The notes under the pieces: generated by a model | Told to the model about the DNA's origin: nothing | The model's database searches: none | The model's input: only the letters and a program-made list of their open reading frames with translations | Made by a program: the position numbers and the translations under genes | IMG/VR virus record: IMGVR_UViG_3300050159_000048 | DNA: 64,000 bases | Strand: one strand, 5' to 3' | DNA from: a virus | Lineage: Duplodnaviria > Caudoviricetes | Shown here: positions 1-64,000 of the stretch, piece after piece | How the letters are laid out: every line of letters begins with the position of its first letter | How positions within the stretch are numbered: the first letter of the stretch is position 1

Positions 1-426
1 GTCGCTGCGGGCAAGAAGACGATCGTCATCAAAGATGCCCAGCTTCTCGATGCGATCAAGGGCGGATACAACGTTTCGTCGTTCGTGCAAGGGATGCGCC
101 GCGTCGGTGACCGCTTGTTTGTCGAGCATGTTGACAAGAAGAAGGAACTGGTGCTGAAGAAGACACATGCCCGCGATCTGATCAACAAGGGCATGGTCCT
201 GATTCGTGCCCGATTCGATCTCAAGTCCCACCAACTTGACCCCAAGTACGTCAACGAGAACTACGAAGGTTTCGTCAAGTTCATCCAGGCCCTGTTGACT
301 TGGGACGAACTGTCGGCAACTTTGTCTGACGAAGAGCGCCCGTTCATCAAGCAGGTGTGGGACAATCCTGCGATCTTCAGCAAAGACAAGTCGGAAGAAA
401 AGACCGACGAAAACGATCAGGAATAA
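1..426 (+). CDS. hypothetical phage protein, 5' truncated by window edge
   Basis: frame open from base 1 to TAA at 424-426; GC3-rich codons. Confidence 0.8.
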   Translation, partial: VAAGKKTIVIKDAQLLDAIKGGYNVSSFVQGMRRVGDRLFVEHVDKKKELVLKKTHARDLINKGMVLIRARFDLKSHQLDPKYVNENYEGFVKFIQALLTWDELSATLSDEERPFIKQVWDNPAIFSKDKSEEKTDENDQE

Positions 427-519
427 CCACTCCTGTTGCGAAAAGACGGCAGCAGAGGTATTATCTCTCTGTCGTCGAACAAACGACATCAACCGCAAAC
501 AACTGCAAGGAACTGCACC

Positions 520-1101
520 ATGACCGCAATCGCCAAGCCCTTCATCGCCCCCGTCACCGCCTCTGTCGGCATGAACGAAGTCGTGTCGGTGTTCGTCGCG
601 AAGTACGAAACGGCCCTGATCGAGAAGCGTGACCGTCTGCAACAACTGGTCAAGTCGCTGAAGAGCCAACTGGCCGCTCTCGACAAGGCGCTGATCGACG
701 GCGTCAACAAGGCGGCCTACGAGGTGAACGTGCCCACCCTGAACGTCAAGTTCGAGGTCGAGTCGGTCACCGTCAACTGGACGAAGGAACAGGCGAAGTC
801 GTTCGTCAGCGTCAACACCAAGCTGAAGGACAACGACAAGGGCGAAGATCGCTACGGTTACGGCTTCCAGAAGTCGTTCAAGATCAACGTCAACAGCATC
901 GACTTCGACGACAAGGTTCGTCTCGACGGCGAACTGGAAGCGGCCAACACCGAACTGCTCGCAGCGATCGGCCAACTGAAGGACGTCGGTCGCAAGGAAC
1001 GTCAAGTGCGGGCAACGATCGCTGAACAGCAACTGGAACAAGCGGGCATGTCGGATCTGCTCGGCAACACCGACCTGCAGAAGTTGATCGCAGTCAACTG
1101 A
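520..1101 (+). CDS. hypothetical protein, coiled-coil
   Basis: AAGGA SD before ATG 520; strong codon bias. Confidence 0.85.
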   Translation: MTAIAKPFIAPVTASVGMNEVVSVFVAKYETALIEKRDRLQQLVKSLKSQLAALDKALIDGVNKAAYEVNVPTLNVKFEVESVTVNWTKEQAKSFVSVNTKLKDNDKGEDRYGYGFQKSFKINVNSIDFDDKVRLDGELEAANTELLAAIGQLKDVGRKERQVRATIAEQQLEQAGMSDLLGNTDLQKLIAVN

Positions 1102-1129
1102 TCAAGCTGAGAGTCTACAAAGACTCTCG

Positions 1130-1167
1130 TTGACAACTGAATGGGGAGGTCTTATGATCTCCCCATT
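1130..1167 (+). promoter_or_regulatory. sigma70-type early promoter with -10 in hairpin loop
   Basis: TTGACA(1130)-17nt-TATGAT(1153); stem AATGGGGAG/CTCCCCATT; a separate upstream stem-loop GAGAGTCT/AGACTCTC. Confidence 0.8.
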
Positions 1168-1188
1168 CGCTATTTCCAAATCGCAAAC

Positions 1189-1440
1189 ATGTCCGGCTAC
1201 ACTGGCAATCCTGATGCAGAAGCAGAACACGCGCTTATCCTCGCTGAAAACGCGATTAGAGCGTCGCAATCGCTGATCGACGGTCCTCAGCTCGACGACT
1301 GTCTTGATTGCGGTGAATCGATCAATCCTCTGCGTGTAGCGGCGATGAAGAAGATCGGCATGCGTTGCATGTACTGCATCACCTGCCAACCGAAGCACGA
1401 CAAGGCTGGTGGCATCAGGATGCTTGACAGGATCCTGTAA
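1189..1440 (+). CDS. DksA/TraR C4-type zinc finger protein
   Basis: CLDCGESINPLRVAA...CMYCITCQ, the TraR/DksA C4 finger pattern, with an N-terminal DAEAE acidic tip. Confidence 0.85.
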   Translation: MSGYTGNPDAEAEHALILAENAIRASQSLIDGPQLDDCLDCGESINPLRVAAMKKIGMRCMYCITCQPKHDKAGGIRMLDRIL

Positions 1441-1459
1441 AGACAGGATAATGATCTCC

Positions 1460-1834
1460 ATGAACACCGCACACACCTCCGAAGACGAGCTCAACGAAGC
1501 TGCGTCCTTCTACAGCGATCTCCACAAGGACTTCTACGGCTTCCGGCCGCGGAACGACTTCAGCAACTGGACGGTCGCTGACTACGACGCTGCCGCGAAG
1601 CAGATCACTGATCAGATCGAACGCCGCAAGGAGACGTTCGAGGGTCGCGAGCAGCTGCGTGCTGAAGGCTGGATCGCTGACGAGGTGCTGCCGGACCTGA
1701 TGCAATCCGCGATCATCGCTGCGGAGAGCCGTGACGCTGCTCTGAAGGCTTCCTACGGTGACGACTGGCGGCTGTACGGCGAGGAGAGCATGCTGGAGGC
1801 TCCGAAGCTGCGCAAGCGCTGGGGTGTTGCCTGA
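1460..1834 (+). CDS. hypothetical phage protein (HKDFYGFRPR motif)
   Basis: ORF with codon bias, own upstream promoter. Confidence 0.75.
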   Translation: MNTAHTSEDELNEAASFYSDLHKDFYGFRPRNDFSNWTVADYDAAAKQITDQIERRKETFEGREQLRAEGWIADEVLPDLMQSAIIAAESRDAALKASYGDDWRLYGEESMLEAPKLRKRWGVA

Positions 1835-1883
1835 TCCGCTAGCCGGAGCTATACTCTACTCATCGTAATGCGGAGGCAACATC

Positions 1884-2297
1884 ATGCAGATCTCTCAAGC
1901 CAAACTCAGAAAGATGCGCAGTGGCCAGACTGTGTGGCGTGTGCTGGCACATATCGATGCCCATGGCCTCACCGTCGGCGTGCAGCCGGTGCACTTCACC
2001 GGCAAGAAGGTGCGCAAGCCGATCGGTGTTGGCAGTAGCTGGCGGCCCGTGCAATTCAATTGGGCTGCGTACAACCGCTTGTACGAGCAAGGCGGCAACT
2101 ACCGGTGGCTGACCAACCACTACAAGTTCGCCAATGATGCGTTCGGTCACGGTGCGTTCACCAGCCGCAACTCTGCCGAGCGGTTCGCGCAGGAGATCCG
2201 CGATGGCCTGCATCCTGACCTCATCATGCGTCTGCGGGACAACTTCGAGATGGACCAGTACCTCACGTATGACTACGGCCATCCGGAAGAGGACTGA
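1884..2297 (+). CDS. hypothetical protein
   Basis: GGAGG SD, TATACT upstream. Confidence 0.8.
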   Translation: MQISQAKLRKMRSGQTVWRVLAHIDAHGLTVGVQPVHFTGKKVRKPIGVGSSWRPVQFNWAAYNRLYEQGGNYRWLTNHYKFANDAFGHGAFTSRNSAERFAQEIRDGLHPDLIMRLRDNFEMDQYLTYDYGHPEED

Positions 2298-2302
2298 ACG
2301 AC

Positions 2303-2602
2303 ATGAAGTACTTTGACATCGGCGAAGAACGCTACCACCTCCGCCACCACAACGATGATGACAGCCGCACCGTTGTGCGCTGCGAGGACTTCTCATTCGC
2401 CGTGCTGCTGAAGTTCGACAGCAACCTCAACATCTTCAACGAAGAAGGCAAGCGCTGCGGCCGTCTGAAGGGCTACACCGGCAAATGGGTGTTGGTGATG
2501 GAGGATGGCGAAGAGCGCGATCTCAATGTCAGCTCCTTCGACTACGACTGGCAGGCGTTGGTGAAGGCCGAAGTGGAAGCAGCGAAGGTCCTCCTCAGCT
2601 AA
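2303..2602 (+). CDS. hypothetical protein
   Basis: follows previous ORF by 5 nt; codon bias. Confidence 0.75.
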   Translation: MKYFDIGEERYHLRHHNDDDSRTVVRCEDFSFAVLLKFDSNLNIFNEEGKRCGRLKGYTGKWVLVMEDGEERDLNVSSFDYDWQALVKAEVEAAKVLLS

Positions 2603-2614
2603 GGAACATACAAG

Positions 2615-2764
2615 ATGATCACGTTCGAGATTCAGTGCGCCGTCAAGGCCGGCCAACAAATCGCAGGGAAGCAAGGCGTCCGCGCTGGCGCTGACTACAT
2701 GGCAGCGAACGGCGTGCCGATGAAGCTCGCCCTGGCTGCCCTCGTGTTCTACATGCGCAAGTGA
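2615..2764 (+). CDS. small hypothetical protein (49 aa)
   Basis: AAGGA SD; read by hand, below the ORF-track cutoff. Confidence 0.6.
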   Translation: MITFEIQCAVKAGQQIAGKQGVRAGADYMAANGVPMKLALAALVFYMRK

Positions 2765-2771
2765 TCGCAGC

Positions 2772-2850
2772 GGGCCGGAAGCTTAAGCCCGGTATAAGCG
2801 CCCGACTCATAATCGGAGGATAGTGGGTTCGAATCCCACCCGGCCTACCA
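2772..2850 (+). tRNA. tRNA with CAT anticodon, probably Ile2 (lysidine type)
   Basis: cloverleaf: acceptor GGGCCGG/CCGGCCT, loop CTCATAA, GTGGG-TTCGAAT-CCCAC T arm, encoded CCA; C4-G69/C5-G68 and CGACTCATAATCG resemble Ile2. Confidence 0.9.
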
Positions 2851-2948
2851 CAATCCACTAGTAAACGCGCAGTTGTTGCGTGAAGTGTAGACATTATGCG
2901 AATAACATCGTATAGTATCTCCCACTAGTAAACATTCTGGAGAAAGCA

Positions 2949-3281
2949 ATGGGCTTCCGTACTGTTGTTGTGCTGATGAACGACCGAGCGAGTGAGTGGG
3001 AGAACGATCCCGCGCTCGGCAAACGGATCATGCTCTCTGCCTCAATGAAGAGCACGGGTCAGGTGACCGGTGCACGACATGAACTGCCGTACGGCGAAGT
3101 GGCGGAGCAGGTGCACGGTGATACGCAGTCGCTGATCATCGCCGACGGCTACTCCGCCCGCCCTGTCGCCCACAGCAATTGGCGGCGTGGTGATACGCAC
3201 GAAGTTGTGGAGATGCGGCTGCTGCGTGAGCTCGCCGACAAGCACGGCTTCGACCTGCACAAGAAGCGGAGCAAGAAGTGA
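2949..3281 (+). CDS. hypothetical protein
   Basis: GGAG SD, ORF track. Confidence 0.8.
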   Translation: MGFRTVVVLMNDRASEWENDPALGKRIMLSASMKSTGQVTGARHELPYGEVAEQVHGDTQSLIIADGYSARPVAHSNWRRGDTHEVVEMRLLRELADKHGFDLHKKRSKK

Positions 3282-3472
3282 TCTCGCCGCAAGACACCCC
3301 GGAAGGGGCGAGTGCCGTCTGCGTCGATGCCTCAGGCGTCAACGGAGAGCTGACGGAGGGGCGCACGTACGTCGTGCAGTACTGGGATGGTTGCTGCATC
3401 TCCGTCCGAGGAGATGATGGAATCGGCGTCACAGTCAATCGTGCCCGCTTTGTTCCGTCAGTGCTGAACTGA
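3278..3472 (+). CDS. hypothetical protein
   Basis: GTGA overlap with previous gene. Confidence 0.6.
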   Translation: MISPQDTPEGASAVCVDASGVNGELTEGRTYVVQYWDGCCISVRGDDGIGVTVNRARFVPSVLN

Positions 3473-3674
3473 GACACATCGTAGGCGGAGTTAGGTGACC
3501 AAGTCAACGCGGTCACCTTTCGTGCCGCTCAGGTATTATTCACTCGCCCGCTCTCGCCGTCCATCCCCGGCGTTGCCCGTTCGATCGCATGAATGCATTA
3601 TACTACCAAACATTGCTGTTGTGCTACTGCGTGTGTTGTGGTATTATATGCGTACTGAAACAAAGGAGCACGCG

Positions 3675-3968
3675 ATGGCGAACTACAAAGCACCTCTGAT
3701 CAAGTCGCTCGGTGAGGCCAACTACGCCACGAGTAGTTGGGGCGGCAAGCGCATCACCTTCACTCACGCTCGCAAGGACGGCACGCGGCGCGTCAAGCTG
3801 TGGCTCGCGAACGATGTGTTCCGATCGGATCGCGCACAACAACTGAAGCTCGAGGCGGCACTGAAGCGCAACTACGGTGACAAGTACCTCGGTGGCTACT
3901 TCATCGCTGGTGCTCGAAGTGGCCTGGGCGGCTCGCGCAGTTTCTGCGTCGTGATCAAGAACGACTGA
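3675..3968 (+). CDS. hypothetical basic protein
   Basis: AAGGAG SD, TTGTGC-17-TATTAT promoter upstream; start corrected to ATG 3675. Confidence 0.8.
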   Translation: MANYKAPLIKSLGEANYATSSWGGKRITFTHARKDGTRRVKLWLANDVFRSDRAQQLKLEAALKRNYGDKYLGGYFIAGARSGLGGSRSFCVVIKND

Positions 3969-3979
3969 AAGGCAACACC

Positions 3980-4285
3980 ATGAAGCGCTGGTCATACGCC
4001 AGCGCCGCATCATCTCATCACGGGACGATGCGGTGCAACTGCTGTGGCAAGGCGGTCGAGGGCGAATACCGCTACCGCGAAGGTCGAAGCGGCTACGTAG
4101 TCGAACGCCGTGTGTGCTCAGCGGGCGATGCGGAGTGGGCTCGGCGCGATGCACAGGTCGAGGCCGCCCGCATCCGGACCAAGGAGCAACTGGAAGCGTA
4201 CAAGGCGTTCCGCGACAAGTGGGATGAAGATGCCTTGGACGAGGCGATCGCTTTCCTGGAGAAGCACCTCCGGTATCTCGGTTGA
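3980..4285 (+). CDS. hypothetical protein with CxxC
   Basis: ORF track, AAGG SD. Confidence 0.7.
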   Translation: MKRWSYASAASSHHGTMRCNCCGKAVEGEYRYREGRSGYVVERRVCSAGDAEWARRDAQVEAARIRTKEQLEAYKAFRDKWDEDALDEAIAFLEKHLRYLG

Positions 4286-4319
4286 CGTTGTGGTGAGGAT
4301 ATGAGATACTATCCTCACC
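4282..4319 (+). promoter_or_regulatory. early promoter with -10 in hairpin loop
   Basis: TTGACG-17-GATACT; stem GGTGAGGATA/TATCCTCACC. Confidence 0.8.
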
Positions 4320-4338
4320 GTAACGCATTGGAGCACAC

Positions 4339-4656
4339 GTGACCGTCAAGCACATCATCGACCAGTTGGTTGATCGCGCTACCGAGCTTGGTTGACGACA
4401 AGCTCGGTACCAATTTCCTGGCATCACTGACGACTTGTATGAGGCGGCTGACGGCATGACGGACAAGGAGACCAAAGCGCTCCTTGAGGGCACGCCTATC
4501 CTCGCTCGGCGCAACATCCTTCGCCTGATTTCTGAAGCCCCTGTTGAAACTTGGTACTGTGATGATGGCTGGGTGGATTATGTGGCTGAATATGTGTGCA
4601 GGAATCGCAAGTCGCTCGGTAAGCTGATTACGCACATCAAGCAATTGGCCAGTTGA
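4339..4656 (+). CDS. hypothetical protein
   Basis: GGAG SD then GTG 4339, in frame with ORF 4435-4656. Confidence 0.7.
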
Positions 4657-4711
4657 CGTTGTGGCAAGGTTGCGTTATAGTATCTTCACTGTAACGCAAT
4701 CGGGAACTGAA

Positions 4712-5191
4712 ATGTCCACCTGCTACATCCTTCCTCGTGGTACTCAGATCAATCGTCAGCAAGTGCTGGCCAAGTTCGCGACGTACCTCAGCGACGAGGA
4801 CATGAAGGATACTGAGATCACCCTCGAGAACGCAGAGTCGGTCGGCATTAATGCTGGTGGCTCGTACTGCTGGGTCTCGTTCAACAACGATCTCGTCGGC
4901 TGCGTCTCGACGTATGGCTCTGGCAACGACGACGCTGTTGAGCACTTCGAGCAGACGTTCGGCACGCGTCTGATCAGCGAGCACGACGACGATTTCTCCT
5001 ACCACGACTTCCCTGTTGACGTCCGCGATCCGAACGTCAAGCCGATTGCTGAGAAGGATGGCTGGGAAGTGTTCGAGGACGATGGCTGGTGCTATCTGTA
5101 CAACAGGCCCAACAATTCGTTCTACACGCATGTGCAGTGTGAGCGTGAAGAGATGAACATCGACAACATGATCGCCGACGCTGACGAGTGA
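4712..5191 (+). CDS. hypothetical acidic protein
   Basis: ATG 4712 downstream of a promoter; codon bias. Confidence 0.8.
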   Translation: MSTCYILPRGTQINRQQVLAKFATYLSDEDMKDTEITLENAESVGINAGGSYCWVSFNNDLVGCVSTYGSGNDDAVEHFEQTFGTRLISEHDDDFSYHDFPVDVRDPNVKPIAEKDGWEVFEDDGWCYLYNRPNNSFYTHVQCEREEMNIDNMIADADE

Positions 5192-5195
5192 TCAG

Positions 5196-5233
5196 TTGAC
5201 GCTGCGGTGGGATGATGTTACAATCATCCCACC
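5196..5233 (+). promoter_or_regulatory. early promoter with -10 in hairpin loop
   Basis: TTGACG-17-TACAAT; stem GGTGGGATGAT/ATCATCCCACC. Confidence 0.8.
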
Positions 5234-5262
5234 AGTTAGTAACAGCCACATGAGGTTTCAGC

Positions 5263-5532
5263 ATGGCTAAGGTCTTCGTTCTCTCCGTCAACGGCGGCGA
5301 AGTTGAATCACATCTCGGCGTCTACCGCTCGATGGAATCGGTGATGAAAATGATCACCGAAGAGCGCGACGGCGGCGGCTTCACGCAAGACAACGGGTAT
5401 GACACCGTATCGCCCGCGCGTGAGCCTGAAGATGCAGCAACCGTGACGCTGGTGTATGTGTACGAGCAGGGTCGTGAGTTCTACGACTGGTCGCTGCTGT
5501 TCACGATCCGAGAATGTGAAGTGCAAGACTGA
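5263..5532 (+). CDS. hypothetical protein
   Basis: GAGG SD, own promoter. Confidence 0.8.
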   Translation: MAKVFVLSVNGGEVESHLGVYRSMESVMKMITEERDGGGFTQDNGYDTVSPAREPEDAATVTLVYVYEQGREFYDWSLLFTIRECEVQD

Positions 5533-5603
5533 CTTCGGTTGACGCGGCTGCGGGATGGGGTTACAATCATCCCACTAGTAAACATTCTGCTCTGAGGCAC
5601 ATC

Positions 5604-5861
5604 ATGAGTCAATTCTGTATCCTCTCCACCAACGGCAGCTGGGCCAACGCGTTGGGTTTGGTTGGCGTGTGCGCCGCTGACCTGCACGCGTTTCGCTCGT
5701 TCGTCTACGAGCACTCCGAAGGTGACGATATGACGGTGATGAGCACCTCGGAAGAGATCACCGCGCTGCTGGATAAGGAGGAGCTCGACGTGATCTCGGA
5801 CGGTGAAGCACGCTACGCCGTCACGATCAACGACCACGTGTACGTTGCGGTGGAGTTCTGA
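5604..5861 (+). CDS. hypothetical protein
   Basis: GAGG SD, promoter TTGACG(5539)-17-TACAAT. Confidence 0.8.
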   Translation: MSQFCILSTNGSWANALGLVGVCAADLHAFRSFVYEHSEGDDMTVMSTSEEITALLDKEELDVISDGEARYAVTINDHVYVAVEF

Positions 5862-5872
5862 GGAGACCGACC

Positions 5873-6121
5873 GTGCTGATGTACGATCTGATCAAAGACC
5901 GGCTGCCGCAGCTGATCGACGTCAGCGACGAAGCAGCAGTGCGGCGCATCGCAGAAGACCTGGCTGAGAAGCGGTGGTTGCAGCATGAGATCGCACGCTA
6001 CCTGCGCTGGACGGAGTACTACGAGGTGACTGTCAGCGAAGAACGCTGTCTCACTCGCATGAAGGTTGTCAGTGATCAGGTGAATGAGCGGTTGAGCAAA
6101 GCGTATACGCTCAGCATCTAA
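5873..6121 (+). CDS. hypothetical protein
   Basis: GAGGAG SD, GTG start. Confidence 0.7.
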   Translation: MLMYDLIKDRLPQLIDVSDEAAVRRIAEDLAEKRWLQHEIARYLRWTEYYEVTVSEERCLTRMKVVSDQVNERLSKAYTLSI

Positions 6122-6193
6122 GAAGTCAACGGTTGCCGTCTTGGTGAGGATGCGTTATAGTATCCTCACCGTAACGCATTGGAGCAACGTAAT

Positions 6194-6508
6194 ATGCTGA
6201 CCAAGATCAAAATCGAATATCAGGCCAATTACAACGGCTGTTCCGTCCTCTGCTACTTCAACGGCGAAGAGGACGGTTTCGATGACTTCGACGTGCAACG
6301 GAAGGATCCTGACCTCCACGTCAAGGTGGAAGCTCTGCAGGATGCCGTGATCGACAAGGCGTACGAAGACGTGATCAAGGAAGGGCGCCATCAGGGTGAG
6401 TTCAACGGCGACACGGACGACCTCAAGGAATTCGCTGTCAACAGGGCGAAGGAAGTGTTCGGTGAGGGGGTGGAGATCGTGTTCGAAGTGGATGATTCGT
6501 CCACCTGA
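6194..6508 (+). CDS. hypothetical acidic protein
   Basis: GGAG SD; promoter TTGCCG(6133)-17-TATAGT with stem GGTGAGGAT/ATCCTCACC. Confidence 0.8.
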   Translation: MLTKIKIEYQANYNGCSVLCYFNGEEDGFDDFDVQRKDPDLHVKVEALQDAVIDKAYEDVIKEGRHQGEFNGDTDDLKEFAVNRAKEVFGEGVEIVFEVDDSST

Positions 6509-6659
6509 CCACGTTGCCATCTGAGTGGGATGATTGTTACAATAATCCCACTAGTAAACATTCTCGGTACACATCATGATCTATCTCAAGGTTGCCCTGT
6601 TGTTCTCTCCCGTCATTGCGATGATGATTGCAATCATCGTGAAGAGGGAGTGGTGAATC

Positions 6660-7142
6660 GTGGGTTGGTGGGGTGAAGGTGTGATGGAGGGCGATACGCC
6701 GTGTGACGTCGAACTGACTATGGAGGAGGCGATTCTCGGTCAGCTCCTCCATGACATCTACGACAACGACGGAAAGAAGGCAGCGAACAAGGCTGTAAAG
6801 CTGTACGCTGAACGCCTGAAGGATCCCGTCTACGTGCAGAAGGCGATCGCGGCGATCGACACGGAGGACGAGATCGAAGTGCAGGCTCTCGGCTACGTCA
6901 TCATGGCGTATGGTGGCACAATCGAGCCGATTCGCGCTGAACTGCTGCAGGCGATCGCCAGTGATGACTCGTCATCGTGGCGTAATGCGTCTGCACGTCA
7001 ACGTGCTATGACGAACTTTCGTCGTCGTGTCAATCGCTATACGGGCAACCGTCGAAGTCAAGCACGCATTCAACGTGGACTGCTTCAAGCGATCGGTGAA
7101 GCACTGTCAACTGAGACGAGCGGTCTTGTCAACTGTCGATGA
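6660..7142 (+). CDS. hypothetical protein
   Basis: GGAG SD, GTG start, codon bias. Confidence 0.75.
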   Translation: MGWWGEGVMEGDTPCDVELTMEEAILGQLLHDIYDNDGKKAANKAVKLYAERLKDPVYVQKAIAAIDTEDEIEVQALGYVIMAYGGTIEPIRAELLQAIASDDSSSWRNASARQRAMTNFRRRVNRYTGNRRSQARIQRGLLQAIGEALSTETSGLVNCR

Positions 7143-7235
7143 CTGAAATGGGCGGACAATTCCGCCCACGTTGACCAAGCAGCCGGTTTCTGTTATACTG
7201 GCTTCACTGTCAAACAACACACGCAAGGAACCGAA

Positions 7236-7742
7236 ATGTCCAAGCAAATCCGCGATCTGTTCAGCAACGTCAACGGCGCCAACTTCATCAGCATCGACAC
7301 GGAAACGATTCCGAAGCTGACTGGCGGCAAGAAGAACCCGATGCAGGGTGCGATCCGCAAGGTGACGATCGGCAGCAACGTGATGGTGTTCTCGAACAAG
7401 TCGGGCAGCGCCTACGGTGCGATGGTGGAACGTCGTCTGCGTCAAGAGGGCAAGGATCCTGCATCGTTCCAACTGAGCGAACGTGCATGGGGCACTCGCG
7501 TCGAAGGCACGCCGATCATCGAGCACCACGGTGAAACGTACATTGAAGTGATCTTCCTGAAGTCGGGCAAGACTCACTACCTGCACGGCGTGCGTCCGAT
7601 CAACAAGGCGGAAATCGAAGGCATGCCTGCTGATCACGGAGAAAGTGAACAGGGCGGACTGGAAAACAAGGTGATCATTCGCACGATCAAGGCAGACAGC
7701 ATCAAGCGTGTGGTGATCGACGGGCAAGTCCACACGTTCTAA
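7236..7742 (+). CDS. hypothetical phage protein
   Basis: AAGGA SD; promoter TTGACC(7171)-17-TATACT. Confidence 0.85.
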   Translation: MSKQIRDLFSNVNGANFISIDTETIPKLTGGKKNPMQGAIRKVTIGSNVMVFSNKSGSAYGAMVERRLRQEGKDPASFQLSERAWGTRVEGTPIIEHHGETYIEVIFLKSGKTHYLHGVRPINKAEIEGMPADHGESEQGGLENKVIIRTIKADSIKRVVIDGQVHTF

Positions 7743-7751
7743 GCTGACCAG

Positions 7752-7789
7752 TTGACAAAGTGAGGAGAGTAGACGATACTCTCCTCACT
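7752..7789 (+). promoter_or_regulatory. early promoter with -10 in hairpin loop
   Basis: TTGACA-17-GATACT; perfect 12-bp stem AGTGAGGAGAGT/ACTCTCCTCACT. Confidence 0.85.
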
Positions 7790-7805
7790 GACGAGAAAGA
7801 GCACC

Positions 7806-7991
7806 ATGCCTACCGAACAACATCTCCCGTCCGTCATCACCACAACTGATGCGGCGCGCGTTGGCCGTGAGGTGTTTGGATGCACGAGACTCAGTCCATC
7901 TCAACTTGAGTTTGCTTTCGCAATTGAGCGTGTTGTCATTGAACGCTTGATCGCAGAGAATCTCATCCGTCACGCCAACATTCAGGAGTAA
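7806..7991 (+). CDS. small hypothetical protein
   Basis: own promoter, ORF track. Confidence 0.6.
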   Translation: MPTEQHLPSVITTTDAARVGREVFGCTRLSPSQLEFAFAIERVVIERLIAENLIRHANIQE

Positions 7992-8290
7992 TGATGCAAT
8001 CGATCGTGGTGTACCGCAATCCGCTCGAAGCGGCGATCTGGGAAGGTCTGATGGGCGGTGGTTGGATGTTCATCGTCGTCCTCATCGTCGCCACACTCGC
8101 TGGTGTGTGGGTGTATACGGCGATTGAAGCGTCGTATCGCCGTCATCGCCACACCTACACGTTCAGCTCCAAGAAAACGCCGAATACGTGGTTCTACACG
8201 GTCTACCGCCACAACGGCAAGATCGCGACCGCGGTGACGATCGGCCTGCTGATCCTTGCCCATGTCGCCAACATGCGTGGGTGGTGGTGA
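7991..8290 (+). CDS. membrane protein
   Basis: two hydrophobic segments; CAGGAG SD. Confidence 0.75.
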   Translation: MMQSIVVYRNPLEAAIWEGLMGGGWMFIVVLIVATLAGVWVYTAIEASYRRHRHTYTFSSKKTPNTWFYTVYRHNGKIATAVTIGLLILAHVANMRGWW

Positions 8291-8581
8291 CCAGTTGACC
8301 AAGAGCCAGTATTATGAGATACTGGCTTCACTGTCAACCAACTGGGACCAACCATGATGGAACAATTTGTTGTTAAGTACTTCCGTGACAGGAAGAACTC
8401 AGGTCAGACGGGCATGTGGCTGTGTGAACATGTCTGTTGTGCTGGATACTGGCATTATCAACAGTTGTCTTTCTTGGGCAAGAAGGATGAGTACTACAGT
8501 TGAACTTTGCGGGCAACTGATCCGTTGACCAACAGCCAGTATTGTGAGATACTGGCTTCACTGTCAACCAGAGGAACGAAA

Positions 8582-8761
8582 ATGCAAACCTTCTCCGCAA
8601 CCACCCTTCGTCAACTGCGTGACCATCTGAACTTGTTGTCTGACGACGCGTTGGACACTGAGATCAAGTGCGTCACGTGTTCGGATGATGTGGAGGATGC
8701 TGTTGAAGTGACGATCAGCGACGAGGGCGTCGACATCATCGGTCCTGTTGATTGGCTCTGA
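8582..8761 (+). CDS. small acidic protein
   Basis: GAGGA SD; promoter at 8525. Confidence 0.7.
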   Translation: MQTFSATTLRQLRDHLNLLSDDALDTEIKCVTCSDDVEDAVEVTISDEGVDIIGPVDWL

Positions 8762-8826
8762 CCACTGTTGACCAACGGTGAAGCCTGTGGGATACTGGCT
8801 TCACTGTCAACCAACGGAGATCCGAA

Positions 8827-9126
8827 GTGTCCTACGTCATCTACAACACCGAAACGCTGCAACGGATGAAGTCGCCGAGCAGTGGCCAGCAGACGTTCGA
8901 GACGGAGCGCGTCGCCAAAACGATCCGCACGAAGGTGCTGAAGAAGGTGGATGCGTCGGAGTCGGAAGCTGCTGAGTGGGTGGTCGCCGAGTACAGCGCG
9001 TGGCAGACAGCCGACGTGATGATCACGGTGAAGAGCCTGATGAACGGCGCTGATGTGCAGATCCGCAAGTCGCAACGGGGCAGCCGCGCCTCCGATCCGA
9101 GCATGGAGGGCTACTGGACGATGTGA
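8827..9126 (+). CDS. hypothetical protein
   Basis: GGAG SD, GTG start; promoter at 8768. Confidence 0.8.
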   Translation: MSYVIYNTETLQRMKSPSSGQQTFETERVAKTIRTKVLKKVDASESEAAEWVVAEYSAWQTADVMITVKSLMNGADVQIRKSQRGSRASDPSMEGYWTM

Positions 9127-9228
9127 CCAGTTGACCATCTGAGTGGGCAGGTTAATACCTGCCCACTTGTCGTGTTTGGTCAATTGTGTTATTATCTCTT
9201 TGTCGTTAAACAACTGTAGGAGATCCAA

Positions 9229-9396
9229 ATGATCATCACTCTCACGATTCCCGACGAACTGATCAAGAAGACAGCCGAACAACAGGACATGACTGAACAA
9301 CAAGTGCAGGAGGCGATTCTCAAGCACTACCAAGCTTATGACAACCAGAAAAACGGTTTGTTGGAAGAGCATGTGAACGACATGCTGAACTTCTGA
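9229..9396 (+). CDS. small hypothetical protein (55 aa)
   Basis: AGGAG SD; TTGTCG-17-TATTAT promoter. Confidence 0.65.
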   Translation: MIITLTIPDELIKKTAEQQDMTEQQVQEAILKHYQAYDNQKNGLLEEHVNDMLNF

Positions 9397-9400
9397 CCAG

Positions 9401-9447
9401 TTGACCAGCAGTTGATGTGGTGCTATGATGTACCACATCAACTGCTG
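9401..9447 (+). promoter_or_regulatory. early promoter with -10 in loop of a 16-bp hairpin
   Basis: TTGACC-17-TATGAT; stem CAGCAGTTGATGTGGT/ACCACATCAACTGCTG. Confidence 0.85.
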
Positions 9448-9453
9448 AGGAGC

Positions 9454-9651
9454 ATGCACATGGACAAATTCGACAGCTCGGAAGAAGCGACCGCTTTCGT
9501 TGACGAACTGGAAGCGATGCTGAACGATCCGCGCCTACTGGAGTGGGCAAAGTCAACGGATCAGAACTTCGGCACGAATGCACACTCGCATCTGATCCAT
9601 GCTCGTCGCGCTGTTGACGAGTTCGTCTCGCAGTTGGACGAAGCGAACTAA
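9454..9651 (+). CDS. small hypothetical protein
   Basis: GAGGAG SD. Confidence 0.7.
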   Translation: MHMDKFDSSEEATAFVDELEAMLNDPRLLEWAKSTDQNFGTNAHSHLIHARRAVDEFVSQLDEAN

Positions 9652-9715
9652 CCTGTTGACCAAATATGAGGAGAGTGGTATTATCTCCTCACTGATTCAA
9701 CAACAGGAGCTAAGC

Positions 9716-9886
9716 ATGAGCATGAACAAGTTCATCATCCGCAACGACGTCACTCACCACTCGTGGGAAGCGTCTGCTAGCGAAGCCCGCCTCTACGCGA
9801 TCGGCGGCGCCTGGGACGTCGGCACCTACTCGGTGTTCCGTTCCGACTGCCCGAGCATCTGCCTCTCCGCATTCGACTTCGCCTGA
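9716..9886 (+). CDS. small hypothetical protein
   Basis: CAGGAG SD; promoter at 9656. Confidence 0.7.
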   Translation: MSMNKFIIRNDVTHHSWEASASEARLYAIGGAWDVGTYSVFRSDCPSICLSAFDFA

Positions 9887-9980
9887 CAACGGTTGAGCCT
9901 TACAGTCAACCGCGTTGACCAAATGTGAGGCTGGTGGGATACTGGCTTCACTGTCAAACAACCAAGCAAGGACACACATC

Positions 9981-10529
9981 ATGTCGCAACTGCAAGCTCT
10001 GTTCGCCCCCCTGAAGGATCGTCTCGTTGAAGTGCGTCAGCGCGACGAGTCGGTCAAGGTGTTCCGCCTCTACGCGCTCAGCGACAAGCAGGGCGTGATG
10101 AAGGACTCGAGCAAGGAGCCGTACGTGATCCTGATGGAGCAGGGCGGCGCGGTGACGATGTCGATCCACCCGCAGCACGCCTCCCGCCTGATGAAGAAGG
10201 GCGAAGACAGCGGCATGAAGCTCCTGGAAGCCGTTTGCCAAGCGGAGACGGCTGAGGACACCAGTGAGCCTGTGATCGTCGATTCTACGCCGGTTTTGAC
10301 GGCTTCTCAGCCGGCTGTCGAACCCAAGGCCGCTCCCGCCGTCGAGCCTGCCGTCGCCGAAGCGCCCGTCAAGGCCGCATCGAAGAAGGATCGCGCGGTG
10401 GCGATCTACAAGACGATGGCGGGCAAGCCGCGCAAGGAGATCGTCGCAGCGTTCATGAGTCAACTGGGCCTCTCCGCCCCCGGTGCTTCGACGTACCACC
10501 AGAACTGCAAGTCGGGTCTGTGGTCCTGA
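9981..10529 (+). CDS. hypothetical protein with Ala/Pro linker and putative C-terminal helical DNA-binding domain
   Basis: KKDRAVAIY...RKEIVAAFMSQLGLSAPGASTY helix pattern; promoter at 9915. Confidence 0.75.
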   Translation: MSQLQALFAPLKDRLVEVRQRDESVKVFRLYALSDKQGVMKDSSKEPYVILMEQGGAVTMSIHPQHASRLMKKGEDSGMKLLEAVCQAETAEDTSEPVIVDSTPVLTASQPAVEPKAAPAVEPAVAEAPVKAASKKDRAVAIYKTMAGKPRKEIVAAFMSQLGLSAPGASTYHQNCKSGLWS

Positions 10530-10535
10530 CAACAG

Positions 10536-10577
10536 TTGACCAAACGACAAGGAGATGAGACACTCTCCTTGTCGTTT
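10536..10577 (+). promoter_or_regulatory. early promoter with -10 in loop of a 14-bp hairpin
   Basis: TTGACC-17-GACACT; stem AAACGACAAGGAGA/TCTCCTTGTCGTTT. Confidence 0.75.
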
Positions 10578-10595
10578 ATCAATTGGAGAACAGAA

Positions 10596-10826
10596 ATGTT
10601 CATCGTGGTCACTGGAAACATCGTCAATTGTGGAGAACAGACTCCGTCCGACACGATCGGTGATGTTGACAAGTTCCTCTCTCGGGAGGAAGCTCTCTCC
10701 TTCATCAAGGAGGGGTTTGAGGAGGAGGAGTGGGAGTTCTACGAAACTCCGAATGGTTTCTTCCTTCCTGTCAACGAGGATGAGTTGACAGATGGTTACT
10801 TTTTCTACCGGTTGATTGTGGTCTAA
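10596..10826 (+). CDS. small acidic protein
   Basis: GGAG SD. Confidence 0.7.
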   Translation: MFIVVTGNIVNCGEQTPSDTIGDVDKFLSREEALSFIKEGFEEEEWEFYETPNGFFLPVNEDELTDGYFFYRLIVV

Positions 10827-10830
10827 CCAG

Positions 10831-10868
10831 TTGACCAAAGTGGGGAGATGTGGTATTATCTCCCCACT
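10831..10868 (+). promoter_or_regulatory. early promoter with -10 in hairpin loop
   Basis: TTGACC-17-TATTAT; stem AGTGGGGAGAT/ATCTCCCCACT. Confidence 0.85.
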
Positions 10869-10892
10869 GAATCAACAACGGAGCGCATCCAA

Positions 10893-11168
10893 ATGATTTC
10901 TGTTTTCGTGTTCGAAGGTGGTGAGGGTGTCGGTGATGACAACACCGTCAGTGTCACTGAGTGGTCGGAAGCGGAGCTGATCCGCGTGATCAGCGAATAC
11001 GTTGGTGAATGCGACGGCGTCGCATGGAAGGATCAAACGATCGAATTGGCTGATGACAACGGCCCCAAGATCCTCGGCGATACGTTCGAGATTGTCAACG
11101 GCAATCTCGCACAAGCTGCCAAGTGCGGCGTTGATGGTGGTCAGATCTACGTCGTTCGCTGTATCTGA
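10893..11168 (+). CDS. hypothetical protein
   Basis: GGAG SD, own promoter. Confidence 0.75.
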   Translation: MISVFVFEGGEGVGDDNTVSVTEWSEAELIRVISEYVGECDGVAWKDQTIELADDNGPKILGDTFEIVNGNLAQAAKCGVDGGQIYVVRCI

Positions 11169-11233
11169 CCAGTTGTCCAAAGCGAGGAGATGTGTTATTA
11201 TCTCCTCACTGAATCAACAACCGGACACGAACC

Positions 11234-11473
11234 ATGTACGACAAGCTGATGGCCCGCTTCCCGAAAGTTGAAGCTCTGATCACGGACCTGATCTGTGAAG
11301 GCGCTCACCTGACGACCGACGCTGCTGTTGAGGCGATTCGTGAAGTGTATGACCGCGAAGGTCCGTACGAATACGCTAAGCGTTTCGGCCTGCTGGTCGA
11401 CGGCAGCGGCGAAGAGTTCGCGATCGAGTGGATGTCGTTCTACAACGAATACGCTGGTCGCTCGGTGTATTGA
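11234..11473 (+). CDS. hypothetical protein
   Basis: own promoter at 11173. Confidence 0.75.
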   Translation: MYDKLMARFPKVEALITDLICEGAHLTTDAAVEAIREVYDREGPYEYAKRFGLLVDGSGEEFAIEWMSFYNEYAGRSVY

Positions 11474-11537
11474 GCGTTGACCAAGATGAGGGGACGAGGT
11501 ATCATCTCCTCACCTAATCAACAACCGGAGAGCTGAG

Positions 11538-11837
11538 ATGGCTACCCTCACGATGCACCCGTATGACGCCAGCCGCGTCAGCTGGAACATGGTCGACAAG
11601 AGGGCTTCGGCGTTCGCCAGCGACCTCGGGCTTCGGCCAGGCCACCGCTTCGAGAGCATCTACGACGATGCGTGTGACGACGGGATCTGCATCGTCAACC
11701 ACAATACCGGACGGGCTGTTGTGTGGGCGCTGCGTGCGGACGCCACCAGTGAAGCGTTCCGGTTCGTGCCGGCCACCGAGTCCATCCACAAGTACCCGCA
11801 CATGCAGGGGTGGGAGCTGACGATCTACAACACGTGA
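11538..11837 (+). CDS. hypothetical protein
   Basis: GGAG SD; promoter at 11477. Confidence 0.8.
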   Translation: MATLTMHPYDASRVSWNMVDKRASAFASDLGLRPGHRFESIYDDACDDGICIVNHNTGRAVVWALRADATSEAFRFVPATESIHKYPHMQGWELTIYNT

Positions 11838-11903
11838 CCAGTTGACCAAACACGAGGAGGGTGGGATACTCTCCTCATTGGTTAAGCAATCAGGAGTCGC
11901 AAG

Positions 11904-12086
11904 ATGCACACGTTCGCAAACATGATCCACTTCATCAGCACCGCCTACACCGGCGGCGGCCTGAAGAGCATCATTCGCTACATGGGTCTGCAGCACCCCG
12001 ACCGCGTCACGGACATGTACCTGCGTGGCGAGCCGGCCAACTACATCGCAGCCGCAACGCTCGCCGTCAATCAGATCGGTGCTTGA
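11904..12086 (+). CDS. small hypothetical protein
   Basis: CAGGAG SD; promoter at 11842. Confidence 0.75.
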   Translation: MHTFANMIHFISTAYTGGGLKSIIRYMGLQHPDRVTDMYLRGEPANYIAAATLAVNQIGA

Positions 12087-12146
12087 TAGCGTTGACCTAG
12101 TAGTGGGGGTGAGGTATTATCCCCTCATAGCAACCAAGGAGCACAC

Positions 12147-12380
12147 ATGAGCCAGCCCGTCTTTGTCGGCACCGCCTTCACCGGTCAGCCCGTCACCGCT
12201 GATGAGAAGGTGGAGTGTCCCGGCTGTGGTGAGTTGTGCGGACTGCGCAGCACTGGCTGGTTCGATCAGTACCGCGAAGAGAGCAAGGCGTCGCCTGCAG
12301 GCGGGGTGTATGTGCACTTCGGTTGCCTGTCACAGCGCCGGTTCGAAGAGGTCAACGAAGTTCACGCTGTCGCGGGTTGA
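12147..12380 (+). CDS. small Cys-containing (zinc-binding?) protein
   Basis: CPGC...HFGC; AAGGAG SD. Confidence 0.75.
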   Translation: MSQPVFVGTAFTGQPVTADEKVECPGCGELCGLRSTGWFDQYREESKASPAGGVYVHFGCLSQRRFEEVNEVHAVAG

Positions 12381-12467
12381 GGGCCAGCACAATGCAGAAG
12401 AGCAAGGTTGACTGGTTGGCTGAGCTGAAGTATACTTCGGTCAAGGTCAAACAAGGAGAGAAGCAAC

Positions 12468-12722
12468 ATGGACATCAGCGAGCTGATCAAGCAAGTGCGG
12501 CGGTGGGTGCTGGGCGCCTGCACCGAGTGGAACGAGCAGGTGAAACAGTTCGCCGACCTGAACGGCGTTGAGTTCCGCGCGTTTGTTGAGCGCACAGCCA
12601 ATGTGGTGATCCGCTACATCCGCGGGCAGCAGACGCTGGACGGCTCGTGCAGTGACCTGGAGTGCACGCTCGCCATCGAGGCACGGCACGTGTTCGGGTG
12701 GCATTCGACTTCGGTTGACTGA
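12468..12722 (+). CDS. hypothetical protein
   Basis: AAGGAG SD; promoter at 12408. Confidence 0.75.
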   Translation: MDISELIKQVRRWVLGACTEWNEQVKQFADLNGVEFRAFVERTANVVIRYIRGQQTLDGSCSDLECTLAIEARHVFGWHSTSVD

Positions 12723-12772
12723 ACGAAGGGGGAGGTGTTATCATCCCCCCTTTTTACCTCAGGAGTTCGTAT

Positions 12773-13141
12773 ATGAACAAGCTGATCGCTTCCCTTATGC
12801 TCGCCCTGGCTGGCTTCGCGCAAGCTGCCACGACGAGCTCGTCAACCAAAGTCGAAGTACTGTCCGCTCAGACAAGTGCTGTGGTTGACTACGGCGCCAT
12901 GCCACGCATGATGATGTTCCACTCGGAACGCAATGCGATATCGGTAGACGGCATGATCCTAGTCTGCCTTCGCGAATTCCGCGCGAAGGAGGGTGATTGC
13001 ACTCACCCAACGACGGGCGAAAACGCTTGGCGTGAACTAGGCTCCATCGCTCCAAGCGGCTGGAAGGTTGTTGCGTATGATGTCCGGTTTGTTGGTTCTG
13101 GTTACCGATACGTGATCGTGTACTTTGCACGTGTGAAGTGA
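12773..13141 (+). CDS. secreted/periplasmic protein
   Basis: signal peptide MNKLIASLMLALAGFAQA; CAGGAG SD. Confidence 0.75.
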   Translation: MNKLIASLMLALAGFAQAATTSSSTKVEVLSAQTSAVVDYGAMPRMMMFHSERNAISVDGMILVCLREFRAKEGDCTHPTTGENAWRELGSIAPSGWKVVAYDVRFVGSGYRYVIVYFARVK

Positions 13142-13193
13142 TCTCCGGTGACTATCCCGTAAATAGCGGGATACAGTCAAGGAGACCACTTCA

Positions 13194-13454
13194 ATGAAAG
13201 TAGCAGACCTGTTCGAAGGCGCAATGAAGCGCAGTGACCCGTACGTTAGCGGCGATCGGGAGGGAGCCCCAGCCCCCGCGGCTCCTAAGAAGCGTAAGGT
13301 TGATAGGTTCGAGACGATGGCTCGCAAGGCTGGTGTCAGCGTCGCCGCTGTTCGTAGTGCATGGCACGCCGCTAAGAAGGAAGTCGACATGTCCCGCACC
13401 AATGCGTATGCGATTGTACAGCGAAAGGTGATGGACCAGCTAGCGGCACGCTGA
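13194..13454 (+). CDS. putative internal head protein (late, CTS-like N-terminus)
   Basis: TAAATA at 13160; N-terminus MKVADLFE; basic. Confidence 0.65.
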   Translation: MKVADLFEGAMKRSDPYVSGDREGAPAPAAPKKRKVDRFETMARKAGVSVAAVRSAWHAAKKEVDMSRTNAYAIVQRKVMDQLAAR

Positions 13455-13490
13455 GCCTGCTGATCGCTGCGCACAACTGCGTTGACCACC

Positions 13491-13818
13491 GGTGAGGGTT
13501 GATGTATCATCCCCTCATTGATTCAATAAGGACGCAAGTGATGACTCTCCTCGAGCAGATCAACCAGCAACAACAGGTTGTGCATGCTGCTGAAGATGCC
13601 CGCCGTGAGGCGGCCGTGCAGCTGAACAAGCTCCTTGACCAACGCATGGACTGCGACCATGACTTCAGCAAGCCGTTGAAGGGATACGAACACGAAGGTG
13701 GTCATTGCGTCAAGTGTGGCATCAACGAAGTGTTCTGGGCTTGCACCAAGCGTTGATCGTGCGATGACCTAAGTTGACCATTGGTGAGGGTTGATGTATC
13801 ATCCCCTCATTGATTCAA
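13491..13818 (+). repeat. 36-bp direct repeat of a promoter cassette (13491-13526 and 13783-13818)
   Basis: GGTGAGGGTTGATGTATCATCCCCTCATTGATTCAA identical twice, each after TTGACC. Confidence 0.9.
13541..13756 (+). CDS. small coiled-coil plus zinc-finger protein
   Basis: CDH...HCVKC; AAGGA SD. Confidence 0.7.
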   Translation: MTLLEQINQQQQVVHAAEDARREAAVQLNKLLDQRMDCDHDFSKPLKGYEHEGGHCVKCGINEVFWACTKR

Positions 13819-13833
13819 CTGGAGAACAATCAC

Positions 13834-14070
13834 ATGACCAACGAAGACCAAGTCCGCTCTCTCGTCAAAGGCACTACTGTTGCAAAGGCGGTTGAAGTGC
13901 TGGAGCGGCTAAAGAAGCTCGCCGCATTGAAGATCGCCTCTGACAATGAAGACTTCAACGCGTGCGACTACAGCGGCGGCAACTACGACGATGCCTTCGA
14001 CATTGGTGAGTGGTGCGGTAAAGTGCAGGCAGCTCGTGACCTGCTGGATGAGCTCGGGATCGAGTACTGA
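13834..14070 (+). CDS. hypothetical protein
   Basis: GGAG SD. Confidence 0.75.
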   Translation: MTNEDQVRSLVKGTTVAKAVEVLERLKKLAALKIASDNEDFNACDYSGGNYDDAFDIGEWCGKVQAARDLLDELGIEY

Positions 14071-14075
14071 GCTGT

Positions 14076-14291
14076 ATGAGTGAACAAACAAATGCGTACG
14101 GTGAGCGTTGGTTGGTGTGTCCGGAGTGCAGTAGCCGAGACGTTGCCGTTACCGCTGAGCAAATGCTGATGGTGAACACCGGCGACCATTACTGCCATAG
14201 CGTCAAGGCGCATGACGATGATGCAAAAGCTAGGTGCCTGGATTGTGGCTGGGCTGGTGCGCGCAGCGACCTCAGCACTGAAAGCGACTGA
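14076..14291 (+). CDS. zinc-ribbon protein
   Basis: CPEC...CLDC. Confidence 0.7.
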   Translation: MSEQTNAYGERWLVCPECSSRDVAVTAEQMLMVNTGDHYCHSVKAHDDDAKARCLDCGWAGARSDLSTESD

Positions 14292-14302
14292 ACCAGACCG
14301 CG

Positions 14303-14340
14303 TTGACCTACGATAGGGGGATGAGAGATCATCCCCCTAT
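14303..14340 (+). promoter_or_regulatory. early promoter within a 12-bp hairpin
   Basis: TTGACC-18-GATCAT; stem ATAGGGGGATGA/TCATCCCCCTAT. Confidence 0.7.
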
Positions 14341-14360
14341 TCTATTATAGGAGTCGAATA

Positions 14361-14921
14361 ATGGCAACACAAAAGAAGAAGGCTGTGAAGGTGCAGCCTC
14401 AGAAGCCTGTGACGAACCAAGTGTCCGCCTACCAGGCTGCGCTCGCCGTGTTCGCCAAGGGCGGTCTCAACTACTCGATGATCGTGCTGGCTCTTGCCCA
14501 GAAGCACCCGTCACTGTTCCTGGAGCTGGCTGCAGAGGGATCGCGACCCGCGCCAACCAATGATGAACCAGAGTCAATGCTACAAGCGATCCGTGAGCGC
14601 AAGCAACAAGCTGATGTCAAGGTGGCTTACACCAATGGAGGCCAGCAAGTGGCCAGGGGCAACCGGGATACGCTGACTAAGGTGCTGCAGGCACTCCGCA
14701 GCAAGGCTCCGATCCCTGCGATCAAGCTGCTCCGGGAGCGGTTCGGCTACGGCCTGAGGGATGCGAAGGACATCGTTGACGCCGTCCGGTTGACGATGTG
14801 GCAGCGCGATCAGCTGCCGGGGGATAAGCCCATGTTCTCCGGCCGTACGTTGGAGCTCCAGCACCAACACGTAGTGCATGCTCTGCTGATGATCGCCGAA
14901 GAAGACCATCCCGCTCGTTGA
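14361..14921 (+). CDS. protein with ribosomal L7/L12 C-terminal-like domain
   Basis: PIPAIKLLRERFGYGLRDAKDIVDA matches the L7/L12 CTD helix motif. Confidence 0.6.
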   Translation: MATQKKKAVKVQPQKPVTNQVSAYQAALAVFAKGGLNYSMIVLALAQKHPSLFLELAAEGSRPAPTNDEPESMLQAIRERKQQADVKVAYTNGGQQVARGNRDTLTKVLQALRSKAPIPAIKLLRERFGYGLRDAKDIVDAVRLTMWQRDQLPGDKPMFSGRTLELQHQHVVHALLMIAEEDHPAR

Positions 14922-14942
14922 GCCTACGGTAGGAGTTAGTGT

Positions 14943-15545
14943 ATGCTTACGGAAGAGGAACGCGCTGATGTGTGGCTTCGTGCCCGTGTTAATGGACAGT
15001 TCGCTCCAAGCACAAAGTATCCAGGTCGGTATGATGTGAACGGAAACTTTACACTTCAACCAACAGATACCGAGATTGAAGTACCGATCGGGATCGTCAG
15101 TGGCTCGTTCTTCGTCGGGGTGATGTTTGACGACGATCAGCGCATGTGCTGCAGGCTGGAGTCTCTGCATAACGGGCCGGTTGAAGTGGCGAGGAACTTC
15201 AACCTGGCTCGAGCGCCCATTAAATCGCTCGAGTACGGACCTCAAGTTGTTGGTGGGGACTATTCGGCCGCAAAGACGAAGGTGGCTTCACTTGAACACA
15301 TTGCGCCCGTGATCGGGGGTTGTCTCAACGTCTCCAGGACCCCGTTCAGTGACCAAGCTGCTAAGTATCTGCTGTGGCCGTTTGCGATGAAGAGCTCGTT
15401 TACCTCAGTCAGCTTCTTTAAGACTGAGCTTGCGGTAGAGAACATTATCAACAAGCACCTGGCTGAAGGCGACATGCTGACGTGCCAGGAGGAGTTGATT
15501 GATGCGGGGTTTGCTCAGTGCGCCCGGTTGCCACCGAAAGGGTAA
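14943..15545 (+). CDS. hypothetical protein with short LRR-like repeats
   Basis: IKSLEYGPQVVGGD / VASLEHIAPVIGG repeats. Confidence 0.65.
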   Translation: MLTEEERADVWLRARVNGQFAPSTKYPGRYDVNGNFTLQPTDTEIEVPIGIVSGSFFVGVMFDDDQRMCCRLESLHNGPVEVARNFNLARAPIKSLEYGPQVVGGDYSAAKTKVASLEHIAPVIGGCLNVSRTPFSDQAAKYLLWPFAMKSSFTSVSFFKTELAVENIINKHLAEGDMLTCQEELIDAGFAQCARLPPKG

Positions 15546-15592
15546 TCAAGCTATAGTCTCCCCTATTGTAACACATACAGAGGAGCACGCAC

Positions 15593-15910
15593 ATGATCGA
15601 ACTACACGACAATCCGGAAGCATTGTTCGAGGCGGACAACCAAGACCGCTTTCTGCTAGGTGGCCGAGAGGTGGTGCTCTGTGAGTGTTGGCTGGGTGGT
15701 CACTCGATCTACATCAGCGCTGCTGACAGTCCCGGCTACCACAACCCCGCGCTCGCTAAGGAGCTGGAAGAGTCGGATAACCTTTTTAGTGACGGCCCCA
15801 ACTACAGCGACGTGTGGTGGCATGTGCGGCCTAGCGCTGACGGAGCTGCGGTGCATACCGTCCAGCAGATGGTTGACATGATCAAGAATCGCCTGTACGC
15901 TATTGGCTAA
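15593..15910 (+). CDS. hypothetical protein
   Basis: GAGGAG SD. Confidence 0.8.
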   Translation: MIELHDNPEALFEADNQDRFLLGGREVVLCECWLGGHSIYISAADSPGYHNPALAKELEESDNLFSDGPNYSDVWWHVRPSADGAAVHTVQQMVDMIKNRLYAIG

Positions 15911-16043
15911 TGAGAGCACACGGAGCAAGACGCACCTATGCCAAGTGCAGGGTGGTGAGAGCAGGGTTCGGCAAGAAGATCGTCGTTCGACTGCACGTAA
16001 AGAACCACAAGACTGATAGGCAGAAGCCTGTTGGTGAGGAAAC

Positions 16044-16301
16044 ATGATGGCAACAAAGAAAGTACAGACGAAGGTGACAAGGCCACCCACTGCAAGGATA
16101 ACCCACAAGCCGCTTGAGTGCTTCACCATTCGTGAGCCGGTGGAAGAGGTGGAGGTGGTCGTTAACGGCAAGAAGCAGAAGGTGTGGCGGTTCCAGGAGT
16201 ACCATTATACCACCGATGAACGTCCTGTGACACACAACGGTGTGCAGTACATTCCTGTGCAGTCGTTCCATCCGTCACTGATGGTGAAGGAGACCGTATG
16301 A
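16044..16301 (+). CDS. hypothetical protein
   Basis: GAGGA SD. Confidence 0.7.
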   Translation: MMATKKVQTKVTRPPTARITHKPLECFTIREPVEEVEVVVNGKKQKVWRFQEYHYTTDERPVTHNGVQYIPVQSFHPSLMVKETV

Positions 16302-16501
16302 TCGGTTCTATTGCTTGGATGACTGCGGCGATCGTTGCGGTGCTCATTGTCCTGCTATACCTCCCGCTGGTCTTGTTAGTTGTTGGGAGCTTTGTGGGAC
16401 TATTCGCGTTAATGTGGGCTCTCGGCGTACCGATTGTGGTGACCAAGAACGGAAAGAAGATTGGCTACTACAAGTGGCTGACATTCTACCGCAATGAGTA
16501 A
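16298..16501 (+). CDS. small membrane protein
   Basis: long hydrophobic stretch; ATGA coupling. Confidence 0.7.
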   Translation: MIGSIAWMTAAIVAVLIVLLYLPLVLLVVGSFVGLFALMWALGVPIVVTKNGKKIGYYKWLTFYRNE

Positions 16502-16517
16502 GCGTTGAGGTGCACAC

Positions 16518-16967
16518 ATGCTGATTCTAGAGAACCGTAAGGCCCGCTTTGATTATCACATCGGTGATGTGATCCAAGTCGGCATAGTGTTGGAGGGGTG
16601 GGAGGTCAAGTCGATCCGTGACCACCGGTTGACAATGCCGGCTGGGTATGTGATCATCCGCGACGGAGAGTTGTGGTTGACGGGGTTGACAATCACTCCG
16701 CTCAACTCTGCCAGCACCCACGTCACCGCTGTGAAGGACCGCACGCGCAAGTTGTTAGCAAAGCGTAAGGAGATTGACAGACTGATTGGGTCGATTGATC
16801 AGAAGGGGTACACAATTGTCCCCGTTTCTTTGGTCTGGCACAACGGAGTCGTCAAGGTCAACATTGCACTTGCAAAGGGCAAATCTCATAGCGACAAGCG
16901 TCACTCCGAACACGACAAAGATGTTGCTCGAGAGATTGATCGGATGTTGAAAAACAAAGGAAGGTAA
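16518..16967 (+). CDS. smpB: SsrA-binding protein SmpB
   Basis: NRKARFDY...GIVLEGWEVKSIR...RTRKLL...KGYTIVP...KVNIALAKGK..DKR hallmark motifs. Confidence 0.97.
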   Translation: MLILENRKARFDYHIGDVIQVGIVLEGWEVKSIRDHRLTMPAGYVIIRDGELWLTGLTITPLNSASTHVTAVKDRTRKLLAKRKEIDRLIGSIDQKGYTIVPVSLVWHNGVVKVNIALAKGKSHSDKRHSEHDKDVAREIDRMLKNKGR

Positions 16968-16973
16968 CAGACA

Positions 16974-17369
16974 ATGAGCACGTTGAAGGAACTAATCAAC
17001 AAGGCGATCTCGGACATCGACCTATACAAGCATCCTGATATTGACGAGGCGAAGGCTCGACTGGACGAGTTGCTCGTCGCCGCAGGGTTAGGGACAATCA
17101 AGGGCGACTACTTGTCTGACCTGGATATGTACAACAACAAGCTGCACATCCGTACGGAGTGGAGTGCTCGTGGTTGTGCCAATCACAGCGATTATGAACT
17201 GCCGATCAGTATCCTCGAAGCAGAGGATCCAATCAAGGCTGCAACTGTGTGGGGCCTGCAGCAAAAGATCGATCAAGAGACGGCACAGATCAGGACGTAC
17301 CAAGCGTACGTTGATAGCGCCACCACTCGGGTCATCGATCTGCTCCAGCGGTTAGGAGAGGTGCAGTGA
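16974..17369 (+). CDS. hypothetical protein
   Basis: ORF track, operon context. Confidence 0.8.
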   Translation: MSTLKELINKAISDIDLYKHPDIDEAKARLDELLVAAGLGTIKGDYLSDLDMYNNKLHIRTEWSARGCANHSDYELPISILEAEDPIKAATVWGLQQKIDQETAQIRTYQAYVDSATTRVIDLLQRLGEVQ

Positions 17370-17774
17370 TTGTACTATACATTGCGGTGATGATCATCAC
17401 TGCAGGTATGATTGGTGGAGTGCGAGACGGGATGGAGGGAGTCCTCGACCTAGCAACAATCATCTTCTGGCCTGTAGCTCTTGCATTTTGGACACTCTAC
17501 TGGATAATCAAGTCGCTGTACCGTTTTGGGCAGTGGCTGGGGAAGGGACTTGATGGCTAAGCAGACTTGGGGTCTACAAATTCCGGGGTATAGTAGCCCC
17601 AGTGTAGCACAGCAGAAGCGGTTCGCCAAGATGTATCCTGAGGAGCTTGCTTGGCATCAGCTTGACCAGGAGTTGGATGAACGCGACCGCATGATTGAGC
17701 AGCTTCGGAAGAAGCGTCTTGCTGACAACACACAGACGGCTAAATAGGACAACTGTTTGTGAGGAGATGATAGC

Positions 17775-18125
17775 ATGCTATTGAACGAAGTAACCCAACC
17801 GCCTAAGAAAAAGAAGTGGACGATGCCTGATGGCAAGACGCGGTCCGCTGCTGAAGGTCCGTGGATCGCTTCTGACGATATCAGGCCGTTCCTCGCATGG
17901 TTGACCACTCAAGGGATTGAGTGGCGCGAGCACCCGGGACTGATGAGTAACGGTTATCAAGTGCGCCATGACGGACACTGGATGGGTCTGTTGTGGAATA
18001 AGAACTGGCGGCGCTATACTGCTGACCGCCGTCTCACATTGATTGTGCAAAGCTTCGCGGCTGAAAAAGCGCAGGCCGTTGAGAGGATGCAGCAGCCCCG
18101 TCCTACCCTTTCTCTCAAGCGTTGA
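17775..18125 (+). CDS. hypothetical late protein (MLLNE N-terminus)
   Basis: TAAATA at 17741; GAGGAG SD. Confidence 0.7.
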   Translation: MLLNEVTQPPKKKKWTMPDGKTRSAAEGPWIASDDIRPFLAWLTTQGIEWREHPGLMSNGYQVRHDGHWMGLLWNKNWRRYTADRRLTLIVQSFAAEKAQAVERMQQPRPTLSLKR

Positions 18126-18182
18126 TCACTTTTAGGGGTTAACGTTATAGTGTCCTCTAACACATCCCCTTGAGGACACATA

Positions 18183-18482
18183 ATGAACAAGCTCAGTATA
18201 TTGGTAGCAGTTGTAATGTCTGCTACTGCCGTTGGGTGTACCCAAAGCAACCAACCAACCTCGCTTCCAACTGAAGTGGAGCAAGCGATCACACTGGTCA
18301 ATAGCAAAACGCTCAGCGACTGCCTGTATGAGCGGATCATGATGCCAGTCTCAGGCGTCATCGGTAGCCATCTTGTCACAATGCACGTAATTCGCTGCCC
18401 GAACAGCTCTGTCACGACGAAGACGGAAGGGAAGTACCCCGTGTCCACCACCTCCGTTGACCAGCGCGGAAGTGGCAAGTAA
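18183..18482 (+). CDS. lipoprotein
   Basis: signal peptide with lipobox AVGC. Confidence 0.7.
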   Translation: MNKLSILVAVVMSATAVGCTQSNQPTSLPTEVEQAITLVNSKTLSDCLYERIMMPVSGVIGSHLVTMHVIRCPNSSVTTKTEGKYPVSTTSVDQRGSGK

Positions 18483-18703
18483 TGTCCCCCAACCAGATCA
18501 ATAGAGAGCACGGCAAGCCTGTGTGGAAGTGCTGGCACTGCAGGGCAGAGTCGGGGCTGCATTGGTGGAACGGCCTATCAGTGGCGGTGTGTGACAATAA
18601 GGAATGTTCTGATGCATGCACCCAGTTCATCAACGATGAAGCTGAGCGGGAGCAAGCATATCAGGACTATGTTCGTGAAACATACGGGGGAGATTTTGAA
18701 TGA
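18482..18703 (+). CDS. small Cys-rich protein
   Basis: CWHC...CDNKEC; coupled start. Confidence 0.65.
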   Translation: MSPNQINREHGKPVWKCWHCRAESGLHWWNGLSVAVCDNKECSDACTQFINDEAEREQAYQDYVRETYGGDFE

Positions 18704-18960
18704 CCAATACGCTATACGTTTTGCAGCATTCTCCCACGGGTCTGTGGGTTAGCAGCACAGGTTATGCCACGCTTGATCGGTTTGATAAGGTGACGGTGTT
18801 TAAGTCTGAGAAGGCAGCATTGCGTGGCCGTACAGCGTTTCTTAATTTTGTACAACGTGCTAGTCGCTACCACGATAGCAGCACAATGGAAACTCGCACC
18901 GTTGCGGATGCATGTAGTGTTACTCTTAATGTTGTTCCTTTTACGATGAAGGATCTATAA
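18700..18960 (+). CDS. hypothetical protein
   Basis: ATGA coupling. Confidence 0.7.
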   Translation: MTNTLYVLQHSPTGLWVSSTGYATLDRFDKVTVFKSEKAALRGRTAFLNFVQRASRYHDSSTMETRTVADACSVTLNVVPFTMKDL

Positions 18961-19901
18961 TGACCAAGCTATCTGAATGGAAGAAAAAGTACTACCCCGT
19001 TGGTGCTTCCACTATCGCTCGCAAGAAGGGCGTCACCGATCTTGAACTGCTTGATCATAGCATCTTGAAGTGGGAAGGTCTGCAGCAGGCGGCACTGAAG
19101 AATATGGGCGGTCATTTGGCGATGGGCACGACAGGGATTGTGTTTAAGGGCAACCCGTTTACAAATGAGCAGACAGCCATCATGCCGATCTCCAGCAAGA
19201 ACTGTGCTCTTTGCCAGAAGTATGATCCTCCAAGACGGGGCGATAGTTCATGCACCAAGTGCCCATTGGCAATCAGCCGGGGTGGGGTGCAGTGCTTCAG
19301 TCGTGCAGGGTCGGAGATGCGGTCACCGTGGAACAAGTTCAGTAGCGACAACGATCCAGTCCCAATGTTGCGTGCTCTGAAGAAGGCGCGCGCTAAGCTA
19401 ATTGCGAAGCAGAGCGAGCAGGAGGTGCAGGTGATTATCCCCGATACGTCGTGCAGCAAATGTGGACAGCCTTGGGATGAGCATGAGTTCGGTGTACCTG
19501 CTCCGTTCTGTCCTCCCGCCGTCAAGAAGCCTGCACTGGATGTTCACATTGTTACTGCTCCAACGATCACCGTCCGCCTGGATGTGGCAACGGGTAGAGG
19601 GCTGCATGTGATGCTGAATGCTGTGTTGCACAAGGAGATTGAGCGGCAGCCGAACTGTCAGTACATCTTGGTGCACACTACTGCCGATCTTGTAGAGCAA
19701 GGTGCACAAACAATCAAACACCCAACCATTAAACACATGAGCTGGCAGGGAGCAATCAAGGCTCGGCAGGCTACGGCACGGTGGCCCAGTAACACAACGG
19801 TTGTGTTTGTTGGTTGTAAATTGCCCAAGACGCTGATGGACCGAATTGCATACGGTGCCACAGAAATTTGGGTGGTTGGGCGCAATGTCAGCCAAAGTTG
19901 A
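18960..19901 (+). CDS. multi-domain hypothetical protein with Cys clusters
   Basis: CALC, CTKC, CSKC motifs; coupled start. Confidence 0.75.
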   Translation: MTKLSEWKKKYYPVGASTIARKKGVTDLELLDHSILKWEGLQQAALKNMGGHLAMGTTGIVFKGNPFTNEQTAIMPISSKNCALCQKYDPPRRGDSSCTKCPLAISRGGVQCFSRAGSEMRSPWNKFSSDNDPVPMLRALKKARAKLIAKQSEQEVQVIIPDTSCSKCGQPWDEHEFGVPAPFCPPAVKKPALDVHIVTAPTITVRLDVATGRGLHVMLNAVLHKEIERQPNCQYILVHTTADLVEQGAQTIKHPTIKHMSWQGAIKARQATARWPSNTTVVFVGCKLPKTLMDRIAYGATEIWVVGRNVSQS

Positions 19902-19955
19902 TCACCCTCCGGGTTGTCAGCTATACTTCCGATTACATAATAGGATATAAGCATC

Positions 19956-20189
19956 ATGATGCTACGAGAGACTCGCTACTCTGTGATCAAGATCACAGAC
20001 GGATTAGCATACCTAACACACGAGCAGTGCAACAAGTTGGATGAGCTGCTTGGCATCGTTGCGGCCGGAAGGGCGCGGGACGGTAAGCGGCCGCTGAAGT
20101 GTGTCATTGTTGAAGATGACTGGCCTGAATATGAGCAGGTGTGGCAACTGATCGAAGACCGTGTTGAGGGCGGTGTGAACTATGAGTAA
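19956..20189 (+). CDS. hypothetical protein
   Basis: promoter TTGATC..TATACT upstream; ORF track. Confidence 0.7.
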   Translation: MMLRETRYSVIKITDGLAYLTHEQCNKLDELLGIVAAGRARDGKRPLKCVIVEDDWPEYEQVWQLIEDRVEGGVNYE

Positions 20190-20372
20190 TCTGGTCAAGC
20201 TGCACGGCCCAGATGCTGTACACGGACTCAACGTCTCGCTCCCTCGCATTCCTGTTGTTGGCGACAAGATCACTGACCGCTTGGTTACGTACCGAGTGGT
20301 TGAGGTGGATTTCAGGCGCGCAGCGGACGGAATCAACTTCACCACATTTGTTGAGCTGGAGGAGGATCTACC

Positions 20373-20633
20373 ATGACCAATACTTGCCACTACTGCAGCG
20401 TCTCTACGGTTGCCAGGGAGTTGCGGCCCTATGGCCCAAACGGCTCAATGGTCTGTTTTGATTGTGCAATGAGCACTGACCAACGAAGACGTGAAACTGA
20501 GGCTAACCTTAGGACCCAGTTGAACGTAGCTGGGCCAGTGATTATGTTGGATGATAGCGGTGTCGGTCCTTATCCAGCTGAGTTTCATCCGGCCATTGCG
20601 ACTTTGATTGGCTCCAACAAAGACAAGCACTAA
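20373..20633 (+). CDS. zinc-binding hypothetical protein
   Basis: CHYC...LRPYGPNG..VCFDC. Confidence 0.75.
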   Translation: MTNTCHYCSVSTVARELRPYGPNGSMVCFDCAMSTDQRRRETEANLRTQLNVAGPVIMLDDSGVGPYPAEFHPAIATLIGSNKDKH

Positions 20634-20639
20634 ACTAGA

Positions 20640-21020
20640 ATCACGCTGTTACTACATTGCATTATCGGTCTGTGAAATACCAGGCACCTAACGGTACGGG
20701 GAGGTTTGCTAACGGCAAATACACCCTTCTCCAAGCGACTTTGTAGCGCTGCCAGGAGAAAAACGGCTAACGGATAAAGACGTCACAGTCTCCGTTAGCT
20801 GAACCCATATTTGTGACTAACCTTGTGAACAAGGCGGCGGGAACGGGAGACTGCTAGTGACCCGGGTGTACCTAACGTCGTACGATAACTTTGTACCCGG
20901 CTTATCCCCGGGTGAGGCCCTTCATCCCCGATGTAGAACTAATTGCTCTGAGCGGTGAGATACTGTTAAGTAAGGCTCATTGTAGCTGTTGTTTTGGTAA
21001 AGGGTGAACCTGTATAGTGG
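20640..21020 (+). ncRNA. candidate structured ncRNA, family unknown
   Basis: about 400 nt without ORFs; several helices including GCTAACGGA/TCCGTTAGC whose loop GTCACA is complementary to downstream TGTGAC; strand assumed. Confidence 0.45.
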
Positions 21021-21044
21021 TGGCTAATTGGAAGGGAATCTCAG

Positions 21045-21425
21045 ATGCGAAAAGATGAACTGATTAGGCAATTGCAGCAAATTGAAGGAAATCCTGAAAT
21101 TGTGTTGTGGAACGGCCACGTTGGTGATTACATGCATATTGGCAAGCTGGCGGACGGGGACCTCGTAAAGACGACTGTTGCTCATTACCTCGAGATGTGC
21201 CAAGTGCAAGATCAGGTGGACCGCCAGGATTGGTCTTACAAAATGCCAGCCGATGAGGCTGAGCAGTTGAAGAAACGCCATAGGAAATTCCCTTGGGAGA
21301 TCAACTCGTTTGTTTCGCTTGAAGATATTCAAGCAGGTCGCTATAAAAAGAAGCGCGTCGTTTATATCGAGCCGAAGAAGCGCGGAGAGACGCATTACGA
21401 CCGACTTGGTTCGGTGGAGTACTAA
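21045..21425 (+). CDS. hypothetical protein
   Basis: ORF track. Confidence 0.8.
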   Translation: MRKDELIRQLQQIEGNPEIVLWNGHVGDYMHIGKLADGDLVKTTVAHYLEMCQVQDQVDRQDWSYKMPADEAEQLKKRHRKFPWEINSFVSLEDIQAGRYKKKRVVYIEPKKRGETHYDRLGSVEY

Positions 21426-21426
21426 A

Positions 21427-21738
21427 ATGATCACTATTACTGTGGATAATGTGCGAGGACTAGCAGTGCCGGAAGGGCTGATTGAGGCCACAGTTGAGCA
21501 CCTCATCACCTGCCTCTGCAACAACATTCCTATCGCTGCAATCGGTCAGGTTGAGTTGATTGACGGAATCCGCCTTGCCGTCCGTAGGGGTGTACTATCT
21601 GATGTCCAGTTCAGTTTCAACGGAACCATTTACCCGATTGAGTCAACTGGGAAACTCAAGGTTTGGCCAGCTGGCTTCCCTGGGGATGTGATGAATCGTC
21701 AATTAATCGGCTTACTGTCAACTCATGAACGCAAATGA
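21427..21738 (+). CDS. hypothetical protein
   Basis: GGAG SD. Confidence 0.7.
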   Translation: MITITVDNVRGLAVPEGLIEATVEHLITCLCNNIPIAAIGQVELIDGIRLAVRRGVLSDVQFSFNGTIYPIESTGKLKVWPAGFPGDVMNRQLIGLLSTHERK

Positions 21739-22000
21739 TGTTTATCAGACGGTGAGGGATGTAATTGCTCTCGCTCGAGAGAATAGACTCGACCTACGCA
21801 ATGACAACCGCGCAATTATACAAACTGAAGAAGACATCGCTCGAGCAGTCACAATTCTTCGCAGTTCGTATGCTTTCAAAGACCGTGTGCCAGGATGGTA
21901 TCAATTCCGTGACCGTGTAGTCAAGACGTGGCCGAAAGATGCTCGCAACATGAAGCGAGAGATGCACGGTCTGCTAACAGCAAAACGAGGAGAGTGGTAA
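21725..22000 (+). CDS. hypothetical protein
   Basis: operon context. Confidence 0.65.
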   Translation: MNANDVYQTVRDVIALARENRLDLRNDNRAIIQTEEDIARAVTILRSSYAFKDRVPGWYQFRDRVVKTWPKDARNMKREMHGLLTAKRGEW

Positions 22001-22344
22001 TGAAATTTAACATCCCGTCGGTTGGATACAAGTTCCTGGTTAAGCAGGACTGGGCAATTGCCCTGTACGATGAATACCGCAATAGTGTAGCCCACAAGTG
22101 GCTTGGTGTTAAACCATTGGTGGGTTCAAACGGCTACCGTATTATCAATTCGTCGGTTCCGGTTGTGATTCCGGAAGGCACTCTGCTCAGCGTGGACAGA
22201 ATTTATATCCGCAAAGGCAAGGATGATTACGATAGCATCACATTTCGTGTGCTCGGCGTCAAAGGCTACGGAGTGGTACGGTTTTGGGTCAAGCTAGATG
22301 AGTTGAACAATCTTGAATATACACCGTGGGAGGAACAAGAATGA
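22000..22344 (+). CDS. hypothetical protein
   Basis: TAATG coupling, GGAG SD. Confidence 0.75.
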   Translation: MKFNIPSVGYKFLVKQDWAIALYDEYRNSVAHKWLGVKPLVGSNGYRIINSSVPVVIPEGTLLSVDRIYIRKGKDDYDSITFRVLGVKGYGVVRFWVKLDELNNLEYTPWEEQE

Positions 22345-22716
22345 AGTGGTTTAATACATCAATCATCAGCCTAAATGCATTGGGTTGGGTGGTGTTCACG
22401 CCTGTTCCGCTGATTATCGCTGTGGTGATTGGTTTGATTGCAGCCGGAATTGCTGCAGTGGGACTCGAATTGTACAACAACGCGGTTGAGGCGTACTACA
22501 AATGGTGAAACTTATTTCGGCACTAGGCTCGGTGGTCACAATTGCCTTTTGGGGTTGGGTGATCTACGCCAGCACAACAGAACCTCCCGTTCAGCAACTA
22601 CCACAGCGTTGTCACACTATCATTAACATGATTGACAACAGTTTGCTGAAGTCGCTGCTGTGCGTCAAAGACGATACGTCCGAAGACAAATAACTTAACC
22701 ACAAGGAAAAAGCAAA

Positions 22717-23268
22717 ATGACACCAATGTTCGAAATCGTCGCCGCCGCTGTTGTGCTCTTCGGTGCAGGATATTACGTGAGTAATCGGAGGAGCCGTAAG
22801 CGTGAGGCGCTACTAGAGAAGCAACGTCAAGAGGCTCACTGACGTCGTCAGCAGGAGATTGACGATGAGCAGAGGCGTGCTGCGCGACGCGCAGAGATCG
22901 CTCGTCAAATACGGCGTGACTCAACCATCTCAACTACAACTGCCCCGGTCGCCCAACGATCAAACCCAGTCAGTCGTAGCTCAAGCGTCTCCAAGTCTCA
23001 CTCATACGAGCGGCGTTCATCTACAATGAATGACGGGGATGATACTGCTACTGGTATTGTCTGGGCAGGTAGTAGCATTGCACAGATGAGCGACGACACT
23101 CCGTCTCGCAGCAGCTCAGATTGTAGCCACTCTTCATACTCGTCGCATTCATCACACGACTCGTCGTACTCATCGTCCTGCGATAGTTCATCATCGTACT
23201 CATCGTCATCCGACTATAGGAAAAGGGCCATTTGTGGCCCTTTTCCTATTGCTGTTGCTGATCTTTAG
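22717..23268 (+). pseudogene. membrane-anchored Ser-rich-tail protein interrupted by in-frame TGA at 22840
   Basis: ATG 22717 with TM helix, TGA after codon 41, same frame continues into ORF 23026-23268. Confidence 0.55.
23217..23250 (+). terminator. intrinsic terminator
   Basis: TAGGAAAAGGGCC/GGCCCTTTTCCTA hairpin. Confidence 0.75.
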
Positions 23269-23319
23269 GGTTATAGCTATAGTGAGCTTCATGTTAAACC
23301 TTCACACGGAGTAATCACC

Positions 23320-23793
23320 ATGAAGACCGTTCTGACCCTAATCGCCGCTGCCGCTGTTCTCACCGCTTGTGGTCCGTCGCCGCAGCCTGTGTATCAACAG
23401 CCGCCACAAGTTGTTTACCAACAACCCGCTCCTGTTCCGATGCAATATCCGCAGCAAGCTCCGGTTGTGGTTCATGATGGTGTTGGCACCGGTGCAGCTC
23501 TGGCGGGCGCGGCCGCTGCAGGTGCTCTCGGCTACATGGCTGGGAAGAACAACACCCAACAGCCCGTTGCCCCGACTGTGATCAAGGAAAAGACCGTGAT
23601 CATCAAGGAGGTCCCCGCCAAGCAGGTTGCCGCTCCTGTTGCCGCTCCTGTTGCCGCTCCTGTTGCCGCTCCTGTTGCCAAGCCGACCCCCGCCCCCGCC
23701 CCTGTGGTGCAACCCGCCAAGGTCGTCGCTCCGAAGCCCGTGGCTGCTCCCAAGCCCACCCCTGCTCCGATCTCGCTGAGCAAGAAGAAGTAA
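23320..23793 (+). CDS. Pro/Ala-rich lipoprotein
   Basis: lipobox LTAC, glycine-zipper GAALAGAAAAGALG, VAAP repeats. Confidence 0.85.
   Translation: MKTVLTLIAAAAVLTACGPSPQPVYQQPPQVVYQQPAPVPMQYPQQAPVVVHDGVGTGAALAGAAAAGALGYMAGKNNTQQPVAPTVIKEKTVIIKEVPAKQVAAPVAAPVAAPVAAPVAKPTPAPAPVVQPAKVVAPKPVAAPKPTPAPISLSKKK
23626..23679 (+). repeat. 12-bp tandem repeat GTTGCCGCTCCT x4.5 (coding, VAAP)
   Basis: read directly from the sequence. Confidence 0.95.
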
Positions 23794-24464
23794 GCATGCT
23801 GTACTGGCCATTAATGGCTGTGCGAGCGGTTGTGATAGCGCCGCTCGCTCTACTGCTTGATGCTGTACCTCCGGGCAAACTCCGCACTCAAATTGCCAGA
23901 GCGGCAATGTGGGCGTTCACAACGTTGCCAGAGCCGGCGAATTACAGAAAGAGACCACCGAAATGAACTTCCAGCGTGAAATCATCAAGCACCTCATGAC
24001 TCTGGAAACAGAGGAGCAGAGGCAGCAGGCGATTGCGGAACTATCGCCTGAGCACAGGTTGATGCTCGTTCATCAACTACTCGATGATGTTTCAACCATG
24101 ATTCAAGCGGTTGTTGAAAATGCTGATCAAATATGGGAAACTAAGCAGTTCCCCAAGGAAATTATGCCGTACAGCGATCCCTGCCCCAACTGCGGCAAGG
24201 AAAAGGTGCTGACGGATAGCGGATATGGACTGCATTGTCCAAGCTGCTCCAACTGGAAGTAACCAAAGGAATAGAAAATGCTTGTTACCATATACCTAGT
24301 CATTGCTGCGCTCGCCGGATTGTTTGTTTCTCTGGTGTTTGGAGACCTAATTCATCGCGACCGCAATCATATGCTCTACAGTGGGGTTGCTGTAGTGGCT
24401 TGTTTGTTTTGGCCCATCAGTATTGTTGTGGTCATAGCAATTTTCCGAAGGCTCCGGTTCTGAT

Positions 24465-24920
24465 ATGAGCAACTACAAACAAGCTGTGTGCATTGCCCTC
24501 CCACTCGGCCTCAGTTGGGAGACTGTGGTTGCTGTCAGCCGCCGTAATGACCCAACGCGGTGGGGTTTGCCTGGTGGCAAAGTGGATCCTGGTGAAACCC
24601 TTGAGCAAGCCATCCGACGTGAGACAAAAGAAGAGCTGGGCATTGACCTGCCTGACACAGCTCTTGTCCCCATTCATGTGGGATATGATGGTGACTTTGA
24701 AGTCACCACTTACATGGTGGAAGATCGCCGATATGCTGTAAACGCGGCGTCGATTAGTCCCGAGGAGGGACTAACTGTAACAGCCATGACACAGAGTCAG
24801 CTATGCAATCCCCACAATACTCCGTGGCCAGAATACAACACTGGGGTAATGCACGGCGTTCGTAATCTTCGTTGCCGTCTACCAATCAATGACATCATCA
24901 CAACAGCCCCCACTGAATAA
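24465..24920 (+). CDS. NUDIX hydrolase
   Basis: Nudix box [23 protein letters not shown]. Confidence 0.95.
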
Positions 24921-24921
24921 A

Positions 24922-25398
24922 ATGACGCAGTTGTATGACATCACACACAGTATTGCAGATAATGATGCTAAAGGCACCAATGGGATTGGCACAATTCATC
25001 GCATTACTGTAAAAGGTAATGACGTAGACGAAAAATTGGAATACGGCATCGTTGAACTGATCAACAAGTTAGTTGACCCACAACAGTTCATCCAGCAATA
25101 CGTTGATCACAACAAGGCCATGGCTGTTGAACGAGCTGCTTTCGACGAAAAGATCAAAGCTGCAGCTAAACATGCTGACTTGGAAGCTCGCAGGCAACAC
25201 AATGCAATTCCGGCGGAATTTGCCGCTATCATTGATCAGATTATTGCCGCCAACGGTAAGGCTGTCGCTGAGTGGAAGTCTGGTAAAGAAAAAGCAATCA
25301 ACGCGATTGTTGGCCAAGTGATCGGAGCGGGTCGTAAAAACCAGCTCCACGCTGATCCAATGATAATTCAAGAGGCTGTTATAAAATGCATTGGATGA
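24922..25398 (+). CDS. protein with GatB/YqeY C-terminal domain
   Basis: IIDQIIAANGKAVAEWKSGKEKAINAIVGQV is typical of the GatB tail. Confidence 0.75.
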   Translation: MTQLYDITHSIADNDAKGTNGIGTIHRITVKGNDVDEKLEYGIVELINKLVDPQQFIQQYVDHNKAMAVERAAFDEKIKAAAKHADLEARRQHNAIPAEFAAIIDQIIAANGKAVAEWKSGKEKAINAIVGQVIGAGRKNQLHADPMIIQEAVIKCIG

Positions 25399-26198
25399 TT
25401 CAAGAAAATTTATTCAAAGAATCGGAGTGGGAGACGTTGGTCTCCACCCTTGACCGGTTCGCCATCCCGTACACCGTCGTCAAAGTTGTTCCGTTTGTTG
25501 GTGAAATCGTCCCCGAACCACCCGCAGACCTCAAGAATGTAATCTGCTTTGGCTCATACTCGATGCGGCATGCAGCCAAGAAATACGGCTGGACGCCGGG
25601 TGTATATGACCTCGAACCGTTTGACTTCACAAAGCAACTGGAGCGCTGGGGCGATCGCATGCTAAATGCGGACGCTCAAGTTGTACGCTTTGAAGATGTT
25701 GTGTTTGATGACATTGCATTCCTACGGCCAATTCTGGATAGTAAATCATTCGCGGGTAAAGTGTTTACGTGGGAAGAATTCTCTGATTGGCAACACAAAG
25801 TATGTGAGTTGGAGCACGACTACGGCAACAGCTTGACCAAAGATACTCTGGTCCAAGTGTGTCATCCAAAAGTGATATACTCGGAGTATCGGTTCTGGAT
25901 TGTTGATCGGCAAATTGTAACATATAGCCGGTACAAACGTGGTGATAAGATTTGGTATGACAGCCATGCAGATGAGCACGTCATTCGGTTCGCTCATGAA
26001 TGTATTCTGAATGGTGATCTTACCCTTGGCGCGCGGACTGTGACCAAGCAGCCTCATGATGCGTATGTTCTCGATGTATGTGAAACGCCCGATGGCATGA
26101 AGATTGTTGAAGTCAACACAATTAACTGTGCTGGATTTTATGCTGGAAATATGCCAGCTTTGATCCTAGCTCTTGAAGATATGGAGAACGCTAAATGA
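25386..26198 (+). CDS. ATP-grasp domain protein (DUF4343/R2K-like)
   Basis: FLRP..DSKSFAGKV, SEYRFWIVD, YVLDVC...IVEVN.IN.AGFY. Confidence 0.8.
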   Translation: MHWMIQENLFKESEWETLVSTLDRFAIPYTVVKVVPFVGEIVPEPPADLKNVICFGSYSMRHAAKKYGWTPGVYDLEPFDFTKQLERWGDRMLNADAQVVRFEDVVFDDIAFLRPILDSKSFAGKVFTWEEFSDWQHKVCELEHDYGNSLTKDTLVQVCHPKVIYSEYRFWIVDRQIVTYSRYKRGDKIWYDSHADEHVIRFAHECILNGDLTLGARTVTKQPHDAYVLDVCETPDGMKIVEVNTINCAGFYAGNMPALILALEDMENAK

Positions 26199-26447
26199 TT
26201 GAAGGTATCTTGACGCTCGTTGTGTTTGCGGTACTTGGTTTTGTGGTTGGGGCTGTTGTCGCATTTACCTACTTCAAATCACGCGTGGAGCGAATGGCAA
26301 CCAACGCCGCCGTAGCCGCTACCAATCATGTGAAAAACAAGGTTGTGGATCACGCGAAGAGTAAAGCATACGACGCATTGCGCACTCGATTCAAGAGAGG
26401 TAGTGGGTCCAACCCAGCTAAATAAGGCACTAACAAAAAGGATCCTT

Positions 26448-26990
26448 ATGAAGCTCCACATGATATTCGAAATGGCTAAACCAGCCGCGACCTGCCCAAA
26501 GTGTGGCCGTGGCCCCATGTCCAAGACTCACTACTGGTACAAAGGCGCGTGGAAGTGCAAAGCCGCAGGTGATCAACCTACTGAGCCTGTGAGCCAAGCA
26601 GCTGCCCCAAAGCCAGCAGCAGTGGCACCTCCGCCGTCAAACGCCGCAATCTTAGCCGACGTCAAACAAATGCTCCCGCGGCAAAATGAGGATTCGCCAC
26701 TATATTGGCAAGCGACAGAATGGAATGGTACGATCACTGTGAGGTACGAATACACCTTTCGGCGCAGTACCGCTCTAGGTGCGTACATGGACAATCGTCG
26801 CATGTTCGATCAAGCTAATGCAACTCTACGCCAAATTGCTGCGAAATATCCCGATATTGTGCAATCACAACGGTACGTTGATCGCGATAGTATTAACCGT
26901 GATATGGAGCGAGCTGAGTCAAATGGTGACAGTCCATACTCCGAGCATGAACAATCAATTGGTGGCAGCGTCACGCTGAAAGCCGCCTAA
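26448..26990 (+). CDS. late protein with zinc knuckle and CTS-like N-terminus
   Basis: TAAATA at 26419; MKLHMIFE; CPKC..H..C. Confidence 0.7.
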   Translation: MKLHMIFEMAKPAATCPKCGRGPMSKTHYWYKGAWKCKAAGDQPTEPVSQAAAPKPAAVAPPPSNAAILADVKQMLPRQNEDSPLYWQATEWNGTITVRYEYTFRRSTALGAYMDNRRMFDQANATLRQIAAKYPDIVQSQRYVDRDSINRDMERAESNGDSPYSEHEQSIGGSVTLKAA

Positions 26991-27011
26991 ATGATTACCA
27001 GGTAATTTCTC

Positions 27012-27043
27012 AAAGGGGCGCGGTAGTCGCCCCTTTTCTTTTT
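27012..27043 (+). terminator. intrinsic terminator
   Basis: AAAGGGGCG/CGCCCCTTT followed by a T-tract. Confidence 0.85.
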
Positions 27044-27101
27044 GTGAAGTTTGAGGTTACGAGCTGCGGCAGTATGCTGCTAGCTCGTCGTTGGAGAATA
27101 C

Positions 27102-27365
27102 ATGAAAGATAACTTTATTAGGAATAACTTGGAATACTTGTTGGGCGCCCTGTTAATAGCCCTGGCTATTTCAATTGGAGCTGTCGCATATTGGCATGAT
27201 GAGCAGCTCCAGGAAGATCATCGAAAATTCGTTGACGATGTTTCGGGATTGTTGGAAAGTATCCGAACAGCTTCAGAATTTTGTGAAGCTCATAACTCAT
27301 ATTTGGCCATCAGCGCAAACATGGTTGATGGTAAGTCTCAAGTTGAAGTGGAGTGCAGAAAATGA
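27102..27365 (+). CDS. membrane-anchored protein
   Basis: N-terminal TM helix; GGAG SD. Confidence 0.7.
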   Translation: MKDNFIRNNLEYLLGALLIALAISIGAVAYWHDEQLQEDHRKFVDDVSGLLESIRTASEFCEAHNSYLAISANMVDGKSQVEVECRK

Positions 27366-27772
27366 TCGTAGCACCAAAGTCGCCAAGCTTTCAAGATAGG
27401 CTGGTTGCTGAGCGAGGCAATGCTGTGCAACGTCAAGCTTTCATTGACGCGCAGAACCGATTCAAGCGGTGTGGTAAGGCTGCCAGACTGCTTGATGACG
27501 CGGACAAACCTGACGACACCGTTACCTACGTTTTTGTTGTCATGGAAACGCCAACACAACCTGGCCCCGATTGGTATGGTCAAGCTGTAACCGCTCAGCG
27601 CCACCATATTCTAGATTGGGACCAACTAATGGATAATGTGTGGGCTGATATCAACAGCTACAAGGAGCAAGACCTGAAGCCGGTTGAATATGTGCTGTAT
27701 CTGTACGATATTAATGAGGATCTTTACACCCCGAGTTGTGTCTCATACACAGCTGTGTGTCGAGTTAAATAA
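27362..27772 (+). CDS. hypothetical protein
   Basis: operon coupling. Confidence 0.7.
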   Translation: MIVAPKSPSFQDRLVAERGNAVQRQAFIDAQNRFKRCGKAARLLDDADKPDDTVTYVFVVMETPTQPGPDWYGQAVTAQRHHILDWDQLMDNVWADINSYKEQDLKPVEYVLYLYDINEDLYTPSCVSYTAVCRVK

Positions 27773-27774
27773 TC

Positions 27775-28215
27775 ATGGGAAACTACACTAACGTGCCAAT
27801 TCTCGCGGCCACAATGGCCACCTCACTGAATAATCGTCGAAGTGGTTTTCGGTACGTGAGTCCAAGTCACGATGACTTCAGAAGCTTGTGGATCCTTGCC
27901 CTCATTCTGGCAGCATTCTTTTGTGTCATCTTTGCAGAATCTGTGACCGCAGTAGATACCAAAACTGTCATCAGTGTCAAGGTGGTCTCAGCGGTTCACA
28001 TCAAACCTTCCAAAAGCAGTCAGCGATACGTGCAAATGACGCTGATGGATGCCAAGGGAAACCAGTGGGATAGTTCTGACACTATCAGGGTTGAATCTTG
28101 CCCAGCAGTCCGGTATAACGTTGTGAAGCCGGTTTGGCTTCATGCTCACACAGGATTCCTTGGCACTTCTCACCGCACCAGCGGTATGATCACTTTTTGT
28201 GAAGGCTCAAAATGA
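27775..28215 (+). CDS. membrane-anchored protein
   Basis: one TM segment. Confidence 0.65.
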   Translation: MGNYTNVPILAATMATSLNNRRSGFRYVSPSHDDFRSLWILALILAAFFCVIFAESVTAVDTKTVISVKVVSAVHIKPSKSSQRYVQMTLMDAKGNQWDSSDTIRVESCPAVRYNVVKPVWLHAHTGFLGTSHRTSGMITFCEGSK

Positions 28216-28473
28216 CTCTGATCTACGCTTTGATTGGTATTGTCTTGTATGTCTTGGTTGGATATACAATATTTGTTAACATTTCAGCCAAGAGCCGCCA
28301 CTCAACAGACGTTTGGATGTCGGCTCTCTGGCCAGTTACTGTATGTGTTTTGATCGCGTTCGTGTTGTGCATTACAACATCTGACGGCGATGACTCATAC
28401 GAGGATTACTGACCTGTTGATCCGCTGATCGTTTGCGGATAAGCTTCACTCAAGCTAATCAACGGAGCTCATC

Positions 28474-28776
28474 ATGTGGTTCACTATCATCGTCATTTTC
28501 TTCGCTGCAGTTGGACTGGTTGTTCTAACACGGGTGCGCCTAATAGGTGCTCTCATTTGGACGGTGGGCTGGTGGTTCGTCATGTTCGGTATCAGCGTAT
28601 GGGCGATTGGTGATGTCAGCCACCCGTACGTCTTGTCGGGAATCATCGCTACCATTGTGGCGGGTTTCGTTGGCGGAGATATCACCGGCCGAATGCTGAA
28701 CCGAGAAGCTGATGGTTGGGCTCAGGTCCAAGAAAACAACAAACAGCGTGCTGCTGATCTTGCAAGGAAAATGTAA
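28474..28776 (+). CDS. membrane protein (3 TM)
   Basis: hydrophobicity, GGAG SD. Confidence 0.75.
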   Translation: MWFTIIVIFFAAVGLVVLTRVRLIGALIWTVGWWFVMFGISVWAIGDVSHPYVLSGIIATIVAGFVGGDITGRMLNREADGWAQVQENNKQRAADLARKM

Positions 28777-29081
28777 TGAATCGACTCCCAGCTCAGGGCG
28801 ATGTGATCAACATCGGTCGTAAAGAACTACTGGTGATCCACGCCACTCGCAAGAATGTGGATGCGGATGGATCGGTGTATGTTATCGATACAGTGCCTCA
28901 TGTTGAGCATCCGTCTGGAACCGGAACTGTGGTGGCAACTCCCGTGCAGTACTATTTCAGTCCGTATCTGTTCAGCCCCGACGAAAAGTTTGCACCAAAC
29001 CTAAAGGACGTGCGCCTATCCGGAACGGTGAAGTTCAAACAGAAAGTCGCCATTGAAGTTACCAAGTTCAAGGAAGCATGA
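28776..29081 (+). CDS. hypothetical protein
   Basis: TAATG coupling. Confidence 0.75.
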   Translation: MNRLPAQGDVINIGRKELLVIHATRKNVDADGSVYVIDTVPHVEHPSGTGTVVATPVQYYFSPYLFSPDEKFAPNLKDVRLSGTVKFKQKVAIEVTKFKEA

Positions 29082-29514
29082 CGTGACTAATCAAACAATC
29101 AATGACATTGTGTCCAAGTGTGCAAGGGCTACCAATAGCCGAATGACACATGACGGTGACCGGATTGATGAGTGGGGTGATACTATCCATCGAATCTGGG
29201 TGCATTTTTCAGACATGAACGACAACTACAACCACATCGATAAGTGGTTGAGGCAGAATCTGCAAGGTTATGTGCACACATACAGTGGCACTAATTTCAT
29301 CCTACTTCGTAGGTCCGTTGAAGAAACTCCTCCAGATTTTGCGGATACGGAAATCATGTGGCCTGAGATCGATGACTGGATTGAGTTGCCGTGAATACGG
29401 TGGTCAAGATTATAGCACTGTATCCCCTCTTGTTACAAAGGCGGTTGCGGGGTTGTATGTTGATTTCGAATAACTACGTCGTATAATATCCGCTTTACGG
29501 CTAGGAGTTGAAGT

Positions 29515-30066
29515 ATGGCACAAACGGTCCACCAAGGATTGCGTTCGTTGTATCCTGAGATTAAAAAGCGCCGCATGAGCTCGGGTGCGTTTTCTGAAGT
29601 GTTTCACGACCCTAACCACAATGATCGGGTGATCAAGGTAACTAACGATCCTGCGTACATGAAGTACATTCGTTGGTGTCAGAAACAAGTCGATAATCCG
29701 TTTGTGCCGAAGGTGTATGACGTTAAGCGTATCTACGTTAATTGGGCTGGAGAAGATCGCTGGGTTCATGTGATCAGCCTCGAAAAGCTCCGCCATATTC
29801 CGTCAAATCGCGTGCATAAGTTGTGTCCTACCCTACACAAAAATGGAGCAGAAAACCTATACACAGCGGAATATACGCATCCTGATGCGTTGTTTTTCAA
29901 GGATTGGAAGCGCCTGGCAAAGACGACCAAGGACCCCCATTTGAAAAAATTGCTGAAGTATATTACAGTTGTAAATGCTGAGATTGACCTTCACGAAGGC
30001 AACATCATGATTCGACCATCCACAAAACAATACGTGTTTACGGATCCCCTCGTTACCGATCTATAA
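29515..30066 (+). CDS. protein kinase, T7 gp0.7 kinase-domain-like
   Basis: SGAFSEVF (P-loop), RVIKV (Lys), PFVPKVYDVKR, DLHEGNIM (catalytic loop), FTDP; early promoter TTGATT-16-TATAAT. Confidence 0.8.
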   Translation: MAQTVHQGLRSLYPEIKKRRMSSGAFSEVFHDPNHNDRVIKVTNDPAYMKYIRWCQKQVDNPFVPKVYDVKRIYVNWAGEDRWVHVISLEKLRHIPSNRVHKLCPTLHKNGAENLYTAEYTHPDALFFKDWKRLAKTTKDPHLKKLLKYITVVNAEIDLHEGNIMIRPSTKQYVFTDPLVTDL

Positions 30067-30074
30067 GGACCATT

Positions 30075-30590
30075 ATGACCGACGGCATTAACCTGACCCC
30101 CAGCGATTCCAAGCCGTTGTACGTTCCGAATTTGGAGCGTTACAGCAAGGACCCACAACACCCGGCCGTGGTTCGTGCTCTTGCGTATGACCGACTAACT
30201 GACCCGCACGGCTATCTCAGGGTTGGTGACTGGATTCGTAGTCTGAACGCCGCTGATCTGTACCTACTTGGTCGCTTGGCGGAAATCGCTGCAAGCGAGG
30301 GGGAGGCTACGGCCACATATACCTACATCGGACTCACTGTGATTCTGTCGTCTGGTGAGGGTATTGTGTTCGACAATGACGACCAGATTCAACAAGGTGT
30401 TCAACTGCTGATGTTGATTGTCACAATGGAAGCGCTAGCGCGCAAGGGCTTGATTGAGGTGTCGTATGACAACCTCTCCCTCGACCCCAGCGCTGATGCT
30501 GACTGGGCTAAGGTGGTTGATCATCACGGTCTTGAAAATCTTCGCGACCAATACCGCAAGGAAACTGGAAATGATCTTCCGGGGGAGTAA
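30075..30590 (+). CDS. hypothetical protein
   Basis: AAGGA SD. Confidence 0.8.
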   Translation: MTDGINLTPSDSKPLYVPNLERYSKDPQHPAVVRALAYDRLTDPHGYLRVGDWIRSLNAADLYLLGRLAEIAASEGEATATYTYIGLTVILSSGEGIVFDNDDQIQQGVQLLMLIVTMEALARKGLIEVSYDNLSLDPSADADWAKVVDHHGLENLRDQYRKETGNDLPGE

Positions 30591-30936
30591 ATACCCACAT
30601 GAAGAAACATGACATCTGTCCAACCCTCATCGTATCTGCTGTGACCGCAATCTCAGCAATTGCTGCATACATTGTGGCAACTATTCCAAAGTAATAGGTG
30701 CCGCGTTGTCAACCGCTTGGGGTGATTGTATAATCAATCACCCCTTTTTATTGGAGATTTGAAATGCTAAATCGTCTTTCTGGCCGTTCATTGGTCCTTC
30801 GTGTTGGTCTCGGCACCGGCTTCATCGCAGGTGGTCTCACTAGCCTCCTCACTGGATGGAATGGTGTGGCTTTAGTTGTCGCTGCGGTGACGGGCGTTGC
30901 GGCTGCCGCGTACGCTAATAAGGAATTCAACAAATA

Positions 30937-31164
30937 ATGTATGCTGTATACTGGTTGGAAAATAACCAACCTCAACACCAAGTGTTTGATACTGTCCAAA
31001 TCACCGAAACATTGAAGTTCACGGAAATGCTCCGTCTGCGCCAACGCAACGGTGAAGCGGTGGCATTTGTGACTTTTTGCTCGGAGAATCCGAACAGCGT
31101 TGGTTTGGCTGGTGTCAGTGACAAACTACCTGAAGGTTACGACTGGAAGAAGCGCAGGATCTGA
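30937..31164 (+). CDS. hypothetical protein
   Basis: ORF track. Confidence 0.7.
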   Translation: MYAVYWLENNQPQHQVFDTVQITETLKFTEMLRLRQRNGEAVAFVTFCSENPNSVGLAGVSDKLPEGYDWKKRRI

Positions 31165-31173
31165 CCGCACTGA

Positions 31174-31404
31174 ATGACCAAACCATCAGTTGATTTCTAC
31201 CTACAGCTTTTTGCCAGCATCACAACTTTGATTGGTGTGGCCTACGGAACAACCAATACTGAAGGTATCCTAATCTATCTGTGCTCGCAGGTAAGTTGGT
31301 GGATAATCATGTGGCGAGGTAAGCTGTGGGGACTATTACCGTTGAATGCCGCAATGGTTGGCGTGCTTTTCTATAATCTTTGGAAAGCGTTGTCTTTGAC
31401 GTAA
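31174..31404 (+). CDS. small 3-TM membrane protein (PnuC/SemiSWEET-like size)
   Basis: three hydrophobic helices. Confidence 0.6.
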   Translation: MTKPSVDFYLQLFASITTLIGVAYGTTNTEGILIYLCSQVSWWIIMWRGKLWGLLPLNAAMVGVLFYNLWKALSLT

Positions 31405-31620
31405 CGTCGCGCGTATACTACGCGCATCTTATTTTCGGAGAGTGTGATGCAAGTCTATCGTTCCGTTGTGCAGCAAGCTCTGCACACAGCAATCAAAGAA
31501 ACTGAGCAGCAGGAAAAGCAGGCTGGATACACCAGCCCGTCGGGATACCTGCACGTCATCAAAGAACTCGCCGCTGCTCTGCAGCGCGGTGAATCGATCA
31601 CATTCCATCCGGAGACCTAA

Positions 31621-32238
31621 ATGACCGACTACGAAAAGAAGCGCATTTCCCTGAGGTACTTCCTGCTTGGTGCTGGGTACTACAAAGCAGCTGATGCCAT
31701 GGAGTATGCAGGCAGCGTGCACACGGGATTCCGCAAGGATGGTATCACGCCTGAATTTGCTCACCAGATTGAAATTGCGCACTACATGCGCACACTCCTA
31801 CCGTCGTTGATGTATCCGGAGGACACTCTGGCTGCAATTCTTCTGCACGACACCACCGAAGACTACAACATCCCTCACGCCTTGATCGCTGATCGGTTTG
31901 GTGAGCGTGTTGGTCAAGCAGTGTACTTGCTGGACAAGAACGGTAAGACGCCGGAAGCATACTACTCCGGTAATGCACGCGATCCGATTGCCTCTGTGGC
32001 CAAAGGTGGTGACCGCATCCACAACGTGCAGACGATGGTGAACGTGTTCACCATCGAAAAGCAGCACCGGTATTTGAGGGAAATCGACGATCACTTCCTG
32101 CCAATGCTGAAGGCGGCTCGACGGCTATTCCCTCAGCAGGAAGCTGCGTACGAGAACATCAAACACGTGCTCACCACGCAAACGGAACTGATTGAACTGA
32201 TTCATGTAGCTCAAGGGACATCACGACATGAAAGCTGA
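31621..32238 (+). CDS. HD-domain phosphohydrolase, RelA/SpoT hydrolase (Mesh1/SAH)-like
   Basis: H.G.RKDG.TPEFAH, AAILLHDTTED, AKGGDRIHN. Confidence 0.88.
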   Translation: MTDYEKKRISLRYFLLGAGYYKAADAMEYAGSVHTGFRKDGITPEFAHQIEIAHYMRTLLPSLMYPEDTLAAILLHDTTEDYNIPHALIADRFGERVGQAVYLLDKNGKTPEAYYSGNARDPIASVAKGGDRIHNVQTMVNVFTIEKQHRYLREIDDHFLPMLKAARRLFPQQEAAYENIKHVLTTQTELIELIHVAQGTSRHES

Positions 32239-32734
32239 TGCAAAGGAATTGTGGATTGATATGGTGCGCGAAAACTGGCCGGGCATCTCTAATGAAGATG
32301 CAGATCTGGTTCTGTGGAACGCAACGTGCTTTCCGTTTGGACGGCCTGATCGGGTAGCTAAGGACCTGCGCGAAATGTATGCTCGCAGCAACGGGAACCC
32401 CATGCTTGCAGTAGCCATGGCCGAGGCTGACATTGAGGCTGAGATGAAGAAGTATCGAGAGGACAAGAAAAATGCTAGTTGAACGCGTATCCATGGTGTC
32501 CGGTATTCGACACACTCGAGAAATTGACGTCACTCAAGAACAACTTGATCGCTGTCGCGCTGGTGAGCTGATCCAGCGTGTGTGTGGACATTTGTCTGCG
32601 GATGACCGGGAATTTCTTATCTCCGGTATTACACCGGAGGAATGGGAACAACTAGCCCCAGACGAGGACGAGTAGTGTGCTCATTTAGCAGCGACATCAA
32701 TAAATAAACCAACCAATTTACGAAAAGGTATTGT

Positions 32735-33217
32735 ATGAAGCTGCTCCAAGAATTGCTGATCGAAAGCAAACACGACAAAAAAGTGAAGGGCGAAGGTCCT
32801 AAGCCTCGCAACCAACAACTTCACCAAACACTCAGTGGTCGTAAAGGTGGCCGGATGAAGTCCGCCAAAGACTACGACCGACGCGCTGGGAAGCGTGATA
32901 TGAAGCGTGCGATGAATGAGCAGAGCGGCGAATCATATGGTGATCTTGAAAACCGCTACGAAGCCGCTCGTATTCGAGACCTTGAACTACAGACTAAGAT
33001 TGGTTCTATCCTGATCAAGGCATACCAAAACGGCGGCGACAAGGAAACCATTGGCCAAATGGGAGACCGCGCTGCAAAGATGCTTGGGATGGACGGTAAT
33101 GACCCAACGTTCCGACAAGCTTGGATGTCTGTCATTGGAGACACCGACTTCGACGAACTCGAAGCTGATGCTGATTACACGGATCAGCAGATGCGACGTG
33201 GTGAAATGGGCATGTAA
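32735..33217 (+). CDS. putative internal head protein (late, CTS-like N-terminus)
   Basis: TAAATA at 32701; MKLLQELLIE; basic N-half, acidic C-half. Confidence 0.7.
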   Translation: MKLLQELLIESKHDKKVKGEGPKPRNQQLHQTLSGRKGGRMKSAKDYDRRAGKRDMKRAMNEQSGESYGDLENRYEAARIRDLELQTKIGSILIKAYQNGGDKETIGQMGDRAAKMLGMDGNDPTFRQAWMSVIGDTDFDELEADADYTDQQMRRGEMGM

Positions 33218-33277
33218 TCGCCGTTGACGAATCATAGGGTAAGCGCATAGAATACTCCTACACTTCAAGGAGAACTT

Positions 33278-33760
33278 ATGCGATTCTACTCTTTTACCAA
33301 CTGGATGCTCCGACCGATTCAACAAGGTATTCAACCCGGCCACGCTGCGGTGGATATGCTGGTCAAGTATCCCGATGACAACTCCTCTTCCCAAGCCGCT
33401 GTTGCCTGGGAATGGGCTCGAGATCACAAGACATTCATCTGCTTGAACGGTGGCAATGCTGCCAATCTGGCAGAGGTGTACACCACTTTGCAACGCGTTG
33501 GTGATGCGCTCGGTCTGCCGGTTGTTGCATTCCATGAGGACGAAGAGTCACTGTGTGGCGTGATGACTTCTTGTGGCATTGTGGTCACGGAAGACTGGTA
33601 TGCGCTGGCTGGCGAAGTTCGCGCCCGCAACTTCCGTCTCGATCGTCCTGAAAACGGTGAGCCAGTTCTGGTTTGTCTTGCAGACATGTCCATCACACCG
33701 ATTACCACAGAAGGTGCCGACCTGATTGACGTGCTCAATTCCTGCAGCTTGGCTCAGTAA
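33278..33760 (+). CDS. peptidyl-tRNA hydrolase PTH2-like protein
   Basis: QQGIQPGHA, KTFICLNGG, LPVVAFHED..L.G..T motifs. Confidence 0.65.
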   Translation: MRFYSFTNWMLRPIQQGIQPGHAAVDMLVKYPDDNSSSQAAVAWEWARDHKTFICLNGGNAANLAEVYTTLQRVGDALGLPVVAFHEDEESLCGVMTSCGIVVTEDWYALAGEVRARNFRLDRPENGEPVLVCLADMSITPITTEGADLIDVLNSCSLAQ

Positions 33761-34045
33761 TCATGTTTCCCAACTTAAATGATCTGGTCAACATGCTGAC
33801 CACACCGCCTGACCCCGAACACATTAAGCGTCGACAGCGTCTAGAAAATGCTATCATGTGGACAGTGGTAGTGGTGTTCGTATCCACCTTGGTCGGCATG
33901 GGTTGGGCCCTTGATACGCCAACCCTCGTTGGAGTATTGGCGCCATCAGCCTTCATTTGTCTCACGGGTGGTGTGGTAGTGGTGGCAGGCATGGCCGCAC
34001 TCTTGGTGGGTGTGGCTCTAGCCTACATATTGGGAGTCTAACGAT

Positions 34046-34388
34046 TATGGCAAGGGGCGAATTTAAGGACGCCAAGAAAGCGTGTGGACTAATTACTCCT
34101 CGACCCAGGCGGTGGGCTGAGCGGTATGGGTTGGATCTCAACCCATCCAACCCATACCGGGCACATCGACACGACTATGAAGTTAGTGACTGGGATGAAG
34201 CGTACGCAATTCTAGTGGATAACCAATGCCTACCAGACATGAACTGTGACTTCGACGACGAAGAATCCGAAGAGGTTGCACAGATTCAATACGATGAAGC
34301 GTATGCCCACTTTCAAAACCACGATTACGTTGAGTGTAACATCTACAACTCACTGTCAAGCGTGTTGGTGTACCTCTCCGAGGACTAA
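34046..34388 (+). CDS. hypothetical acidic protein
   Basis: GGAG SD; part of ORF 33957-34388. Confidence 0.6.
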
Positions 34389-34389
34389 C

Positions 34390-35019
34390 TCAAAGATACC
34401 GCTGCAATTCCGCGTTTACCTTTGGTGCGTAGCGCGGATTTCCTTTTTTGGGGTTCTCCTGTGACTTCAAGTGGTTACCCGGACCAACATTGTACGCATG
34501 CAGTGCAGCATCAATGCTACCAAATCGCTTATAATACTGTTTGAGCATTGACGCTCCGTGCTTAATCTGTCCATCGATTGTTGCGAGTTGCGCTGCTCCG
34601 ATGCCAGAAGCCTCTGGTCGAATCTGCGTGAGTCCTATGGCTGGATCAGACGCCAATTGAGACTTGGCTTTTGGGTTGAATCCACTCTCAACGCCAACAA
34701 CAGCTAAGATGTGTTCTGCGCGAGGGAACACTGGATCCTGATACTTGATGGCAGCTTTCACCGCCTGACGCACGATCTTGGGGCTAACTTTGTATTTCTG
34801 TGACGCAATAGAGATCATCTGTTGAGCCGTAAGACGAGGGTTTGCACCTTTGTGCTGCTGAACTTGCGCAATTGGTGATGGAGGCTGTACTGGGTCGTTG
34901 CTGGTGTTGGATGACGGCGATAATGCACCGACGACCATAGCAGCAGCCGCAATCGCTTGCTTAATAATACCCTCGTCGAGCTGTTCAGCTGTTGGATCTA
35001 AAACCTCATATAATTTCAT
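34390..35019 (-). CDS. lytic transglycosylase (SLT domain), probably virion-associated
   Basis: VESGFNPKAKS, AIGLTQI, AYNVGPG; TAAATA late motif at 35050; MKLYE...LDE leader. Confidence 0.9.
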   Translation of the reverse strand: MKLYEVLDPTAEQLDEGIIKQAIAAAAMVVGALSPSSNTSNDPVQPPSPIAQVQQHKGANPRLTAQQMISIASQKYKVSPKIVRQAVKAAIKYQDPVFPRAEHILAVVGVESGFNPKAKSQLASDPAIGLTQIRPEASGIGAAQLATIDGQIKHGASMLKQYYKRFGSIDAALHAYNVGPGNHLKSQENPKKGNPRYAPKVNAELQRYL

Positions 35020-35084
35020 CGTTGCAACCAATCGTAAATTCGTGTATCCTATTTATCTAAACCTATACCCTAGGACATAAGATT

Positions 35085-35705
35085 ATGCACAATTCCGATA
35101 ACACTGTCAACGTCGATCTGACGGATGAAGAGTGGCATTCAATCGTTGAAGTCTACATTCAGCGACGCTGGTATCCGGCAACCGCTGAACTGATGGAGGA
35201 ACGGCTAGATGCTGGGGACAGTATTGAAGACATCGTGTATGATCTCATCCGCAATGATGCGGCAAACTACGCAATTGAACAAGCCTTGAATTTGGAGAAG
35301 CAAATGTCACACATCCCCAACAAAAAAGCAATGATCTGGGTTACTTTCCAAAAGGAAGGCATCCACATGTACCCAGCTGCTGCAACTGATCCGGCCCTTG
35401 CAACGGGTGGTTGGGACGATGTCAGCTTCCTGGGTGTCCCTCACCGCCACATCTTCCACTTCCGTGTTGCGATTGCAGTGCGGCACGATGACCGTGATAT
35501 TGAGTTCATTCAGTTCAAGCGCTGGTTGGAGCGTCTGTACTCCGAAGGTACGCTGGAGTTGAACCACAAGTCGTGTGAGATGATTTCTGACGACCTGTAC
35601 CTCCAAATTAGCGCCAAATATCCGAACCGTAAGGTCGTGATTGAAGTGTCTGAGGACGGTGAAAACGGTTCCGTGACTGAATACCAACCTGAATTTGAGT
35701 ACTGA
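35085..35705 (+). CDS. QueD/6-pyruvoyl-tetrahydropterin synthase-like protein (internal SD+ATG at 35304)
   Basis: EGIH.YP, HRHIFHFRV, DRDIEFI, SCEMI motifs of the phage QueD-like T-fold family. Confidence 0.65.
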   Translation: MHNSDNTVNVDLTDEEWHSIVEVYIQRRWYPATAELMEERLDAGDSIEDIVYDLIRNDAANYAIEQALNLEKQMSHIPNKKAMIWVTFQKEGIHMYPAAATDPALATGGWDDVSFLGVPHRHIFHFRVAIAVRHDDRDIEFIQFKRWLERLYSEGTLELNHKSCEMISDDLYLQISAKYPNRKVVIEVSEDGENGSVTEYQPEFEY

Positions 35706-36207
35706 CATGATCAATTACATCAAACACGACGTCACTGACACGCTGACTGGTGTAGTTGCACACGGCTGCAACTGCCAAGGCGTGATGGGAAGTGGAGTGG
35801 CGTGGGCCATCCGAAATAAATGGCCAGTGGCATACCAGCGCTATGCCGACTTCGTTTCTTCGTTCCGTCGAGGCGGTGGGATCACAGGCGATTTGCTCGG
35901 CACATGCCAAATGGTCAATGTTGCGGACGCAGGTACGAATCTGATCTTCGGAATCAATAGCCTGTTTATCGCTAACTTGTTCACCCAAGACTTCTATGGC
36001 AAAGACGGCAAGGCATATGCAAAGGCTGACGCGATTGCACAAGCTCTAGACGGTGCAGCTTCGTTTGCCAAAGGTGCTGATCTCCCACTCTACATTCCTC
36101 GAATTGGGTGCGGGCTGGGTGGACTTTCGTGGGAAAAAGACGTGCTTCCTATCGTAGAGCAAATCGACAACACATATGGCATTGTGATCAACGTATGCGA
36201 TCTCTGA
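35695..36207 (+). CDS. macrodomain ADP-ribose hydrolase (Poa1p/DarG-like)
   Basis: AHGCNCQGVMGSGVA, ANLFTQ, PRIGCGLGGLSW. Confidence 0.92.
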   Translation: MSTDMINYIKHDVTDTLTGVVAHGCNCQGVMGSGVAWAIRNKWPVAYQRYADFVSSFRRGGGITGDLLGTCQMVNVADAGTNLIFGINSLFIANLFTQDFYGKDGKAYAKADAIAQALDGAASFAKGADLPLYIPRIGCGLGGLSWEKDVLPIVEQIDNTYGIVINVCDL

Positions 36208-36812
36208 ACCTTGCAACCCCACTGCAGTTGTTCACTGAGCATGACCGTGCTCAGATTCTCGACCACCTGTTGCGGCTGTCTGTGACGGACCGGTATCTGC
36301 GATTCTGCTCACCCCTGAGCGATGATGCGATTCGTGCGTACGTTAATAGGCTGGATCTTACCGGCAAAGATCACGTATTTGCCATTCGTGATGACCAGCT
36401 AAAAATCGTCGCCCTCTTGCACGCTGCCCCAAGCTCTGAGGATAGTGTTGAGTTTGCACTATCCGTTGACGAAGACAAGCGTAAGGAAGGACTGGGCGAT
36501 AAGTTGTTTGAGCGTGGACTGCAGTGGTGTGAAACACACGGCGTGAAGCGCATTTACATGCAATGCCTAGCCACAAACAACGCTATTAAGGCGATGGCTC
36601 GCAAGCGCGACATGAAGATCACCACTGATTATGGGGAAAGCGTTGCCGAACTTGCTGGAGTAGAGGATCATAACGTTCTTTCCGCTTGGCTTGCTGCAGC
36701 TCGCAGCGACGCAATCGGCCTGTTTGACCTACGGTGTAAGTTCGTTCGGCACCAGTGGGAAGAATATGTTGATCATATTGCGGGAGTGTTGAAGGGTAAA
36801 ACGACCCGTTGA
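36195..36812 (+). CDS. GNAT-family acetyltransferase
   Basis: DRYLRF, EFALSV...RKEGLGDKL acetyl-CoA loop, N.A...MARK. Confidence 0.85.
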   Translation: MRSLNLATPLQLFTEHDRAQILDHLLRLSVTDRYLRFCSPLSDDAIRAYVNRLDLTGKDHVFAIRDDQLKIVALLHAAPSSEDSVEFALSVDEDKRKEGLGDKLFERGLQWCETHGVKRIYMQCLATNNAIKAMARKRDMKITTDYGESVAELAGVEDHNVLSAWLAAARSDAIGLFDLRCKFVRHQWEEYVDHIAGVLKGKTTR

Positions 36813-36857
36813 CATTTCAAATCTTACATGAGATAGTTGACGCAAGATTGATAAATA

Positions 36858-37048
36858 CAGTCTCTGTCCTGCAAATGACAGAGTGGTGGTGCCCGATGAC
36901 TTTAGGAAACTAAGGCCAGCCCCAAAACTTGACGGCACGTAGATGCGTAAACGATCAGGATTCGCCGTCCTTGTCCTGATGTCGGATGAAGCCGTTGGTA
37001 GGCGTAGTAGCCCCAACTAACAAAAGGTGAACACGTAACCGACAACCA
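36858..37048 (+). ncRNA. candidate structured ncRNA upstream of tRNA-Ala
   Basis: no ORF; begins after TAAATA; helices CTCTGTC/GACAGAG, CTTTAG-GAAA-CTAAGG, ATCAGGA/TCCTGAT, GTCGG/CCGAC. Confidence 0.4.
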
Positions 37049-37050
37049 AT

Positions 37051-37121
37051 GGGGGATTGATGTAATGGGAGCCTGGAAGCTTTGCAAGCTTTTCGTGAGA
37101 GTTCGATTCTCTCATCCTCCA
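37051..37121 (+). tRNA. tRNA-Ala(UGC)
   Basis: acceptor GGGGGAT/ATCCTCC with G3.U70, anticodon TGC, GAGAG-TTCGATT-CTCTC T arm; CCA not encoded. Confidence 0.9.
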
Positions 37122-37129
37122 CAAAGTTT

Positions 37130-37512
37130 TACTGTGCGAAAGCACTGGGTTATCCGCGTGTTAGGTATCCTCAGTCAAGCGAGGCCGTACCACTCAAGCG
37201 GGGGTGCAATGGGTAAAGAACCAGCATCACCTAGACGGTGTTCCTTGACTTGACCGTTGGTAAAAGTTTAGACCATTAGCGTGGTTGCTGTTTAATCGCC
37301 AAAGTGGTGTACACATCATTACCGAAGTGTGTACAAATGACGGTTAAGCAGTCAGATTCGGTTCATTGTTCAGTGTTGAGTCTAGTACGTGCTCTTTAAT
37401 CAACACTTAAAGCGATCGCATAGAATGCAGGAATTGTTCACGTAAGACACCCCGTAGACCACTAGCGAAAGTCGTTTAGTCGATGATAACGGTGCAAGCC
37501 CGTAGAAACCCT
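37130..37512 (+). ncRNA. candidate structured ncRNA between tRNA-Ala and tRNA-Pro
   Basis: about 380 nt without a credible ORF; GTGC-GAAA-GCAC, TGTACAC/GTGTACA, GTGTTGA/TCAACAC helices. Confidence 0.4.
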
Positions 37513-37528
37513 ACATAAATAACACAAT

Positions 37529-37606
37529 CGGAGTGTAGCGCAGCCTGGTTAGCGCATCTGCTTTGGGAGCAGAGGGTCGTGAGTTCGAATCTCACCACTC
37601 CGACCA
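37529..37606 (+). tRNA. tRNA-Pro(UGG)
   Basis: canonical CGGAGTGTAGCGCAGCCTGG...TTGG..., encoded CCA; TAAATA at 37516. Confidence 0.97.
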
Positions 37607-37678
37607 CTTATCATACCGTTGACGTATGATAATTTTCGAGCGATAATGAGGATATTGTCAATCAACCATCTCCTCACA

Positions 37679-38098
37679 ATGAAACATCTGCTCACATCTA
37701 TTTGCGCCTTAGCCCTGATCCTCACTGGGTGTAGCAAACAAGATGATCAGCCCTTCCACCCAACTAATCTAACTGAACTGCGCTTCCTAGAGCTTTGCAC
37801 TGGAGTATCCATTGTGTCGCGAGGCTCTCAAGACATCGCCTATGCCAATTGTCTTGGGCGCGTTCGTGGCTTCATTGATGGCCATGCAATGACGGTCGTT
37901 GCCAATCCTGATATCGAGCCGCTTTGGTGCGTTAACCAAATGCAGCCGGATATTGAGGTGTACAACGAAATCGTTGACTGGGTTGTCAAGAACCCTGTAA
38001 AATACAAATCCATTGCCGCTGCTGCGCCTCCCGCAACCGCATCAATGATGGTTGCAATTGCCGCAGCACACGAACGATTTCCGTGTAAGGATGAATGA
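37679..38098 (+). CDS. lipoprotein with Rap1a-like immunity domain
   Basis: lipobox LTGC; C.G.VRGFIDG...WC...V.WV.KNP...A...FPC. Confidence 0.7.
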   Translation: MKHLLTSICALALILTGCSKQDDQPFHPTNLTELRFLELCTGVSIVSRGSQDIAYANCLGRVRGFIDGHAMTVVANPDIEPLWCVNQMQPDIEVYNEIVDWVVKNPVKYKSIAAAAPPATASMMVAIAAAHERFPCKDE

Positions 38099-38418
38099 TG
38101 ACACCGCCACGCCGCTTGATTGAAGATAAGACCGTTTACGTTGCCACCAGCCCGACGGACCGACTGATGATCACTGCCGCTTCGGAGATTGAGGCGAAGA
38201 TTGAGCTGCTGGATAAACTTGGCTACAAGATTGAGCAAGTTGAAGCATTCCTACTGCTGGACGCCGATTCTGGTGATATCATGGCAAAGCTGAGTGCCAC
38301 ATCACTGGAAACAGCGCTGGATGAAGTTCTATCTGCTGCAAAGTGGAGGATTTCAGAATCAATGGAGTTGCTCGGCGGCTCTCTCGGCGACGGCTTTGGT
38401 GATTTTGAAGACGAATAA
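38095..38418 (+). CDS. hypothetical acidic protein
   Basis: ATGA coupling. Confidence 0.7.
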   Translation: MMTPPRRLIEDKTVYVATSPTDRLMITAASEIEAKIELLDKLGYKIEQVEAFLLLDADSGDIMAKLSATSLETALDEVLSAAKWRISESMELLGGSLGDGFGDFEDE

Positions 38419-38428
38419 GGAGAAACAT

Positions 38429-39028
38429 ATGACCACATCGATTACGCTACGACAAGCGCATAAGCTCGTCGACAAGATTGTCGCCAAGATGCGCACTCTG
38501 ACGATTGAATCCACAAAGCAAGTGAGCGCGTGGGAGCAAGATGAAGTGAGCGCGGTGCTGGAGCGTTTGCGCGGAAAGTTTGAAGAGCAAATTGCTCGCC
38601 AAGTCGCGCTGACGAACGCCCGCCAGGAGCTGCGTGACGCGATCAGCATTGCAAACCGCGCCGCGGTCGACGGCCTAATTTCGCAGCGAAAGGCTTTGCT
38701 GGATCAGGTTGGTATCTACCGCGCGATCCTGGACAGCGCCAGTGAAAACTACATCTCTGATGGGAACGCGCTGGCGCAAAAGCTCTCCGCGATGCGTTCG
38801 GCTGCCCACGCCGGAGCCACGACTCCTTCGTGGGGTGGTTCTGGCGACACCGTCACTGTGTCACTGCTCACCAGCGAGCGACAGACTGTGCTCGAAAAGC
38901 TGGTCAATGACACCCAGCTAAAGATTGAGGCTGTAGAAGACGCACTGACTCAGGCGAATGCTGGCACCAGGGTATGGGTGCCAGCTTCTGCTGAAGCCAC
39001 ACTGCGCCAGGAAGGGCTGATCGCCTAA
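38429..39028 (+). CDS. helical-bundle/coiled-coil protein
   Basis: AAGGAG SD; long amphipathic helices. Confidence 0.85.
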   Translation: MTTSITLRQAHKLVDKIVAKMRTLTIESTKQVSAWEQDEVSAVLERLRGKFEEQIARQVALTNARQELRDAISIANRAAVDGLISQRKALLDQVGIYRAILDSASENYISDGNALAQKLSAMRSAAHAGATTPSWGGSGDTVTVSLLTSERQTVLEKLVNDTQLKIEAVEDALTQANAGTRVWVPASAEATLRQEGLIA

Positions 39029-39279
39029 GAATTCGGGTGGAGATTGTTGATAGAATTTGGAAGGGTCTTCGGACCTGACGTCTCTGACGTCGCATCCTAA
39101 TTATATGCAACGGTCAATTGTGTGCAGCTTTGTAATCATAAAGCCCTTGTAACCATTGTTGGATACGAGCTGTACGATCAAGACCATTAATTGCTGGAAT
39201 GTTGGAATGCTGGAGTGTATTGCATCCTCTTTCTGTTGACTTTCTTCACCCCCTCAGCTTGACTCATAAGTAAAACAAT

Positions 39280-39846
39280 ATGTCACTATACGCAATTGCT
39301 GGCAGCCAAGGTACTGGAAAATCCACCCTACTAGCTGCTCTCAACGTCCTTCAAATCACCCGAAAAACCTCACGCTCCATTCTGTCTGAATGGGGCGTTT
39401 CCCTTTCCCAAGTCAATAACGACAGGACTCTCACCGTCAAGTTTCAGGACGAGATCCTGGCACGAAAAATTGTTGATGAGCGATGGGCTACCGAAACAGA
39501 TCAGATTGTGTTCACAGAACGCACATACGCGGACTTGTTCGTGTATGCTGTTGTAGCGCTCGGAAAGGATAACGAGTACAGCGAATGGCTGGATGAGTAC
39601 TACCTACGTTGTGTTGAAGCTCAACGAACATATTCAGGTGTGTTTTACCTGACGGGTGGCCATTTTCAGCCCGTATACGACGGCGTTCGGGCGGTGAATA
39701 AACACTATAGTCGAATGGTGGACTTGACAATGTACGAATATACGTGTAATATGTCACCAAGTGTAACCCCGATTCATGTCGCAGATCTGGACGAACGCGT
39801 TCATATTGTGATGGAAGCACTACATAATCGTCCACAATCAGAATAA
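39280..39846 (+). CDS. P-loop nucleotide kinase/AAA_28-like protein
   Basis: GSQGTGKST Walker A at N-terminus; ERTYAD. Confidence 0.8.
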   Translation: MSLYAIAGSQGTGKSTLLAALNVLQITRKTSRSILSEWGVSLSQVNNDRTLTVKFQDEILARKIVDERWATETDQIVFTERTYADLFVYAVVALGKDNEYSEWLDEYYLRCVEAQRTYSGVFYLTGGHFQPVYDGVRAVNKHYSRMVDLTMYEYTCNMSPSVTPIHVADLDERVHIVMEALHNRPQSE

Positions 39847-39865
39847 CATACACACGGAGAAGTAA

Positions 39866-40933
39866 ATGACACAAGACAACAGCAAGTACCTGGGCGCGGT
39901 GAAAGGCCGCCGCTTTCGCTACAACGATTACACCCGCCACATGCCCCATCTAAAGTTTGAGTACGATGAGGATTACTACCCGGAAGACTCCGACCTGCCT
40001 GATCCACAAATTGATCCGTTCATTCCGGGTCTGCGCGTTCAGCTTGATAAGGTTGGCGTCAATGGCGTGCATCTACCGATCAAGTTCCTGCGTCGTGACG
40101 GCTCAGTTCAAGAGCTGCAAGCGGAAGCATCCCTGTACGGCTCGCTGGACAATCCGGACGCAAAGGGTCTGAACCTGTCGCGGTTCCCCATTGTCATGCA
40201 TGAAGAAATCGCCGGTCACTTGTCGATTGACGGCCTCAAGGGTGTGCTGAAGAAGCTGCAGTCAAAGCAAGGCAGCAACCATACGTATTGCAAGCTGCGC
40301 TTCAAGTATCCTTGGACACAAGAAGCTCTGCGTACTCGCCAAGAAATGAAGGTGGAAGAGTACGGTAGCGTTGAGCAACTGAAGGCACACAAGGACTTCT
40401 TCAAGGAAGTGGACGGTGTGTATCTCAGCCACAAGAAGGCACTCGGCCACATCTTCTATGATTGTGTATTGGAAGCGCAACAACACGGTGATGAGTACGC
40501 ATTCTTCCTCACCGTACACTACGTGTATTCGTCCACTTGCCCTTGCTCGTTTGAGCTGGCTCAGGATGCGACCCTGAAGCGTGGTCAAGCCGCTAACGGA
40601 CACAGTCAGCGCTCCATCGCAAAGATCACGGTTCAATTCAGCCCAGACAATGTGGTGTACATCGAAGACATCATCGAAATGGCACGCAAGCAGGTTCCTA
40701 CTGAGGTGGTGATCATTTGCAAGCGCCGCGATGAGCAGGCCTTCGCTGAATTGAATGGCTCCAATCTCTTGTTCACAGAAGACGCATCTCGTCTGATGTA
40801 TCAAGGGTTGGATGAAATGTACAACGCCGGCAAGATCAGCGACTTCAGTGTTGTCACCGAGCATGTGGAATCCTTGCATCCGTGGTCAGCCACAGCGGTG
40901 GTATCCAAGGGCATTGTGGGCGGCCTTCGGTAA
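39866..40933 (+). CDS. folE2: GTP cyclohydrolase I type 2 (FolE2/MptA family)
   Basis: LDKVGV..V.LP, KGLNLSRF, SSTCPCS, GHSQRS, KRRDEQAF, FTED..R, ESLH. Confidence 0.92.
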   Translation: MTQDNSKYLGAVKGRRFRYNDYTRHMPHLKFEYDEDYYPEDSDLPDPQIDPFIPGLRVQLDKVGVNGVHLPIKFLRRDGSVQELQAEASLYGSLDNPDAKGLNLSRFPIVMHEEIAGHLSIDGLKGVLKKLQSKQGSNHTYCKLRFKYPWTQEALRTRQEMKVEEYGSVEQLKAHKDFFKEVDGVYLSHKKALGHIFYDCVLEAQQHGDEYAFFLTVHYVYSSTCPCSFELAQDATLKRGQAANGHSQRSIAKITVQFSPDNVVYIEDIIEMARKQVPTEVVIICKRRDEQAFAELNGSNLLFTEDASRLMYQGLDEMYNAGKISDFSVVTEHVESLHPWSATAVVSKGIVGGLR

Positions 40934-40953
40934 TCTGAATTCCTGAGTCCTAG

Positions 40954-40987
40954 GAAAAGAGCGGTCACTTGACCGCTCTTTTCGTTT
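40954..40987 (+). terminator. intrinsic (possibly bidirectional) terminator
   Basis: AAAAGAGCGGTCA/TGACCGCTCTTTT. Confidence 0.85.
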
Positions 40988-41025
40988 GGCAAACGATAAA
41001 TACAGCATTACACAGGAACTACCCA

Positions 41026-41628
41026 ATGAAATTGCTACGAGAACTCCTAACTGATGTCAAACGCCTTGATGATCCGTCGTCGGACATAGAAACAGATGAT
41101 TTGGATCAGTTGCTTGCTGATTACGAGCAGGGAGAGAGCGGTGTCCCGAATGAAGAGTCCCCAGAAGGTGATGATGAGCTAGACTTGGATCTAGGCGACG
41201 ACGTTCCGTCTGATGACGACAACATGGGGGTTGAATTTGATTCGTCCTCTCCGCCTAGCAGTGGAGAAGAGTCCCCAGAAGGTGATGATGAGCTAGACTT
41301 GGATCTAGGTGATGAAGGGCTGGGCGGTGATGAGGACATGGATCAGTTGGCGCAACAAGCTACAGAAGATCCTGATCGTGCTGGTGTGATTCGCACAGTG
41401 AAGAACTCACACTTGGTATACAAACGCCAAGCAGAAGATGGTACTTACGACGAACTGTGGGTATACAACGTCAAAGAGTTTGACCCCACTCTACAGGTCA
41501 AGAAGGCAATTCTAGCGGGGACAGACATTCCCCCTGGCAAGTTGCAGTCTGCTGATGGTAAGCAGACTTATACCTCATGGGCTTCAGGTAACGCAGAAAT
41601 GCTGTTGATCAAGGGGTTACCTAACTGA
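41026..41628 (+). CDS. acidic late protein with CTS-like N-terminus
   Basis: TAAATA at 40997; MKLLRELL; Asp/Glu-rich. Confidence 0.8.
   Translation: MKLLRELLTDVKRLDDPSSDIETDDLDQLLADYEQGESGVPNEESPEGDDELDLDLGDDVPSDDDNMGVEFDSSSPPSSGEESPEGDDELDLDLGDEGLGGDEDMDQLAQQATEDPDRAGVIRTVKNSHLVYKRQAEDGTYDELWVYNVKEFDPTLQVKKAILAGTDIPPGKLQSADGKQTYTSWASGNAEMLLIKGLPN
41152..41309 (+). repeat. 44-bp direct repeat (41152-41195 and 41266-41309), coding EESPEGDDELDLDLG
   Basis: identical copies read directly. Confidence 0.95.
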
Positions 41629-41694
41629 TTGTTGTCTTTACGCTTCTGTTTGTAGATAATCCGGTAACGCATAAAATTACAACAGGAGCGTACC

Positions 41695-41964
41695 ATGGAA
41701 CAACAATCATCACCCACAGAACAATCCACAATCAATCAAGAAGCTCGGGATGAGCGCCGGTCCGTGTGGAAGGGTGCAATTGAGCAGGAATTGCAGAGCC
41801 TAATTACCCAAGCTGCAGGAATTCGGCAGCGTATCTCTACCGCAAAAACAGCCACCAAGCGTACGTACTACCAGAAGAAATTCAATAAGATTTCACCCCA
41901 GGTGATGCAGATGGTTGCTGCACTTGAGCGCCTCAACGCCGACAACGGAGACAAAGTTGCATGA
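41695..41964 (+). CDS. coiled-coil hypothetical protein
   Basis: CAGGAG SD. Confidence 0.75.
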   Translation: MEQQSSPTEQSTINQEARDERRSVWKGAIEQELQSLITQAAGIRQRISTAKTATKRTYYQKKFNKISPQVMQMVAALERLNADNGDKVA

Positions 41965-42371
41965 TTACTCCAGCAGACCAACGTCCAAAGAAGTTTGAGG
42001 ATGTCGAGATTGTAACTGCTAAGATGGAGTTTATCAATCAGGTATACGAAGCGGCCGCAACCATTGCGTATACCGAATACGGGCAGATTAACCCTGCAGA
42101 CGTGGCTCAAGCAGCCCGCATGTTGGTATTAGCCCAAAAGATTCATGTGAATGAATCTGTTACTGTTAGTGATAAGGGATTCAAAGTTATCATCAACGCA
42201 TCAACCGTTGATGATAACACATCAATGAACGCGTTTCGTATGATTTTGAAAGCCCTGAATCAGCTGGATGGATCGCATGGAACGATGATGTTCGGCGATC
42301 CTGTGAGATTTACACTCGCTGAAGTTCCAGAGTTGAGCGCGATGGAGTTGCTATCATCTGCTCCCTTGTAA
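41961..42371 (+). CDS. hypothetical protein
   Basis: ATGA coupling. Confidence 0.7.
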   Translation: MITPADQRPKKFEDVEIVTAKMEFINQVYEAAATIAYTEYGQINPADVAQAARMLVLAQKIHVNESVTVSDKGFKVIINASTVDDNTSMNAFRMILKALNQLDGSHGTMMFGDPVRFTLAEVPELSAMELLSSAPL

Positions 42372-43161
42372 CAACATCCATTAGGGTTTGCAGATAATAC
42401 AACACTTCCCAGATGTTAGGAACCAGGCGCTGCCTGTCGTATTCCATATATGGAGTGGAGAAGGCTTCAATCACCTTCTTCACTTCGGCTGCCTTGGAAT
42501 CATCATACCAATAGAACTTGACAATATCAAACTTGTCGCGTTCCCACCACTCCTTTAGTGCTCCAAGCCCCATTGGCTCAACGCCAATAAGCACGACGTT
42601 TTGAGGGGTGCCCTGTTCGTGTACCAAGTACATGACTTGCGTTCGAGCAATCTCTTTCTTTGCTTCTACGATAGCAGCTTGGCGGTTACCCAGCCAATAG
42701 CTCCAGCCCCGCCACTCTTTATACACCAAATCTGGTCGAGCGGGAAGATCGTCAGGCAGATTCCCTGGCATGCGAGCCCAAACCAGCCACTCGTTCATGG
42801 TCTGGAGCTTTAGTTTGTGCACGTACTGGATCGCCTCAATCATTGGGCGCCAAGAGATAGTTGACCGCTTGTTAAACTCGTTGTTTGTGCCTAAGAAGTC
42901 ATTCCAAGACACCCACTCCTTCGTGTATACACGGTACGGAAATTTGGGTATAGTTTTTGGCTTCTCACGCTCCCACCATTCCTGAAACTTACCGCGCGAC
43001 GGCAGCATTTGCTCCCGCATGAACGTACGAGCCTCATCCCACGGAAGGTAGTTCGTGTTGCGACGCCCTGATACCTTTGGTTTGGTCTTCTCTGCAATGC
43101 GAGCGTCGATTTCCTCGTCCGTCAACTCGTCTTCAGGCACGTACTTTGCTGTATCGTTCAT
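42310..43161 (-). CDS. protein with two integrase-repeat-unit-like repeats
   Basis: YLPW.EAR.F...W.EW...P..IP..P...Y..EW.SW.DFLG repeated twice. Confidence 0.65.
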   Translation of the reverse strand: MNDTAKYVPEDELTDEEIDARIAEKTKPKVSGRRNTNYLPWDEARTFMREQMLPSRGKFQEWWEREKPKTIPKFPYRVYTKEWVSWNDFLGTNNEFNKRSTISWRPMIEAIQYVHKLKLQTMNEWLVWARMPGNLPDDLPARPDLVYKEWRGWSYWLGNRQAAIVEAKKEIARTQVMYLVHEQGTPQNVVLIGVEPMGLGALKEWWERDKFDIVKFYWYDDSKAAEVKKVIEAFSTPYMEYDRQRLVPNIWEVLYYLQTLMDVVTREQMIATPSRSTLELQRV

Positions 43162-43747
43162 TCACTTTATCCCAGTTAACAACATTCCACCACTTGTCAA
43201 TGTATCCAGCACGGTCAGCAGGATACTGGAGGTAGTGCGCGTGCTCCCACAGATCACAAGCAAGGAGTAGCGTAACCCCGTCTTCTGTGAGTGGGCATCC
43301 ACCATTGGGTGTTGTTTTGATTTGCAGTTCGCCTTTATAAACTACGAGCCAACACCACCCCGAGCCAAATAACCCCGTGGCCTTTTCGACAAATTGTTTC
43401 ACAAATTTGTCATACGATCCGAACTTCTCATCGATCGCTTTCTTCAGCTCGTCTGACGGTTTCCCAACCGAATCCGAAGACGTCATACCATCCCAGTAAA
43501 AAGTATGATTAAATGCTTGAGTGACATTGTTGAAGAACTTGGAATCTACTCGCTTGATCAAATCTTTTGAGATGATATCTTCAAGATCCCACCGCGCATA
43601 CATGGTATCCTTAGCAAGCTCATTTGCCGTATCGTAATACTTGCGAGTATGCTTATCGTAATGATACTCAACAACTTCCTTGGATAGGTGCGGCTCCAGA
43701 GCGTTTTTAGCGTATGGAAGCGCTGGCATTTTGTAGGTCATTGGCAA
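43133..43747 (-). CDS. sodB: Fe/Mn superoxide dismutase
   Basis: LPYAKNALEPH, HYDKH, NHTFYW, FGSGW.WL, DLWEHAHY; TAAATA upstream; metal specificity not determined. Confidence 0.95.
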   Translation of the reverse strand: MPMTYKMPALPYAKNALEPHLSKEVVEYHYDKHTRKYYDTANELAKDTMYARWDLEDIISKDLIKRVDSKFFNNVTQAFNHTFYWDGMTSSDSVGKPSDELKKAIDEKFGSYDKFVKQFVEKATGLFGSGWCWLVVYKGELQIKTTPNGGCPLTEDGVTLLLACDLWEHAHYLQYPADRAGYIDKWWNVVNWDKVNERYSKVRA

Positions 43748-43845
43748 CTCCTTTGAGATTATTTACAGTCTCAAAAAACGGGGATGCCTAATACCAATCG
43801 TTAGGGTACGAGTGTAAATAGCTCTGCCTAACGGAGAACAATTAC

Positions 43846-44346
43846 ATGCCGGCTGCAAAGAAAACAACCACCAAGACACCCAAGACTCAAACCGCAGAGA
43901 AAAAGAATGCTCCGTTGGTGGTCGAGCCACATCCTAAAGAGTATGCAGGGTTTCCGTTTATCACACTAATACAATATCGCAAACAGCCAATGCTGGCGAT
44001 CGTGGATAATGTGGATGATGACACAATCAAGGCGTTCGTGCTTGATCTGTGCGGACCTGAACAGGTCAATGAAGAAACGATTATTTCAATCGCAGCAGAG
44101 TGGGAAGCTGAGTCAAAGGCCCAATATCCCCTGTCGATTGAGTTCTCACGTCGGGGATTGACGCCAATTACGTCCAAAATCTACCGAGCAATGAGCCTGG
44201 AATTTGTATCGCGGGTGATCGGTCCTGTACCTCGCTACCCCATGGATGCTGTTAAGAGCATCAAGCGCCGCCGTCGTAAGCCGATCAGCAACGCTTTGGT
44301 ACAATCAATGTCAGCGGCTCCGTTATTTGAGCAACTCACGAAGTAA
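43846..44346 (+). CDS. hypothetical late protein
   Basis: TAAATA at 43815; GGAG SD. Confidence 0.8.
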   Translation: MPAAKKTTTKTPKTQTAEKKNAPLVVEPHPKEYAGFPFITLIQYRKQPMLAIVDNVDDDTIKAFVLDLCGPEQVNEETIISIAAEWEAESKAQYPLSIEFSRRGLTPITSKIYRAMSLEFVSRVIGPVPRYPMDAVKSIKRRRRKPISNALVQSMSAAPLFEQLTK

Positions 44347-44757
44347 TGCGAACGATTCCATATTGAGATCGTTCCCCAATGCGGAGGGATCGTTCTCGAA
44401 TTCTTCGCCTCCAATATCAAAATCCATGTCATCGGGGGACGACATGGAATCACCTGGAGTCATAGCTGGTGATCCGTTTGATTGATCGCCCACTAGTTGT
44501 TGACCCACATCAGTCAGTTGACCTGACTGATCAATGATGTTTGAATCTTGAGCCAATGTCCGACCTGAGTCGGTCAACTCTGCGCGTTCAGCAGTACCGG
44601 TAACCGCTCCAAGTCGCATCAGCATATCCCGCGCATTAACAAGGTTTTGCGATCCACTAAGTCGCTGCGATGCAATGGTTGGATTGTCCGTACTAGCCAG
44701 GATGGCCAGAACGCGTTGTTGGTGGTTGGTAGGACGAAGAGTGTTTAGAATGCGCAT
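44323..44757 (-). CDS. hypothetical late protein
   Basis: TATAAATA at 44777; GGAG SD. Confidence 0.7.
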   Translation of the reverse strand: MRILNTLRPTNHQQRVLAILASTDNPTIASQRLSGSQNLVNARDMLMRLGAVTGTAERAELTDSGRTLAQDSNIIDQSGQLTDVGQQLVGDQSNGSPAMTPGDSMSSPDDMDFDIGGEEFENDPSALGNDLNMESFALLRELLK

Positions 44758-44779
44758 GTGAGCTCCGGTAATCACATAT

Positions 44780-45352
44780 TTATAACCGACCCTGCGCAAT
44801 GAGGTGTAACTGAAGGATAATGGTTAACGCATATGAAATAGCGTGGCCCCTCTTGAAAGCGTATGAACCTTCAATCTTTTCGTACAGTTTATCCCGGGTT
44901 TTGGCCTTATTTCGCATGTATTCCGCTAGCAATTTACGCTTACCCGGACGAATAATAGCCAATACGTCGGCAAGTTCTTGTACAGACGTTGGTTTCATCG
45001 TCTGGAGCAAATCTGCATGTTTACCAATGTGAAGCAGTCGTTCGACGACTGCTTGGTCTTGCAGCATGTCCCAGTCTGGCTCCTTCTTACAGAGCGTACG
45101 AAGTTCCGTCTTGTCTTTGACTACATCCAAACAAGATAGATGCAAGAAGTCAATCTTAAAGTAGCCCAAATCAGCTGCCTGGTCGTAAGGGATTGCAGCA
45201 ACGTTGGTGTATGGATCAACAGGGATGCTCTGAAAATAGTGTCCACAGTTGTGTTTGACAAGTTCGCCGTTGCGCACCATAGACGCAGGGATCGCCTGCT
45301 TCATGATGGTGCGTGGGTCGAAAGCGGTAGGGAAGTCGATGTCAATATCCAT
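44780..45352 (-). CDS. DNA polymerase III alpha (DnaE)-like fragment
   Basis: DIDIDF, HNCGHY, GYFKIDFLHL, A..RPGK, YAFKRGHAISYA; TTGACA-18-TACAAT promoter. Confidence 0.8.
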   Translation of the reverse strand: MDIDIDFPTAFDPRTIMKQAIPASMVRNGELVKHNCGHYFQSIPVDPYTNVAAIPYDQAADLGYFKIDFLHLSCLDVVKDKTELRTLCKKEPDWDMLQDQAVVERLLHIGKHADLLQTMKPTSVQELADVLAIIRPGKRKLLAEYMRNKAKTRDKLYEKIEGSYAFKRGHAISYALTIILQLHLIAQGRL

Positions 45353-45395
45353 GTTGACATTGTACGGACTTTATATGTGGGTTGTCAAGTACCTG

Positions 45396-46691
45396 TTAAA
45401 AGGTTTCAGCCTTGATGCGGCGCCAGCCGTGTGTACCGTACACATACACATAATCACCGTCGGCAATCGTGTCGCCGATGTTACCAGGGGACGATGACGA
45501 CATTGGTACAGCTCGTGGCATCATAGGAGCAGAGAATACAAACTCCGTCCACCGGTAATCCGTCGCATACGAACCCTTACCATACTGACCTCGGAACGTG
45601 AATCCTCGACCAGCAAAGTACGACTCACCAGACCTCGTAGGTACGACCGCAACTGCGTCTGGTTCGCCCGGTAGTTCAAAGGAGAACTTCAGGGGAGAAA
45701 CAGAAGTCACTGTTGCAATCTGGCCAGCGCGACCCGACAAAGATCCACGCGGTTTGTTTGCGATCAATACAGTATCGGACGGCTCCAACATAACACCGAA
45801 CCGGTCACCAACAGTGACTGGTCGTTCTAGTACGGAGCGCCAGCCTGTTCCTGTGTGCTGAACTGCGTGGCCGTCCAACCCTTCCCATTCACCTTGTCCG
45901 TTGCTGGAGACAATGAAGGTAAAGTTGTAGGCGTCGTCACGCTCCATCTCAGGAGGTGTTGATAATTGGTCATCGAACAGGTTCGGGTCATAGATGGGTA
46001 GACGCCAAATCACACCGTTCACGAAACTGTCAACGTACTGCTTATTAACAGCGTGTTGAGCGTGAGTTGCTGGCTCTGACAGCTGCAGGCATTTGAAGGT
46101 TTCTGGGAATACAATTGCTTCGTCGGTACTATCCGCACCCAAGCCAATCCATTCTTCTCCGTCCCACACTCGCATCAACTTGATTGACGTGTCGTACCAC
46201 AGCTGTCCGACTAGTGGTGAAACGGGAGGTTGATCATGTGCGAAGTTCTCCAGCATGAATACTAGATTCTGCTGTACCGCTTCACCCCACGACATCCGTT
46301 TACCGTACGTTGATGACCCCTGCCCGAGAAGCAGAAGTGATGTTGCTGGCTTCGGAACAGAATAAGTTAGGGTTAATGGAGCATGGCCAACAACCTCAAT
46401 ATTGGTGCGTTCAATCTTTTCACGCACAGGAATGATCGTTTTGTCATGCTCAAGCATGCTTTGACCATTCACAGTGTACGCGCCAGCTGTAGTTGGATCA
46501 CCATCAACGTTAAACTCAAACCCGTCAACAAAACGAGCGGTAAAATCACCAGAAATGACGAAGTGGTGCACCCCATCAACTGTGTATAACTTTGTGGGCT
46601 GTGCTGTAGACAGATTGTTCGTGCCGTTTGATTCAAACGGCAGAATGTTAGCCACATCAACGCCAGAAGATAACTTAATAGAATAGCTCAT
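45396..46691 (-). CDS. tail/baseplate-associated structural protein
   Basis: LENFA..PP.SP..GQLWYD, HAVNKQYVD, C-terminal SSPG.IGD...D.DY.YV motif. Confidence 0.7.
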   Translation of the reverse strand: MSYSIKLSSGVDVANILPFESNGTNNLSTAQPTKLYTVDGVHHFVISGDFTARFVDGFEFNVDGDPTTAGAYTVNGQSMLEHDKTIIPVREKIERTNIEVVGHAPLTLTYSVPKPATSLLLLGQGSSTYGKRMSWGEAVQQNLVFMLENFAHDQPPVSPLVGQLWYDTSIKLMRVWDGEEWIGLGADSTDEAIVFPETFKCLQLSEPATHAQHAVNKQYVDSFVNGVIWRLPIYDPNLFDDQLSTPPEMERDDAYNFTFIVSSNGQGEWEGLDGHAVQHTGTGWRSVLERPVTVGDRFGVMLEPSDTVLIANKPRGSLSGRAGQIATVTSVSPLKFSFELPGEPDAVAVVPTRSGESYFAGRGFTFRGQYGKGSYATDYRWTEFVFSAPMMPRAVPMSSSSPGNIGDTIADGDYVYVYGTHGWRRIKAETF

Positions 46692-48505
46692 ACGCCTGGA
46701 TGGATTAGCACCTCAATCAATGTTCCCACTGCTGGTGCGGTCGCGAACACGATCGAGTTAGATGTATCACCAACCGATCCAACTTCTTGGTATGCTAGAG
46801 CGCGTGGTGGTGTGCTGGTGGAAGTTTGTGATTGAAGAGTAGTGATACTGGTGAACAAGTTCGATCCAGAAGACGGTGCTGTGATCACAACAGCGGATGT
46901 CGGACCGTACACGTCGGATGTTAAGTACAACTCTAAGAACGTACGACGCTGCTCCATGGTAACGGAGATCGATAGCGAGGCTGCTGTGAGTGCCGCATCA
47001 ATCAACATAAACAGCTCACCGTATGTTGGTTGTGATGCAATTGATATGGTGACTGGTACAGCAGCCGCACCGTTCAGCGCTACGTCAAAACCGTACACGC
47101 CAGCTGACAACCCGGTTACTCGCGTATCAATTGCTAGCGGGTCAGTGTGGCTGAATTTAGCCGTTGCCACGCCACGCTCAGACATGTACTTCTTATTGCC
47201 GTCAACAAACACTTGCAACCGATTCGATCCAACGTCATAAGTCTCACCCAAGTTGAAAGTTGTTGTAGTACCGTCGCCATCAATTAGCAGACGGTGGACG
47301 CCGCGGTAAAGTTCTGATACACTCTGATCGAGAATCTGAACAGCGGTGTAAAGCGGAATAAGAGGGTAGCCTGGGGTGCTGTCGGCATTAGCTGCAATCA
47401 CACTACGCGCATACGGCACGGTCATGTTGTAAATGACGGAAGATGCTTCGTGGGTGTGAGTAAACGGAGCCATTTGACCCGAAACAACAACGTCAGCCAT
47501 ACCTGTGCGCGAAAGTGTCAGCAAGCCTGTAGCTGAGCTGTATGAACCAGCATCAACCACGCCGTCGCTTGTACCGCCACCACCAATGCCAGAAACAGCT
47601 GTTGAGATTGCTGTATCAACATAAATCTTGTTGGTTGCGTCTGTGTTGGCGGCAGGATCACCAACAGATTGCAGGCGACGATCGCCAAACGACAACGCGC
47701 CTGTACCAGCGCTAACAAAGATGCCTGCGGCAGTGTCTAGCGTCAGAATACCGGTAATGGTGTCACCGGTCTTGAGTACGCGGTCGTTAACCGTTGCAGT
47801 GACGGCGTTAACGTCGGTGGTCAATTGTGAGTCAGATGCTTGACGATCGGAGGTCTCAGTAACCAACGCAGCTTGTACAGCAGCCACTTGTTGGTCAACA
47901 TACGCCTTGTTTGGAACGTCAATGTTTTGCGTTGGGGCGTCAGCGACAGTAATTACTGTGCCAGAACTTGCTACAATTGAACCAGTCGCTAGAGTCACCG
48001 TACCGTTTACCGTACCACCAGACGTACGCAGGTATCGTGCATCACCTGTCTGCATGTTCAAGGCATCGGTTGCCAGTACAGCATCGCCAAGACCGGTGAT
48101 CCGGTTGCCTGTTAGGTTTAGAATACCCGCAAACGAGGTCATCATTGCCACCCAGCCAGTACCGCCCCATACGTACATGCCTTGTGTCGTTGGGTCGCTT
48201 GGGTAGTTTGGATCTACATAGTCAGCGTTCTTGTACCACATCTGACCCTGCATTGGTGACAAGGGGCGAGACTTGTATGCAAAGTTCTCTGTCAAGTACA
48301 CTAAGTTGTGTTGGATCAACTCACCGTAGTCGGTGATGCCTCGGCCGGCCAGTACCAGCGATGAGTTTGATGTGACAGCGGTTGCGCCTGATGCTGAATT
48401 TACGTACAGGGCAGGAGACCACGGCAGTTGGGTGCCGTCAATCTGGAAAGGCTGGACAATGAATGACCCATTCGCAGGGTCTGTGTGCTGAAATACGTAA
48501 CTCAT
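46688..48505 (-). CDS. tail fibre-like structural protein
   Basis: LTENFA..S.PL.P.QGQ.WY, DATNKIYVD, VPNKAYVD, THTH; TAAATA at 48533; GGAG SD. Confidence 0.75.
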   Translation of the reverse strand: MSYVFQHTDPANGSFIVQPFQIDGTQLPWSPALYVNSASGATAVTSNSSLVLAGRGITDYGELIQHNLVYLTENFAYKSRPLSPMQGQMWYKNADYVDPNYPSDPTTQGMYVWGGTGWVAMMTSFAGILNLTGNRITGLGDAVLATDALNMQTGDARYLRTSGGTVNGTVTLATGSIVASSGTVITVADAPTQNIDVPNKAYVDQQVAAVQAALVTETSDRQASDSQLTTDVNAVTATVNDRVLKTGDTITGILTLDTAAGIFVSAGTGALSFGDRRLQSVGDPAANTDATNKIYVDTAISTAVSGIGGGGTSDGVVDAGSYSSATGLLTLSRTGMADVVVSGQMAPFTHTHEASSVIYNMTVPYARSVIAANADSTPGYPLIPLYTAVQILDQSVSELYRGVHRLLIDGDGTTTTFNLGETYDVGSNRLQVFVDGNKKYMSERGVATAKFSHTDPLAIDTRVTGLSAGVYGFDVALNGAAAVPVTISIASQPTYGELFMLIDAALTAASLSISVTMEQRRTFLELYLTSDVYGPTSAVVITAPSSGSNLFTSITTLQSQTSTSTPPRALAYQEVGSVGDTSNSIVFATAPAVGTLIEVLIHPGV

Positions 48506-48554
48506 CTGAGCGAACTCCAAAGATATGTTACGTATTTATGCCCCGGTTAGGCGC

Positions 48555-49838
48555 TCAACTCACCTTTTCAACGTCTCCACCAAATGCCAGCTTGAATGCG
48601 GCCAGCTGAATTGCTCGGTAGTGAGTCTTTTCAATCGCGCAATTAGTATACCACACGTCCTGTCCCAGGTCCAACGGGCATGAACTCTTGCACAACAGAC
48701 GAACCTCACACGATCCGCAATGATCGTCTCGGTTTAGGTTGACACTCTGAATGCGAATGCCTTTGATAAACATCAGGTTTCCGCCGTTATACGACTCGTC
48801 TACGTTTTGACAAGTGCGAACGTTCCCCATCATATCCATAGTGATAAGGCGACTGTCATCAACACCGCAATTCGACTTCAGTAGAGGTTTCTTTTGCGAT
48901 TGCAGTGACCGTGCGTACGGCAGCACTCCCATACCGGTATGAAACAGGTTGTTTGCAAGCAGTGCGCCCTCTCTTGTCTCACCGTACTGTCGGTATTGAT
49001 CCAGATGCGCATCCAAATACCGTGTCAGTATTTCGCGGTACTTCGGGATATCGTCACCTGTGATCACATGCATTGTTGAATTCTCTGTCATCTCCTTGTC
49101 ATATACACGACCGAGTTCGTAACTTAGCTGCTTACGTGGCAGCTGATTACGGTCAAGATAGTCAACAAAGAAGTCGTTAATGCGAAACAGATCGTAATTT
49201 GTGCGGCTAATCACAGGGTTAAAGCTGTACTGCACTTGTTGTGGGCACTCTTCTGCGATCTGCTGAAACACTTCCACCTTTTTGTGAAGAAACTCCTTGC
49301 CACGTAGGGTCTCATGGCCGGGACCGTCGTGAGAGATACCCATCGCAACATTGCCCTTGAGCTGCTTGAAGAAATCAATATGTTTGCGATGTAGTGGCGT
49401 CCCATTGGTGGGGATGTACCACGTAATTCCCTCGCGGTCAAACCTCTCCATTAGTGGAACAATGTCATTCCAATACAAAAGAGTCTCTCCGCCCCACAGC
49501 TCAAACCTCACAAGCTCAGACAAATCCAGATGCCGCTCAATGTTCTTGATCAGGATCGGAGTGACGCCGTTTGCGGCTCGTTCGTTTGGATTACCAATGT
49601 CTTTCTGCATGCAATAACCGCAGCTGTAATTACAGCCTTGACCCAGAGAGATTTTAATCGTTTCTGGTTTCTTGGTTACGTGCAGCGCTCCAAATCGGTC
49701 CTTGAGTTGATCCCACTCCGGCGGCTCAGTAAACGGAGCCGTTAACGGCGTACCATCAACACTATACAGCCCGTTTGTCTTGTTGTCGTAGAGGAATTCT
49801 GTACCAGACGTGGATACTTTGAATTTGGTTGGATTCAT
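48555..49838 (-). CDS. radical SAM/SPASM maturase
   Basis: CNYSCGYC, WGGETL, SPASM cysteines C-G...C-Q...CGSCEVRLLCKSSCP...C; short RRE-like N-terminus. Confidence 0.93.
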   Translation of the reverse strand: MNPTKFKVSTSGTEFLYDNKTNGLYSVDGTPLTAPFTEPPEWDQLKDRFGALHVTKKPETIKISLGQGCNYSCGYCMQKDIGNPNERAANGVTPILIKNIERHLDLSELVRFELWGGETLLYWNDIVPLMERFDREGITWYIPTNGTPLHRKHIDFFKQLKGNVAMGISHDGPGHETLRGKEFLHKKVEVFQQIAEECPQQVQYSFNPVISRTNYDLFRINDFFVDYLDRNQLPRKQLSYELGRVYDKEMTENSTMHVITGDDIPKYREILTRYLDAHLDQYRQYGETREGALLANNLFHTGMGVLPYARSLQSQKKPLLKSNCGVDDSRLITMDMMGNVRTCQNVDESYNGGNLMFIKGIRIQSVNLNRDDHCGSCEVRLLCKSSCPLDLGQDVWYTNCAIEKTHYRAIQLAAFKLAFGGDVEKVS

Positions 49839-50977
49839 GGTTCAGGCTTTGTTATAGTGTACAGAGGAATTACTTGACCTTGCTTCGCTTGATCGCATGT
49901 AGTATCAAACAAACCGTATGGGGTTTCAACCCACCCCTGTTGATTCAGCAGCCTGTATATGCGCGTCCACGGTTTTAGCACCAGATTGGGTACAAAATTG
50001 AAATGTGGGTTTATGGTTACGGATTCTGACACAAATTTGAAGTAGTCGTAATGCTTGTTCTGTGTGGTTATTTCACGCACATATTGTGCGTATAGATCGA
50101 TCTTAGCTTGGAGACCGCGTGAAATGAAATGGTCAACATCATCTAGACTGTCTTTCATGATATCGAACCATGGTGTGCTCTTGCCGGACGTTGCTTGACT
50201 GAGCGTAAGGAAAACAGACGTGTATTGTAGGTACGTTACCTCCGTCAGCACCTGTTTTGGTTCTGAATCCTGAGCAAAAAAGTTGGTTTCTTGATAATCA
50301 ACAGATGCTAAGGATAGTACCTGATTCAATCCCTTGGTGATATCGTCGTGCACACCAACGTGGATATCCTTGCTGTGGGCAAACTCAACTAGTTTTGTAA
50401 CCGGTTCGGATGTTTCGCCACCGATTGTGCGCACAATTACCTTCAGTTTGAGTATTGGTGACCGCGCATGTAGCAGTTCCAATTTGGCAATAATGTCATC
50501 AACGATAGCGCCATTCTTTTTGCTCAGAAACACATCACTAAATGAGATTTCGTACACACTCCTAAAACGCAAGTCGTTCATCATAATCGAGTACTGCTGA
50601 ACAAATGCGTTGTCAGACATTTGCGTAGACACCATGCGGTGAGCGTGACGTACGTAGAATTCAAACAGTGCTGGATGATGATTCTTGAGCAGGTACAAAT
50701 CATCAATCGTGCTTACAGTGTCAAAGAAGTCAAAAAACCGAAGAATCTGACGCTCAGTTGCCTCATCTACCCCCGTTGGAATATACGGAGCAAACTGGTC
50801 ACTGGGTATCCAAGCGTCGCGCAGATAACACATCTGGCACCCCGCTTTGCACATATATCGTGAAAATATTGAGAACACCACCTCTCTGGACATGTTTTCT
50901 AGCGCATCGCCAGCAACAAAGTACTCTTTGAAGTTGTTGCTGGTTAATATCGAAGGTGTTACGTGCCTGTCACTCAT
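49835..50977 (-). CDS. divergent radical SAM protein
   Basis: CKAGCQMC motif; no GGEP and no SPASM cysteines. Confidence 0.7.
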   Translation of the reverse strand: MSDRHVTPSILTSNNFKEYFVAGDALENMSREVVFSIFSRYMCKAGCQMCYLRDAWIPSDQFAPYIPTGVDEATERQILRFFDFFDTVSTIDDLYLLKNHHPALFEFYVRHAHRMVSTQMSDNAFVQQYSIMMNDLRFRSVYEISFSDVFLSKKNGAIVDDIIAKLELLHARSPILKLKVIVRTIGGETSEPVTKLVEFAHSKDIHVGVHDDITKGLNQVLSLASVDYQETNFFAQDSEPKQVLTEVTYLQYTSVFLTLSQATSGKSTPWFDIMKDSLDDVDHFISRGLQAKIDLYAQYVREITTQNKHYDYFKFVSESVTINPHFNFVPNLVLKPWTRIYRLLNQQGWVETPYGLFDTTCDQAKQGQVIPLYTITKPEP

Positions 50978-52050
50978 ATTCCTACCCAGTGCAGTAGATT
51001 AGGTTTTTGCTTTAACTTCTGCGCGTGTTGGATTGCTACCATCATCATCTGGTAGAACTGAACACATTTGTCCGACTTCGGCTCTGTATCAAACATTCCG
51101 TGGAGATACTTCAACCCACATTCAGCCCTCGACGGGCATGTCCGACACACCGGCTTCAACATCGCATCTTCTTCACTCTCAGTTTTGGAGCGAGAGATAC
51201 TCACGGGAGATCGCCAATGTCCAACGGTAGTTTCCAGACGCTTATACTCCAAGAAGTCAAACTCCGGATACAGATATCCATCTGGCGACAGCACGAGTTG
51301 TTTGTGGTCGTCAAAGTAGTGCTTATCAAACGATTGTCCATGACCATCCACAACAACATCCAACCCAACCACATATAGCATCTGGATGAATTTGATAAAT
51401 GCATCAAAGAACTGGGGTAAATCAATCCGATCGATCAGAACATCAAATTTGTCCTTGCCACGAATGTGTCGCAGAGGGATTAGATTCAATCGTTTAACGC
51501 CTCCCTTAAAGCAAACGTCAGTGATTGCCTTAAGGGCTTGTAGGCTGAATACTTTTGGATTATCCAACGGCATTACGTATTGGAACTGAATCCCCTGCAC
51601 GCCATTCGTGTGCATCATCTGTAGCGTCTCAAAAATCTCAAATTTGGATCGATTCAACTCTTGGAACAAAAAGTCGTAACTAATACTGACTTCCAGCCGA
51701 GGCCCCCATTTTTCAAAGAACCATGCATGCTGAAGCATCTGACTACCATTCGTCTGAATGTAGTACGAGAATGTCTTAGCGGGGATCAGCAGCTCCAACT
51801 CGTCCATCACTCGGTCCATGATTTTGACGTATGAGAACGGCTCCCCTCCATGAAACGTGATTAGTGCAGGCGGATTCTCAACGAACCCAGCCTCCTTGAA
51901 GAAGTTCACAATGTCGGGGATGTCGACGGAGGTCATATGCTGACCTCCGATCGAGTCCTTGATGTAGTCTCGATCACAATATGTGCAGTTGAAGTTGCAC
52001 ACATTACCGAGATAAATCGTTACGCTGTTACATCCGGCTAGGGCGCTCAT
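50974..52050 (-). CDS. radical SAM protein with C-terminal Cys cluster
   Basis: CNFNCTYC, HGGEPF, QTNG, CRTCPSRAEC...C; start at coupled ATG 52050 (or 52077). Confidence 0.92.
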   Translation of the reverse strand: MSALAGCNSVTIYLGNVCNFNCTYCDRDYIKDSIGGQHMTSVDIPDIVNFFKEAGFVENPPALITFHGGEPFSYVKIMDRVMDELELLIPAKTFSYYIQTNGSQMLQHAWFFEKWGPRLEVSISYDFLFQELNRSKFEIFETLQMMHTNGVQGIQFQYVMPLDNPKVFSLQALKAITDVCFKGGVKRLNLIPLRHIRGKDKFDVLIDRIDLPQFFDAFIKFIQMLYVVGLDVVVDGHGQSFDKHYFDDHKQLVLSPDGYLYPEFDFLEYKRLETTVGHWRSPVSISRSKTESEEDAMLKPVCRTCPSRAECGLKYLHGMFDTEPKSDKCVQFYQMMMVAIQHAQKLKQKPNLLHWVGI

Positions 52051-52784
52051 ACGATTAGTTGACTCACTTCGTTCCAAAACTGGATGCGGGCGGCGATAGC
52101 TTCGCGTGCAGCAGTTTCTGCTTCCGCCACCTTCACAGGATCATCTCCGCACAACATCTCTACCACGTGTTTCATTGCTGGGCCATGTGAGTCTGTGTCC
52201 ACTTCAACGTGACGTTCGAGGTAGTATTTGAATTTGGGGGCGGACACGCCGTTGATCTCTAGCTGATCGATGAGTTTTGTAAACATGCTAGGAATGACAA
52301 GCTCGCGCCCGTACGCCAAAGCTGCCGCTACTACGTGTGGTTTGGCTGAGGTAGCATGCGCAATCGTTGTGCGGCAAAATGTCCGCGACGGTGTGGGGAT
52401 ATTGCTGAGGGCCATCAACATTGGTGTACCAGCCTTTAGTTGCTGAATGAAGTTCAACACGTTTGTGGTATCAGCACCAATCTCTCGCATCGCATCAATG
52501 TATAGTTCAAAATGACTCAAAATACCAAATGGCGTTTGATCGGTTTCTTCCCCTGTAACAATTTCGTTAATTAGTCGCCCTATTTCAGGTTGCTGAGAGG
52601 GGAGCCACGGTAAACCCGAAGGGGCGACCGTGTGCTGCAAGGACTTAGTCAACAGCATGAAGTCCCACACAGCAAACACGTGGTGTTCCATCAACACCTT
52701 AACACCGTTGATTGACACGTCAACGGAGAAGATTGGATGGTTGTTCAGTTCGTATGTTAGCTGAGAAACGGAAGGTGTTGTCAT
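52047..52784 (-). CDS. DUF3050 heme-oxygenase-like (PqqC/CADD fold) diiron oxidase
   Basis: HHVFAVWDFM, RLINEIV.GEETD, SHFELY..AM, GRE..IP.MF, YLERHVEVD.DSH. Confidence 0.88.
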   Translation of the reverse strand: MTTPSVSQLTYELNNHPIFSVDVSINGVKVLMEHHVFAVWDFMLLTKSLQHTVAPSGLPWLPSQQPEIGRLINEIVTGEETDQTPFGILSHFELYIDAMREIGADTTNVLNFIQQLKAGTPMLMALSNIPTPSRTFCRTTIAHATSAKPHVVAAALAYGRELVIPSMFTKLIDQLEINGVSAPKFKYYLERHVEVDTDSHGPAMKHVVEMLCGDDPVKVAEAETAAREAIAARIQFWNEVSQLIV

Positions 52785-54496
52785 AGTTTCACGATTTTGT
52801 GTGGTTTGTTGCCGTCTGCTTTGTTCAAAACTAGCATGTGGATCAGCGTAAGATAAAACACTCGTTTGTTGATGTCGTCAATCGTTTGATTGCTGCTTGC
52901 TTGACTTGGGTGGCCAGCGCGAGCCTGCCAGCGCTCGTAGAACGTCTTGACGTCCAAGGGATCGTCGGAGCCAACGTACGGCACAAAACTTTCTGCTTCA
53001 GGCAAACTTGTCTCATTCGACTCAACCATCGTCCAAAACACACCAAGTGTTTCCTGATAGTCGGGAAGATCATTCACCATAGCACTGACACGCTCAGAAG
53101 TGATGTGCTGGCCGGTGATGTGCTTATACATCAAGTGGACAATTGCCTTTGCGAACGCCTTTTGCTCTCCCATTTCGTTAACAGCTGTCCTCAGCTCGTT
53201 GTACTTCTGGATGAACACCTTATGGACAATATCGTCCTGCAAAGCAAGGAACAGACGGACGATGTTCTGACACATATCATCAGGACGAAACAGTTGTCCA
53301 GTGCCTGTATCGGTGTTACCAGCTGGGCATTGGTAGCAGAATCCGCGCAAGTCGCAGGTCTTGCATTGTTCTTCCTTGATAAACATCTCTTCGTATGCGG
53401 TCTGGAAGTTGTGATAGCGATCAACGTACACCAAATTATGCAGAATGTTGCCAAGCATTGTGTGCGGAACGGCTGTTTTCTGGTTGGTAAAGAAGTAGCA
53501 GCCAGAATAGTCGCCAGTTGCATCAACTGCGATCATATCAGAGCCAACCATGCAGTTATTGCCTTCTTTCTGGCCAACACCTTCACTGAATTGGATTTCA
53601 AATCCGGGTAGTGTCTGGAGCAGATGGACAATTGTCTTGTGCAAATTATCCCATTCGGAGGTACTCCACTGGATAAATCCGCCCTTAGAGCTCATCGTCA
53701 ACGGGTGAATAACCATAGTACGCAGGCCTTTCGCGTACAACGTCGTTGCCAGTTCTTCCAAGTACCGGGCATTTTCCACCGCAATAGTGCAGCGAACGCT
53801 GACCATATGATTGTTTTTGTGGAACTCTGGGATCAAGCCAACCATTTCAACAATGCGGTTGATTTTCTCCTGTCCAATTTCGCGGTGATCAACGTCTGCG
53901 CGCAGAGTATCCAGACTGATCGACATACACGTAAACTTATGGGAGAAGTACTCTGCAATGAATTCTGGAGTTAGCAGCAGACCATTGGTAATCATACCAA
54001 TATTCTGCCTATTCGTGTTTTGACGCAGGTCTTCTGCATACTGGCGGAGAAATTGCAGAATTAACTTCTTGTGGATCAGTGGTTCGCCGCCAAAAAATTG
54101 AAACAGTTTCCCGTCATGCTTATTCGCATTTAGTTGGAAGTCATACACTTGTTTCAGCGTCTCGGGCGTGAACCGGCCGTAGTCGTGGCTATGTTGTTCA
54201 TAGCAGTATGAACACGACAGGTTACAAGCGTTTGTAAGGATCAGGTTGACGTGCCGCAGGTCCTTAAATAGATGCGGCACGTGTTCGAGCTTTGCGACTC
54301 GCTCGGCTGGGCCCGGAGCAACCAAGTACTCTGTTAGTTCCTTCTCATGGCCGTCTGGCGTGACAATCGTCTTAATGTTGGTAGCGATTGTACCGTCGGT
54401 ATTGAGGTAGACAGACGGCTTATGAGCATCAAAGCGCTTGTATTGAGCGTCTGTGTATGTCTTTTTGGGATAGAACTTGATTACGCCTGTTTTCAT
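52781..54496 (-). CDS. radical SAM/SPASM peptide maturase with N- and C-terminal extensions
   Basis: CNLSCSYC, FFGGEPL, C.VG..MIAVD..G..SGC, CKTCDLRGFCYQCPA...C. Confidence 0.95.
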   Translation of the reverse strand: MKTGVIKFYPKKTYTDAQYKRFDAHKPSVYLNTDGTIATNIKTIVTPDGHEKELTEYLVAPGPAERVAKLEHVPHLFKDLRHVNLILTNACNLSCSYCYEQHSHDYGRFTPETLKQVYDFQLNANKHDGKLFQFFGGEPLIHKKLILQFLRQYAEDLRQNTNRQNIGMITNGLLLTPEFIAEYFSHKFTCMSISLDTLRADVDHREIGQEKINRIVEMVGLIPEFHKNNHMVSVRCTIAVENARYLEELATTLYAKGLRTMVIHPLTMSSKGGFIQWSTSEWDNLHKTIVHLLQTLPGFEIQFSEGVGQKEGNNCMVGSDMIAVDATGDYSGCYFFTNQKTAVPHTMLGNILHNLVYVDRYHNFQTAYEEMFIKEEQCKTCDLRGFCYQCPAGNTDTGTGQLFRPDDMCQNIVRLFLALQDDIVHKVFIQKYNELRTAVNEMGEQKAFAKAIVHLMYKHITGQHITSERVSAMVNDLPDYQETLGVFWTMVESNETSLPEAESFVPYVGSDDPLDVKTFYERWQARAGHPSQASSNQTIDDINKRVFYLTLIHMLVLNKADGNKPHKIVKL

Positions 54497-55416
54497 AATG
54501 GTACTATGATGTATGTGAATGATGGGTGTTCGTTATAAACTGGTGATCCGATGAAGCCACCAACGTCGTGTGTAATCGTCAATACGCCTATTGTGCCCTT
54601 GCATGGGGTTTGAACTACAAACTTCCCACCCTGTTGCACTACATCAACATTGGAAACCACTTCCCAAGTATCGGTCTGGATATGTGGGTCCAAGTCCGAA
54701 GCTTTAATTGGAGAATATCGCGGATTTAGTAGGTTGATCTCGAAGCTTGACCCAGATACCGCTATGATTCCAGACTGCACTGCCGTCACATTAGCTGAAA
54801 ACCAGGGATCATACAACGCGTGCTTAAAGGTCTCATTGCCTGCGACACGCACCCAAGTGCATTGGCGTTCAATATCAACAAAATCAAAGCCGTCTGTAAC
54901 TCGCACCAAGTCACTGTTGAGGAACATAACGTAGACGGGTAAATGCCCCACTCGAACAAAGGTGGCCAGCGGAACGAGCCTCACACGAGGACCATTATCA
55001 GTTGAGTGAACCGCACCGTTGCGCACGTTCACGATTTGACCATCTTGTTGGCGAGCATATAGGCCCATCGACGGCAGGATCGCAGATTCGTGGATTTGCG
55101 GCAGATTCGTGACTGTTCCTACAAACACGCTCTCATACACACCCGAATCTAAAGCATCCATTGCGGCATGTGCGTAGATTGGAGCCATCATGGATGGCAA
55201 CATCTCTTGGGAGTCTGGATTGATCAAAAAGTGAGCAAAGCTAAAAGCATCTGTGGCATTCATTCGTTGGTCACGAATCATGCGTAAGCCTGGCTTGAAG
55301 TGTGAGAAAAACTCCAATACAAGACTATCCGGCAACGTATCCACGTTCGATAGTTCTTGCATGGTAGCAAACCCTGAGGGACGTTGTCCCTCATCCATCA
55401 CTAACATATAACGCAT
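54493..55416 (-). CDS. orphan protein of the maturase operon
   Basis: coupled to the rSAM gene by a 4-nt overlap; no motif recognised. Confidence 0.8.
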   Translation of the reverse strand: MRYMLVMDEGQRPSGFATMQELSNVDTLPDSLVLEFFSHFKPGLRMIRDQRMNATDAFSFAHFLINPDSQEMLPSMMAPIYAHAAMDALDSGVYESVFVGTVTNLPQIHESAILPSMGLYARQQDGQIVNVRNGAVHSTDNGPRVRLVPLATFVRVGHLPVYVMFLNSDLVRVTDGFDFVDIERQCTWVRVAGNETFKHALYDPWFSANVTAVQSGIIAVSGSSFEINLLNPRYSPIKASDLDPHIQTDTWEVVSNVDVVQQGGKFVVQTPCKGTIGVLTITHDVGGFIGSPVYNEHPSFTYIIVPL

Positions 55417-55422
55417 ATGAAA

Positions 55423-55629
55423 TTACAGAATGCCGCGAGAGCAGTTGCAATTACAATTGCAGTTGCAAGCTGTACTGTAGTCGTCGTAGAAGATGTGGGT
55501 GTGGGATACGAGTTCGTTCAGGATCGTCAGCATGTCCTGGAACACTTGTGCTTGCACAGGATTGTCGGCTGATTGTGCAGCTGGCAGCGTTTGTACAGCG
55601 GTCTTGGTGGAAAGGTTGTCGGTTGTCAT
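55423..55629 (-). CDS. Cys-rich RiPP-like precursor peptide (core CNCNCNCNCSRGIL)
   Basis: GGAG SD; 68 aa; five Cys in CxC repeat with mixed synonymous codons; directly upstream of four rSAM genes. Confidence 0.85.
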   Translation of the reverse strand: MTTDNLSTKTAVQTLPAAQSADNPVQAQVFQDMLTILNELVSHTHIFYDDYSTACNCNCNCNCSRGIL

Positions 55630-55679
55630 ATGTTGGCTCCAATCTTGAGTTTACGATGGGTTAAGCATAAAGTCAAGCG

Positions 55680-56564
55680 TTACGGTGCTTCGTAGTGCGA
55701 CAACCAGAGAGGTAACACATACGTTGCAGTTGCAACTACGGCTCCTGTCCCAGCGCTTCGAATTTGCACAGCAATCGTTACACTAGAAAAGATGTCAGAT
55801 AGGCCGCCTGGGGGCCATGTGGCTGCTATTCCCACCACTCGAGTCGTCCCCAGGTTGTACCACGTAGACGGTGACATGTTGCCAGCAATCCAGTTAAAGG
55901 TCCCAGATTGCGCAGAAACTGTATACATTACATCATATGCACCCGAGGTGGCTGAATCAACTGGATTCATGTTAATCCATTGTCCACTACTAACAGCTTC
56001 TGATATTCCCGTAGTAGATCCGTAGTATCCGTATGTGTAGTACCACACTAAATTACCATCACTCTGGAATTGTAGATACGTATAACCATCAGCATCGTTG
56101 GCTGTACCGTAGTTAAACGTACGGCTGGATAATGCCACAGAGATGTCGGTAGCGCCTTTGGTGTCATCAACGGTGTGGTTGTGCGACAGCATACCGTTCA
56201 CAAAACCACGAATGTAGTTGATGTCACCGTGATCGATCGGTTCGTCCGCATTAAATGCAATATTGGTAGCTGCATTCCACGCTGGGGACGGGCCGCTGGA
56301 AGTCTTCGTCACATCTTGACCTGTAGTACCGTAAGTAGTTACGTTACCAAATGTGTCAATACCCTGCCTATCCGCTACCGTGTGGTTGTGGCTAGCCATT
56401 GGGTTAATGATGTTTGGAATGAACGAATGCATATCACTAGCCAAAATTGGCTTGTTTGTTTGCATCGATGCCTTGAGGTTGGTAATAGTAGTTTGGATCC
56501 CGGATATTGTGTATCCGGGAGACAGGTTACTTACACCAGATGATGTTACGTTACGCTGTGCCAT
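55680..56564 (-). CDS. tail fibre/adhesin-like protein with two SHNH repeats
   Basis: two P-x17/18-SHNH repeats; beta-rich C-terminal domain. Confidence 0.7.
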   Translation of the reverse strand: MAQRNVTSSGVSNLSPGYTISGIQTTITNLKASMQTNKPILASDMHSFIPNIINPMASHNHTVADRQGIDTFGNVTTYGTTGQDVTKTSSGPSPAWNAATNIAFNADEPIDHGDINYIRGFVNGMLSHNHTVDDTKGATDISVALSSRTFNYGTANDADGYTYLQFQSDGNLVWYYTYGYYGSTTGISEAVSSGQWINMNPVDSATSGAYDVMYTVSAQSGTFNWIAGNMSPSTWYNLGTTRVVGIAATWPPGGLSDIFSSVTIAVQIRSAGTGAVVATATYVLPLWLSHYEAP

Positions 56565-56575
56565 AGGTTAACGCC

Positions 56576-58027
56576 TTATGAATACACAGCTGGGAACACT
56601 TGCCTCCAGCCGCCACCAGGTGGGTACGCGTTTGCAGGGCCACCAGTACCGGACGTAGCTGCCATGTAGATGCGGCCGTAAGCAATAGCAATGTCGCCAG
56701 CTTTGTATGTACCAGAACCGGAATAGATTACTGCAGTACCAGTACTACCAGCCACAGCTGCTGCAATTGCGCTGTTCATCTGACCGAGGTTAACAGCGTC
56801 ATTTGCAGTCGAGCCCGCCGTCACGTTACGAATTTGTGCACCAACCTGAAGCTGACCAGCAATTGTCAGATTACCGTTGGTGTCAATATACAGTGGACGG
56901 TTCGGTGTGTTAGACGTACGACCAGGGCCGCCTGAACCAATAAACATGCGGTTGCTGGAGTCGATACCCATCACCCAACCAATTTGGCCAGCGCGTGTCA
57001 TACCGTAGTAGCCGTAGTTATTGGTGTCAGCAGGCATGGTGACAGAATCAAAACCGTACGGATCATCAGCCACACCAGACGGATATGCGGAGATACCGCC
57101 GCGGGCGTGGAGTACGGAATTCGACAGAATTGTACCGGTTGTAGTGATCGTGCTCTGCACTGTCAGAGCACCTGTTAGCGTACCACCTGACAAAGGTAGG
57201 TAAGATCCGCTACCAGCACCAGATACTGCCGTGTCCACATATGTTTTGGTAGCCGCATCAGCACCTGCGACAGGAGCGCCGAGGTTTGAGATGCGGTTGG
57301 TATTCATGTCGATGATACCAGATGCCTGCGACGAACTAGCGCCTGTTGGGCCGAGAATCTCTTGCCATGCAGAACCAGTGTACACAGACAAGTTGCCTGT
57401 GGATTCGTTGTACCACAGCATACCCACCTGAGGTGCGCCCGGAGCCGTGCCAGTGGACACGAAAGTTGTCACTGGAGATGACCAACCCTCTGGCGACGCT
57501 TGATCAAAAACATGCACAACCATTCGGGGGATTACTGAAGCAGTTGGAGCAGCCGTTCCTGTGAAGTACGAACGCTTAATGAACGCTTCCGGCTCATACT
57601 TACCGAGACTGTAGTAACCCCACAGAGAAGTGCCGTCATACCAGTATTGACCAGTGACTGGAGAGGTCGGTTGTGTTGTAGCTACAACACCGCTACCGTT
57701 CAACAGCTTCCATTTGTTTGCAGCTGTTTCGGTAAGGTCATAGTAGTACCAGCCCTGCGAAGTGCCGGCGGTAGTGTTGTGGAAGTATAGCTTGCGTTCA
57801 CACCACATCTGTCCGCTGATTGCCACTGTTGGTGGGGAGGCAGATGCGAAGTTTTCTGTCAACCGGACGAAGTTCTCATTGACAGCTTCACCCCACTCAA
57901 CCGCACCGCGACCGAACAAACGTAGTGATGTTCCCTGAATGGAACTGTTAGGGCCGCTTTGACTTCCTGGTGGAATATCAAATGAGGTTGCTAGCGGATC
58001 TGAGTAATTGATTGTATAGACAGCCAT
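56576..58027 (-). CDS. tail fibre-like structural protein
   Basis: LTENFAS.SPP, GQYWYD, DAATKTYVD, YLPLSGGTLTG, DAVNLGQM; TATAAATA at 58061. Confidence 0.8.
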   Translation of the reverse strand: MAVYTINYSDPLATSFDIPPGSQSGPNSSIQGTSLRLFGRGAVEWGEAVNENFVRLTENFASASPPTVAISGQMWCERKLYFHNTTAGTSQGWYYYDLTETAANKWKLLNGSGVVATTQPTSPVTGQYWYDGTSLWGYYSLGKYEPEAFIKRSYFTGTAAPTASVIPRMVVHVFDQASPEGWSSPVTTFVSTGTAPGAPQVGMLWYNESTGNLSVYTGSAWQEILGPTGASSSQASGIIDMNTNRISNLGAPVAGADAATKTYVDTAVSGAGSGSYLPLSGGTLTGALTVQSTITTTGTILSNSVLHARGGISAYPSGVADDPYGFDSVTMPADTNNYGYYGMTRAGQIGWVMGIDSSNRMFIGSGGPGRTSNTPNRPLYIDTNGNLTIAGQLQVGAQIRNVTAGSTANDAVNLGQMNSAIAAAVAGSTGTAVIYSGSGTYKAGDIAIAYGRIYMAATSGTGGPANAYPPGGGWRQVFPAVYS

Positions 58028-58028
58028 G

Positions 58029-58077
58029 TTGGTTGCATCCTATAAAGGTACGAGATTACGTATTTATAGGTGCAACC
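58029..58077 (-). promoter_or_regulatory. T4-type late promoter TATAAATA in an SD-sequestering hairpin
   Basis: GGTTGCA-CCTATAAA ... TTTATAGG-A-TGCAACC; SD AGGA lies in the 3' arm. Confidence 0.75.
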
Positions 58078-58088
58078 ACTCGGTCTTG

Positions 58089-58811
58089 TTAGATTCCCAT
58101 CTCTGCGACCAGGGTCTTGATGATCGCAACTGCATCTGCGTGATCATCACGCTTATCCGCCCAGTAACTAGGACGAATTAGGTTTTCCATAATGATCTTT
58201 TGCTCAGGAGTTGTGCGTATGGTGAACAGTACACGAAACGTCCTGCTAAACATTAGCAGCCACGGTGACAGCTTACGAACACGAATCAAATGGATTGCAT
58301 CCTGTACTGGCATCCGATCAAACACTTCATCGATTGGAATCTCATGCTTCTCCGAGTAAGACATCAGCGTAGTAATGGACAACTTTGCCTGGTCCAGCGG
58401 AGACATCTTACGGTCAAGCCATTCGATGTAGATCGAATACACCTCGTCGTTCCGCCACATTGTCGGCGAAAATCCCTTCATCACCATTACCTTGATGAAT
58501 CGCTCAGGGACAGGTAGATCAACCGATTTGGAAAACTTGACAAACTCAATAAACGTCCGGAAGTACTTCGATGTTAGGAACGTCGCTGCTGGAGGAGGCA
58601 TGCGGTTCTGGGCCCGCATCCACAACTGGTAATAATGCCATGCAGTTTGACCCGACGGAGATTTCAACTCCGCCTCTCGCTTCATTTGCTTGCACTCGTG
58701 TTCCAGAAACCGTTTCTCAATCACGAACGTCTTCTTGCAATGTTTGCATGTGAAGCGTGCTTGAATTGATGTGGACGGACGGGAGGTCATTGTTGTAGGT
58801 GTGATTACCAC
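58089..58811 (-). CDS. hypothetical protein with C2H2 zinc finger
   Basis: CKHCKKTF....FLEHEC. Confidence 0.8.
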   Translation of the reverse strand: MVITPTTMTSRPSTSIQARFTCKHCKKTFVIEKRFLEHECKQMKREAELKSPSGQTAWHYYQLWMRAQNRMPPPAATFLTSKYFRTFIEFVKFSKSVDLPVPERFIKVMVMKGFSPTMWRNDEVYSIYIEWLDRKMSPLDQAKLSITTLMSYSEKHEIPIDEVFDRMPVQDAIHLIRVRKLSPWLLMFSRTFRVLFTIRTTPEQKIIMENLIRPSYWADKRDDHADAVAIIKTLVAEMGI

Positions 58812-58815
58812 GGGT

Positions 58816-59763
58816 TTAATCTGCTTTGTTTAGCCAAGAACTGTCGTGTGATACCTTAGTATCGTAGACGGAAAATTCAGTGATGACTTTACCGATATCC
58901 CACCTAGCCGTCAAGATCGTGACAATAGTGTCTAACCGAGCTTCAAATTGCTCCCGAGACCCGGTGTATTCGCGGTAGGTCAGCATTTGAGTAATGAAAC
59001 CACGCTCATCACGCTTGAATGCATTGCGTGACATATGCAAGGTTCTTTGTAGCCCCGTCAACTCCATCCAGTCACGGAGTAGCTGCAACTTACTCTCTTC
59101 CAACTCTACGGGAATGTGTGATTCAAAATAACAGTTGAGTGGCATTGGTTGATCAGCGATTGGTGCTGCCGGATGCCACGGCACAGTTTCAATCTTAACG
59201 CGTTCCACCTTGAACCCTTCAGTAACCAAACCATTCTCAATGTGCTTTGCGGCATAGTAGGCGGATGAATTTGTCCCGAAATGCTTGGATGAAGTCATCA
59301 CATCAGACAGTAGCTTTTGTCCGCTACTCAAGTTGAGAACAATAGGCTTCACCTTCAACTCGGCACAAATCTCCCGAAAATGAGTCAACCAACTCTGTTG
59401 TAGACCCGGAGGTGCCTTAACCGTCACGTGGATTTCATACGGCAACGGGTATTTGATGTCTTGCTCTTTGCGTTGCAGCATCGCCCACTTTTCTGCCTTG
59501 AGCGCGATCATGTCCTCAATTTCTTCATCTGAGAAATCAAGACTGTATGCAACAGATAACGCACACAAAGTTGTATCAACAGCTTCCTCAAGGATTCGCT
59601 CTCGCTCTACGAACCTATGATTCGTGGCAAATGCACCGTCAAATGGCAGGACTACCTTTGCCAATTCGCCAACCTCTTCAGCTGTCTTCAGAGCCTTCTG
59701 TGAAAGCGTCTTACTGTCTTGCTTGGATAGTTGGCGAATTGTGTCGATCAAGTGTTGGTTCAT
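58816..59763 (-). CDS. MazG-like NTP pyrophosphohydrolase fused to an unknown duplicated domain
   Basis: LKTAEEVGELAK...EEAVD; C-terminal YEIHVTV and YFESHI half-repeats. Confidence 0.75.
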   Translation of the reverse strand: MNQHLIDTIRQLSKQDSKTLSQKALKTAEEVGELAKVVLPFDGAFATNHRFVERERILEEAVDTTLCALSVAYSLDFSDEEIEDMIALKAEKWAMLQRKEQDIKYPLPYEIHVTVKAPPGLQQSWLTHFREICAELKVKPIVLNLSSGQKLLSDVMTSSKHFGTNSSAYYAAKHIENGLVTEGFKVERVKIETVPWHPAAPIADQPMPLNCYFESHIPVELEESKLQLLRDWMELTGLQRTLHMSRNAFKRDERGFITQMLTYREYTGSREQFEARLDTIVTILTARWDIGKVITEFSVYDTKVSHDSSWLNKAD

Positions 59764-60293
59764 TAGAACTCCAATGCGTCTGTTGCGTCTGTCTTCTTGC
59801 CGCGCTTTGGCTTAGCTGTGGGATCGTCGGAGGCCTTGAGCTCACGACGAATTTTGGCGATCTCTTCTTGCTGCCAACCCATCAGTTCAGCCATTTCGAT
59901 AATCTGCGTCCGCGTGAGAATGTTCATTGCATCAGCTGCGTGTGATGAGCTGTATCCGAAGTACTCTGCCACGCACCGAACGGCATTTGGCCGGCCGGTT
60001 TCACGCTTGTTTGGCGCTTTATTCCACAAGTATCGCTGCTTCTTGCCGGCACTTGCAACTGTGGTTAACTTCCACAGCAACTCGGGATGTTTGTATAGCG
60101 AAAAAGTATACGGATTCACAAACTCATTGAGAAAGTAAATCTGACCAGCATTCGATGCGCCAGACATCCAGCGCGTAACAATCAGCGGCTGAAAAGCCTT
60201 TTGCTCGTCAGCCGCTAGTTCGTTGTAAAACTTGGAATCTTTTACGTTTGCAGCGTTGAGCACACGAAAGATGTCTAGTTTAGGTTCAGCCAT
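59763..60293 (-). CDS. clamp loader small subunit (T4 gp62-like)
   Basis: adjacent to the clamp loader ATPase; FQPLIV.RWMS...YFLNE.VN; KQRY.W pattern. Confidence 0.6.
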   Translation of the reverse strand: MAEPKLDIFRVLNAANVKDSKFYNELAADEQKAFQPLIVTRWMSGASNAGQIYFLNEFVNPYTFSLYKHPELLWKLTTVASAGKKQRYLWNKAPNKRETGRPNAVRCVAEYFGYSSSHAADAMNILTRTQIIEMAELMGWQQEEIAKIRRELKASDDPTAKPKRGKKTDATDALEF

Positions 60294-60621
60294 TTTGCAG
60301 TAGTTTGAATTGACGTTCGCAGAACTTACACGTCACAAGCTCACCCTTCTGAGCAAGATGAGTGTACGGGTGAACGCACGTATGTACCATCTCTCGACGG
60401 AGGGCTGAGATGTCGTCGATGATTGGCTGCTTTTCAGCCATCAATGCGACGATCTGTTCCTCAATCGGTCGCAGCCTTGCGATTAGCGACACCATGTTGT
60501 CCAGCTTCCGCTCCCACGAAACCTTCTCACTTCGTGTAGCTTTGTCAGCAATCGCCTCAAGCTGGCGGCGTGCTGACGCTTGTTCCTGGGTTTCCCCATC
60601 AGGCTTTTTGCGTCGTGTCAT
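60286..60621 (-). CDS. coiled-coil plus zinc-ribbon protein
   Basis: CVHP...CKFC. Confidence 0.75.
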   Translation of the reverse strand: MTRRKKPDGETQEQASARRQLEAIADKATRSEKVSWERKLDNMVSLIARLRPIEEQIVALMAEKQPIIDDISALRREMVHTCVHPYTHLAQKGELVTCKFCERQFKLLQNG

Positions 60622-60968
60622 TATTGGTTTCCTTCCACCGACTGCATAATACGCAGCAGGTTAATTAGGTAGTGATAGGTGGCATAATCAGCAGCTTCTG
60701 CTTCAGCTTCTTGGCTGGCTTGGTACTCTTGCTCCTCATCACGAAGGTTAGCGAGCTCCTCGTTCACTCGAGTGATGAGTAATTCTTCTACCTCATTCAC
60801 TGCCTGTTCGTATCGCAGGCTTGTCACTTCTCGTTCTAAGTCGCTGAGACGGTGTTCGAGAGCGCGGATTCGGTCAGATTGAGATTTGGTGTCCGGTGAG
60901 AACCCCGCTCCGGATGCAGCAGTGGGGTTCAGAGTGTTGTTGTAGGTGTATTGACCAAACGATGCCAT
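60621..60968 (-). CDS. hypothetical coiled-coil protein
   Basis: AAGGAG SD. Confidence 0.75.
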   Translation of the reverse strand: MASFGQYTYNNTLNPTAASGAGFSPDTKSQSDRIRALEHRLSDLEREVTSLRYEQAVNEVEELLITRVNEELANLRDEEQEYQASQEAEAEAADYATYHYLINLLRIMQSVEGNQ

Positions 60969-60978
60969 ATTGTTCTCC

Positions 60979-61908
60979 TTATACTTGGCCGAGACGAATG
61001 AATAGTGCTGCAGCATTGATCTCAGGATCAGCTACAAACGTGTGTTTGTATAGGTGTTCGGCGATCAAAGTAATCGCCTCTTCCCACTTATCTTTCTTGT
61101 TGAACTTGGGTGACGATGCGATGTTCTCGTACAGGTACTTGAACAAAGCTTCCCACTCTTCAGTAGTAACGTTGGCGCAAGCCAACTTCCGAGCACCTTC
61201 CCAATCATCTGATGCAATCAGGTTGATTAGCTCCATCCGCCATTCACCAGACCCTGCTGCTTTTGCTTCAGTTAACGTGCCGTCAACCGCGTGTTGTTGC
61301 AGTAGGTTGATGATTTTACGGATATCTGGATATCCAGCGGTAATGTACGCATCGAGTGCCTCCATCTTGAAATGGATATGTTCGTCGCGCAGCATATAGA
61401 TCATTTGTTCCGTAACATCCAACCGGTCAGCAGCTCGAAAGGTGTATTCTTGACAACGAGATCGAATGGGAGGGATCAGCTTGTTGATGTGGTTCGTCGT
61501 CATGATGAACCGTACACTGTCGCTTACTTCCTCCATGAACGCTTTCAACGCGTCCTGGGCTTCTGGTGTAAGCCGCTCAGCTTCTTCCAAGTGCACGATC
61601 TTGAACCGGCCGAGAGCCATTGACGTAGCGAAGTTGTAAATCTTCTCGCGGAAAGTATCAATCCCGCGTTCGTGAGAGGCATTGATAGTGCAAATGTCGG
61701 CTGGATCGAGGTCCATTGCCGAAATTAGAATCTGTGCAAGTGTCGTCTTGCCGGTGCCTTGTACACCCGCTAAGATTAGTTGGGGGATGGACTTATCACG
61801 CACCATTCGCGTGAATGCTTGTCGGTGCGTTTCGTTTTGAAAGACGTATTGCTCGAGGGTGCGAGGACGGTATTTTTCAACCCACAAAACGTGCTTATCT
61901 AGTGACAT
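60979..61908 (-). CDS. clamp loader AAA+ subunit (T4 gp44/RFC small-subunit-like)
   Basis: WVEKYRP, GVQGTGKTT, NASHERGID, LEEAERLT..AQ.AL, IRSRC. Confidence 0.95.
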   Translation of the reverse strand: MSLDKHVLWVEKYRPRTLEQYVFQNETHRQAFTRMVRDKSIPQLILAGVQGTGKTTLAQILISAMDLDPADICTINASHERGIDTFREKIYNFATSMALGRFKIVHLEEAERLTPEAQDALKAFMEEVSDSVRFIMTTNHINKLIPPIRSRCQEYTFRAADRLDVTEQMIYMLRDEHIHFKMEALDAYITAGYPDIRKIINLLQQHAVDGTLTEAKAAGSGEWRMELINLIASDDWEGARKLACANVTTEEWEALFKYLYENIASSPKFNKKDKWEEAITLIAEHLYKHTFVADPEINAAALFIRLGQV

Positions 61909-61914
61909 ATGATT

Positions 61915-61960
61915 CTCCATGTTGTTCCGCTATTATACGGAAGGGTACATGGAGAATCAA
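61915..61960 (-). promoter_or_regulatory. sigma70-type promoter in an SD-sequestering hairpin
   Basis: TTGATT-17-TATAAT; TTCCG/CGGAA encloses the -10; CTCCATGT/ACATGGAG covers the SD. Confidence 0.75.
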
Positions 61961-61967
61961 CCGCGTC

Positions 61968-63224
61968 TTAAAGGTAAATGTCTACCCCGTGTTTGCGCAG
62001 CACCTCATAGATCGCGCTCTGTTCCCAACGTTCGTCGCGCGACAATTGATCACCGCCAGCTTCTTTTTGCTTGAGATACTTGTAGTGATCCATCAGCTCG
62101 CGCAGCTTGGCACTTCCTGCCGAGTCGTTTGTCACAGTTAAGTTAGTGAATGAGCGAGGCCGACGGGCTGGACCAACAGGAGTTGGAACAGGGGTTGGAT
62201 CAACAGCGTCGGAGACTGGCACAGATTCGGGTTCTGGTTCAACTTCAGTGATGTGAACGGGATCTTCAAACACAGGTTGAGGTGTTGTTTCTGGCTCTTC
62301 AACCGGTGCTAGGGTCAGTTCCGGTTCTGTCACAGACTCCGGCGCGAGTTCTGGCTCCGGAACAACGTCATCCTCGTATGAAACATGATCCGTCACCAAA
62401 CCACGCTCCATTTCCAATCCCTGCTTGACAGGCTTTGCTGGCTCCGGCTGTAGAGCCGGAGCTTGTTGTTGGGATTTACGCTCTTCTTCGCGCAGGCGTA
62501 GAACATTATTGACTGCCAGTGTCAGTGCGACAGCCATTGGATCGAAAGTGATAATGATCAAGAAGATTAGGTACTTCGTAGCATCATCAGATTCAAGACC
62601 AACCGCCTTCGCAATGTACGTAATTGGACCAATATGGGCTTCTGTTTGGATAATATCCTGCTTCAAAGCCAGTAATTGCTTGTCCAATTCAGCAACTCGC
62701 TGCGTGGCAGCCTCTTGTTCGGCCTTATACTGACGACCCAAACTTTCGCGGGCTCGAGTAGTTTCGCGTAGGGTCTTGGCAGCGTTCTTGTCAATTTCAC
62801 CCTTGGTGTTGTTGACGGAGGTTACAGCAGGGCCGCCTGCAAGAATGTCGTCAATTTGACGTTTACGCTCCATAGCTCGCGTCTTTTCATCAGTGAGCAG
62901 TGTAATTTGCTCATTCTTTTGCTTCAGCGGCAGGACGTCTTGCTGGTAACCAGCCGACATATAACCAAAGATACCAATTGATGTGGTAATCATCAATCCA
63001 CCAACACCCGCGAGCAAATACCAACGAAGTAGGCGGTTCGTAGTGTCCCAGTAACGGTATAGGTATGAGGCAGCCACCAATTTGCCGGCCTCAAGCGAGC
63101 CGCCCATGACAACTACCGACCAAAACACACCACTAAAGGTGTGGGCAAGACCGTAAACACTGAAAAAAGCTGCAGAGAATGCGATCGCTGACGTCGCAGC
63201 GATCAGTAGTGCCACAAAAAGCAT
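61968..63224 (-). CDS. membrane protein with coiled coil and Pro/Glu-rich linker (DUF4407-like)
   Basis: three N-terminal TM helices, coiled coil, FLIIITFDP TM, PE-rich tail. Confidence 0.75.
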   Translation of the reverse strand: MLFVALLIAATSAIAFSAAFFSVYGLAHTFSGVFWSVVVMGGSLEAGKLVAASYLYRYWDTTNRLLRWYLLAGVGGLMITTSIGIFGYMSAGYQQDVLPLKQKNEQITLLTDEKTRAMERKRQIDDILAGGPAVTSVNNTKGEIDKNAAKTLRETTRARESLGRQYKAEQEAATQRVAELDKQLLALKQDIIQTEAHIGPITYIAKAVGLESDDATKYLIFLIIITFDPMAVALTLAVNNVLRLREEERKSQQQAPALQPEPAKPVKQGLEMERGLVTDHVSYEDDVVPEPELAPESVTEPELTLAPVEEPETTPQPVFEDPVHITEVEPEPESVPVSDAVDPTPVPTPVGPARRPRSFTNLTVTNDSAGSAKLRELMDHYKYLKQKEAGGDQLSRDERWEQSAIYEVLRKHGVDIYL

Positions 63225-63225
63225 G

Positions 63226-63798
63226 TTATTCCTTCGGGACGTAGGCTAGAATGTTTTCTTCTTTGATGAAGGCCAAGTCAAACCCACCATGTTGGAACTT
63301 GTCAGAAAAGTTCGGCATCGCGTGGTAAATCGTTGACTTTTCCAGTTCCGTCATACACTTGGGGCCAAGGTGAGTCACAAGTCCGGTTTGGGTGTCTTCT
63401 TGGCCGCCTACGACCACAATACCAAATGATGACTTTGCTGCTGCAGCCTTGCGTTCTACGAAAATGACCCAGTCGGCAAGAGGATTGCAGCGGGAATCGT
63501 TGCTGTCGCGAACAGCAACGACCTCTTTCTCATCAGTCTTCCAGTACTTTTGGCCGTCCATGGAGAAATAGCTGGTCCACCGTAGATTGGGCAGCAGCGC
63601 CTGCATGCCTGGCTTCACTGTTTCACAACCAGGACCAACCGCAACCACGTTAACCCAACGTGGTTGCTTGGCACTATCATCCACTGACGCTTGCAAATAG
63701 ATGCCTGAATCGGTGCGGTCTTTTTCAAACTGACCTTGCGAATTTACGCGGTCAACAAACTGAAATATGATGTTATTCTTTATTGGTTTGATGTTCAT
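63226..63798 (-). CDS. groES: co-chaperonin with two tandem GroES domains
   Basis: IKPIKNNII...SGIYL...VVAVGPG...EKEVVA, then NPLADWVI...SFGIVV...VTHLGP...IKEENILA. Confidence 0.85.
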   Translation of the reverse strand: MNIKPIKNNIIFQFVDRVNSQGQFEKDRTDSGIYLQASVDDSAKQPRWVNVVAVGPGCETVKPGMQALLPNLRWTSYFSMDGQKYWKTDEKEVVAVRDSNDSRCNPLADWVIFVERKAAAAKSSFGIVVVGGQEDTQTGLVTHLGPKCMTELEKSTIYHAMPNFSDKFQHGGFDLAFIKEENILAYVPKE

Positions 63799-63800
63799 CG

Positions 63801-64000
63801 TTAGTCTTTCGAATCTTCTAACTCTTCGGGGGTTGCATTGGATACTGTGTCCGGAACGGGCACAATCTCAGTAGTTTCTGTAGCCATGCGCTTCAGACGA
63901 CGTTTGAACTTACGATCAACGAAGTCCTCACGTGCTTGAACGGTGGTTGGTTTTGGTGCTGACGCAATTTGTTGTTTGATAGTGATCAAATCAAAATCAA
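63801..64000 (-). CDS. hypothetical protein, 5' end outside window
   Basis: ORF runs to the window edge. Confidence 0.6.
   Translation of the reverse strand, partial: DFDLITIKQQIASAPKPTTVQAREDFVDRKFKRRLKRMATETTEIVPVPDTVSNATPEELEDSKD

Follow-up and report, generated by a model that had tools for sequence, protein, structure and literature searches.

Early-gene cassettes and their promoters

The 64-kb window (i.e. the whole stretch of DNA analysed here) stems from an uncultured XacN1-like jumbo myovirus of soil/leaf litter, with a genome of ~350 kb and 45-57% GC; distant T4-type core genes alone link this leaf-litter phage to T4, and its core proteins are merely 22-28% identical to those of RB49. 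Window positions 1-16000, together with ~36 kb lying upstream in the record, form an early-gene "ORFanage" of small genes (40-200 aa) without known family (ORFans), served by up to ~25 co-directional promoters. Nearly each of these genes possesses its own sigma70-type promoter, which fills the ~65-nt gap to the preceding gene in a fixed order: the stop codon, 4-28 nt, TTGACn, 17 nt, (T/G)AnnnT, and a start site ~7 nt further on, downstream of which a CA-rich leader of ~25 nt with GGAG leads to the ATG.

By using a regular expression (TTG[AC]C-N16-18-[TG]AnnnT, + strand, positions 1130 to 14303) we recovered 28 promoters of the TTGAC-N17-(T/G)AnnnT type in the region 1130-14340, close to the ~28 of the original prediction, of which ~3 (1424, 10666 and 12408, within ORFs) are probably chance matches. 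A consensus scanner registered 49 sigma70-like sites in 1-16500, as compared to 6.4 +/- 2.2 in shuffles. The family had been described as genome-wide, a view contradicted by the scan of the 174.5-kb record: 23 of the 34 strict matches on the + strand fall within window positions 0-20000, and looser members reach 36 kb upstream of the window, with few in the rest of the record.

Pairing and covariation of the promoter stem-loops

At 14 of the 28 promoters the spacer pairs without mismatch over 8 bp or more with the sequence that follows the -10, where 1.8 would be expected with arms swapped between promoters. Between the spacer of a promoter and the sequence downstream in that same promoter, the longest Watson-Crick run averaged 7.79, as opposed to 4.79 +/- 0.28 when the arms were permuted among promoters (0/20000 permutations); stem frequency, for which a comparison with controls had been proposed, is thus far above that of arm-permuted promoters. 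All eight stems quoted initially are present (Table 1), and re-measurement gave 10 bp at 1139 (13 with one G:U), 10 at 4292, 11 at 5206, 13 at 7759, 16 at 9406, 14 at 10542, 11 at 10839 and 12 at 14313. Folded as RNA, these eight reach -17 to -30 kcal/mol (z = -4.8 to -8.3), and 0/200 shuffles fold equally well.

Table 1. Promoter-associated hairpins in the window (WC, Watson-Crick pairs; SD, Shine-Dalgarno sequence)
Span (strand)	Promoter	Hairpin arms	Remarks
1130..1168 (+)	TTGACA-17-TATGAT	1139-1151 / 1156-1168; 12 WC + 1 G:U; 4-nt loop	-24.3 kcal/mol, z -7.5
1822..1886 (+)	TTGCCT-17-TATACT	-35 region with next gene's ribosome-binding site	translation-lock type, not PeSL
4282..4325 (+)	TTGACG-17-GATACT	4292-4301 / 4310-4319; 10 WC	16 if two G:U included
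5196..5233 (+)	TTGACG-17-TACAAT	5206-5216 / 5223-5233; 11 bp; 6-nt loop	
6133..6170 (+)	TTGCCG-17-TATAGT	6143-6153 / 6160-6170	stem paralogous to that of 4282
6514..6552 (+)	TTGCCA-18-TACAAT	6524-6536 / 6540-6552; 12 WC + 1 mismatch	
7149..7199 (+)	at 7171	7149-7156 / 7161-7168; 8 bp	directly upstream of -35; no -10 hairpin
7752..7789 (+)	TTGACA-17-GATACT	7759-7771 / 7777-7789; 13 bp; 5-nt loop	last 4 nt of -10 in stem
8295..8327 (+)	TTGACC-17-GATACT	8304-8312 / 8319-8327	3' sequence common to 8525, 8768, 9915 and 7171, paired in different register
8525..8557 (+)		8534-8542 / 8549-8557	near-copy of 8295 module (47-nt repeat, 96% identical)
8768..8807 (+)	TTGACC-17-GATACT	8775-8785 / 8797-8807	entire -10 in loop
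9140..9195 (+)	weaker, TTGTCG-17-TATTAT at 9167	13 bp	3' arm overlaps -35
9401..9447 (+)	TTGACC-17-TATGAT	9406-9421 / 9432-9447; 16 bp	unique stem; -30.3 kcal/mol, z -8.3
9656..9691 (+)	TTGACC-17-TATTAT	9667-9674 / 9684-9691	
10536..10577 (+)	TTGACC-17-GACACT	10542-10555 / 10564-10577; 14 bp	unique stem
10831..10868 (+)	TTGACC-17-TATTAT	10839-10849 / 10858-10868; 11 bp	
11477..11515 (+)	TTGACC-17-TATCAT	11484-11497 / 11502-11515; 11 WC, 1 G:U, 2 A:C	imperfect stem
11842..11876 (+)	TTGACC-17-GATACT	11854-11862 / 11868-11876; 8 WC + 1 G:U	
12715..12760 (+)	TTGACT-18-TATCAT	12726-12732 / 12746-12752	followed by TTTT
13482..13520 (+)	TTGACC-17-TATCAT	6 WC + 2 G:U	46-nt repeat shared with 13774 module
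13774..13814 (+)			copy of 13482 module
14303..14340 (+)	TTGACC-18-GATCAT	14313-14324 / 14329-14340; 12 bp; 4-nt loop	
61895..61975 (-)	TTGATT-17-TATAAT	-35 region with downstream gene's SD; 12-13 bp	promoter inside stem

In the main class, the spacer (about -24 to -13) supplies the purine-rich 5' arm and the discriminator the pyrimidine-rich 3' arm, which ends at about +2/+3; the palindrome axis falls at ~-12, no more than 1 nt from the base with which the -10 hexamer begins (its upstream edge). The earlier placement of the -10 in or next to the loop is therefore accurate only in part: the hexamer does lie in or beside the loop, but, given the position of the axis, its last 2-4 bases are frequently paired in the stem. 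Loops measure 4-6 nt in many of the perfect 10-16 bp palindromes and 8-13 nt in many other copies.

The stems comprise ~6 paralogous families and several unique ones. Across 21 promoters, the 3'-arm positions -6 to +2 were nearly all Watson-Crick paired, with 2-4 pair types per position, and G:U pairs were located at the stem flanks; moreover, the common 3' sequence GATACT-GGCTTCAC is paired by differing 5' arms in differing registers (in two cases via G:U). Since the arms co-vary, it is the pairing, and not a single operator sequence, that is conserved, as had been proposed from the first reading. We regard it as very unlikely that a dimeric regulator, of phage or host origin, uses the inverted repeat as an operator that overlaps the -10 and shuts the early promoters off: a loose palindromic consensus (GTGAGGAG ... 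CTCCTCAC) is indeed fixed over the -10 and the start site, the classic repressor position, yet at least 10 of the arm sequences are unrelated to one another, pairing survives symmetric compensatory changes (among them paired single-base deletions that set the 4282 family apart from the 5196 family), one 3' arm serves in several registers, and own-arm pairing far exceeds that of swapped arms.

Hairpin position and the proposed promoter gating at the DNA level

In the interval from the stop codon to TSS+5, 29 of 43 intergenic promoters (~two thirds) have a hairpin, as compared to 21% of random windows; for the remaining ~one third of these 43, no clear hairpin was seen in that interval. Promoters devoid of a -10 hairpin often carry one that overlaps or precedes the -35 (the hairpin at 7149..7199 is a further positional subclass). 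The same promoter/hairpin architecture is present in the relatives G001, L056, XacN1 and RAS14, and in L056 a 5-6 bp hairpin with GGGA/GCAA (GNRA-like) tetraloops is placed inside the spacer. Hairpins thus occur around the -10, within the spacer, or upstream of/over the -35, always upstream of the start site, and owing to this variability the common constraint appears to be a location 3' of the preceding stop codon and 5' of the start site rather than "-10 in the loop". As for the recurrences announced at 27055, 31409 and 61925 (-), the promoter lies within a hairpin at all three, but the last differs in type, the ribosome-binding site being part of its 3' arm.

The perfect 10-16 bp palindromes, many with loops of just 4-6 nt, together with an axis at the base where melting starts and a 3' arm (about -9 to +3) equal to the region melted in the open complex, are what one would expect if cruciforms, extruded on negatively supercoiled injected DNA, pre-melted or masked the -10 and rendered the early promoters supercoiling-sensitive. 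Nevertheless, the hairpin is not bound to the -10 (being also found upstream of/over the -35 and, in L056 and RB49, within the spacer), many copies have loops of 8-13 nt, near-consensus promoters should not need help in melting, and the favoured mismatch, G:T on the top strand, is an A:C mismatch on the bottom one; we hence hold this explanation to be improbable. Neither cruciform gating nor the single-stranded -10 decoys for sigma70 put forward in the original prediction gained specific support, and a hairpin that varies in position speaks against both. The early hairpin promoters of phage N4 have a 5-7 bp stem and a 3-nt loop, are extruded on supercoiled DNA with host SSB and are read by the virion RNA polymerase. 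Although in both cases promoter function is associated with an inverted repeat in the injected DNA of the phage, the loose analogy with N4 fails on geometry and polymerase type, as the present phage has ordinary -35/-10 sigma70 promoters with 6-16 bp stems, 4-13 nt loops and variable hairpin position.

PeSL identity and a probable role in read-through RNA

The cassettes are of the PeSL type (promoter-early stem-loop), already known from T4-like phages, and what is new is the phage lineage; the original prediction had not made this identification. PeSLs were named in coliphage RB49 (Arbiol 2010, PMC2839356; Comeau 2014, PMC4122927), and are known in the T4-like myoviruses RB49/phi1, T4/PST and KVP40/nt-1 as sigma70 promoters whose stem-loop is located in the -35/-10 interval or overlaps the -10 (PMC2839356, PMC4122927). 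The design is identical to that of the RB49 PeSLs: near-consensus sigma70 promoters occupy the very short gaps that separate small ORFan genes, each has a stable stem-loop in the -35/-10 interval, over the -10, or upstream of/over the -35, G and purines prevail in the 5' arm and C and pyrimidines in the 3' arm, G-T pairs occur, the SD and start codon follow just downstream, and the modules are short repeats. The re-measured purine fractions (0.67 in the 5' arm, 0.33 in the 3' arm) are alike in both phages, the median 3'-arm end lies 9 nt past the -10 in our phage and in G001 and 8 nt past it in RB49, and U-tracts are likewise missing in RB49. They differ in that the -10-enclosing subclass predominates in the XacN1-like phage, and in that recombination and terminator activity are results from the PeSLs of T4-like phages.

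In RB49/phi1, recombination and mini-circles between PeSLs have been demonstrated (PMC2839356), and by this model the palindromes would be DNA recombination seams through which single-gene cassettes are gained, lost and shuffled, possibly as hairpin/cruciform targets of SbcCD-like gp46/47 or another nuclease, with pairing kept by quasi-palindrome correction instead of RNA selection. It accords with this that direct repeats in the region are confined to promoter modules of 24-54 nt ending at gene borders, that gp46/gp47 homologues are encoded by the phage, and that the early region is collinear with that of G001 yet heavily remodelled. On the other hand, homology-driven recombination depends on repeats rather than palindromes; no other copy has arm sequence in common with the unique stems (9401, 10536 and -2344); indels near promoters are expected by default, since a promoter stands at every gene border; and no joints were found in four metagenome runs (a weak argument, as contigs are fragmentary and near-identical). 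We thus consider seams an unlikely reason for the palindromes, while the repeated modules may also serve as such.

Because transcription starts downstream of the 5' arm, a promoter's own transcript cannot fold the hairpin; only read-through RNA from the upstream gene can, so it is there that the hairpin would act. We favour, as the probable reading, a hairpin that forms solely in read-through RNA and insulates each PeSL-type cassette, and of the three mechanisms in the original prediction this alone fits the added evidence. Folds of the sense RNA are 1.7 kcal/mol more stable than those of the antisense RNA (p = 0.003), ~0.5 of this 1.7 being due to composition; G:T outnumbers A:C among the 22 internal mismatches (16 vs 6, p = 0.05), a modest G:U enrichment, and G:T at stem edges amounts to 18 vs 9.9 expected. 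Translation locks with the promoter in a hairpin, sensible only in RNA, occur in the same genome. Action in RNA also accords with the GNRA-like tetraloops in the spacer hairpins of L056 and with hairpin positions that vary yet invariably precede the start site. The hairpin may attenuate or terminate read-through RNA or, alternatively, provide the upstream message with a protected 3' end or a processing site, and cassette output would be set by its own promoter instead of the summed flux of the co-directional ones. In a 65-nt gap, no sequence 5' of the start site is free except the spacer and discriminator, and this would account for the position of the -10 in the loop.

In T4, a hairpin whose arms flank a late promoter controls the translation of genes e, soc, 49 and I-TevI. 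The likeness is evident, as the start site within the hairpin leaves only read-through RNA able to fold, and three sites in the phage record follow the T4 logic exactly (-10858 in window coordinates, 1827 and 61925 (-)); at -10858, the -10 and discriminator pair with the SD. That hairpins in general act as locks of the e/soc/49 type, hiding the downstream ribosome-binding site in read-through RNA and leaving the gene to be translated only from its own-promoter transcript, is nonetheless most improbable and was not supported: at 34 promoters the SD-to-AUG accessibility in read-through RNA was 0.45 vs 0.48 with a swapped upstream half (p = 0.77), thus not specifically reduced, and the main-class 3' arm ends ~15 nt before the SD, short of SD/AUG.

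With respect to how insulation might be exerted, the stems resemble Rho-independent terminators in being GC-rich and directly 3' of a stop codon, but they overlap a promoter and no U-tract follows them (2.25 T in 8 nt vs 1.7 expected). As canonical terminators are, in addition, rarer than in shuffles (7 vs 13.1), classical intrinsic termination is unlikely. One published PeSL stem-loop lowered downstream lacZ expression as strongly as rrnB T1 (PMC2839356). The hairpin of the 12715 module is the sole member of our set that resembles a canonical terminator.

The phage and its predicted early promoter array

The window corresponds to bases 74062-138061 (minus strand) of a 174,565-bp IMG/VR virus record, for which CheckV estimates a completeness of about 50%. 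For the gp23-type major capsid protein, identity is 62% with its counterpart in the Xanthomonas jumbo phage XacN1, 58% with those of the Stenotrophomonas phages RAS14 and CM1, 51% with that of Ralstonia phage RsoM2USA and about 35% with that of a T4-like cyanophage. The record also encodes rIIA, rIIB, a large terminase and homologues (22-28% identity) of uvsX, gp44, gp46, gp47 and the late sigma factor gp55 of coliphage RB49. On the strength of these predicted proteins (capsid, rIIA/rIIB, terminase and RB49-core homologues) the phage appears to be an uncultured jumbo myovirus, distantly related to the T4 superfamily and outside the Straboviridae. The public runs containing it are leaf-litter metagenomes, no RNA run with phage sequence was found among the public runs, and megablast recovered no near relative of the region among GenBank phages.

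A regular-expression scan for TTG[AC]C-N16-18-[TG]AnnnT recovered 28 sites on the plus strand between 1130 and 14303, in line with the original prediction of about 28 such promoters in 14 kb, while a consensus scanner registered 49 sigma70-like sites in 1-16500 (6.4 +/- 2.2 in shuffled sequences). Some of the pattern matches that lie within ORFs are probably due to chance. All eight stems that had been quoted as examples were found in place to within a base pair, and their predicted RNA folds range from -17 to -30 kcal/mol (z -4.8 to -8.3).

Hairpin formation was evaluated with a swap control, in which the arms are exchanged among promoters so that composition and any common consensus are preserved. 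Across the 28 promoters, the mean longest Watson-Crick run between each spacer and its own downstream sequence was 7.79, against 4.79 +/- 0.28 after permutation (0 of 20000 permutations as high), and runs of at least 8 bp were present in 14 promoters where 1.8 were expected, which bears out the earlier observation of stems that vary in sequence but retain pairing. The signal extended to all 54 pattern matches of the wider early region (mean run 6.43, permuted 4.26), 34 of which had folding z-scores below -2.

As the palindrome axis shifts by +/-1 nt among copies, and fixed columns would misalign them, 21 hairpins were aligned on this axis and scored with our own axis-centred pairing table instead of a covariance model. 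Positions -6 to +2 of the 3' arm (the discriminator side, after the -10) were nearly all Watson-Crick paired, with 2-4 pair types per position, and the G:U pairs were located at the stem flanks. A common 3' sequence (GATACT-GGCTTCAC...) pairs with differing 5' arms on the spacer side and in differing registers, twice by means of G:U. This arm pattern is covariation rather than the imprint of a single operator sequence. The single-operator reading fails both the swap test and the covariation analysis. Altogether, the stems make up about six paralogous families and several unique stems.

To within +/-1 nt, the axis falls on the base that opens the -10 hexamer, close to promoter position -12, so that, where loops are short, the last 2-4 bases of the hexamer enter the stem; the 3' arm ends at a median of 9 nt past the -10 (about +2/+3). 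The proposal that the -10 sits in or next to the loop holds for the main class, with the reservations that its last bases are often paired and that some hairpins are located elsewhere. A genome-wide family, as initially suggested, was not what we found: the promoters are concentrated in window positions 0-16000, with a looser continuation up to 36 kb upstream of the window. The upstream stop codon mostly precedes the -35 by 4-28 nt and the next start codon follows the -10 by 24-38 nt, and hence the promoter occupies the entire intergenic gap. The direct repeats of the region consist solely of 24-54 nt promoter modules, homology ending at the gene borders.

In a positional survey of 43 intergenic promoters, 29 had a good hairpin in the stretch from the preceding stop codon to TSS+5 (21% in random windows). 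The hairpin is not tied to the -10 and may occupy any position from stop codon to start site.

Hairpin promoters outside the main geometry, and those in which the 3' arm includes the downstream gene's ribosome-binding site (SD) (negative positions lie upstream of the window start)
Feature	Position	Strand	Source
Hairpin upstream of or over the -35, -10 hairpin absent	-36023		Positional survey
Hairpin upstream of or over the -35, -10 hairpin absent	-13205		Positional survey
Hairpin upstream of or over the -35, -10 hairpin absent	-10858		Positional survey
Hairpin upstream of or over the -35, -10 hairpin absent	7171		Positional survey
Hairpin upstream of or over the -35, -10 hairpin absent	9915		Positional survey
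Hairpin located in the spacer	-4844		Positional survey
Sigma70-type promoter in hairpin, 3' arm containing the SD	1822-1886 (promoter 1827)	+	
Sigma70-type promoter in hairpin, 3' arm containing the SD	61895-61975 (promoter 61925)	-	
Sigma70-type promoter in hairpin, 3' arm containing the SD	about -10858 (record about 148860-148950)		

Correspondence with promoter-early stem-loops

Promoter-early stem-loops (PeSLs) have been described in T4-like phages, where they were first defined in three phage pairs and characterized by Gn...Cn stems, G-T pairs and five positional subclasses (Arbiol et al. 2010, PMC2839356; Comeau et al. 2014, PMC4122927). In the literature surveyed the term is used, apart from passing mentions, for T4-like phages only. 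We consider it likely that the cassettes reported here are this published element in a new phage lineage. The predicted promoters carry sigma70-type -35 and -10 boxes at a spacing of about 17 bp, as expected of early promoters, and in most of the intergenic ones a stable stem-loop overlaps or adjoins the promoter ahead of the start site. The 5' arms are G-rich and the 3' arms C-rich, with G-T pairs (internal G:T 9, A:C 2, in the arm-composition test), and several positional subclasses occur (around the -10, in the spacer, and over or upstream of the -35). The genes that flank the modules are small ORFans (40-200 aa) in a hyperplastic region; of ten proteins tested, nine had no Pfam match, and the tenth fell below threshold. 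The published feature that concerns the AT fraction at -57 to -38 was not seen in these promoters (0.451, with 0.452 region-wide).

When bases 1-50000 of RB49 were analysed with the same pipeline, the same hairpin geometry was recovered. The purine fractions of the 5' and 3' arms were 0.67 and 0.33 in RB49 (0.67 and 0.34 in the phage studied), the 3' arm ended 8 nt after the -10 (9 nt here), and a U-tract was likewise absent (2.4 T of 8, 2.26 expected). Compared with the published PeSLs, the lineage studied here is much more distant and the subclass enclosing the -10 predominates.

Among the relatives, the complete 350-kb IMG/VR genome G001 has a collinear but remodelled early region with the same promoter family, including an 8-bp stem whose loop consists precisely of the -10 hexamer and a single further base; its orthologous promoter pairs are too diverged (flanking genes about 45-60% amino acid identity) for one-to-one scoring of compensatory changes. 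An exact-motif scan of IMG/VR for the GGGAG-TAnnAT-nCTCCCA module, which is G001/RB49-like, returned only G001 and one other contig, so the resemblance to RB49 stems reflects a shared design and not a widespread identical cassette. A further IMG/VR relative, L056 (IMGVR_UViG_3300021514_000002; 363 kb, 37% GC), carries at 2300-8700 a co-varying 5-6 bp hairpin inside the spacer, directly before the -10, with GNRA-like loops (GGGA/GCAA/CGGA); read as RNA, the -10 that follows (UAUAAU or UAUUAU) is possibly a weak U-tract. In XacN1 and RAS14 a minority of promoters are of the hairpin type.

N4-type hairpin promoters have stems of 5-7 bp and 3-nt loops, are used by the virion RNA polymerase and lack -35/-10 boxes; such an identity does not fit the 6-16 bp stems, 4-13 nt loops and clear sigma70 boxes found here.

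That a distant, GC-rich soil lineage of jumbo phages, with genomes of roughly 350 kb, has the PeSL design suggests a general solution for dense single-gene early cassettes and not a coliphage peculiarity. The mode of action of PeSLs is still largely assumed, and the co-varying arms, missing U-tract, 3' arm stopping at the start site and variable hairpin position are points that any account has to explain. Moreover, in the genomes of uncultured phages the modules can serve to locate early promoters and the borders of gene cassettes.

Possible action in read-through RNA or at the DNA level

Transcripts that begin at a given promoter lack its 5' arm, which in every case precedes the start site, and so cannot fold into the hairpin; this would arise only in read-through RNA from the upstream gene or in extruded DNA. 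Some 25 strong promoters point the same way within 13 kb, so that uninsulated read-through would accumulate along the array, and a structure acting on read-through RNA only would render each cassette autonomous. Within the 65-nt gap, spacer and discriminator would be the sole unconstrained sequence upstream of the start site, which would explain the placement of the -10 in the loop without a structural role for the -10 itself. On balance, we regard it as somewhat more likely than not that the hairpins are RNA insulators of read-through.

The evidence for action in RNA is suggestive, not decisive. In both the phage studied and G001, sense RNA folds better than antisense (p about 0.002-0.003), a difference that composition explains in part; pooled internal mismatches favour G:T over A:C (16 vs 6, p = 0.05), G:T pairs are in excess at stem edges (18 vs 9.9 expected), and the L056 loops resemble GNRA tetraloops. 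One PeSL stem-loop lowered downstream lacZ as strongly as rrnB T1 (PMC2839356); for the hairpins described here, attenuation or termination of upstream transcription is putative. Classical intrinsic termination is unlikely given the lack of a U-tract; in RNA the hairpin could pause or attenuate transcription, shield a 3' end produced by cleavage, or act as a signal for processing. Rho-independent terminators were rejected as the identity of the hairpins (7 terminator-like sites vs 13.1 in shuffles; 2.25 T in the 8-nt tail vs 1.7 expected). The phage does use terminator-like hairpins elsewhere, as observed for the stem-loop with a T run at 27015-27050 and for that with a T-rich tail at 9140-9169, which overlaps the -35 of the next promoter.

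In the translation lock of T4 e/soc/49, the promoter lies between the arms and the 3' arm sequesters the SD or AUG. Three sites of the record (see table) follow this logic with an early-type promoter: read-through RNA would hide the SD, and the promoter's own transcript would leave it free. The main class does not follow it. That the same record holds true translation locks suggests RNA-level action of the hairpins. A general translation lock was rejected, SD accessibility being 0.45 natively and 0.48 once the upstream half had been exchanged (p = 0.77).

The same palindromes could instead operate in DNA. Physically, perfect palindromes of 10-16 bp with loops of 4-6 nt could support cruciform gating of the early promoters, and the axis and 3' arm coincide strikingly with the open-complex bubble, but the variable hairpin position, the long loops of many copies and the G:T bias among mismatches speak against it. 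A DNA-level recombination role of the modules is compatible with everything seen: repeats are confined to the modules, the early region of G001 is collinear but remodelled, and inter-module recombination, shown for RB49, yielded indels and mini-circles among the published PeSLs (PMC2839356, PMC4122927); such a role does not, however, by itself require palindromes. Contigs of four leaf-litter or related runs yielded no recombination joints on 1-16500, and, being near-identical and fragmentary, they are no test of cassette shuffling. Overall, it seems improbable that the hairpins are DNA elements (supercoil-sensing gates of early promoters on newly injected DNA, or break and recombination seams cut by the SbcCD-like gp46/47) and not RNA terminators. 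Cruciform-prone palindromes centred on the -12 melting point, with the 3' arm as the open-complex bubble, could fit such elements, and the mechanism, if true, would be one that coliphage RB49 and soil jumbo phages have in common.

Neighbouring sequence elements

From +1 to +20, most promoters in 1130-14340 share a conserved CA-rich leader (ACTG-A/T-n-TCAAC-A/C-AAC, then GGAG), a motif common to G001, L056 and RB49. Within the leader, GTCAA/TCAAC can base-pair with the -35 TTGAC, and in predicted folds the two form an outer 5-bp stem that encloses the entire promoter. The leader could be a translational enhancer or a structural part, a choice that covariation cannot decide because the -35 is fixed.

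A 317-nt contig of one public run (with an organism label, not a metagenome) differs from the window at five positions within 7169-7185, four of them in the spacer of the 7171 promoter and one 2 nt before its -35, and is otherwise identical; the differences may represent a gene-conversion patch.

The early cassettes include a tRNA-Met(CAT) (2772-2850) that has a promoter-like site of its own after it, at 2888; tRNA-Ala (37051-37122) and tRNA-Pro (37529-37606) lie further on. A 99-aa protein driven by the first hairpin promoter (1141-1440) matches a DksA/TraR C4 zinc finger below threshold and has a G001 counterpart of 60% amino acid identity; it could be an RNA-polymerase-binding early protein. 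Finally, three radical-SAM proteins (PHROG matches) are clustered among fibre-like genes at 48555-54496.

Follow-up and report, generated by a model that had tools for sequence, protein, structure and literature searches.

A conserved phage cassette that combines a Cys-alternating peptide with radical-SAM enzymes and may modify a small tail-fibre-associated protein

We identified, within a 64,000-nt stretch of DNA from a giant phage (hereafter, the window; the whole record has 174.5 kb), a conserved cassette in which a 68-aa peptide ending in alternating cysteines is accompanied by four paralogous or divergent radical-SAM genes. We propose, with a probability of roughly 60%, that this phage module modifies a small tail-fibre-associated protein, in which enzyme D would act on the Cys tail and a thioether would be the most likely product. 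The ORFs lie where the initial annotation of this DNA had placed them, and the block reads as follows:

58067..58056, before the 483-aa gene: first copy of the 12-mer ATAAATACGTAA
56576..58027, minus strand: 483-aa fibre-like protein, head of the block (weak PHROG matches)
55680..56564, minus strand: 294-aa protein with two His-x-His modules (sequence, family alignment)
55423..55629, minus strand: 68-aa candidate substrate peptide (sequence, SD and homologues)
54493..55416, minus strand: 307-aa protein (hhalign to cassette family)
52781..54496, minus strand: radical-SAM enzyme A, 571 aa (PF04055)
52047..52784, minus strand: DUF3050 protein, 245 aa, heme-oxygenase-like MgoB/PvfA family (PF11251)
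50974..52050, minus strand: radical-SAM enzyme B, 358 aa from the ATG at 52050 (PF04055)
49835..50977, minus strand: enzyme C, 380 aa, very divergent (predicted fold and CX3CX2C)
48555..49838, minus strand: radical-SAM/SPASM-type enzyme D, 427 aa (PF04055 and invariant Cys)
Before the 610-aa gene (48520): second copy of the 12-mer ATAAATACGTAA
45396..48520, minus strand: two fibre-like paralogues, 610 aa and 431 aa (blastp)

Downstream of the peptide, six genes are found in the order 307-aa protein, A, DUF3050, B, C and D, five of them joined via 4-nt overlaps. The ORF track started B at TTG 52077, which is unlikely; judging from the sequence, its start is most likely the ATG at 52050, which overlaps the DUF3050 stop as ATGA. 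The genes A-B-C-D follow the peptide in every locus with a long enough contig and, in related phages with such contigs, the enzymes never occur without the peptide, so that the earlier proposal of a single conserved unit holds. Indeed, all the in silico tests that the initial annotation had suggested for its own refutation and that could be run favoured this peptide-enzyme unit. As in RiPP clusters, the putative precursor gene lies beside modifying enzymes.

The peptide ORF, preceded by a GGAG Shine-Dalgarno sequence with a spacing of 7 nt to the ATG, is composed of a variable N-terminal part, a His-x-His module at approximately residues 22-46, an invariant FYDDYSTA, the Cys tail and a C-terminal SRGIL, the translation ending in CNCNCNCNC-SRGIL. 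Five alternating cysteines span residues 55-63 and are encoded by tgc aac tgc aat tgt aat tgc aac tgc, mixed codons that rule out a DNA microsatellite; moreover, the pattern TGY-NNN-TGY-NNN-TGY-NNN-TGY occurred a single time in the 174.5-kb record, at this tail, and the reversed-pattern control gave 0 occurrences. The peptide was present in 27 viral loci, 49 protein clusters and 86 representatives (50% identity), and its 85 unique homologues belong to uncultured large phages and to Ralstonia phage RP12, whose genome carries it as an unannotated ORF; no homologue was found among the ~185,000 bacterial and archaeal genomes searched. Codon changes against the homologue of locus L009 were mostly synonymous (16 versus 3 non-synonymous), denoting purifying selection, and the tail cysteines were kept across the 85 homologues; both results confirm that the ORF is real.

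Within this family the cysteines of the tail number four to six and alternate with N/D/E/Q, Ala being tolerated at the last two positions only. Among 72 five-Cys peptides, the first and second intervening residues (X1 and X2) were N/D/E/Q in all and X3 in 89%, and X4 was Ala in 54%. Asn, to which the initial annotation had given special weight, is thus not conserved as such. The Cys core and the His-x-His half, i.e., the supposed leader, are the most conserved parts of the peptide. In some phages, natural fusions join two to three His-x-His modules to a Cys tail; in another, a poly-Pro linker connects the peptide to a 180-aa domain.

The N-terminal half of the peptide is related to the double-HxH family (hhalign probability 96%, E 2e-9), a ~130-aa protein whose gene lies upstream of that of the peptide in almost every related locus, with H57, H59, H126, H128 and D132 invariant in 17 sequences and no relatives in Pfam or PDB searches. 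In this phage its form is the 294-aa protein, which contains SHNHTV..D twice, plus an extra beta-rich C-terminal domain. The 307-aa protein, previously labelled an orphan, belongs instead to a conserved cassette family (hhalign of A7 against A8, probability 99.9%, E 5e-32) placed before or after the peptide depending on the phage, sometimes in two copies. No Pfam, PHROG or PDB match was obtained for it, its Atlas structure model is of low confidence, and its fold is probably beta-rich.

The 245-aa protein clearly belongs to DUF3050 (PF11251, 269.2 bits against a gathering cut-off of 22.2, positions 1-233 of a 233-position model). MgoB/PvfA of Pseudomonas mgo/pvf clusters works with an NRPS and an N-oxygenase, whereas here DUF3050 accompanies radical-SAM genes and is optional, being present in ~60% of loci, usually after D, at positions that differ between phages. 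In RP12, the DUF3050 homologue ORF80 has been annotated as MgoB (PMC5468394).

PF04055 places A, B and D in the Radical SAM superfamily (60.5, 41.4 and 38.4 bits, respectively; cut-off 29.5). Enzyme A, extended by ~80 aa at the N-terminus and ~150 aa at the C-terminus, has CX3CX2C and the full seven-Cys SPASM pattern (sought as C-x(9-15)-G-x4-C, then CX2CX5CX3C, then C, corresponding to two auxiliary clusters), which is visible in the sequences of both A and D; SPASM HMM scores lay below cut-off (A, PF13186, 17.8 versus 21.5; D, TIGR04085, 19.8 versus 27). Enzyme B has CX3CX2C and a reduced C-terminal cluster, CX2CX5C ... C. None of A, B and D reached a curated family cut-off. The best curated model for A was the PapB-type maturase NF047865 (A 110.5 and D 38.1 bits; equivalog cut-off 340); scores were also recorded for QhpD TIGR03906 (A 80.9; cut-off 453), the SCIFF maturase TIGR03974 (A 66.7; cut-off 425), HxsB/HxsC TIGR03978 (A 56.5, B 28; cut-off 370) and anSME TIGR03942 (A 53.4, D 40.7; equivalog cut-off 349), the last being the second-best curated match of D. 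B and D also matched viperin-like and MoaA models weakly. A His-Xaa-Ser system was considered and rejected, the motif here being H-x-H, once or twice, with no HxS repeat, and the scores being below cut-off.

In the D family (24 sequences), C69, C73, C76, a WGGE motif and six SPASM cysteines are invariant. The structure model of D (pLDDT 90) matched CteB best (E 3e-11) and anSMEcpe second (E 5e-10), and CteB (5wgg) is likewise the closest solved structure to A. Both CteB and anSME act on Cys in peptides or proteins. Profile scores and these structures agree with the earlier view that A and D most resemble peptide- or protein-modifying SPASM enzymes, and D is the best candidate to act on the Cys repeat; in its model, the N-terminal beta-rich ~55 residues might serve recognition.

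Enzyme C was recognized by its predicted structure. In 18 family sequences, C43, C47 and C50 (CX3CX2C) are invariant and there are no auxiliary-cluster cysteines; none of the 18 members matched Pfam, PF04055 being absent even at E 1, and hhalign of the C and D families aligned the Cys motif alone (probability 4.6%). The model of C (pLDDT 92) had radical-SAM enzymes as all of its top 13 structural matches (Z 8.3-10.7), the closest being SuiB (Z 10.7), MoaA (10.6) and ChlB (10.2). A predicted partial TIM-barrel fold with the invariant CX3CX2C after the first strand assigns C to the superfamily, as had been suggested, on structural grounds and below the level of sequence models.

Pairing of D-type enzymes with Cys-alternating proteins extends beyond this cassette. 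An ORF with C[NDEQA] at least twice followed by C was carried by 51 of 80 D-profile loci, against 0/80 in reversed-sequence controls, the 80 loci containing repeated contigs and thus not being independent samples. Full-length D homologues occur in Achromobacter siphophage JWF (gp30, E 7e-35, originally annotated as anSME) and in locus L040 (E 4e-32). Two genes before gp30, the JWF tail-fibre-like gp28 contains NCNCDCNCNCSC immediately before a Hint domain, and in L040 three small proteins ending in (NC)n are preceded by a gene with a long-tail-fibre PHROG match (E 4e-31). In L075, D comes after a baseplate-hub gene and a fibre-like gene, and in L083 the peptide, an HxH protein and D are present, A, B and C being absent within the 7-kb flank on each side of D. 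In total, D-type enzymes sit in tail modules of four unrelated phage types, including siphophage JWF and T4-like fibre/baseplate modules.

The genes flanking the cassette had been called fibre genes, and the matches obtained point weakly in that direction. The 483-aa protein showed weak PHROG matches to virion structural, tail and tail-fibre families (and YadA_stalk, E 2e-4), and the 610-aa protein matched the JWF gp28 fibre at E 7e-5; all matches to fibre/tail families were weak. An N-terminal domain is common to the 483-, 610- and 431-aa proteins (blastp E 4e-11 to 1e-8). The TATAAATA motif, earlier read as a late promoter, occurs only twice in the window, a count reached by 8 of 100 shuffles; the element truly shared is the 12-mer, which the whole record contains exactly twice, a short way upstream of each of the two flanking fibre-like genes (58027 and 48520).

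In the mechanism that we propose, the 68-aa product would have two functional halves, a His-x-His module and a Cys tail, and enzyme D would act on the latter, most likely by thioether cross-linking of the sacti- or ranthionine-like kind. The register in the peptide family would run from acceptor residue i to Cys i+3, a ladder that predicts the observed pattern of N/D/E/Q versus Ala: in the 72 five-Cys peptides, those X positions that have a Cys at +3 show a constraint that the last X lacks. The N-x-x-C spacing of NxxcB-type substrates is found in the peptide (N56-C59, N58-C61 and N60-C63). The earlier idea of an NxxcB-like Cys-to-Asn link fits the substitutions of the peptide family but is at odds with the D-only relatives, whose cysteines are often separated by Ala. 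A, B and C, with DUF3050 where present, may further modify the same peptide or its His-x-His partner, and the modified peptide, the double-HxH protein and the ~300-aa protein would be accessory parts of a fibre-like structure rather than a released natural product.

That such a product is released is the main alternative. The locus would then be a true RiPP cluster, in which the His-x-His leader is removed and a cross-linked Cys core targets the host or competitors, e.g., in anti-defence or superinfection exclusion, or as an antimicrobial or metal chelator. We consider this unlikely. A short precursor directly before SPASM maturases does recall radical-SAM RiPP clusters, A is closest to ranthipeptide and SCIFF maturases, and in L006 the cassette adjoins ribonucleotide reductase genes instead of fibre genes. 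The proteome determined from gel bands of RP31 virions (32 proteins) can also be read this way, as it contains no cassette proteins, although the peptide was unannotated there and would be too small for such gels; products of the neighbouring YomR-like genes are absent from the same list. However, no RRE/PqqD-like domain, leader protease or exporter was found in the cassette proteins (Pfam, NCBIfam) or near any cassette, the highly conserved supposed leader copies a module repeated in neighbour proteins, and proteins of 90-480 aa, among them a tail fibre and the poly-Pro-linker protein, also carry the Cys repeat, either internally or terminally. For these reasons a modified small structural protein is favoured over a leader-cleaved natural product, and the tail-module location of D-type enzymes in unrelated phages likewise speaks against a released peptide.

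A different chemistry on the same tail has a still smaller share of our confidence. As in anSME, D may oxidise one or more cysteines to formylglycine, the aldehydes serving covalent attachment or cross-linking in the fibre, and the modelled fold of D is equally compatible with this reaction and with thioether formation, anSME being its runner-up among both solved structures and curated models. Around the last Cys pair the sequence reads C-x-C-x-R, reminiscent of the C-x-P/A-x-R of sulfatases, and no N/D/E/Q acceptors would be needed, in agreement with the Ala-rich D-only relatives. Against this, the 40.7 bits of D are far under the anSME cut-off, Arg does not follow the repeat in JWF or L040, most relatives are without C-x-P/A-x-R, annotation searches found no sulfatase gene in the cassette block, and the reaction would not account for the strict restriction of X1 and X2 to N/D/E/Q. 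The likeness to anSME would be that of a SPASM fold acting on Cys within a protein.

Metal ligands are classically arranged as alternating Cys or as His-x-His, as is established for metallothioneins, T4 gp37 and T4 gp12, and with the weak viperin-like and MoaA matches of B and D these patterns could indicate an unmodified peptide ligating Fe, Zn, Cu or Fe-S along a trimer axis, a role that His-x-His has in T4 fibres, while the enzymes use another substrate (e.g., a cofactor, nucleotide or DNA); this is very unlikely, given that the peptide never occurs without the enzymes, that D-type enzymes recur with Cys-alternating ORFs in unrelated phages of differing gene content, and that the solved structures nearest A and D modify peptides or proteins. 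Metal binding and modification of the peptide are not mutually exclusive. In T4 gp37/gp12, a helix is likewise followed by His-x-His, repeated in fibre-associated proteins, and no sequence or structure match to these sites was obtained (Pfam, PDB).

The preferred reading, a modified fibre-associated protein, has its nearest parallels in sacti- and ranthipeptide systems (CteB/SCIFF, PapB/freyrasin, NxxcB) and QhpD/QhpC, which place a two-cluster SPASM enzyme (here a putative one) beside a short Cys-rich substrate with N/D/E/Q-type acceptors near the cysteines, here three residues before Cys, as in NxxC. In contrast to those systems, the cassette is phage-encoded and absent from the cellular genomes searched, its enzymes score 3-10 times below every curated cut-off, cysteines recur at every second residue, and the N-half of the substrate is a structural repeat module. 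Furthermore, CrpC of Methanococcus voltae installs radical-SAM ranthionine cross-links on the Cys-rich protein CrpA (PMC13692751). Compared by description, that system would share a SPASM enzyme modifying a Cys-rich protein instead of a leader-cleaved peptide, with the same gene-adjacency logic, and differs in being archaeal, cellular, with a single enzyme and no fibre context.

Radical-SAM modification of Cys-rich peptides has been described for cellular RiPP pathways and a few proteins, and we know of no phage structural protein matured by radical-SAM chemistry; open-access papers and preprints yielded no description of the peptide or cassette. More broadly, and tentatively, unrelated tailed-phage lineages may use dedicated SPASM enzymes to cross-link or otherwise modify fibre or fibre-accessory proteins at their Cys-alternating tips. 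If true, enzymatic radical chemistry would be part of the maturation of the virion, namely of its receptor-binding apparatus, and a new class of post-translational chemistry in virion assembly, with the four-enzyme jumbo-phage cassette and its His-x-His/Cys-ladder mini-protein as the most elaborate form. SPASM enzymes would gain a 'Cys-every-second' substrate class, and functions would follow for orphan families, i.e., the peptide, the double-HxH protein, the ~300-aa protein, enzyme C and a DUF3050 member.

The giant phage bearing the cassette came from leaf litter. A question that the system would raise is how phages of aerobic hosts from soil and leaf litter can rely on oxygen-sensitive Fe-S enzymes. 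Of the phages named above, RP12, RP31 and JWF are cultured, and simple two-gene models for bench work are provided by JWF gp28/gp30, by the enzyme of L040 together with its small proteins, and by L083.

The radical-SAM genes of the window are part of a conserved viral unit, in which a protein with two His-x-His (HxH) modules, a protein of ~300 aa and a Cys-rich peptide are accompanied by four enzymes (A, B, C and D), with or without a DUF3050 protein. In the window, the block 45396-58027 is an island amid replication genes (clamp-loader-like, MazG-like and a DNA polymerase fragment), with the following gene order:

58027..56576, minus strand: fibre-like gene, 483 aa
56564..55680, minus strand: 294-aa protein with two HxH modules
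55629..55423, minus strand: 68-aa peptide, five alternating Cys near the C-terminus
55416..54493, minus strand: 307-aa protein
54496..52781, minus strand: radical-SAM enzyme A, 571 aa
52784..52047, minus strand: DUF3050 protein, 245 aa
52050..50974, minus strand: radical-SAM enzyme B
50977..49835, minus strand: radical-SAM enzyme C, 380 aa
49838..48555, minus strand: radical-SAM enzyme D, 427 aa
within 48520..45396, minus strand: fibre-like genes of 610 aa and 431 aa

The 174.5-kb IMG/VR virus record that includes the window is ~50% complete and occurs in leaf-litter metagenomes; among cultured phages it is closest to RP12 and RP31, jumbo phages of Ralstonia related to phiKZ, with ~68% nucleotide identity across the radical-SAM genes. 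In tblastn searches with the window's proteins, A, B, C and D follow the peptide in this order in every sufficiently long locus, and it is by such order and recurrence across loci that the unit is recognized. Upstream of the peptide, nearly every locus has a double-HxH protein of ~130 aa, of which the window's 294-aa protein is a longer version, and the 307-aa protein, previously considered an orphan, proved to belong to a conserved cassette family placed before or after the peptide, sometimes in two copies (hhalign 99.9%, E 5e-32). In PDB sequences and Pfam, profiles of the ~300-aa and double-HxH families had zero matches, and Atlas look-ups gave the 307-aa and 294-aa proteins nothing beyond beta-sandwich-like matches of low confidence. 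DUF3050 is found in about 60% of loci, usually after D, once upstream and, in the window, between A and B; the RP12 homologue is ORF080, annotated as MgoB (PMC5468394).

A tie of A, B and C to the HxH module was weakened by one locus (L083), where a jumbo-type peptide, a double-HxH protein, a ~300-aa protein and D are present, and A, B and C are absent within 7 kb of fetched flank on each side of D. Separately, a 630-695-aa protein adjoins the double-HxH and peptide genes in two distant phages (L006:14391-16283, minus strand; L083:3217-5304). The L006 protein matches B12-binding and Radical_SAM domains in Pfam, and might possibly be a fifth, cobalamin-type radical-SAM partner.

The peptide gene is genuine and conserved. 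Pattern and profile searches recovered it in 27 viral loci and 49 protein clusters, and a profile search of 1.84 billion proteins yielded 86 representatives at 50% identity; RP12 holds an unannotated 65-aa homologue inside the 280 bp that separate ORF074 from ORF075. The peptide patterns found no relative in ~185,000 bacterial and archaeal genomes, and tblastn against the phage collection gave zero matches despite the RP12 copy, probably owing to low-complexity filtering and the shortness of the query. Compared with the closest locus, codons differ synonymously at 16 sites of a 26-codon block and non-synonymously at 3, and over 12 loci third-position differences (1053) outnumber those at first (571) and second (407) positions.

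Among homologues, the first ~25 residues are variable and the remainder is strongly conserved, in the order helix, H-x-H, F-Y-D-D-Y, two or three residues, Cys repeat, (S/T/G)-R-G and two hydrophobic residues. The Cys tail on which the initial annotation had built is conserved, with five Cys in 72 of the 85 unique peptides (range 2-6). Its description as a "CN" repeat was right for the alternation of Cys but not for Asn: among the successive positions between Cys, X1 is restricted to N, E or D and X2 to N or Q; X3 is Ala in 11% and otherwise N, Q or D (89%), and 54% have Ala at X4, so the real pattern is C-(carboxamide or carboxylate). This residue constraint fades toward the repeat end, as would be expected of a ladder in which residue i is joined to Cys i+3. 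In one homologue (L046:1956-2168) the Cys repeat is degenerate (CNCWVNNNC), yet A to D are all downstream; this peptide may be decaying as a substrate or may have an altered specificity.

The count of four radical-SAM enzymes was upheld, A, B and D by scores above the Pfam Radical_SAM cut-off and C by predicted fold together with an invariant CX3CX2C motif. The seven-Cys SPASM pattern is full in A and D and reduced in B, and C is without auxiliary-cluster cysteines. No Pfam match was obtained for C in any of 18 homologues; all 13 best structural matches of its model (pLDDT 92) are radical-SAM enzymes (Z 8.3-10.7). Since hhalign of C with D aligned the Cys motif alone, C is a predicted member of the superfamily at fold level only. 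Curated peptide-maturase models all scored far below cut-off, the best for A being PapB (110 bits vs 340), followed by QhpD and SCIFF maturase. As to enzyme class, A by sequence and D by model lie closest to peptide- or protein-modifying enzymes, in agreement with the initial annotation: the closest solved structure to A is CteB, and the D model (pLDDT 90) matches CteB (E 3e-11), anSME (E 5e-10), SuiB, ChlB, TigE and SkfB, all of which modify peptides or proteins. Complex prediction for A and the peptide (score 0.02, mark 0.34, partner pLDDT ~31) weighs neither for nor against binding. The cassette fits the theme of radical-SAM/SPASM Cys-peptide modification and belongs to no curated family.

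D alone among the four enzymes has full-length homologues elsewhere, in gp30 of Achromobacter siphophage JWF (26% identity, E 7e-35) and in an enzyme of locus L040 (E 4e-32), and we regard it as the putative enzyme for the Cys repeat. A scan with a D profile gave 582 viral candidates, from which 80 loci were kept. An ORF with at least two Cys-(N/D/E/Q/A) units followed by Cys was found in 51/80 of these loci vs 0/80 reversed-sequence controls, where some loci are the same contigs repeated and the counts are therefore not independent samples; the 29 loci without a matching ORF include many on truncated contigs. The contexts are as follows:

L035:4802-6253, phage JWF gp28, tail-fibre-like; L035:6959-8323, gp30, a D-type radical-SAM/SPASM enzyme two genes downstream
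L040/L041: long-tail-fibre PHROG match (E 4e-31), three tandem 92-109-aa proteins ending in (NC)n, a 2OG oxygenase, then the D-type enzyme
L075 and similar: D-type enzyme after baseplate-hub and fibre-like genes, adjoined by Gly-rich proteins with CGAC/CACAC motifs
L099 and similar: other classes, with NCNCACNC within ~300-aa proteins
L100 and similar: 128-135-aa proteins with tails rich in alternating Cys

In JWF, gp28 (recorded as T4 gp36-like and matching Shufflon_N and Hint) follows the central fibre gene and carries NCNCDCNCNCSC, a 12-residue N/D-Cys repeat that runs straight into an intein-like Hint domain at the C-terminus. The Hint domain begins with the repeat's final Cys, and self-cleavage would therefore leave the Cys repeat as the new C-terminus of gp28.

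In L040, the three tandem paralogues (L040:3587-4499; 95, 92 and 109 aa) have a common N-terminal half, each ends exactly in (NC)n, and they sit between the long-tail-fibre-like gene and the genes for the 2OG-Fe(II) oxygenase and the D-type radical-SAM enzyme. The Gly-rich proteins of 134-148 aa (L075:8445-8849, L082:5644-6078, L090:7495-7902 and L076:4418-4864) present CGAC, CACAC or DCACACAC near the N-terminus, then poly-Gly, and adjoin D-type genes in baseplate/fibre modules. Similar Gly-rich segments are also seen in some HxH-module proteins (P0117 and P0136).

Every functional statement on the cassette we infer from sequence, synteny and predicted folds, and on these grounds a three-step course is the most likely. 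The peptide would be bound by D, perhaps while assembled with the double-HxH protein through their common module, with His-x-His possibly metal-bound; hydrogen abstraction by D would then yield Cys thioethers, here probably to the N, D, E or Q three positions upstream; and A, B, C and DUF3050 would introduce further modifications, with the invariant FYDDY residues or the partner protein as possible sites. The main chemical alternative to thioethers is formylglycine formation. Radical-SAM thioethers on a protein substrate have a precedent in CrpC/CrpA, published in 2026 (PMC13692751). In the open-access literature, we found no account of the peptide or the cassette, and none in which radical-SAM enzymes act on fibre proteins of phages; the RP12 paper lists the enzymes by BLAST name only (PMC5468394).

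Whether the product would be a released RiPP or a retained protein was weighed from the surroundings of the peptide. Residues 14-50 align to the second HxH module of the upstream protein family (hhalign 96% probability, E 2e-9), and a large profile search revealed natural fusions: two- or three-module proteins ending in a Cys tail, a 256-aa protein consisting of peptide, CNCNCNC, poly-Pro linker and a 180-aa domain, and module proteins that also carry Gly-rich or further domains. The absence of a protease, an exporter and an RRE, taken with the tail-module contexts, speaks for a small structural or accessory protein that is modified, rather than for a RiPP that is released. On the other side, the 32 gel-band proteins of the RP31 virion proteome include no cassette protein and no adjacent YomR-like protein (PMC5468394); the peptide is unannotated there, and the result is therefore weak negative evidence against the structural reading.

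Consistent with the gene arrangement first described, 4-nt ATGA-type overlaps link the genes from the 307-aa gene through D, B conforming when its start is taken as the ATG at 52050, not the TTG of the ORF list. The 12-mer ATAAATACGTAA has exactly two copies in the 174.5-kb record, both on the minus strand (window 58056-58067 and 48532-48543), each ~10-30 nt upstream of a fibre-like gene (the 483-aa and 610-aa genes); it may be a phage promoter element, or what is left of a duplication that took in the upstream region. Given these positions, the peptide and enzyme genes are probably carried on the transcript of the 483-aa fibre-like gene. The matches that mark the flanking genes as fibre genes are weak, and tblastn of the 610-aa protein against phages gave zero matches at 1e-6. 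A sigma-70-like site (9-of-12 match) in the 50 intergenic bp ahead of the peptide was discarded, the region having 13 such sites vs 17.6 in shuffles, with no enrichment. RNA was represented by a single 154-nt contig within the 307-aa gene in one metatranscriptome, where the peptide is uncovered and DNA carry-over is possible.

Beyond the block, a 190-aa ORF (44780-45352, minus strand) corresponds to just part of a DNA polymerase family (phrog_11778, E 4e-61), and the polymerase seems to be split. Furthermore, a 204-aa ORF (43133-43747, minus strand), without a PHROG match, appears by eye to carry Fe/Mn superoxide dismutase-like motifs, a notable neighbour for oxygen-sensitive Fe-S enzymes.

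Follow-up and report, generated by a model that had tools for sequence, protein, structure and literature searches.

Leaders of RiPP precursors are usually regarded as disposable recognition tags. In ranthipeptides and SCIFF peptides (CteB with thermocellin, 5WGG; PapB with freyrasin) and in peptides of the NxxC type, a small Cys-rich peptide is encoded beside a radical SAM/SPASM enzyme, and Asn, Asp, Glu and Gln side chains are known thioether acceptors. QhpD, another radical SAM/SPASM enzyme, makes Cys-to-Asp/Glu thioethers in QhpC, the gamma subunit of quinohemoprotein amine dehydrogenase, so that a modified small protein stays on as a subunit of a larger complex. NHLP- and Nif11-type leaders are homologous to a domain of a larger protein, the leader being removed and the parent protein unlinked. 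A further point of comparison is the H-x-H metal site of trimeric phage fibres and spikes, where six His hold one octahedral ion (Fe or Zn in the T4 gp37/gp12 type, on the threefold axis). A literature search on phage radical SAM, RiPP and fibre systems found no description of a system like the one presented here, nor was any characterisation of the family phrog_31780, or any annotated link between it and a Cys-tailed peptide, found.

The locus lies in a stretch of 64,000 nucleotides (the window) from an uncultivated large phage, and all features given below are on its minus strand. Its central gene encodes a 68-aa peptide (55423-55629) made up of the N-terminus, one helix-HxH unit (the 'leader' or third unit; residues 19-50, 55480-55575, with H43-T-H45...D49), the segment I-F-Y-D-D-Y-S-T-A, an alternating (Cys-Asn)4-Cys tail (C55-C63, 55441-55467) that is the presumed radical SAM substrate, and a final S-R-G-I-L. 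GGAG stands 7 nt ahead of the ATG. A TTGACT-17-TAAACT site, also ahead of the gene, is no evidence for a separate promoter because a promoter and terminator scan of 44500-58900 gave counts not above shuffled expectation (13 vs 17.8; 15 vs 12.3). In an alignment of peptide homologues (49 clusters, MAFFT), residues 33-66 are near-invariant and residues 1-30 variable, and both His and the Asp of the unit motif are invariant. Within the tail C57, N58 and C59 are invariant and C55, N56, N60, C61 and C63 at least 90% conserved, with CNCNCAC, CNCNCDC and CECQCNC among the variants. No conserved cleavage motif was found between unit and tail, the sequence from the unit to the C-terminus being one near-invariant block.

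Directly upstream, a 294-aa protein (55680-56564) combines about 137 N-terminal residues of the phrog_31780 type with a C-terminal beta-sandwich (residues 159-289, 55698-56090) that is variable or absent in homologues. The N-terminal domain holds two helix-HxH units, unit 1 at residues 35-66 (56367-56462; H59-N-H61...D65) and unit 2 at residues 104-135 (56160-56255; H128-N-H130...D134), and the six His and Asp residues of these motifs (H59, H61, D65, H128, H130, D134) are invariant in the alignment of two-repeat proteins (MAFFT). The AF2 model is of low confidence overall (mean pLDDT 61), with helices at 42-57 and 112-126 and strands at 159-289, those of the beta-sandwich reaching about 70-85. 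A fold search with this model gave generic Ig/PapD-like matches to the C-terminal part only; the beta-sandwich also matches phrog_11610 (E 8.6e-6). The next gene upstream encodes a 483-aa fibre-like structural protein (56576-58027) that matches PHROG virion structural, tail and tail-fibre families and, weakly, YadA_stalk; a PDB sequence search with it gave no match. Its C-terminal end, ...W-R-Q-V-F-P-A-V-Y-S, recurs in the gene ahead of the two-repeat gene in related loci (homologues with this motif in L002, L005, L008, L017 and L020). It is from this gene context that the 294-aa product may be called a fibre protein.

Downstream of the peptide lies a 307-aa orphan (54493-55416) of tandem Ig-like beta-sandwiches (AF2 pLDDT 80.8, pTM 0.82), which comes after the peptide in each of the fetched loci that contain the radical SAM cluster. 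Fold searches with it returned only generic Ig/Big2/cadherin-like structures at TM about 0.2 and no RRE or peptidase fold; no catalytic motif was found in it, and Y162 is the sole residue invariant among 11 homologues. Then come a 571-aa radical SAM/SPASM enzyme (52781-54496; Pfam Radical_SAM and Fer4_12), likely a thioether-forming maturase, a haem-oxygenase-like DUF3050 protein (52047-52784; PF11251, E 4e-80), a 367-aa radical SAM enzyme (50974-52077) assigned by profile searches including NCBIfam, a 380-aa protein matching phrog_36229 (49835-50977) and a 427-aa radical SAM enzyme (48555-49838) whose SPASM region (TIGR04085, residues 324-390) is sub-threshold at 19.8 bits against a cut-off of 27. 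Two fibre-like paralogues of 610 and 431 aa (45396-48520) close the block. The former shares phrog_14394 and phrog_2647 with the 483-aa protein, the latter shares phrog_15511 and phrog_8309 and has a weak DUF2793 match. Pfam, PHROGs and NCBIfam gave no peptidase or transporter domain in the operon genes, and no exporter or peptidase was seen in any locus examined. Look-ups in the ESM Atlas returned no named relatives.

By sequence comparison, the peptide 'leader' is a true third copy of the helix-HxH module of its neighbour, well beyond chance. The unit comprises 32 residues, beginning G-x-x-[IV]-x-A, continuing as an amphipathic helix with heptad-spaced hydrophobics and two Asn, and ending in H-x-H-x-x-x-D. 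Column frequencies place G-21, I/V-18, A-16, N-5, H0, H+2 and D+6 in one register common to repeat 1 (R1), repeat 2 (R2) and the peptide, with hydrophobic positions at -13/-10/-6/-3, and the phrog_31780 unit keeps this fixed register. The core of R1 is aromatic (W/F 58% at -3; Y/W/F 59% at -6) whereas R2 and the peptide have aliphatic residues at these positions, a difference in sequence that suggests distinct roles for the units. In direct reading, peptide residues 21-50 pair ungapped with repeat 2 of the 294-aa protein (residues 106-135; 8/30 identical), while the fit to repeat 1 needs one gap because that repeat has one extra residue in the window. BLASTP between the two sequences finds both repeats, repeat 1 at E 0.002 and repeat 2 at E 0.008, with 26-29% identity over 40-50 residues.

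Profiles strengthen this match. A first unit HMM, built only from repeats of upstream proteins of other loci and thus holding neither a peptide nor a window sequence, was used to search every one of the 1288 stop-to-stop frames in the window. It retrieved only two, those of the 294-aa protein (E 2e-4) and of the peptide (E 6e-3), and the next frame scored 0.73. With HMMs from 141 family members the peptide reached E 9e-8 (R1, a model free of peptide sequences), 7e-5 (R2) and 5.7e-7 (both), the next of the 1288 frames being at least 0.12. Family against family, hhalign aligned the peptides to repeat 2 of the two-repeat proteins with 90% probability over 40 columns (E 1.7e-6), and the sole PHROG match of the peptide among 38,880 families is phrog_31780 (E 0.0023), the family of the upstream protein. 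The preliminary description of this DNA, which had read the leader as a copy of the adjacent His-x-His repeat, ungapped on repeat 2 and with one gap on repeat 1, placed the reading frames and motifs correctly, and its reading is borne out by BLASTP, the unit HMMs, the PHROG match and a significant profile-profile alignment across homologues.

As judged from their sequences, members of the phrog_31780 family are proteins of large, mostly uncultivated phages built from the 32-residue unit. A profile search of 1.84 billion representative proteins found 265 representative clusters of this type, none annotated; the N-domain of the window was the second-best match (E 1e-43), a value to be read with the fact that this same domain is the first row of the query profile. 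Searched against PDB sequences, the two-repeat profile had no match below E 0.05. Word-based searches were near-empty (the 294-aa protein found itself and one relative, the 307-aa orphan only itself), and homologues of both proteins were taken by synteny. Among the best 150 family members 142 have exactly two units, and most members are 125-140 aa long and without the beta-sandwich. Where C-terminal add-ons occur, they vary by phage and include a Hint domain, a Gly-rich region, a beta-sandwich and a lactonase-like insert.

The order two-repeat protein, peptide, ~300-aa orphan and radical SAM/SPASM enzyme is found in all 11 loci fetched via the peptide (10 IMG/VR contigs and Ralstonia phage RP12, whose peptide, a 65-aa ORF at NC_041911 82888-83085, is unannotated). 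It is also present in loci reached from the two-repeat side, completely in L013 and L021 and up to the contig ends in L016 and L019, and wherever the radical SAM cluster is present the two-repeat gene immediately precedes that of the peptide. RP12, whose ORF074 belongs to phrog_31780 (function unknown), and RP31 are two cultured Ralstonia phages that carry the system. A strict stoichiometry of two units plus one is not universal, because L016 and L021 encode two two-repeat proteins for one peptide and L022 encodes two with no peptide in the 9 kb fetched and no radical SAM cluster in that stretch.

Fused and tail-less forms bear directly on the role of the leader. Two family members, P0173 and P0183 (the latter 221 aa long), carry three units in a single chain. 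For the third unit of each, the top-scoring model is that of the peptide unit, at 26.3 bits in P0173 and 34.8 bits in P0183, compared with 24.0 and 24.8 bits from the R2 model. The contig of P0183 (L017) is syntenic with the window, with a clamp loader 51% identical and fibre paralogues that BLASTP links to the 610-aa and 431-aa proteins; two three-unit proteins lie there directly between fibre genes, and both the Cys peptide and the radical SAM genes are absent. In L020 a free single-unit peptide of ~50 aa ends just past H-T-H-Q-F-T-D-D, without a Cys tail, and adjoins a two-repeat protein between fibre genes. The absence of radical SAM genes around this peptide and around P0173 and P0183 holds as far as the short contigs reach. 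Because three-unit fusions without the radical SAM cluster at that position and a tail-less single-unit peptide exist, these sequences indicate that the leader has a role of its own. With an operon free of protease and exporter genes, they agree with the earlier proposal that it is not merely disposable.

Such a role is most likely to join the peptide to, or dock it onto, the two-repeat protein. A 1:1 complex of N-domain and peptide was predicted with a score of 0.50, the best of three controls scoring 0.00, and the predicted interface comprises peptide residues 15-51, the helix-HxH region, and partner residues 20-40, 52-65 and 109-134. Of 80 solved complexes 58 attain the pass mark, as do 2 of 110 mismatched pairs, and support from this score is weak because passing scores up to 0.60 include just 7 of the 80 solved complexes but both passing mismatches; homologous amphipathic helices may, moreover, be packed together regardless by the predictor. 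A hetero-complex of the kind that the preliminary description put up for checking is predicted, as a weak pass.

The suggested relation to the T4 fibre proteins gp12 and gp37 did not hold up, the tripeptide H-x-H alone being in common. Aligned to gp37, the two-repeat family gave an hhalign probability of 0.8% over a stretch that lies off the HxH region, the unit HMMs scored -11 to -17 bits on gp37, and Pfam gave no fibre-repeat match. In the AF2 model of the 294-aa protein the H-x-H motifs come right after the two helices, whereas those of gp37 follow G/S/T-rich segments. What may be shared, by analogy, is geometry, as three H-x-H motifs would supply six His ligands as in the gp37 tip, gp12 and the apex of P2 gpV and phi92 gp138. 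However, T4-type sites are built by homotrimers of Gly/Ser-rich beta strands, while here the motif caps a predicted helix without sequence homology, and three motifs would come from two chains or from one, giving a pseudo-threefold arrangement.

Comparison with the peptide-modifying systems likewise yields both likenesses and differences. As in ranthipeptides, a small Cys-rich peptide accompanies a radical SAM/SPASM enzyme, here with Cys alternating with Asn, Asp, Glu or Gln. The 571-aa enzyme finds CteB as its best PDB match (5WGG, E 3.4e-9) and has PapB ranthipeptide maturase as its best NCBIfam model, followed by QhpD. It cannot be counted as a curated ranthipeptide maturase, as it is related but scores far below the family cut-offs (110.5 vs 340 bits for PapB, 66.7 vs 425 for the SCIFF maturase), and its Pfam SPASM match is sub-threshold (17.8 bits vs 21.5). 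Because the enzymes resemble CteB, PapB and QhpD, we infer by this analogy that the Cys-Asn tail is probably thioether-stapled from Cys to Asn. Unlike ranthipeptides, the system is phage-encoded between fibre-like genes, with three to four radical SAM-type genes and DUF3050 and without protease or exporter, and its leader is a protein module that exists independently. The proposed retention of the modified peptide in a larger complex recalls QhpC, although the substrates have no sequence relation, the QhpD match is distant (81 vs 453 bits) and the biological setting is another. NHLP and Nif11 leaders are alike in their homology to a domain of a larger protein, but here the parent gene is immediately adjacent, and the fused and tail-less forms point to a shared complex.

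Based on these comparisons, the best overall explanation, to which we assign a probability of roughly 0.55, is that the 68-aa product is a single-unit docking subunit of the phrog_31780 type rather than the classical kind of precursor whose leader is discarded. Two units from the neighbour and a third from the peptide would most likely form one helical bundle, bringing three H-x-H...D motifs together, perhaps round a metal ion. An alternative arrangement would be a homotrimer in which every unit makes a layer of its own. This bundle would dock the peptide on the two-repeat protein, itself encoded among fibre-like genes and fitted with variable C-terminal add-ons. The radical SAM/SPASM enzymes encoded alongside would act on the (Cys-X)n tail, and the Ig-like 307-aa protein is probably a scaffold or binding partner.

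Several other explanations have to be set beside this one. Shared amphipathic-helix composition ending in H-x-H, or chance, could be suspected from pairwise identities this low over so few residues, yet it is refuted by the position-specific conservation common to three unit types, the significant HMM and hhalign statistics, a sole PHROG match that falls on the neighbour's own family and fused third units that are peptide-like. The unit might instead be a leader derived from a duplicated gene, a recognition handle for the radical SAM enzymes, with a host or unlinked protease freeing the modified core at lysis as a toxin, signal or metal chelator. A small ORF closely ahead of a CteB/PapB-like enzyme and tailoring genes is what such a classical RiPP would look like, the NHLP and Nif11 families provide precedent for domain-homologous leaders, and the neighbouring proteins went undetected in virions of RP31. 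Against it stand the loci examined, none with a peptidase or exporter (a host protease could serve), the conserved block running through where a cleavage motif would be expected, and the existence of the unit without Cys tail or radical SAM genes on short contigs, free in L020 and fused in P0173 and P0183, and we consider this origin unlikely.

Alternatively, the two-repeat protein could be a non-structural chaperone, a surrogate RRE that presents the tail to the radical SAM enzymes, with neither protein in the virion. Its constant position directly upstream of the peptide, the weakly supported predicted complex and the non-detection of its homologue in RP31 virions would all fit. But two-repeat proteins also occur without peptide or radical SAM genes in the stretch fetched (L022) or beside a tail-less peptide (L020), their genes are placed between fibre-like paralogues, and variable C-terminal add-ons are typical of surface and fibre proteins, so that a chaperone seems an improbable answer. 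The bolder form of the docking-subunit reading is that RiPP chemistry serves to build a component of the virion. As a stoichiometric subunit, the peptide would complete a pseudo-threefold, possibly metal-loaded six-His bundle with a two-repeat fibre adaptor, the stapled (Cys-Asn)n knot would be displayed as a hardened tip that contacts receptors or adds stability, and the three-in-one-chain and tail-less forms would be unmodified ancestral or alternative versions. We offer this as a tentative possibility. LC-MS/MS of RP31 virions (excised Coomassie bands, of low sensitivity) identified 32 proteins, and ORF68-71, which are homologous to the fibre-like genes, two-repeat protein and orphan, are not among them (PMC5468394, Table S3); the unannotated peptide is absent from the ORF tables of that paper (PMC5468394). 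This non-detection counts weakly against a virion location.

The locus offers a testable case in which a RiPP 'leader' is a structural module common to a partner protein and persists without the modification machinery. Experiments are feasible, since the system is present in two phages available in culture, RP12 and RP31. If the complex is real, it would tie the stapling of peptides by radical SAM enzymes to the way in which a phage protein complex, possibly a fibre, is assembled, and would define a so far unannotated family of 265 representative clusters. It would also provide a new type of substrate for RiPP enzymology, a strict Cys-Asn ladder, and a candidate pseudo-threefold His6 site formed from two chains.

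The 68-aa peptide (55423-55629, minus strand) lies in a single dense block on the minus strand of the window, in which all genes are co-directional. This block comprises a 483-aa fibre-like protein (56576-58027), the two-repeat protein of 294 aa (55680-56564), the peptide itself with its C-terminal end C-N-C-N-C-N-C-N-C-S-R-G-I-L, a 307-aa orphan, a 571-aa radical SAM/SPASM enzyme, a DUF3050 protein, a 367-aa radical SAM (rSAM) protein, a 380-aa protein without assigned function, a 427-aa radical SAM enzyme whose SPASM region falls below threshold, and two further fibre-like proteins (610 aa and 431 aa). The three fibre-like proteins match overlapping PHROG families: virion structural and head decoration families are common to the 483-aa and 610-aa proteins, two function-unknown families to the 483-aa and 431-aa proteins, and the 483-aa protein also matches tail-fibre families and, weakly, YadA_stalk. 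The peptide gene is single-copy in the 174.6-kb IMG/VR virus record that contains the window (estimated completeness about half). Just downstream of the block is an Fe/Mn superoxide dismutase (43133-43747), which may aid protection of oxygen-sensitive rSAM clusters. A 190-aa DNA polymerase III alpha fragment with the finger domain (44780-45352) directly follows the fibre block, and a comparable 179-aa fragment occurs on L017, a contig of a relative.

The front half of the peptide had been described as a leader copied from the repeat of its neighbour, and BLASTP, HMMs, hhalign and PHROG matching all bear this out. The ungapped alignment of peptide residues 21-50 with residues 106-135 (repeat 2) of the 294-aa protein is correct, as is the one-gap alignment to repeat 1, and BLASTP between the two proteins gave E-values of 0.002 and 0.008. 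An HMM free of peptide bias, built only from repeats of upstream proteins at other loci, was searched against every one of the window's 1288 stop-to-stop frames; its hits were the 294-aa protein (2e-4) and the peptide (6e-3) alone, the next frame scoring 0.73. HMMs from 141 family members gave the peptide an E-value of 9e-8 with the repeat-1 model and of 7e-5 with the repeat-2 model, the next hit lying at 0.12 or worse. Profile-profile comparison of the two families by hhalign returned a probability of 90% and an E-value of 1.7e-6, and among 38,880 PHROG families the sole match of the peptide was phrog_31780, the family of the upstream 294-aa gene.

All three copies of the unit keep a fixed register relative to the first histidine: G at -21, I/V at -18, A at -16, hydrophobic residues with heptad spacing at -13, -10, -6 and -3, Asn at -12 and -5, H at 0 and +2, and D at +6. 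In the AF2 model of the 294-aa protein, residues 42-57 and 112-126 are helical, so that an H-x-H caps each helix. The three units are not interchangeable: the core of repeat 1 is aromatic (W/F in 58% at -3, Y/W/F in 59% at -6), and both positions are aliphatic in repeat 2 and the peptide unit. The analogy to T4 fibres drawn in the preliminary description was not supported, as only the tripeptide H-x-H is common to these units and gp37, sequence homology is absent and the structural context differs.

Homologues of the peptide fall into 49 clusters, and the contigs that carry them reach 313 kb. Residues 33-66 are nearly invariant (the helix, H-T-H, I-F-Y-D-D-Y-S-T-A, the Cys ladder and R-G), and the first 30 residues are variable. 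The gene order of two-repeat protein, peptide, orphan of about 300 aa and rSAM/SPASM enzyme recurs in 10 of 10 IMG/VR loci and in Ralstonia phage RP12, where an unannotated 65-aa homologue (L001:6889-7086; NC_041911.1 82888-83085) sits between ORF074, the two-repeat protein, and ORF075, the orphan homologue. Phage RP31 carries the same ORF, also without annotation, and the two are the only ones with the peptide among 50,697 deposited phage records. Since RP12 is related to phiKZ (PMC5468394) and the phage of the window is not, the cassette is transferred as one unit from lineage to lineage. LC-MS/MS of RP31 virions identified 32 proteins, with ORF68-71 not among them (PMC5468394 Table S3); this negative is weak, since the analysis was confined to excised bands and the ORF tables of that study lack the peptide ORF. 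No paper on this phage peptide, two-repeat and rSAM system was found in the literature. A fibre or virion role of the leader module, and metal binding by it, are putative.

Where readable, the gene upstream of the two-repeat gene is usually fibre-like and ends in W-[KR]-Q-x-[WFY]-P-x-x-[YW]-x; the fuller end G-x-W-[KR]-Q-x-[WFY]-P-A-V-Y-[SA] is found in the window (56576-58027) and at five related loci (L002, L005, L008, L017, L020), and may be a docking site for the two-repeat protein. At L005, the preceding gene encodes a 90-aa protein with little beyond this end. At L013 (19-2076), the two-repeat gene is preceded by a 685-aa B12-binding radical SAM enzyme instead of a fibre gene. Searching 1.84 billion representatives with a profile returned 265 two-repeat clusters, and 142 of the best 150 contain exactly two units. 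Most members are 125-140 aa; some have an add-on, either inserted or at the C-terminus (a Hint domain, Gly-rich regions, beta-sandwiches, a lactonase-like insert). The C-terminal Hint-like (intein/hedgehog-type) domain, starting C-F-P-A-G, occurs at L002:5617-6975 and in P0066, P0103 and P0195, which points to self-processing of the add-on.

The family closest to the 571-aa enzyme is PapB (110 bits against a cut-off of 340), followed by QhpD and SCIFF maturase; the enzyme is related to these families yet belongs to no curated one, and its nearest solved structure is CteB. These enzymes link Cys through a thioether to a side-chain carbon of Asp, Asn, Glu or Thr. Residues between the cysteines of peptide tails are N, D, E, Q or A, so that, by analogy, thioether stapling of the tail by the 571-aa enzyme is the best guess. 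At L016, the tail reads C-E-C-Q-C-N-C instead of Cys-Asn, and an Asp/Arg hydroxylase and three fatty-acid-desaturase-family genes lie just upstream of the module (113-2936). The orphan is modelled by AF2 as tandem Ig-like sandwiches (pLDDT 81) and has only one invariant residue across 11 homologues, which fits a role in binding or as a scaffold better than a catalytic one. Two tandem paralogues of this Ig-like orphan (308 and 278 aa) follow the peptide at L005:7174-8969.

The predicted 1:1 complex between the peptide and the N-domain of the two-repeat protein (residues 1-140), a check proposed earlier, had a score of 0.50, the best of three controls scoring 0.00. Of 80 solved complexes 58 attain this mark, as do 2 of 110 mismatched pairs; only 7 of the 80 attain it at 0.60 or under, where both passing mismatches also fall, so the result lends weak support. 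At the confident interface, peptide residues 15-51 (the unit and I-F-Y-D-D-Y) meet three stretches of the partner: 20-40, 52-65 where repeat 1 ends, and 109-134 in repeat 2. The predicted complex would be compatible with a pseudo-threefold bundle of two repeats plus one peptide unit or, alternatively, with layered homotrimers, and cannot separate them. A 2+1 arrangement is not universal, as two loci (L016, L021) have two two-repeat genes per peptide and L022 has two-repeat genes without a peptide in the fetched stretch.

Natural fusions carry three units in one chain. In both P0173 (332 aa) and P0183 (221 aa), the best-scoring model is that of repeat 1 for unit 1, that of repeat 2 for unit 2 and that of the peptide unit for unit 3 (26.3 and 34.8 bits for the last), and the Cys tail is absent. 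Together with the complex prediction, these fusions favour a bundle common to the peptide and the two-repeat protein. The contig of P0183, L017, is syntenic with the window (clamp loader 51% identical, following genes in matching order, fibre-like ones included). Between its fibre paralogues are two three-unit proteins, one of 231 aa with a divergent third unit, and no Cys peptide or rSAM gene is present at that position. Contig L020 encodes the C-terminal end of a fibre, a two-repeat protein that includes a beta domain, and an 83-aa product; on the opposite strand lies a tail-less peptide of about 50 aa, clearly peptide-like in its N-terminus and unit (E 5.7e-7 with the peptide-unit HMM), which ends directly after H-T-H-Q-F-T-D-D; a fibre N-terminus follows. 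The adjoining 83-aa protein (L020:884-1135) contains L-E-R-L-I-R-A-H-T-P-I-S-Y-Y, possibly a degenerate unit lacking the second His. Domain searches found no peptidase or transporter domain in any operon gene.

The fusions, the relative without the cluster, the tail-less peptide, the lack of processing genes and the Ig-like orphan indicate that the leader has a function of its own. The repeat match described earlier is confirmed, and the proposal of a fibre-assembly module rather than a disposable leader is partly supported: the leader is a genuine module, functional in its own right, that the peptide has in common with its neighbour.
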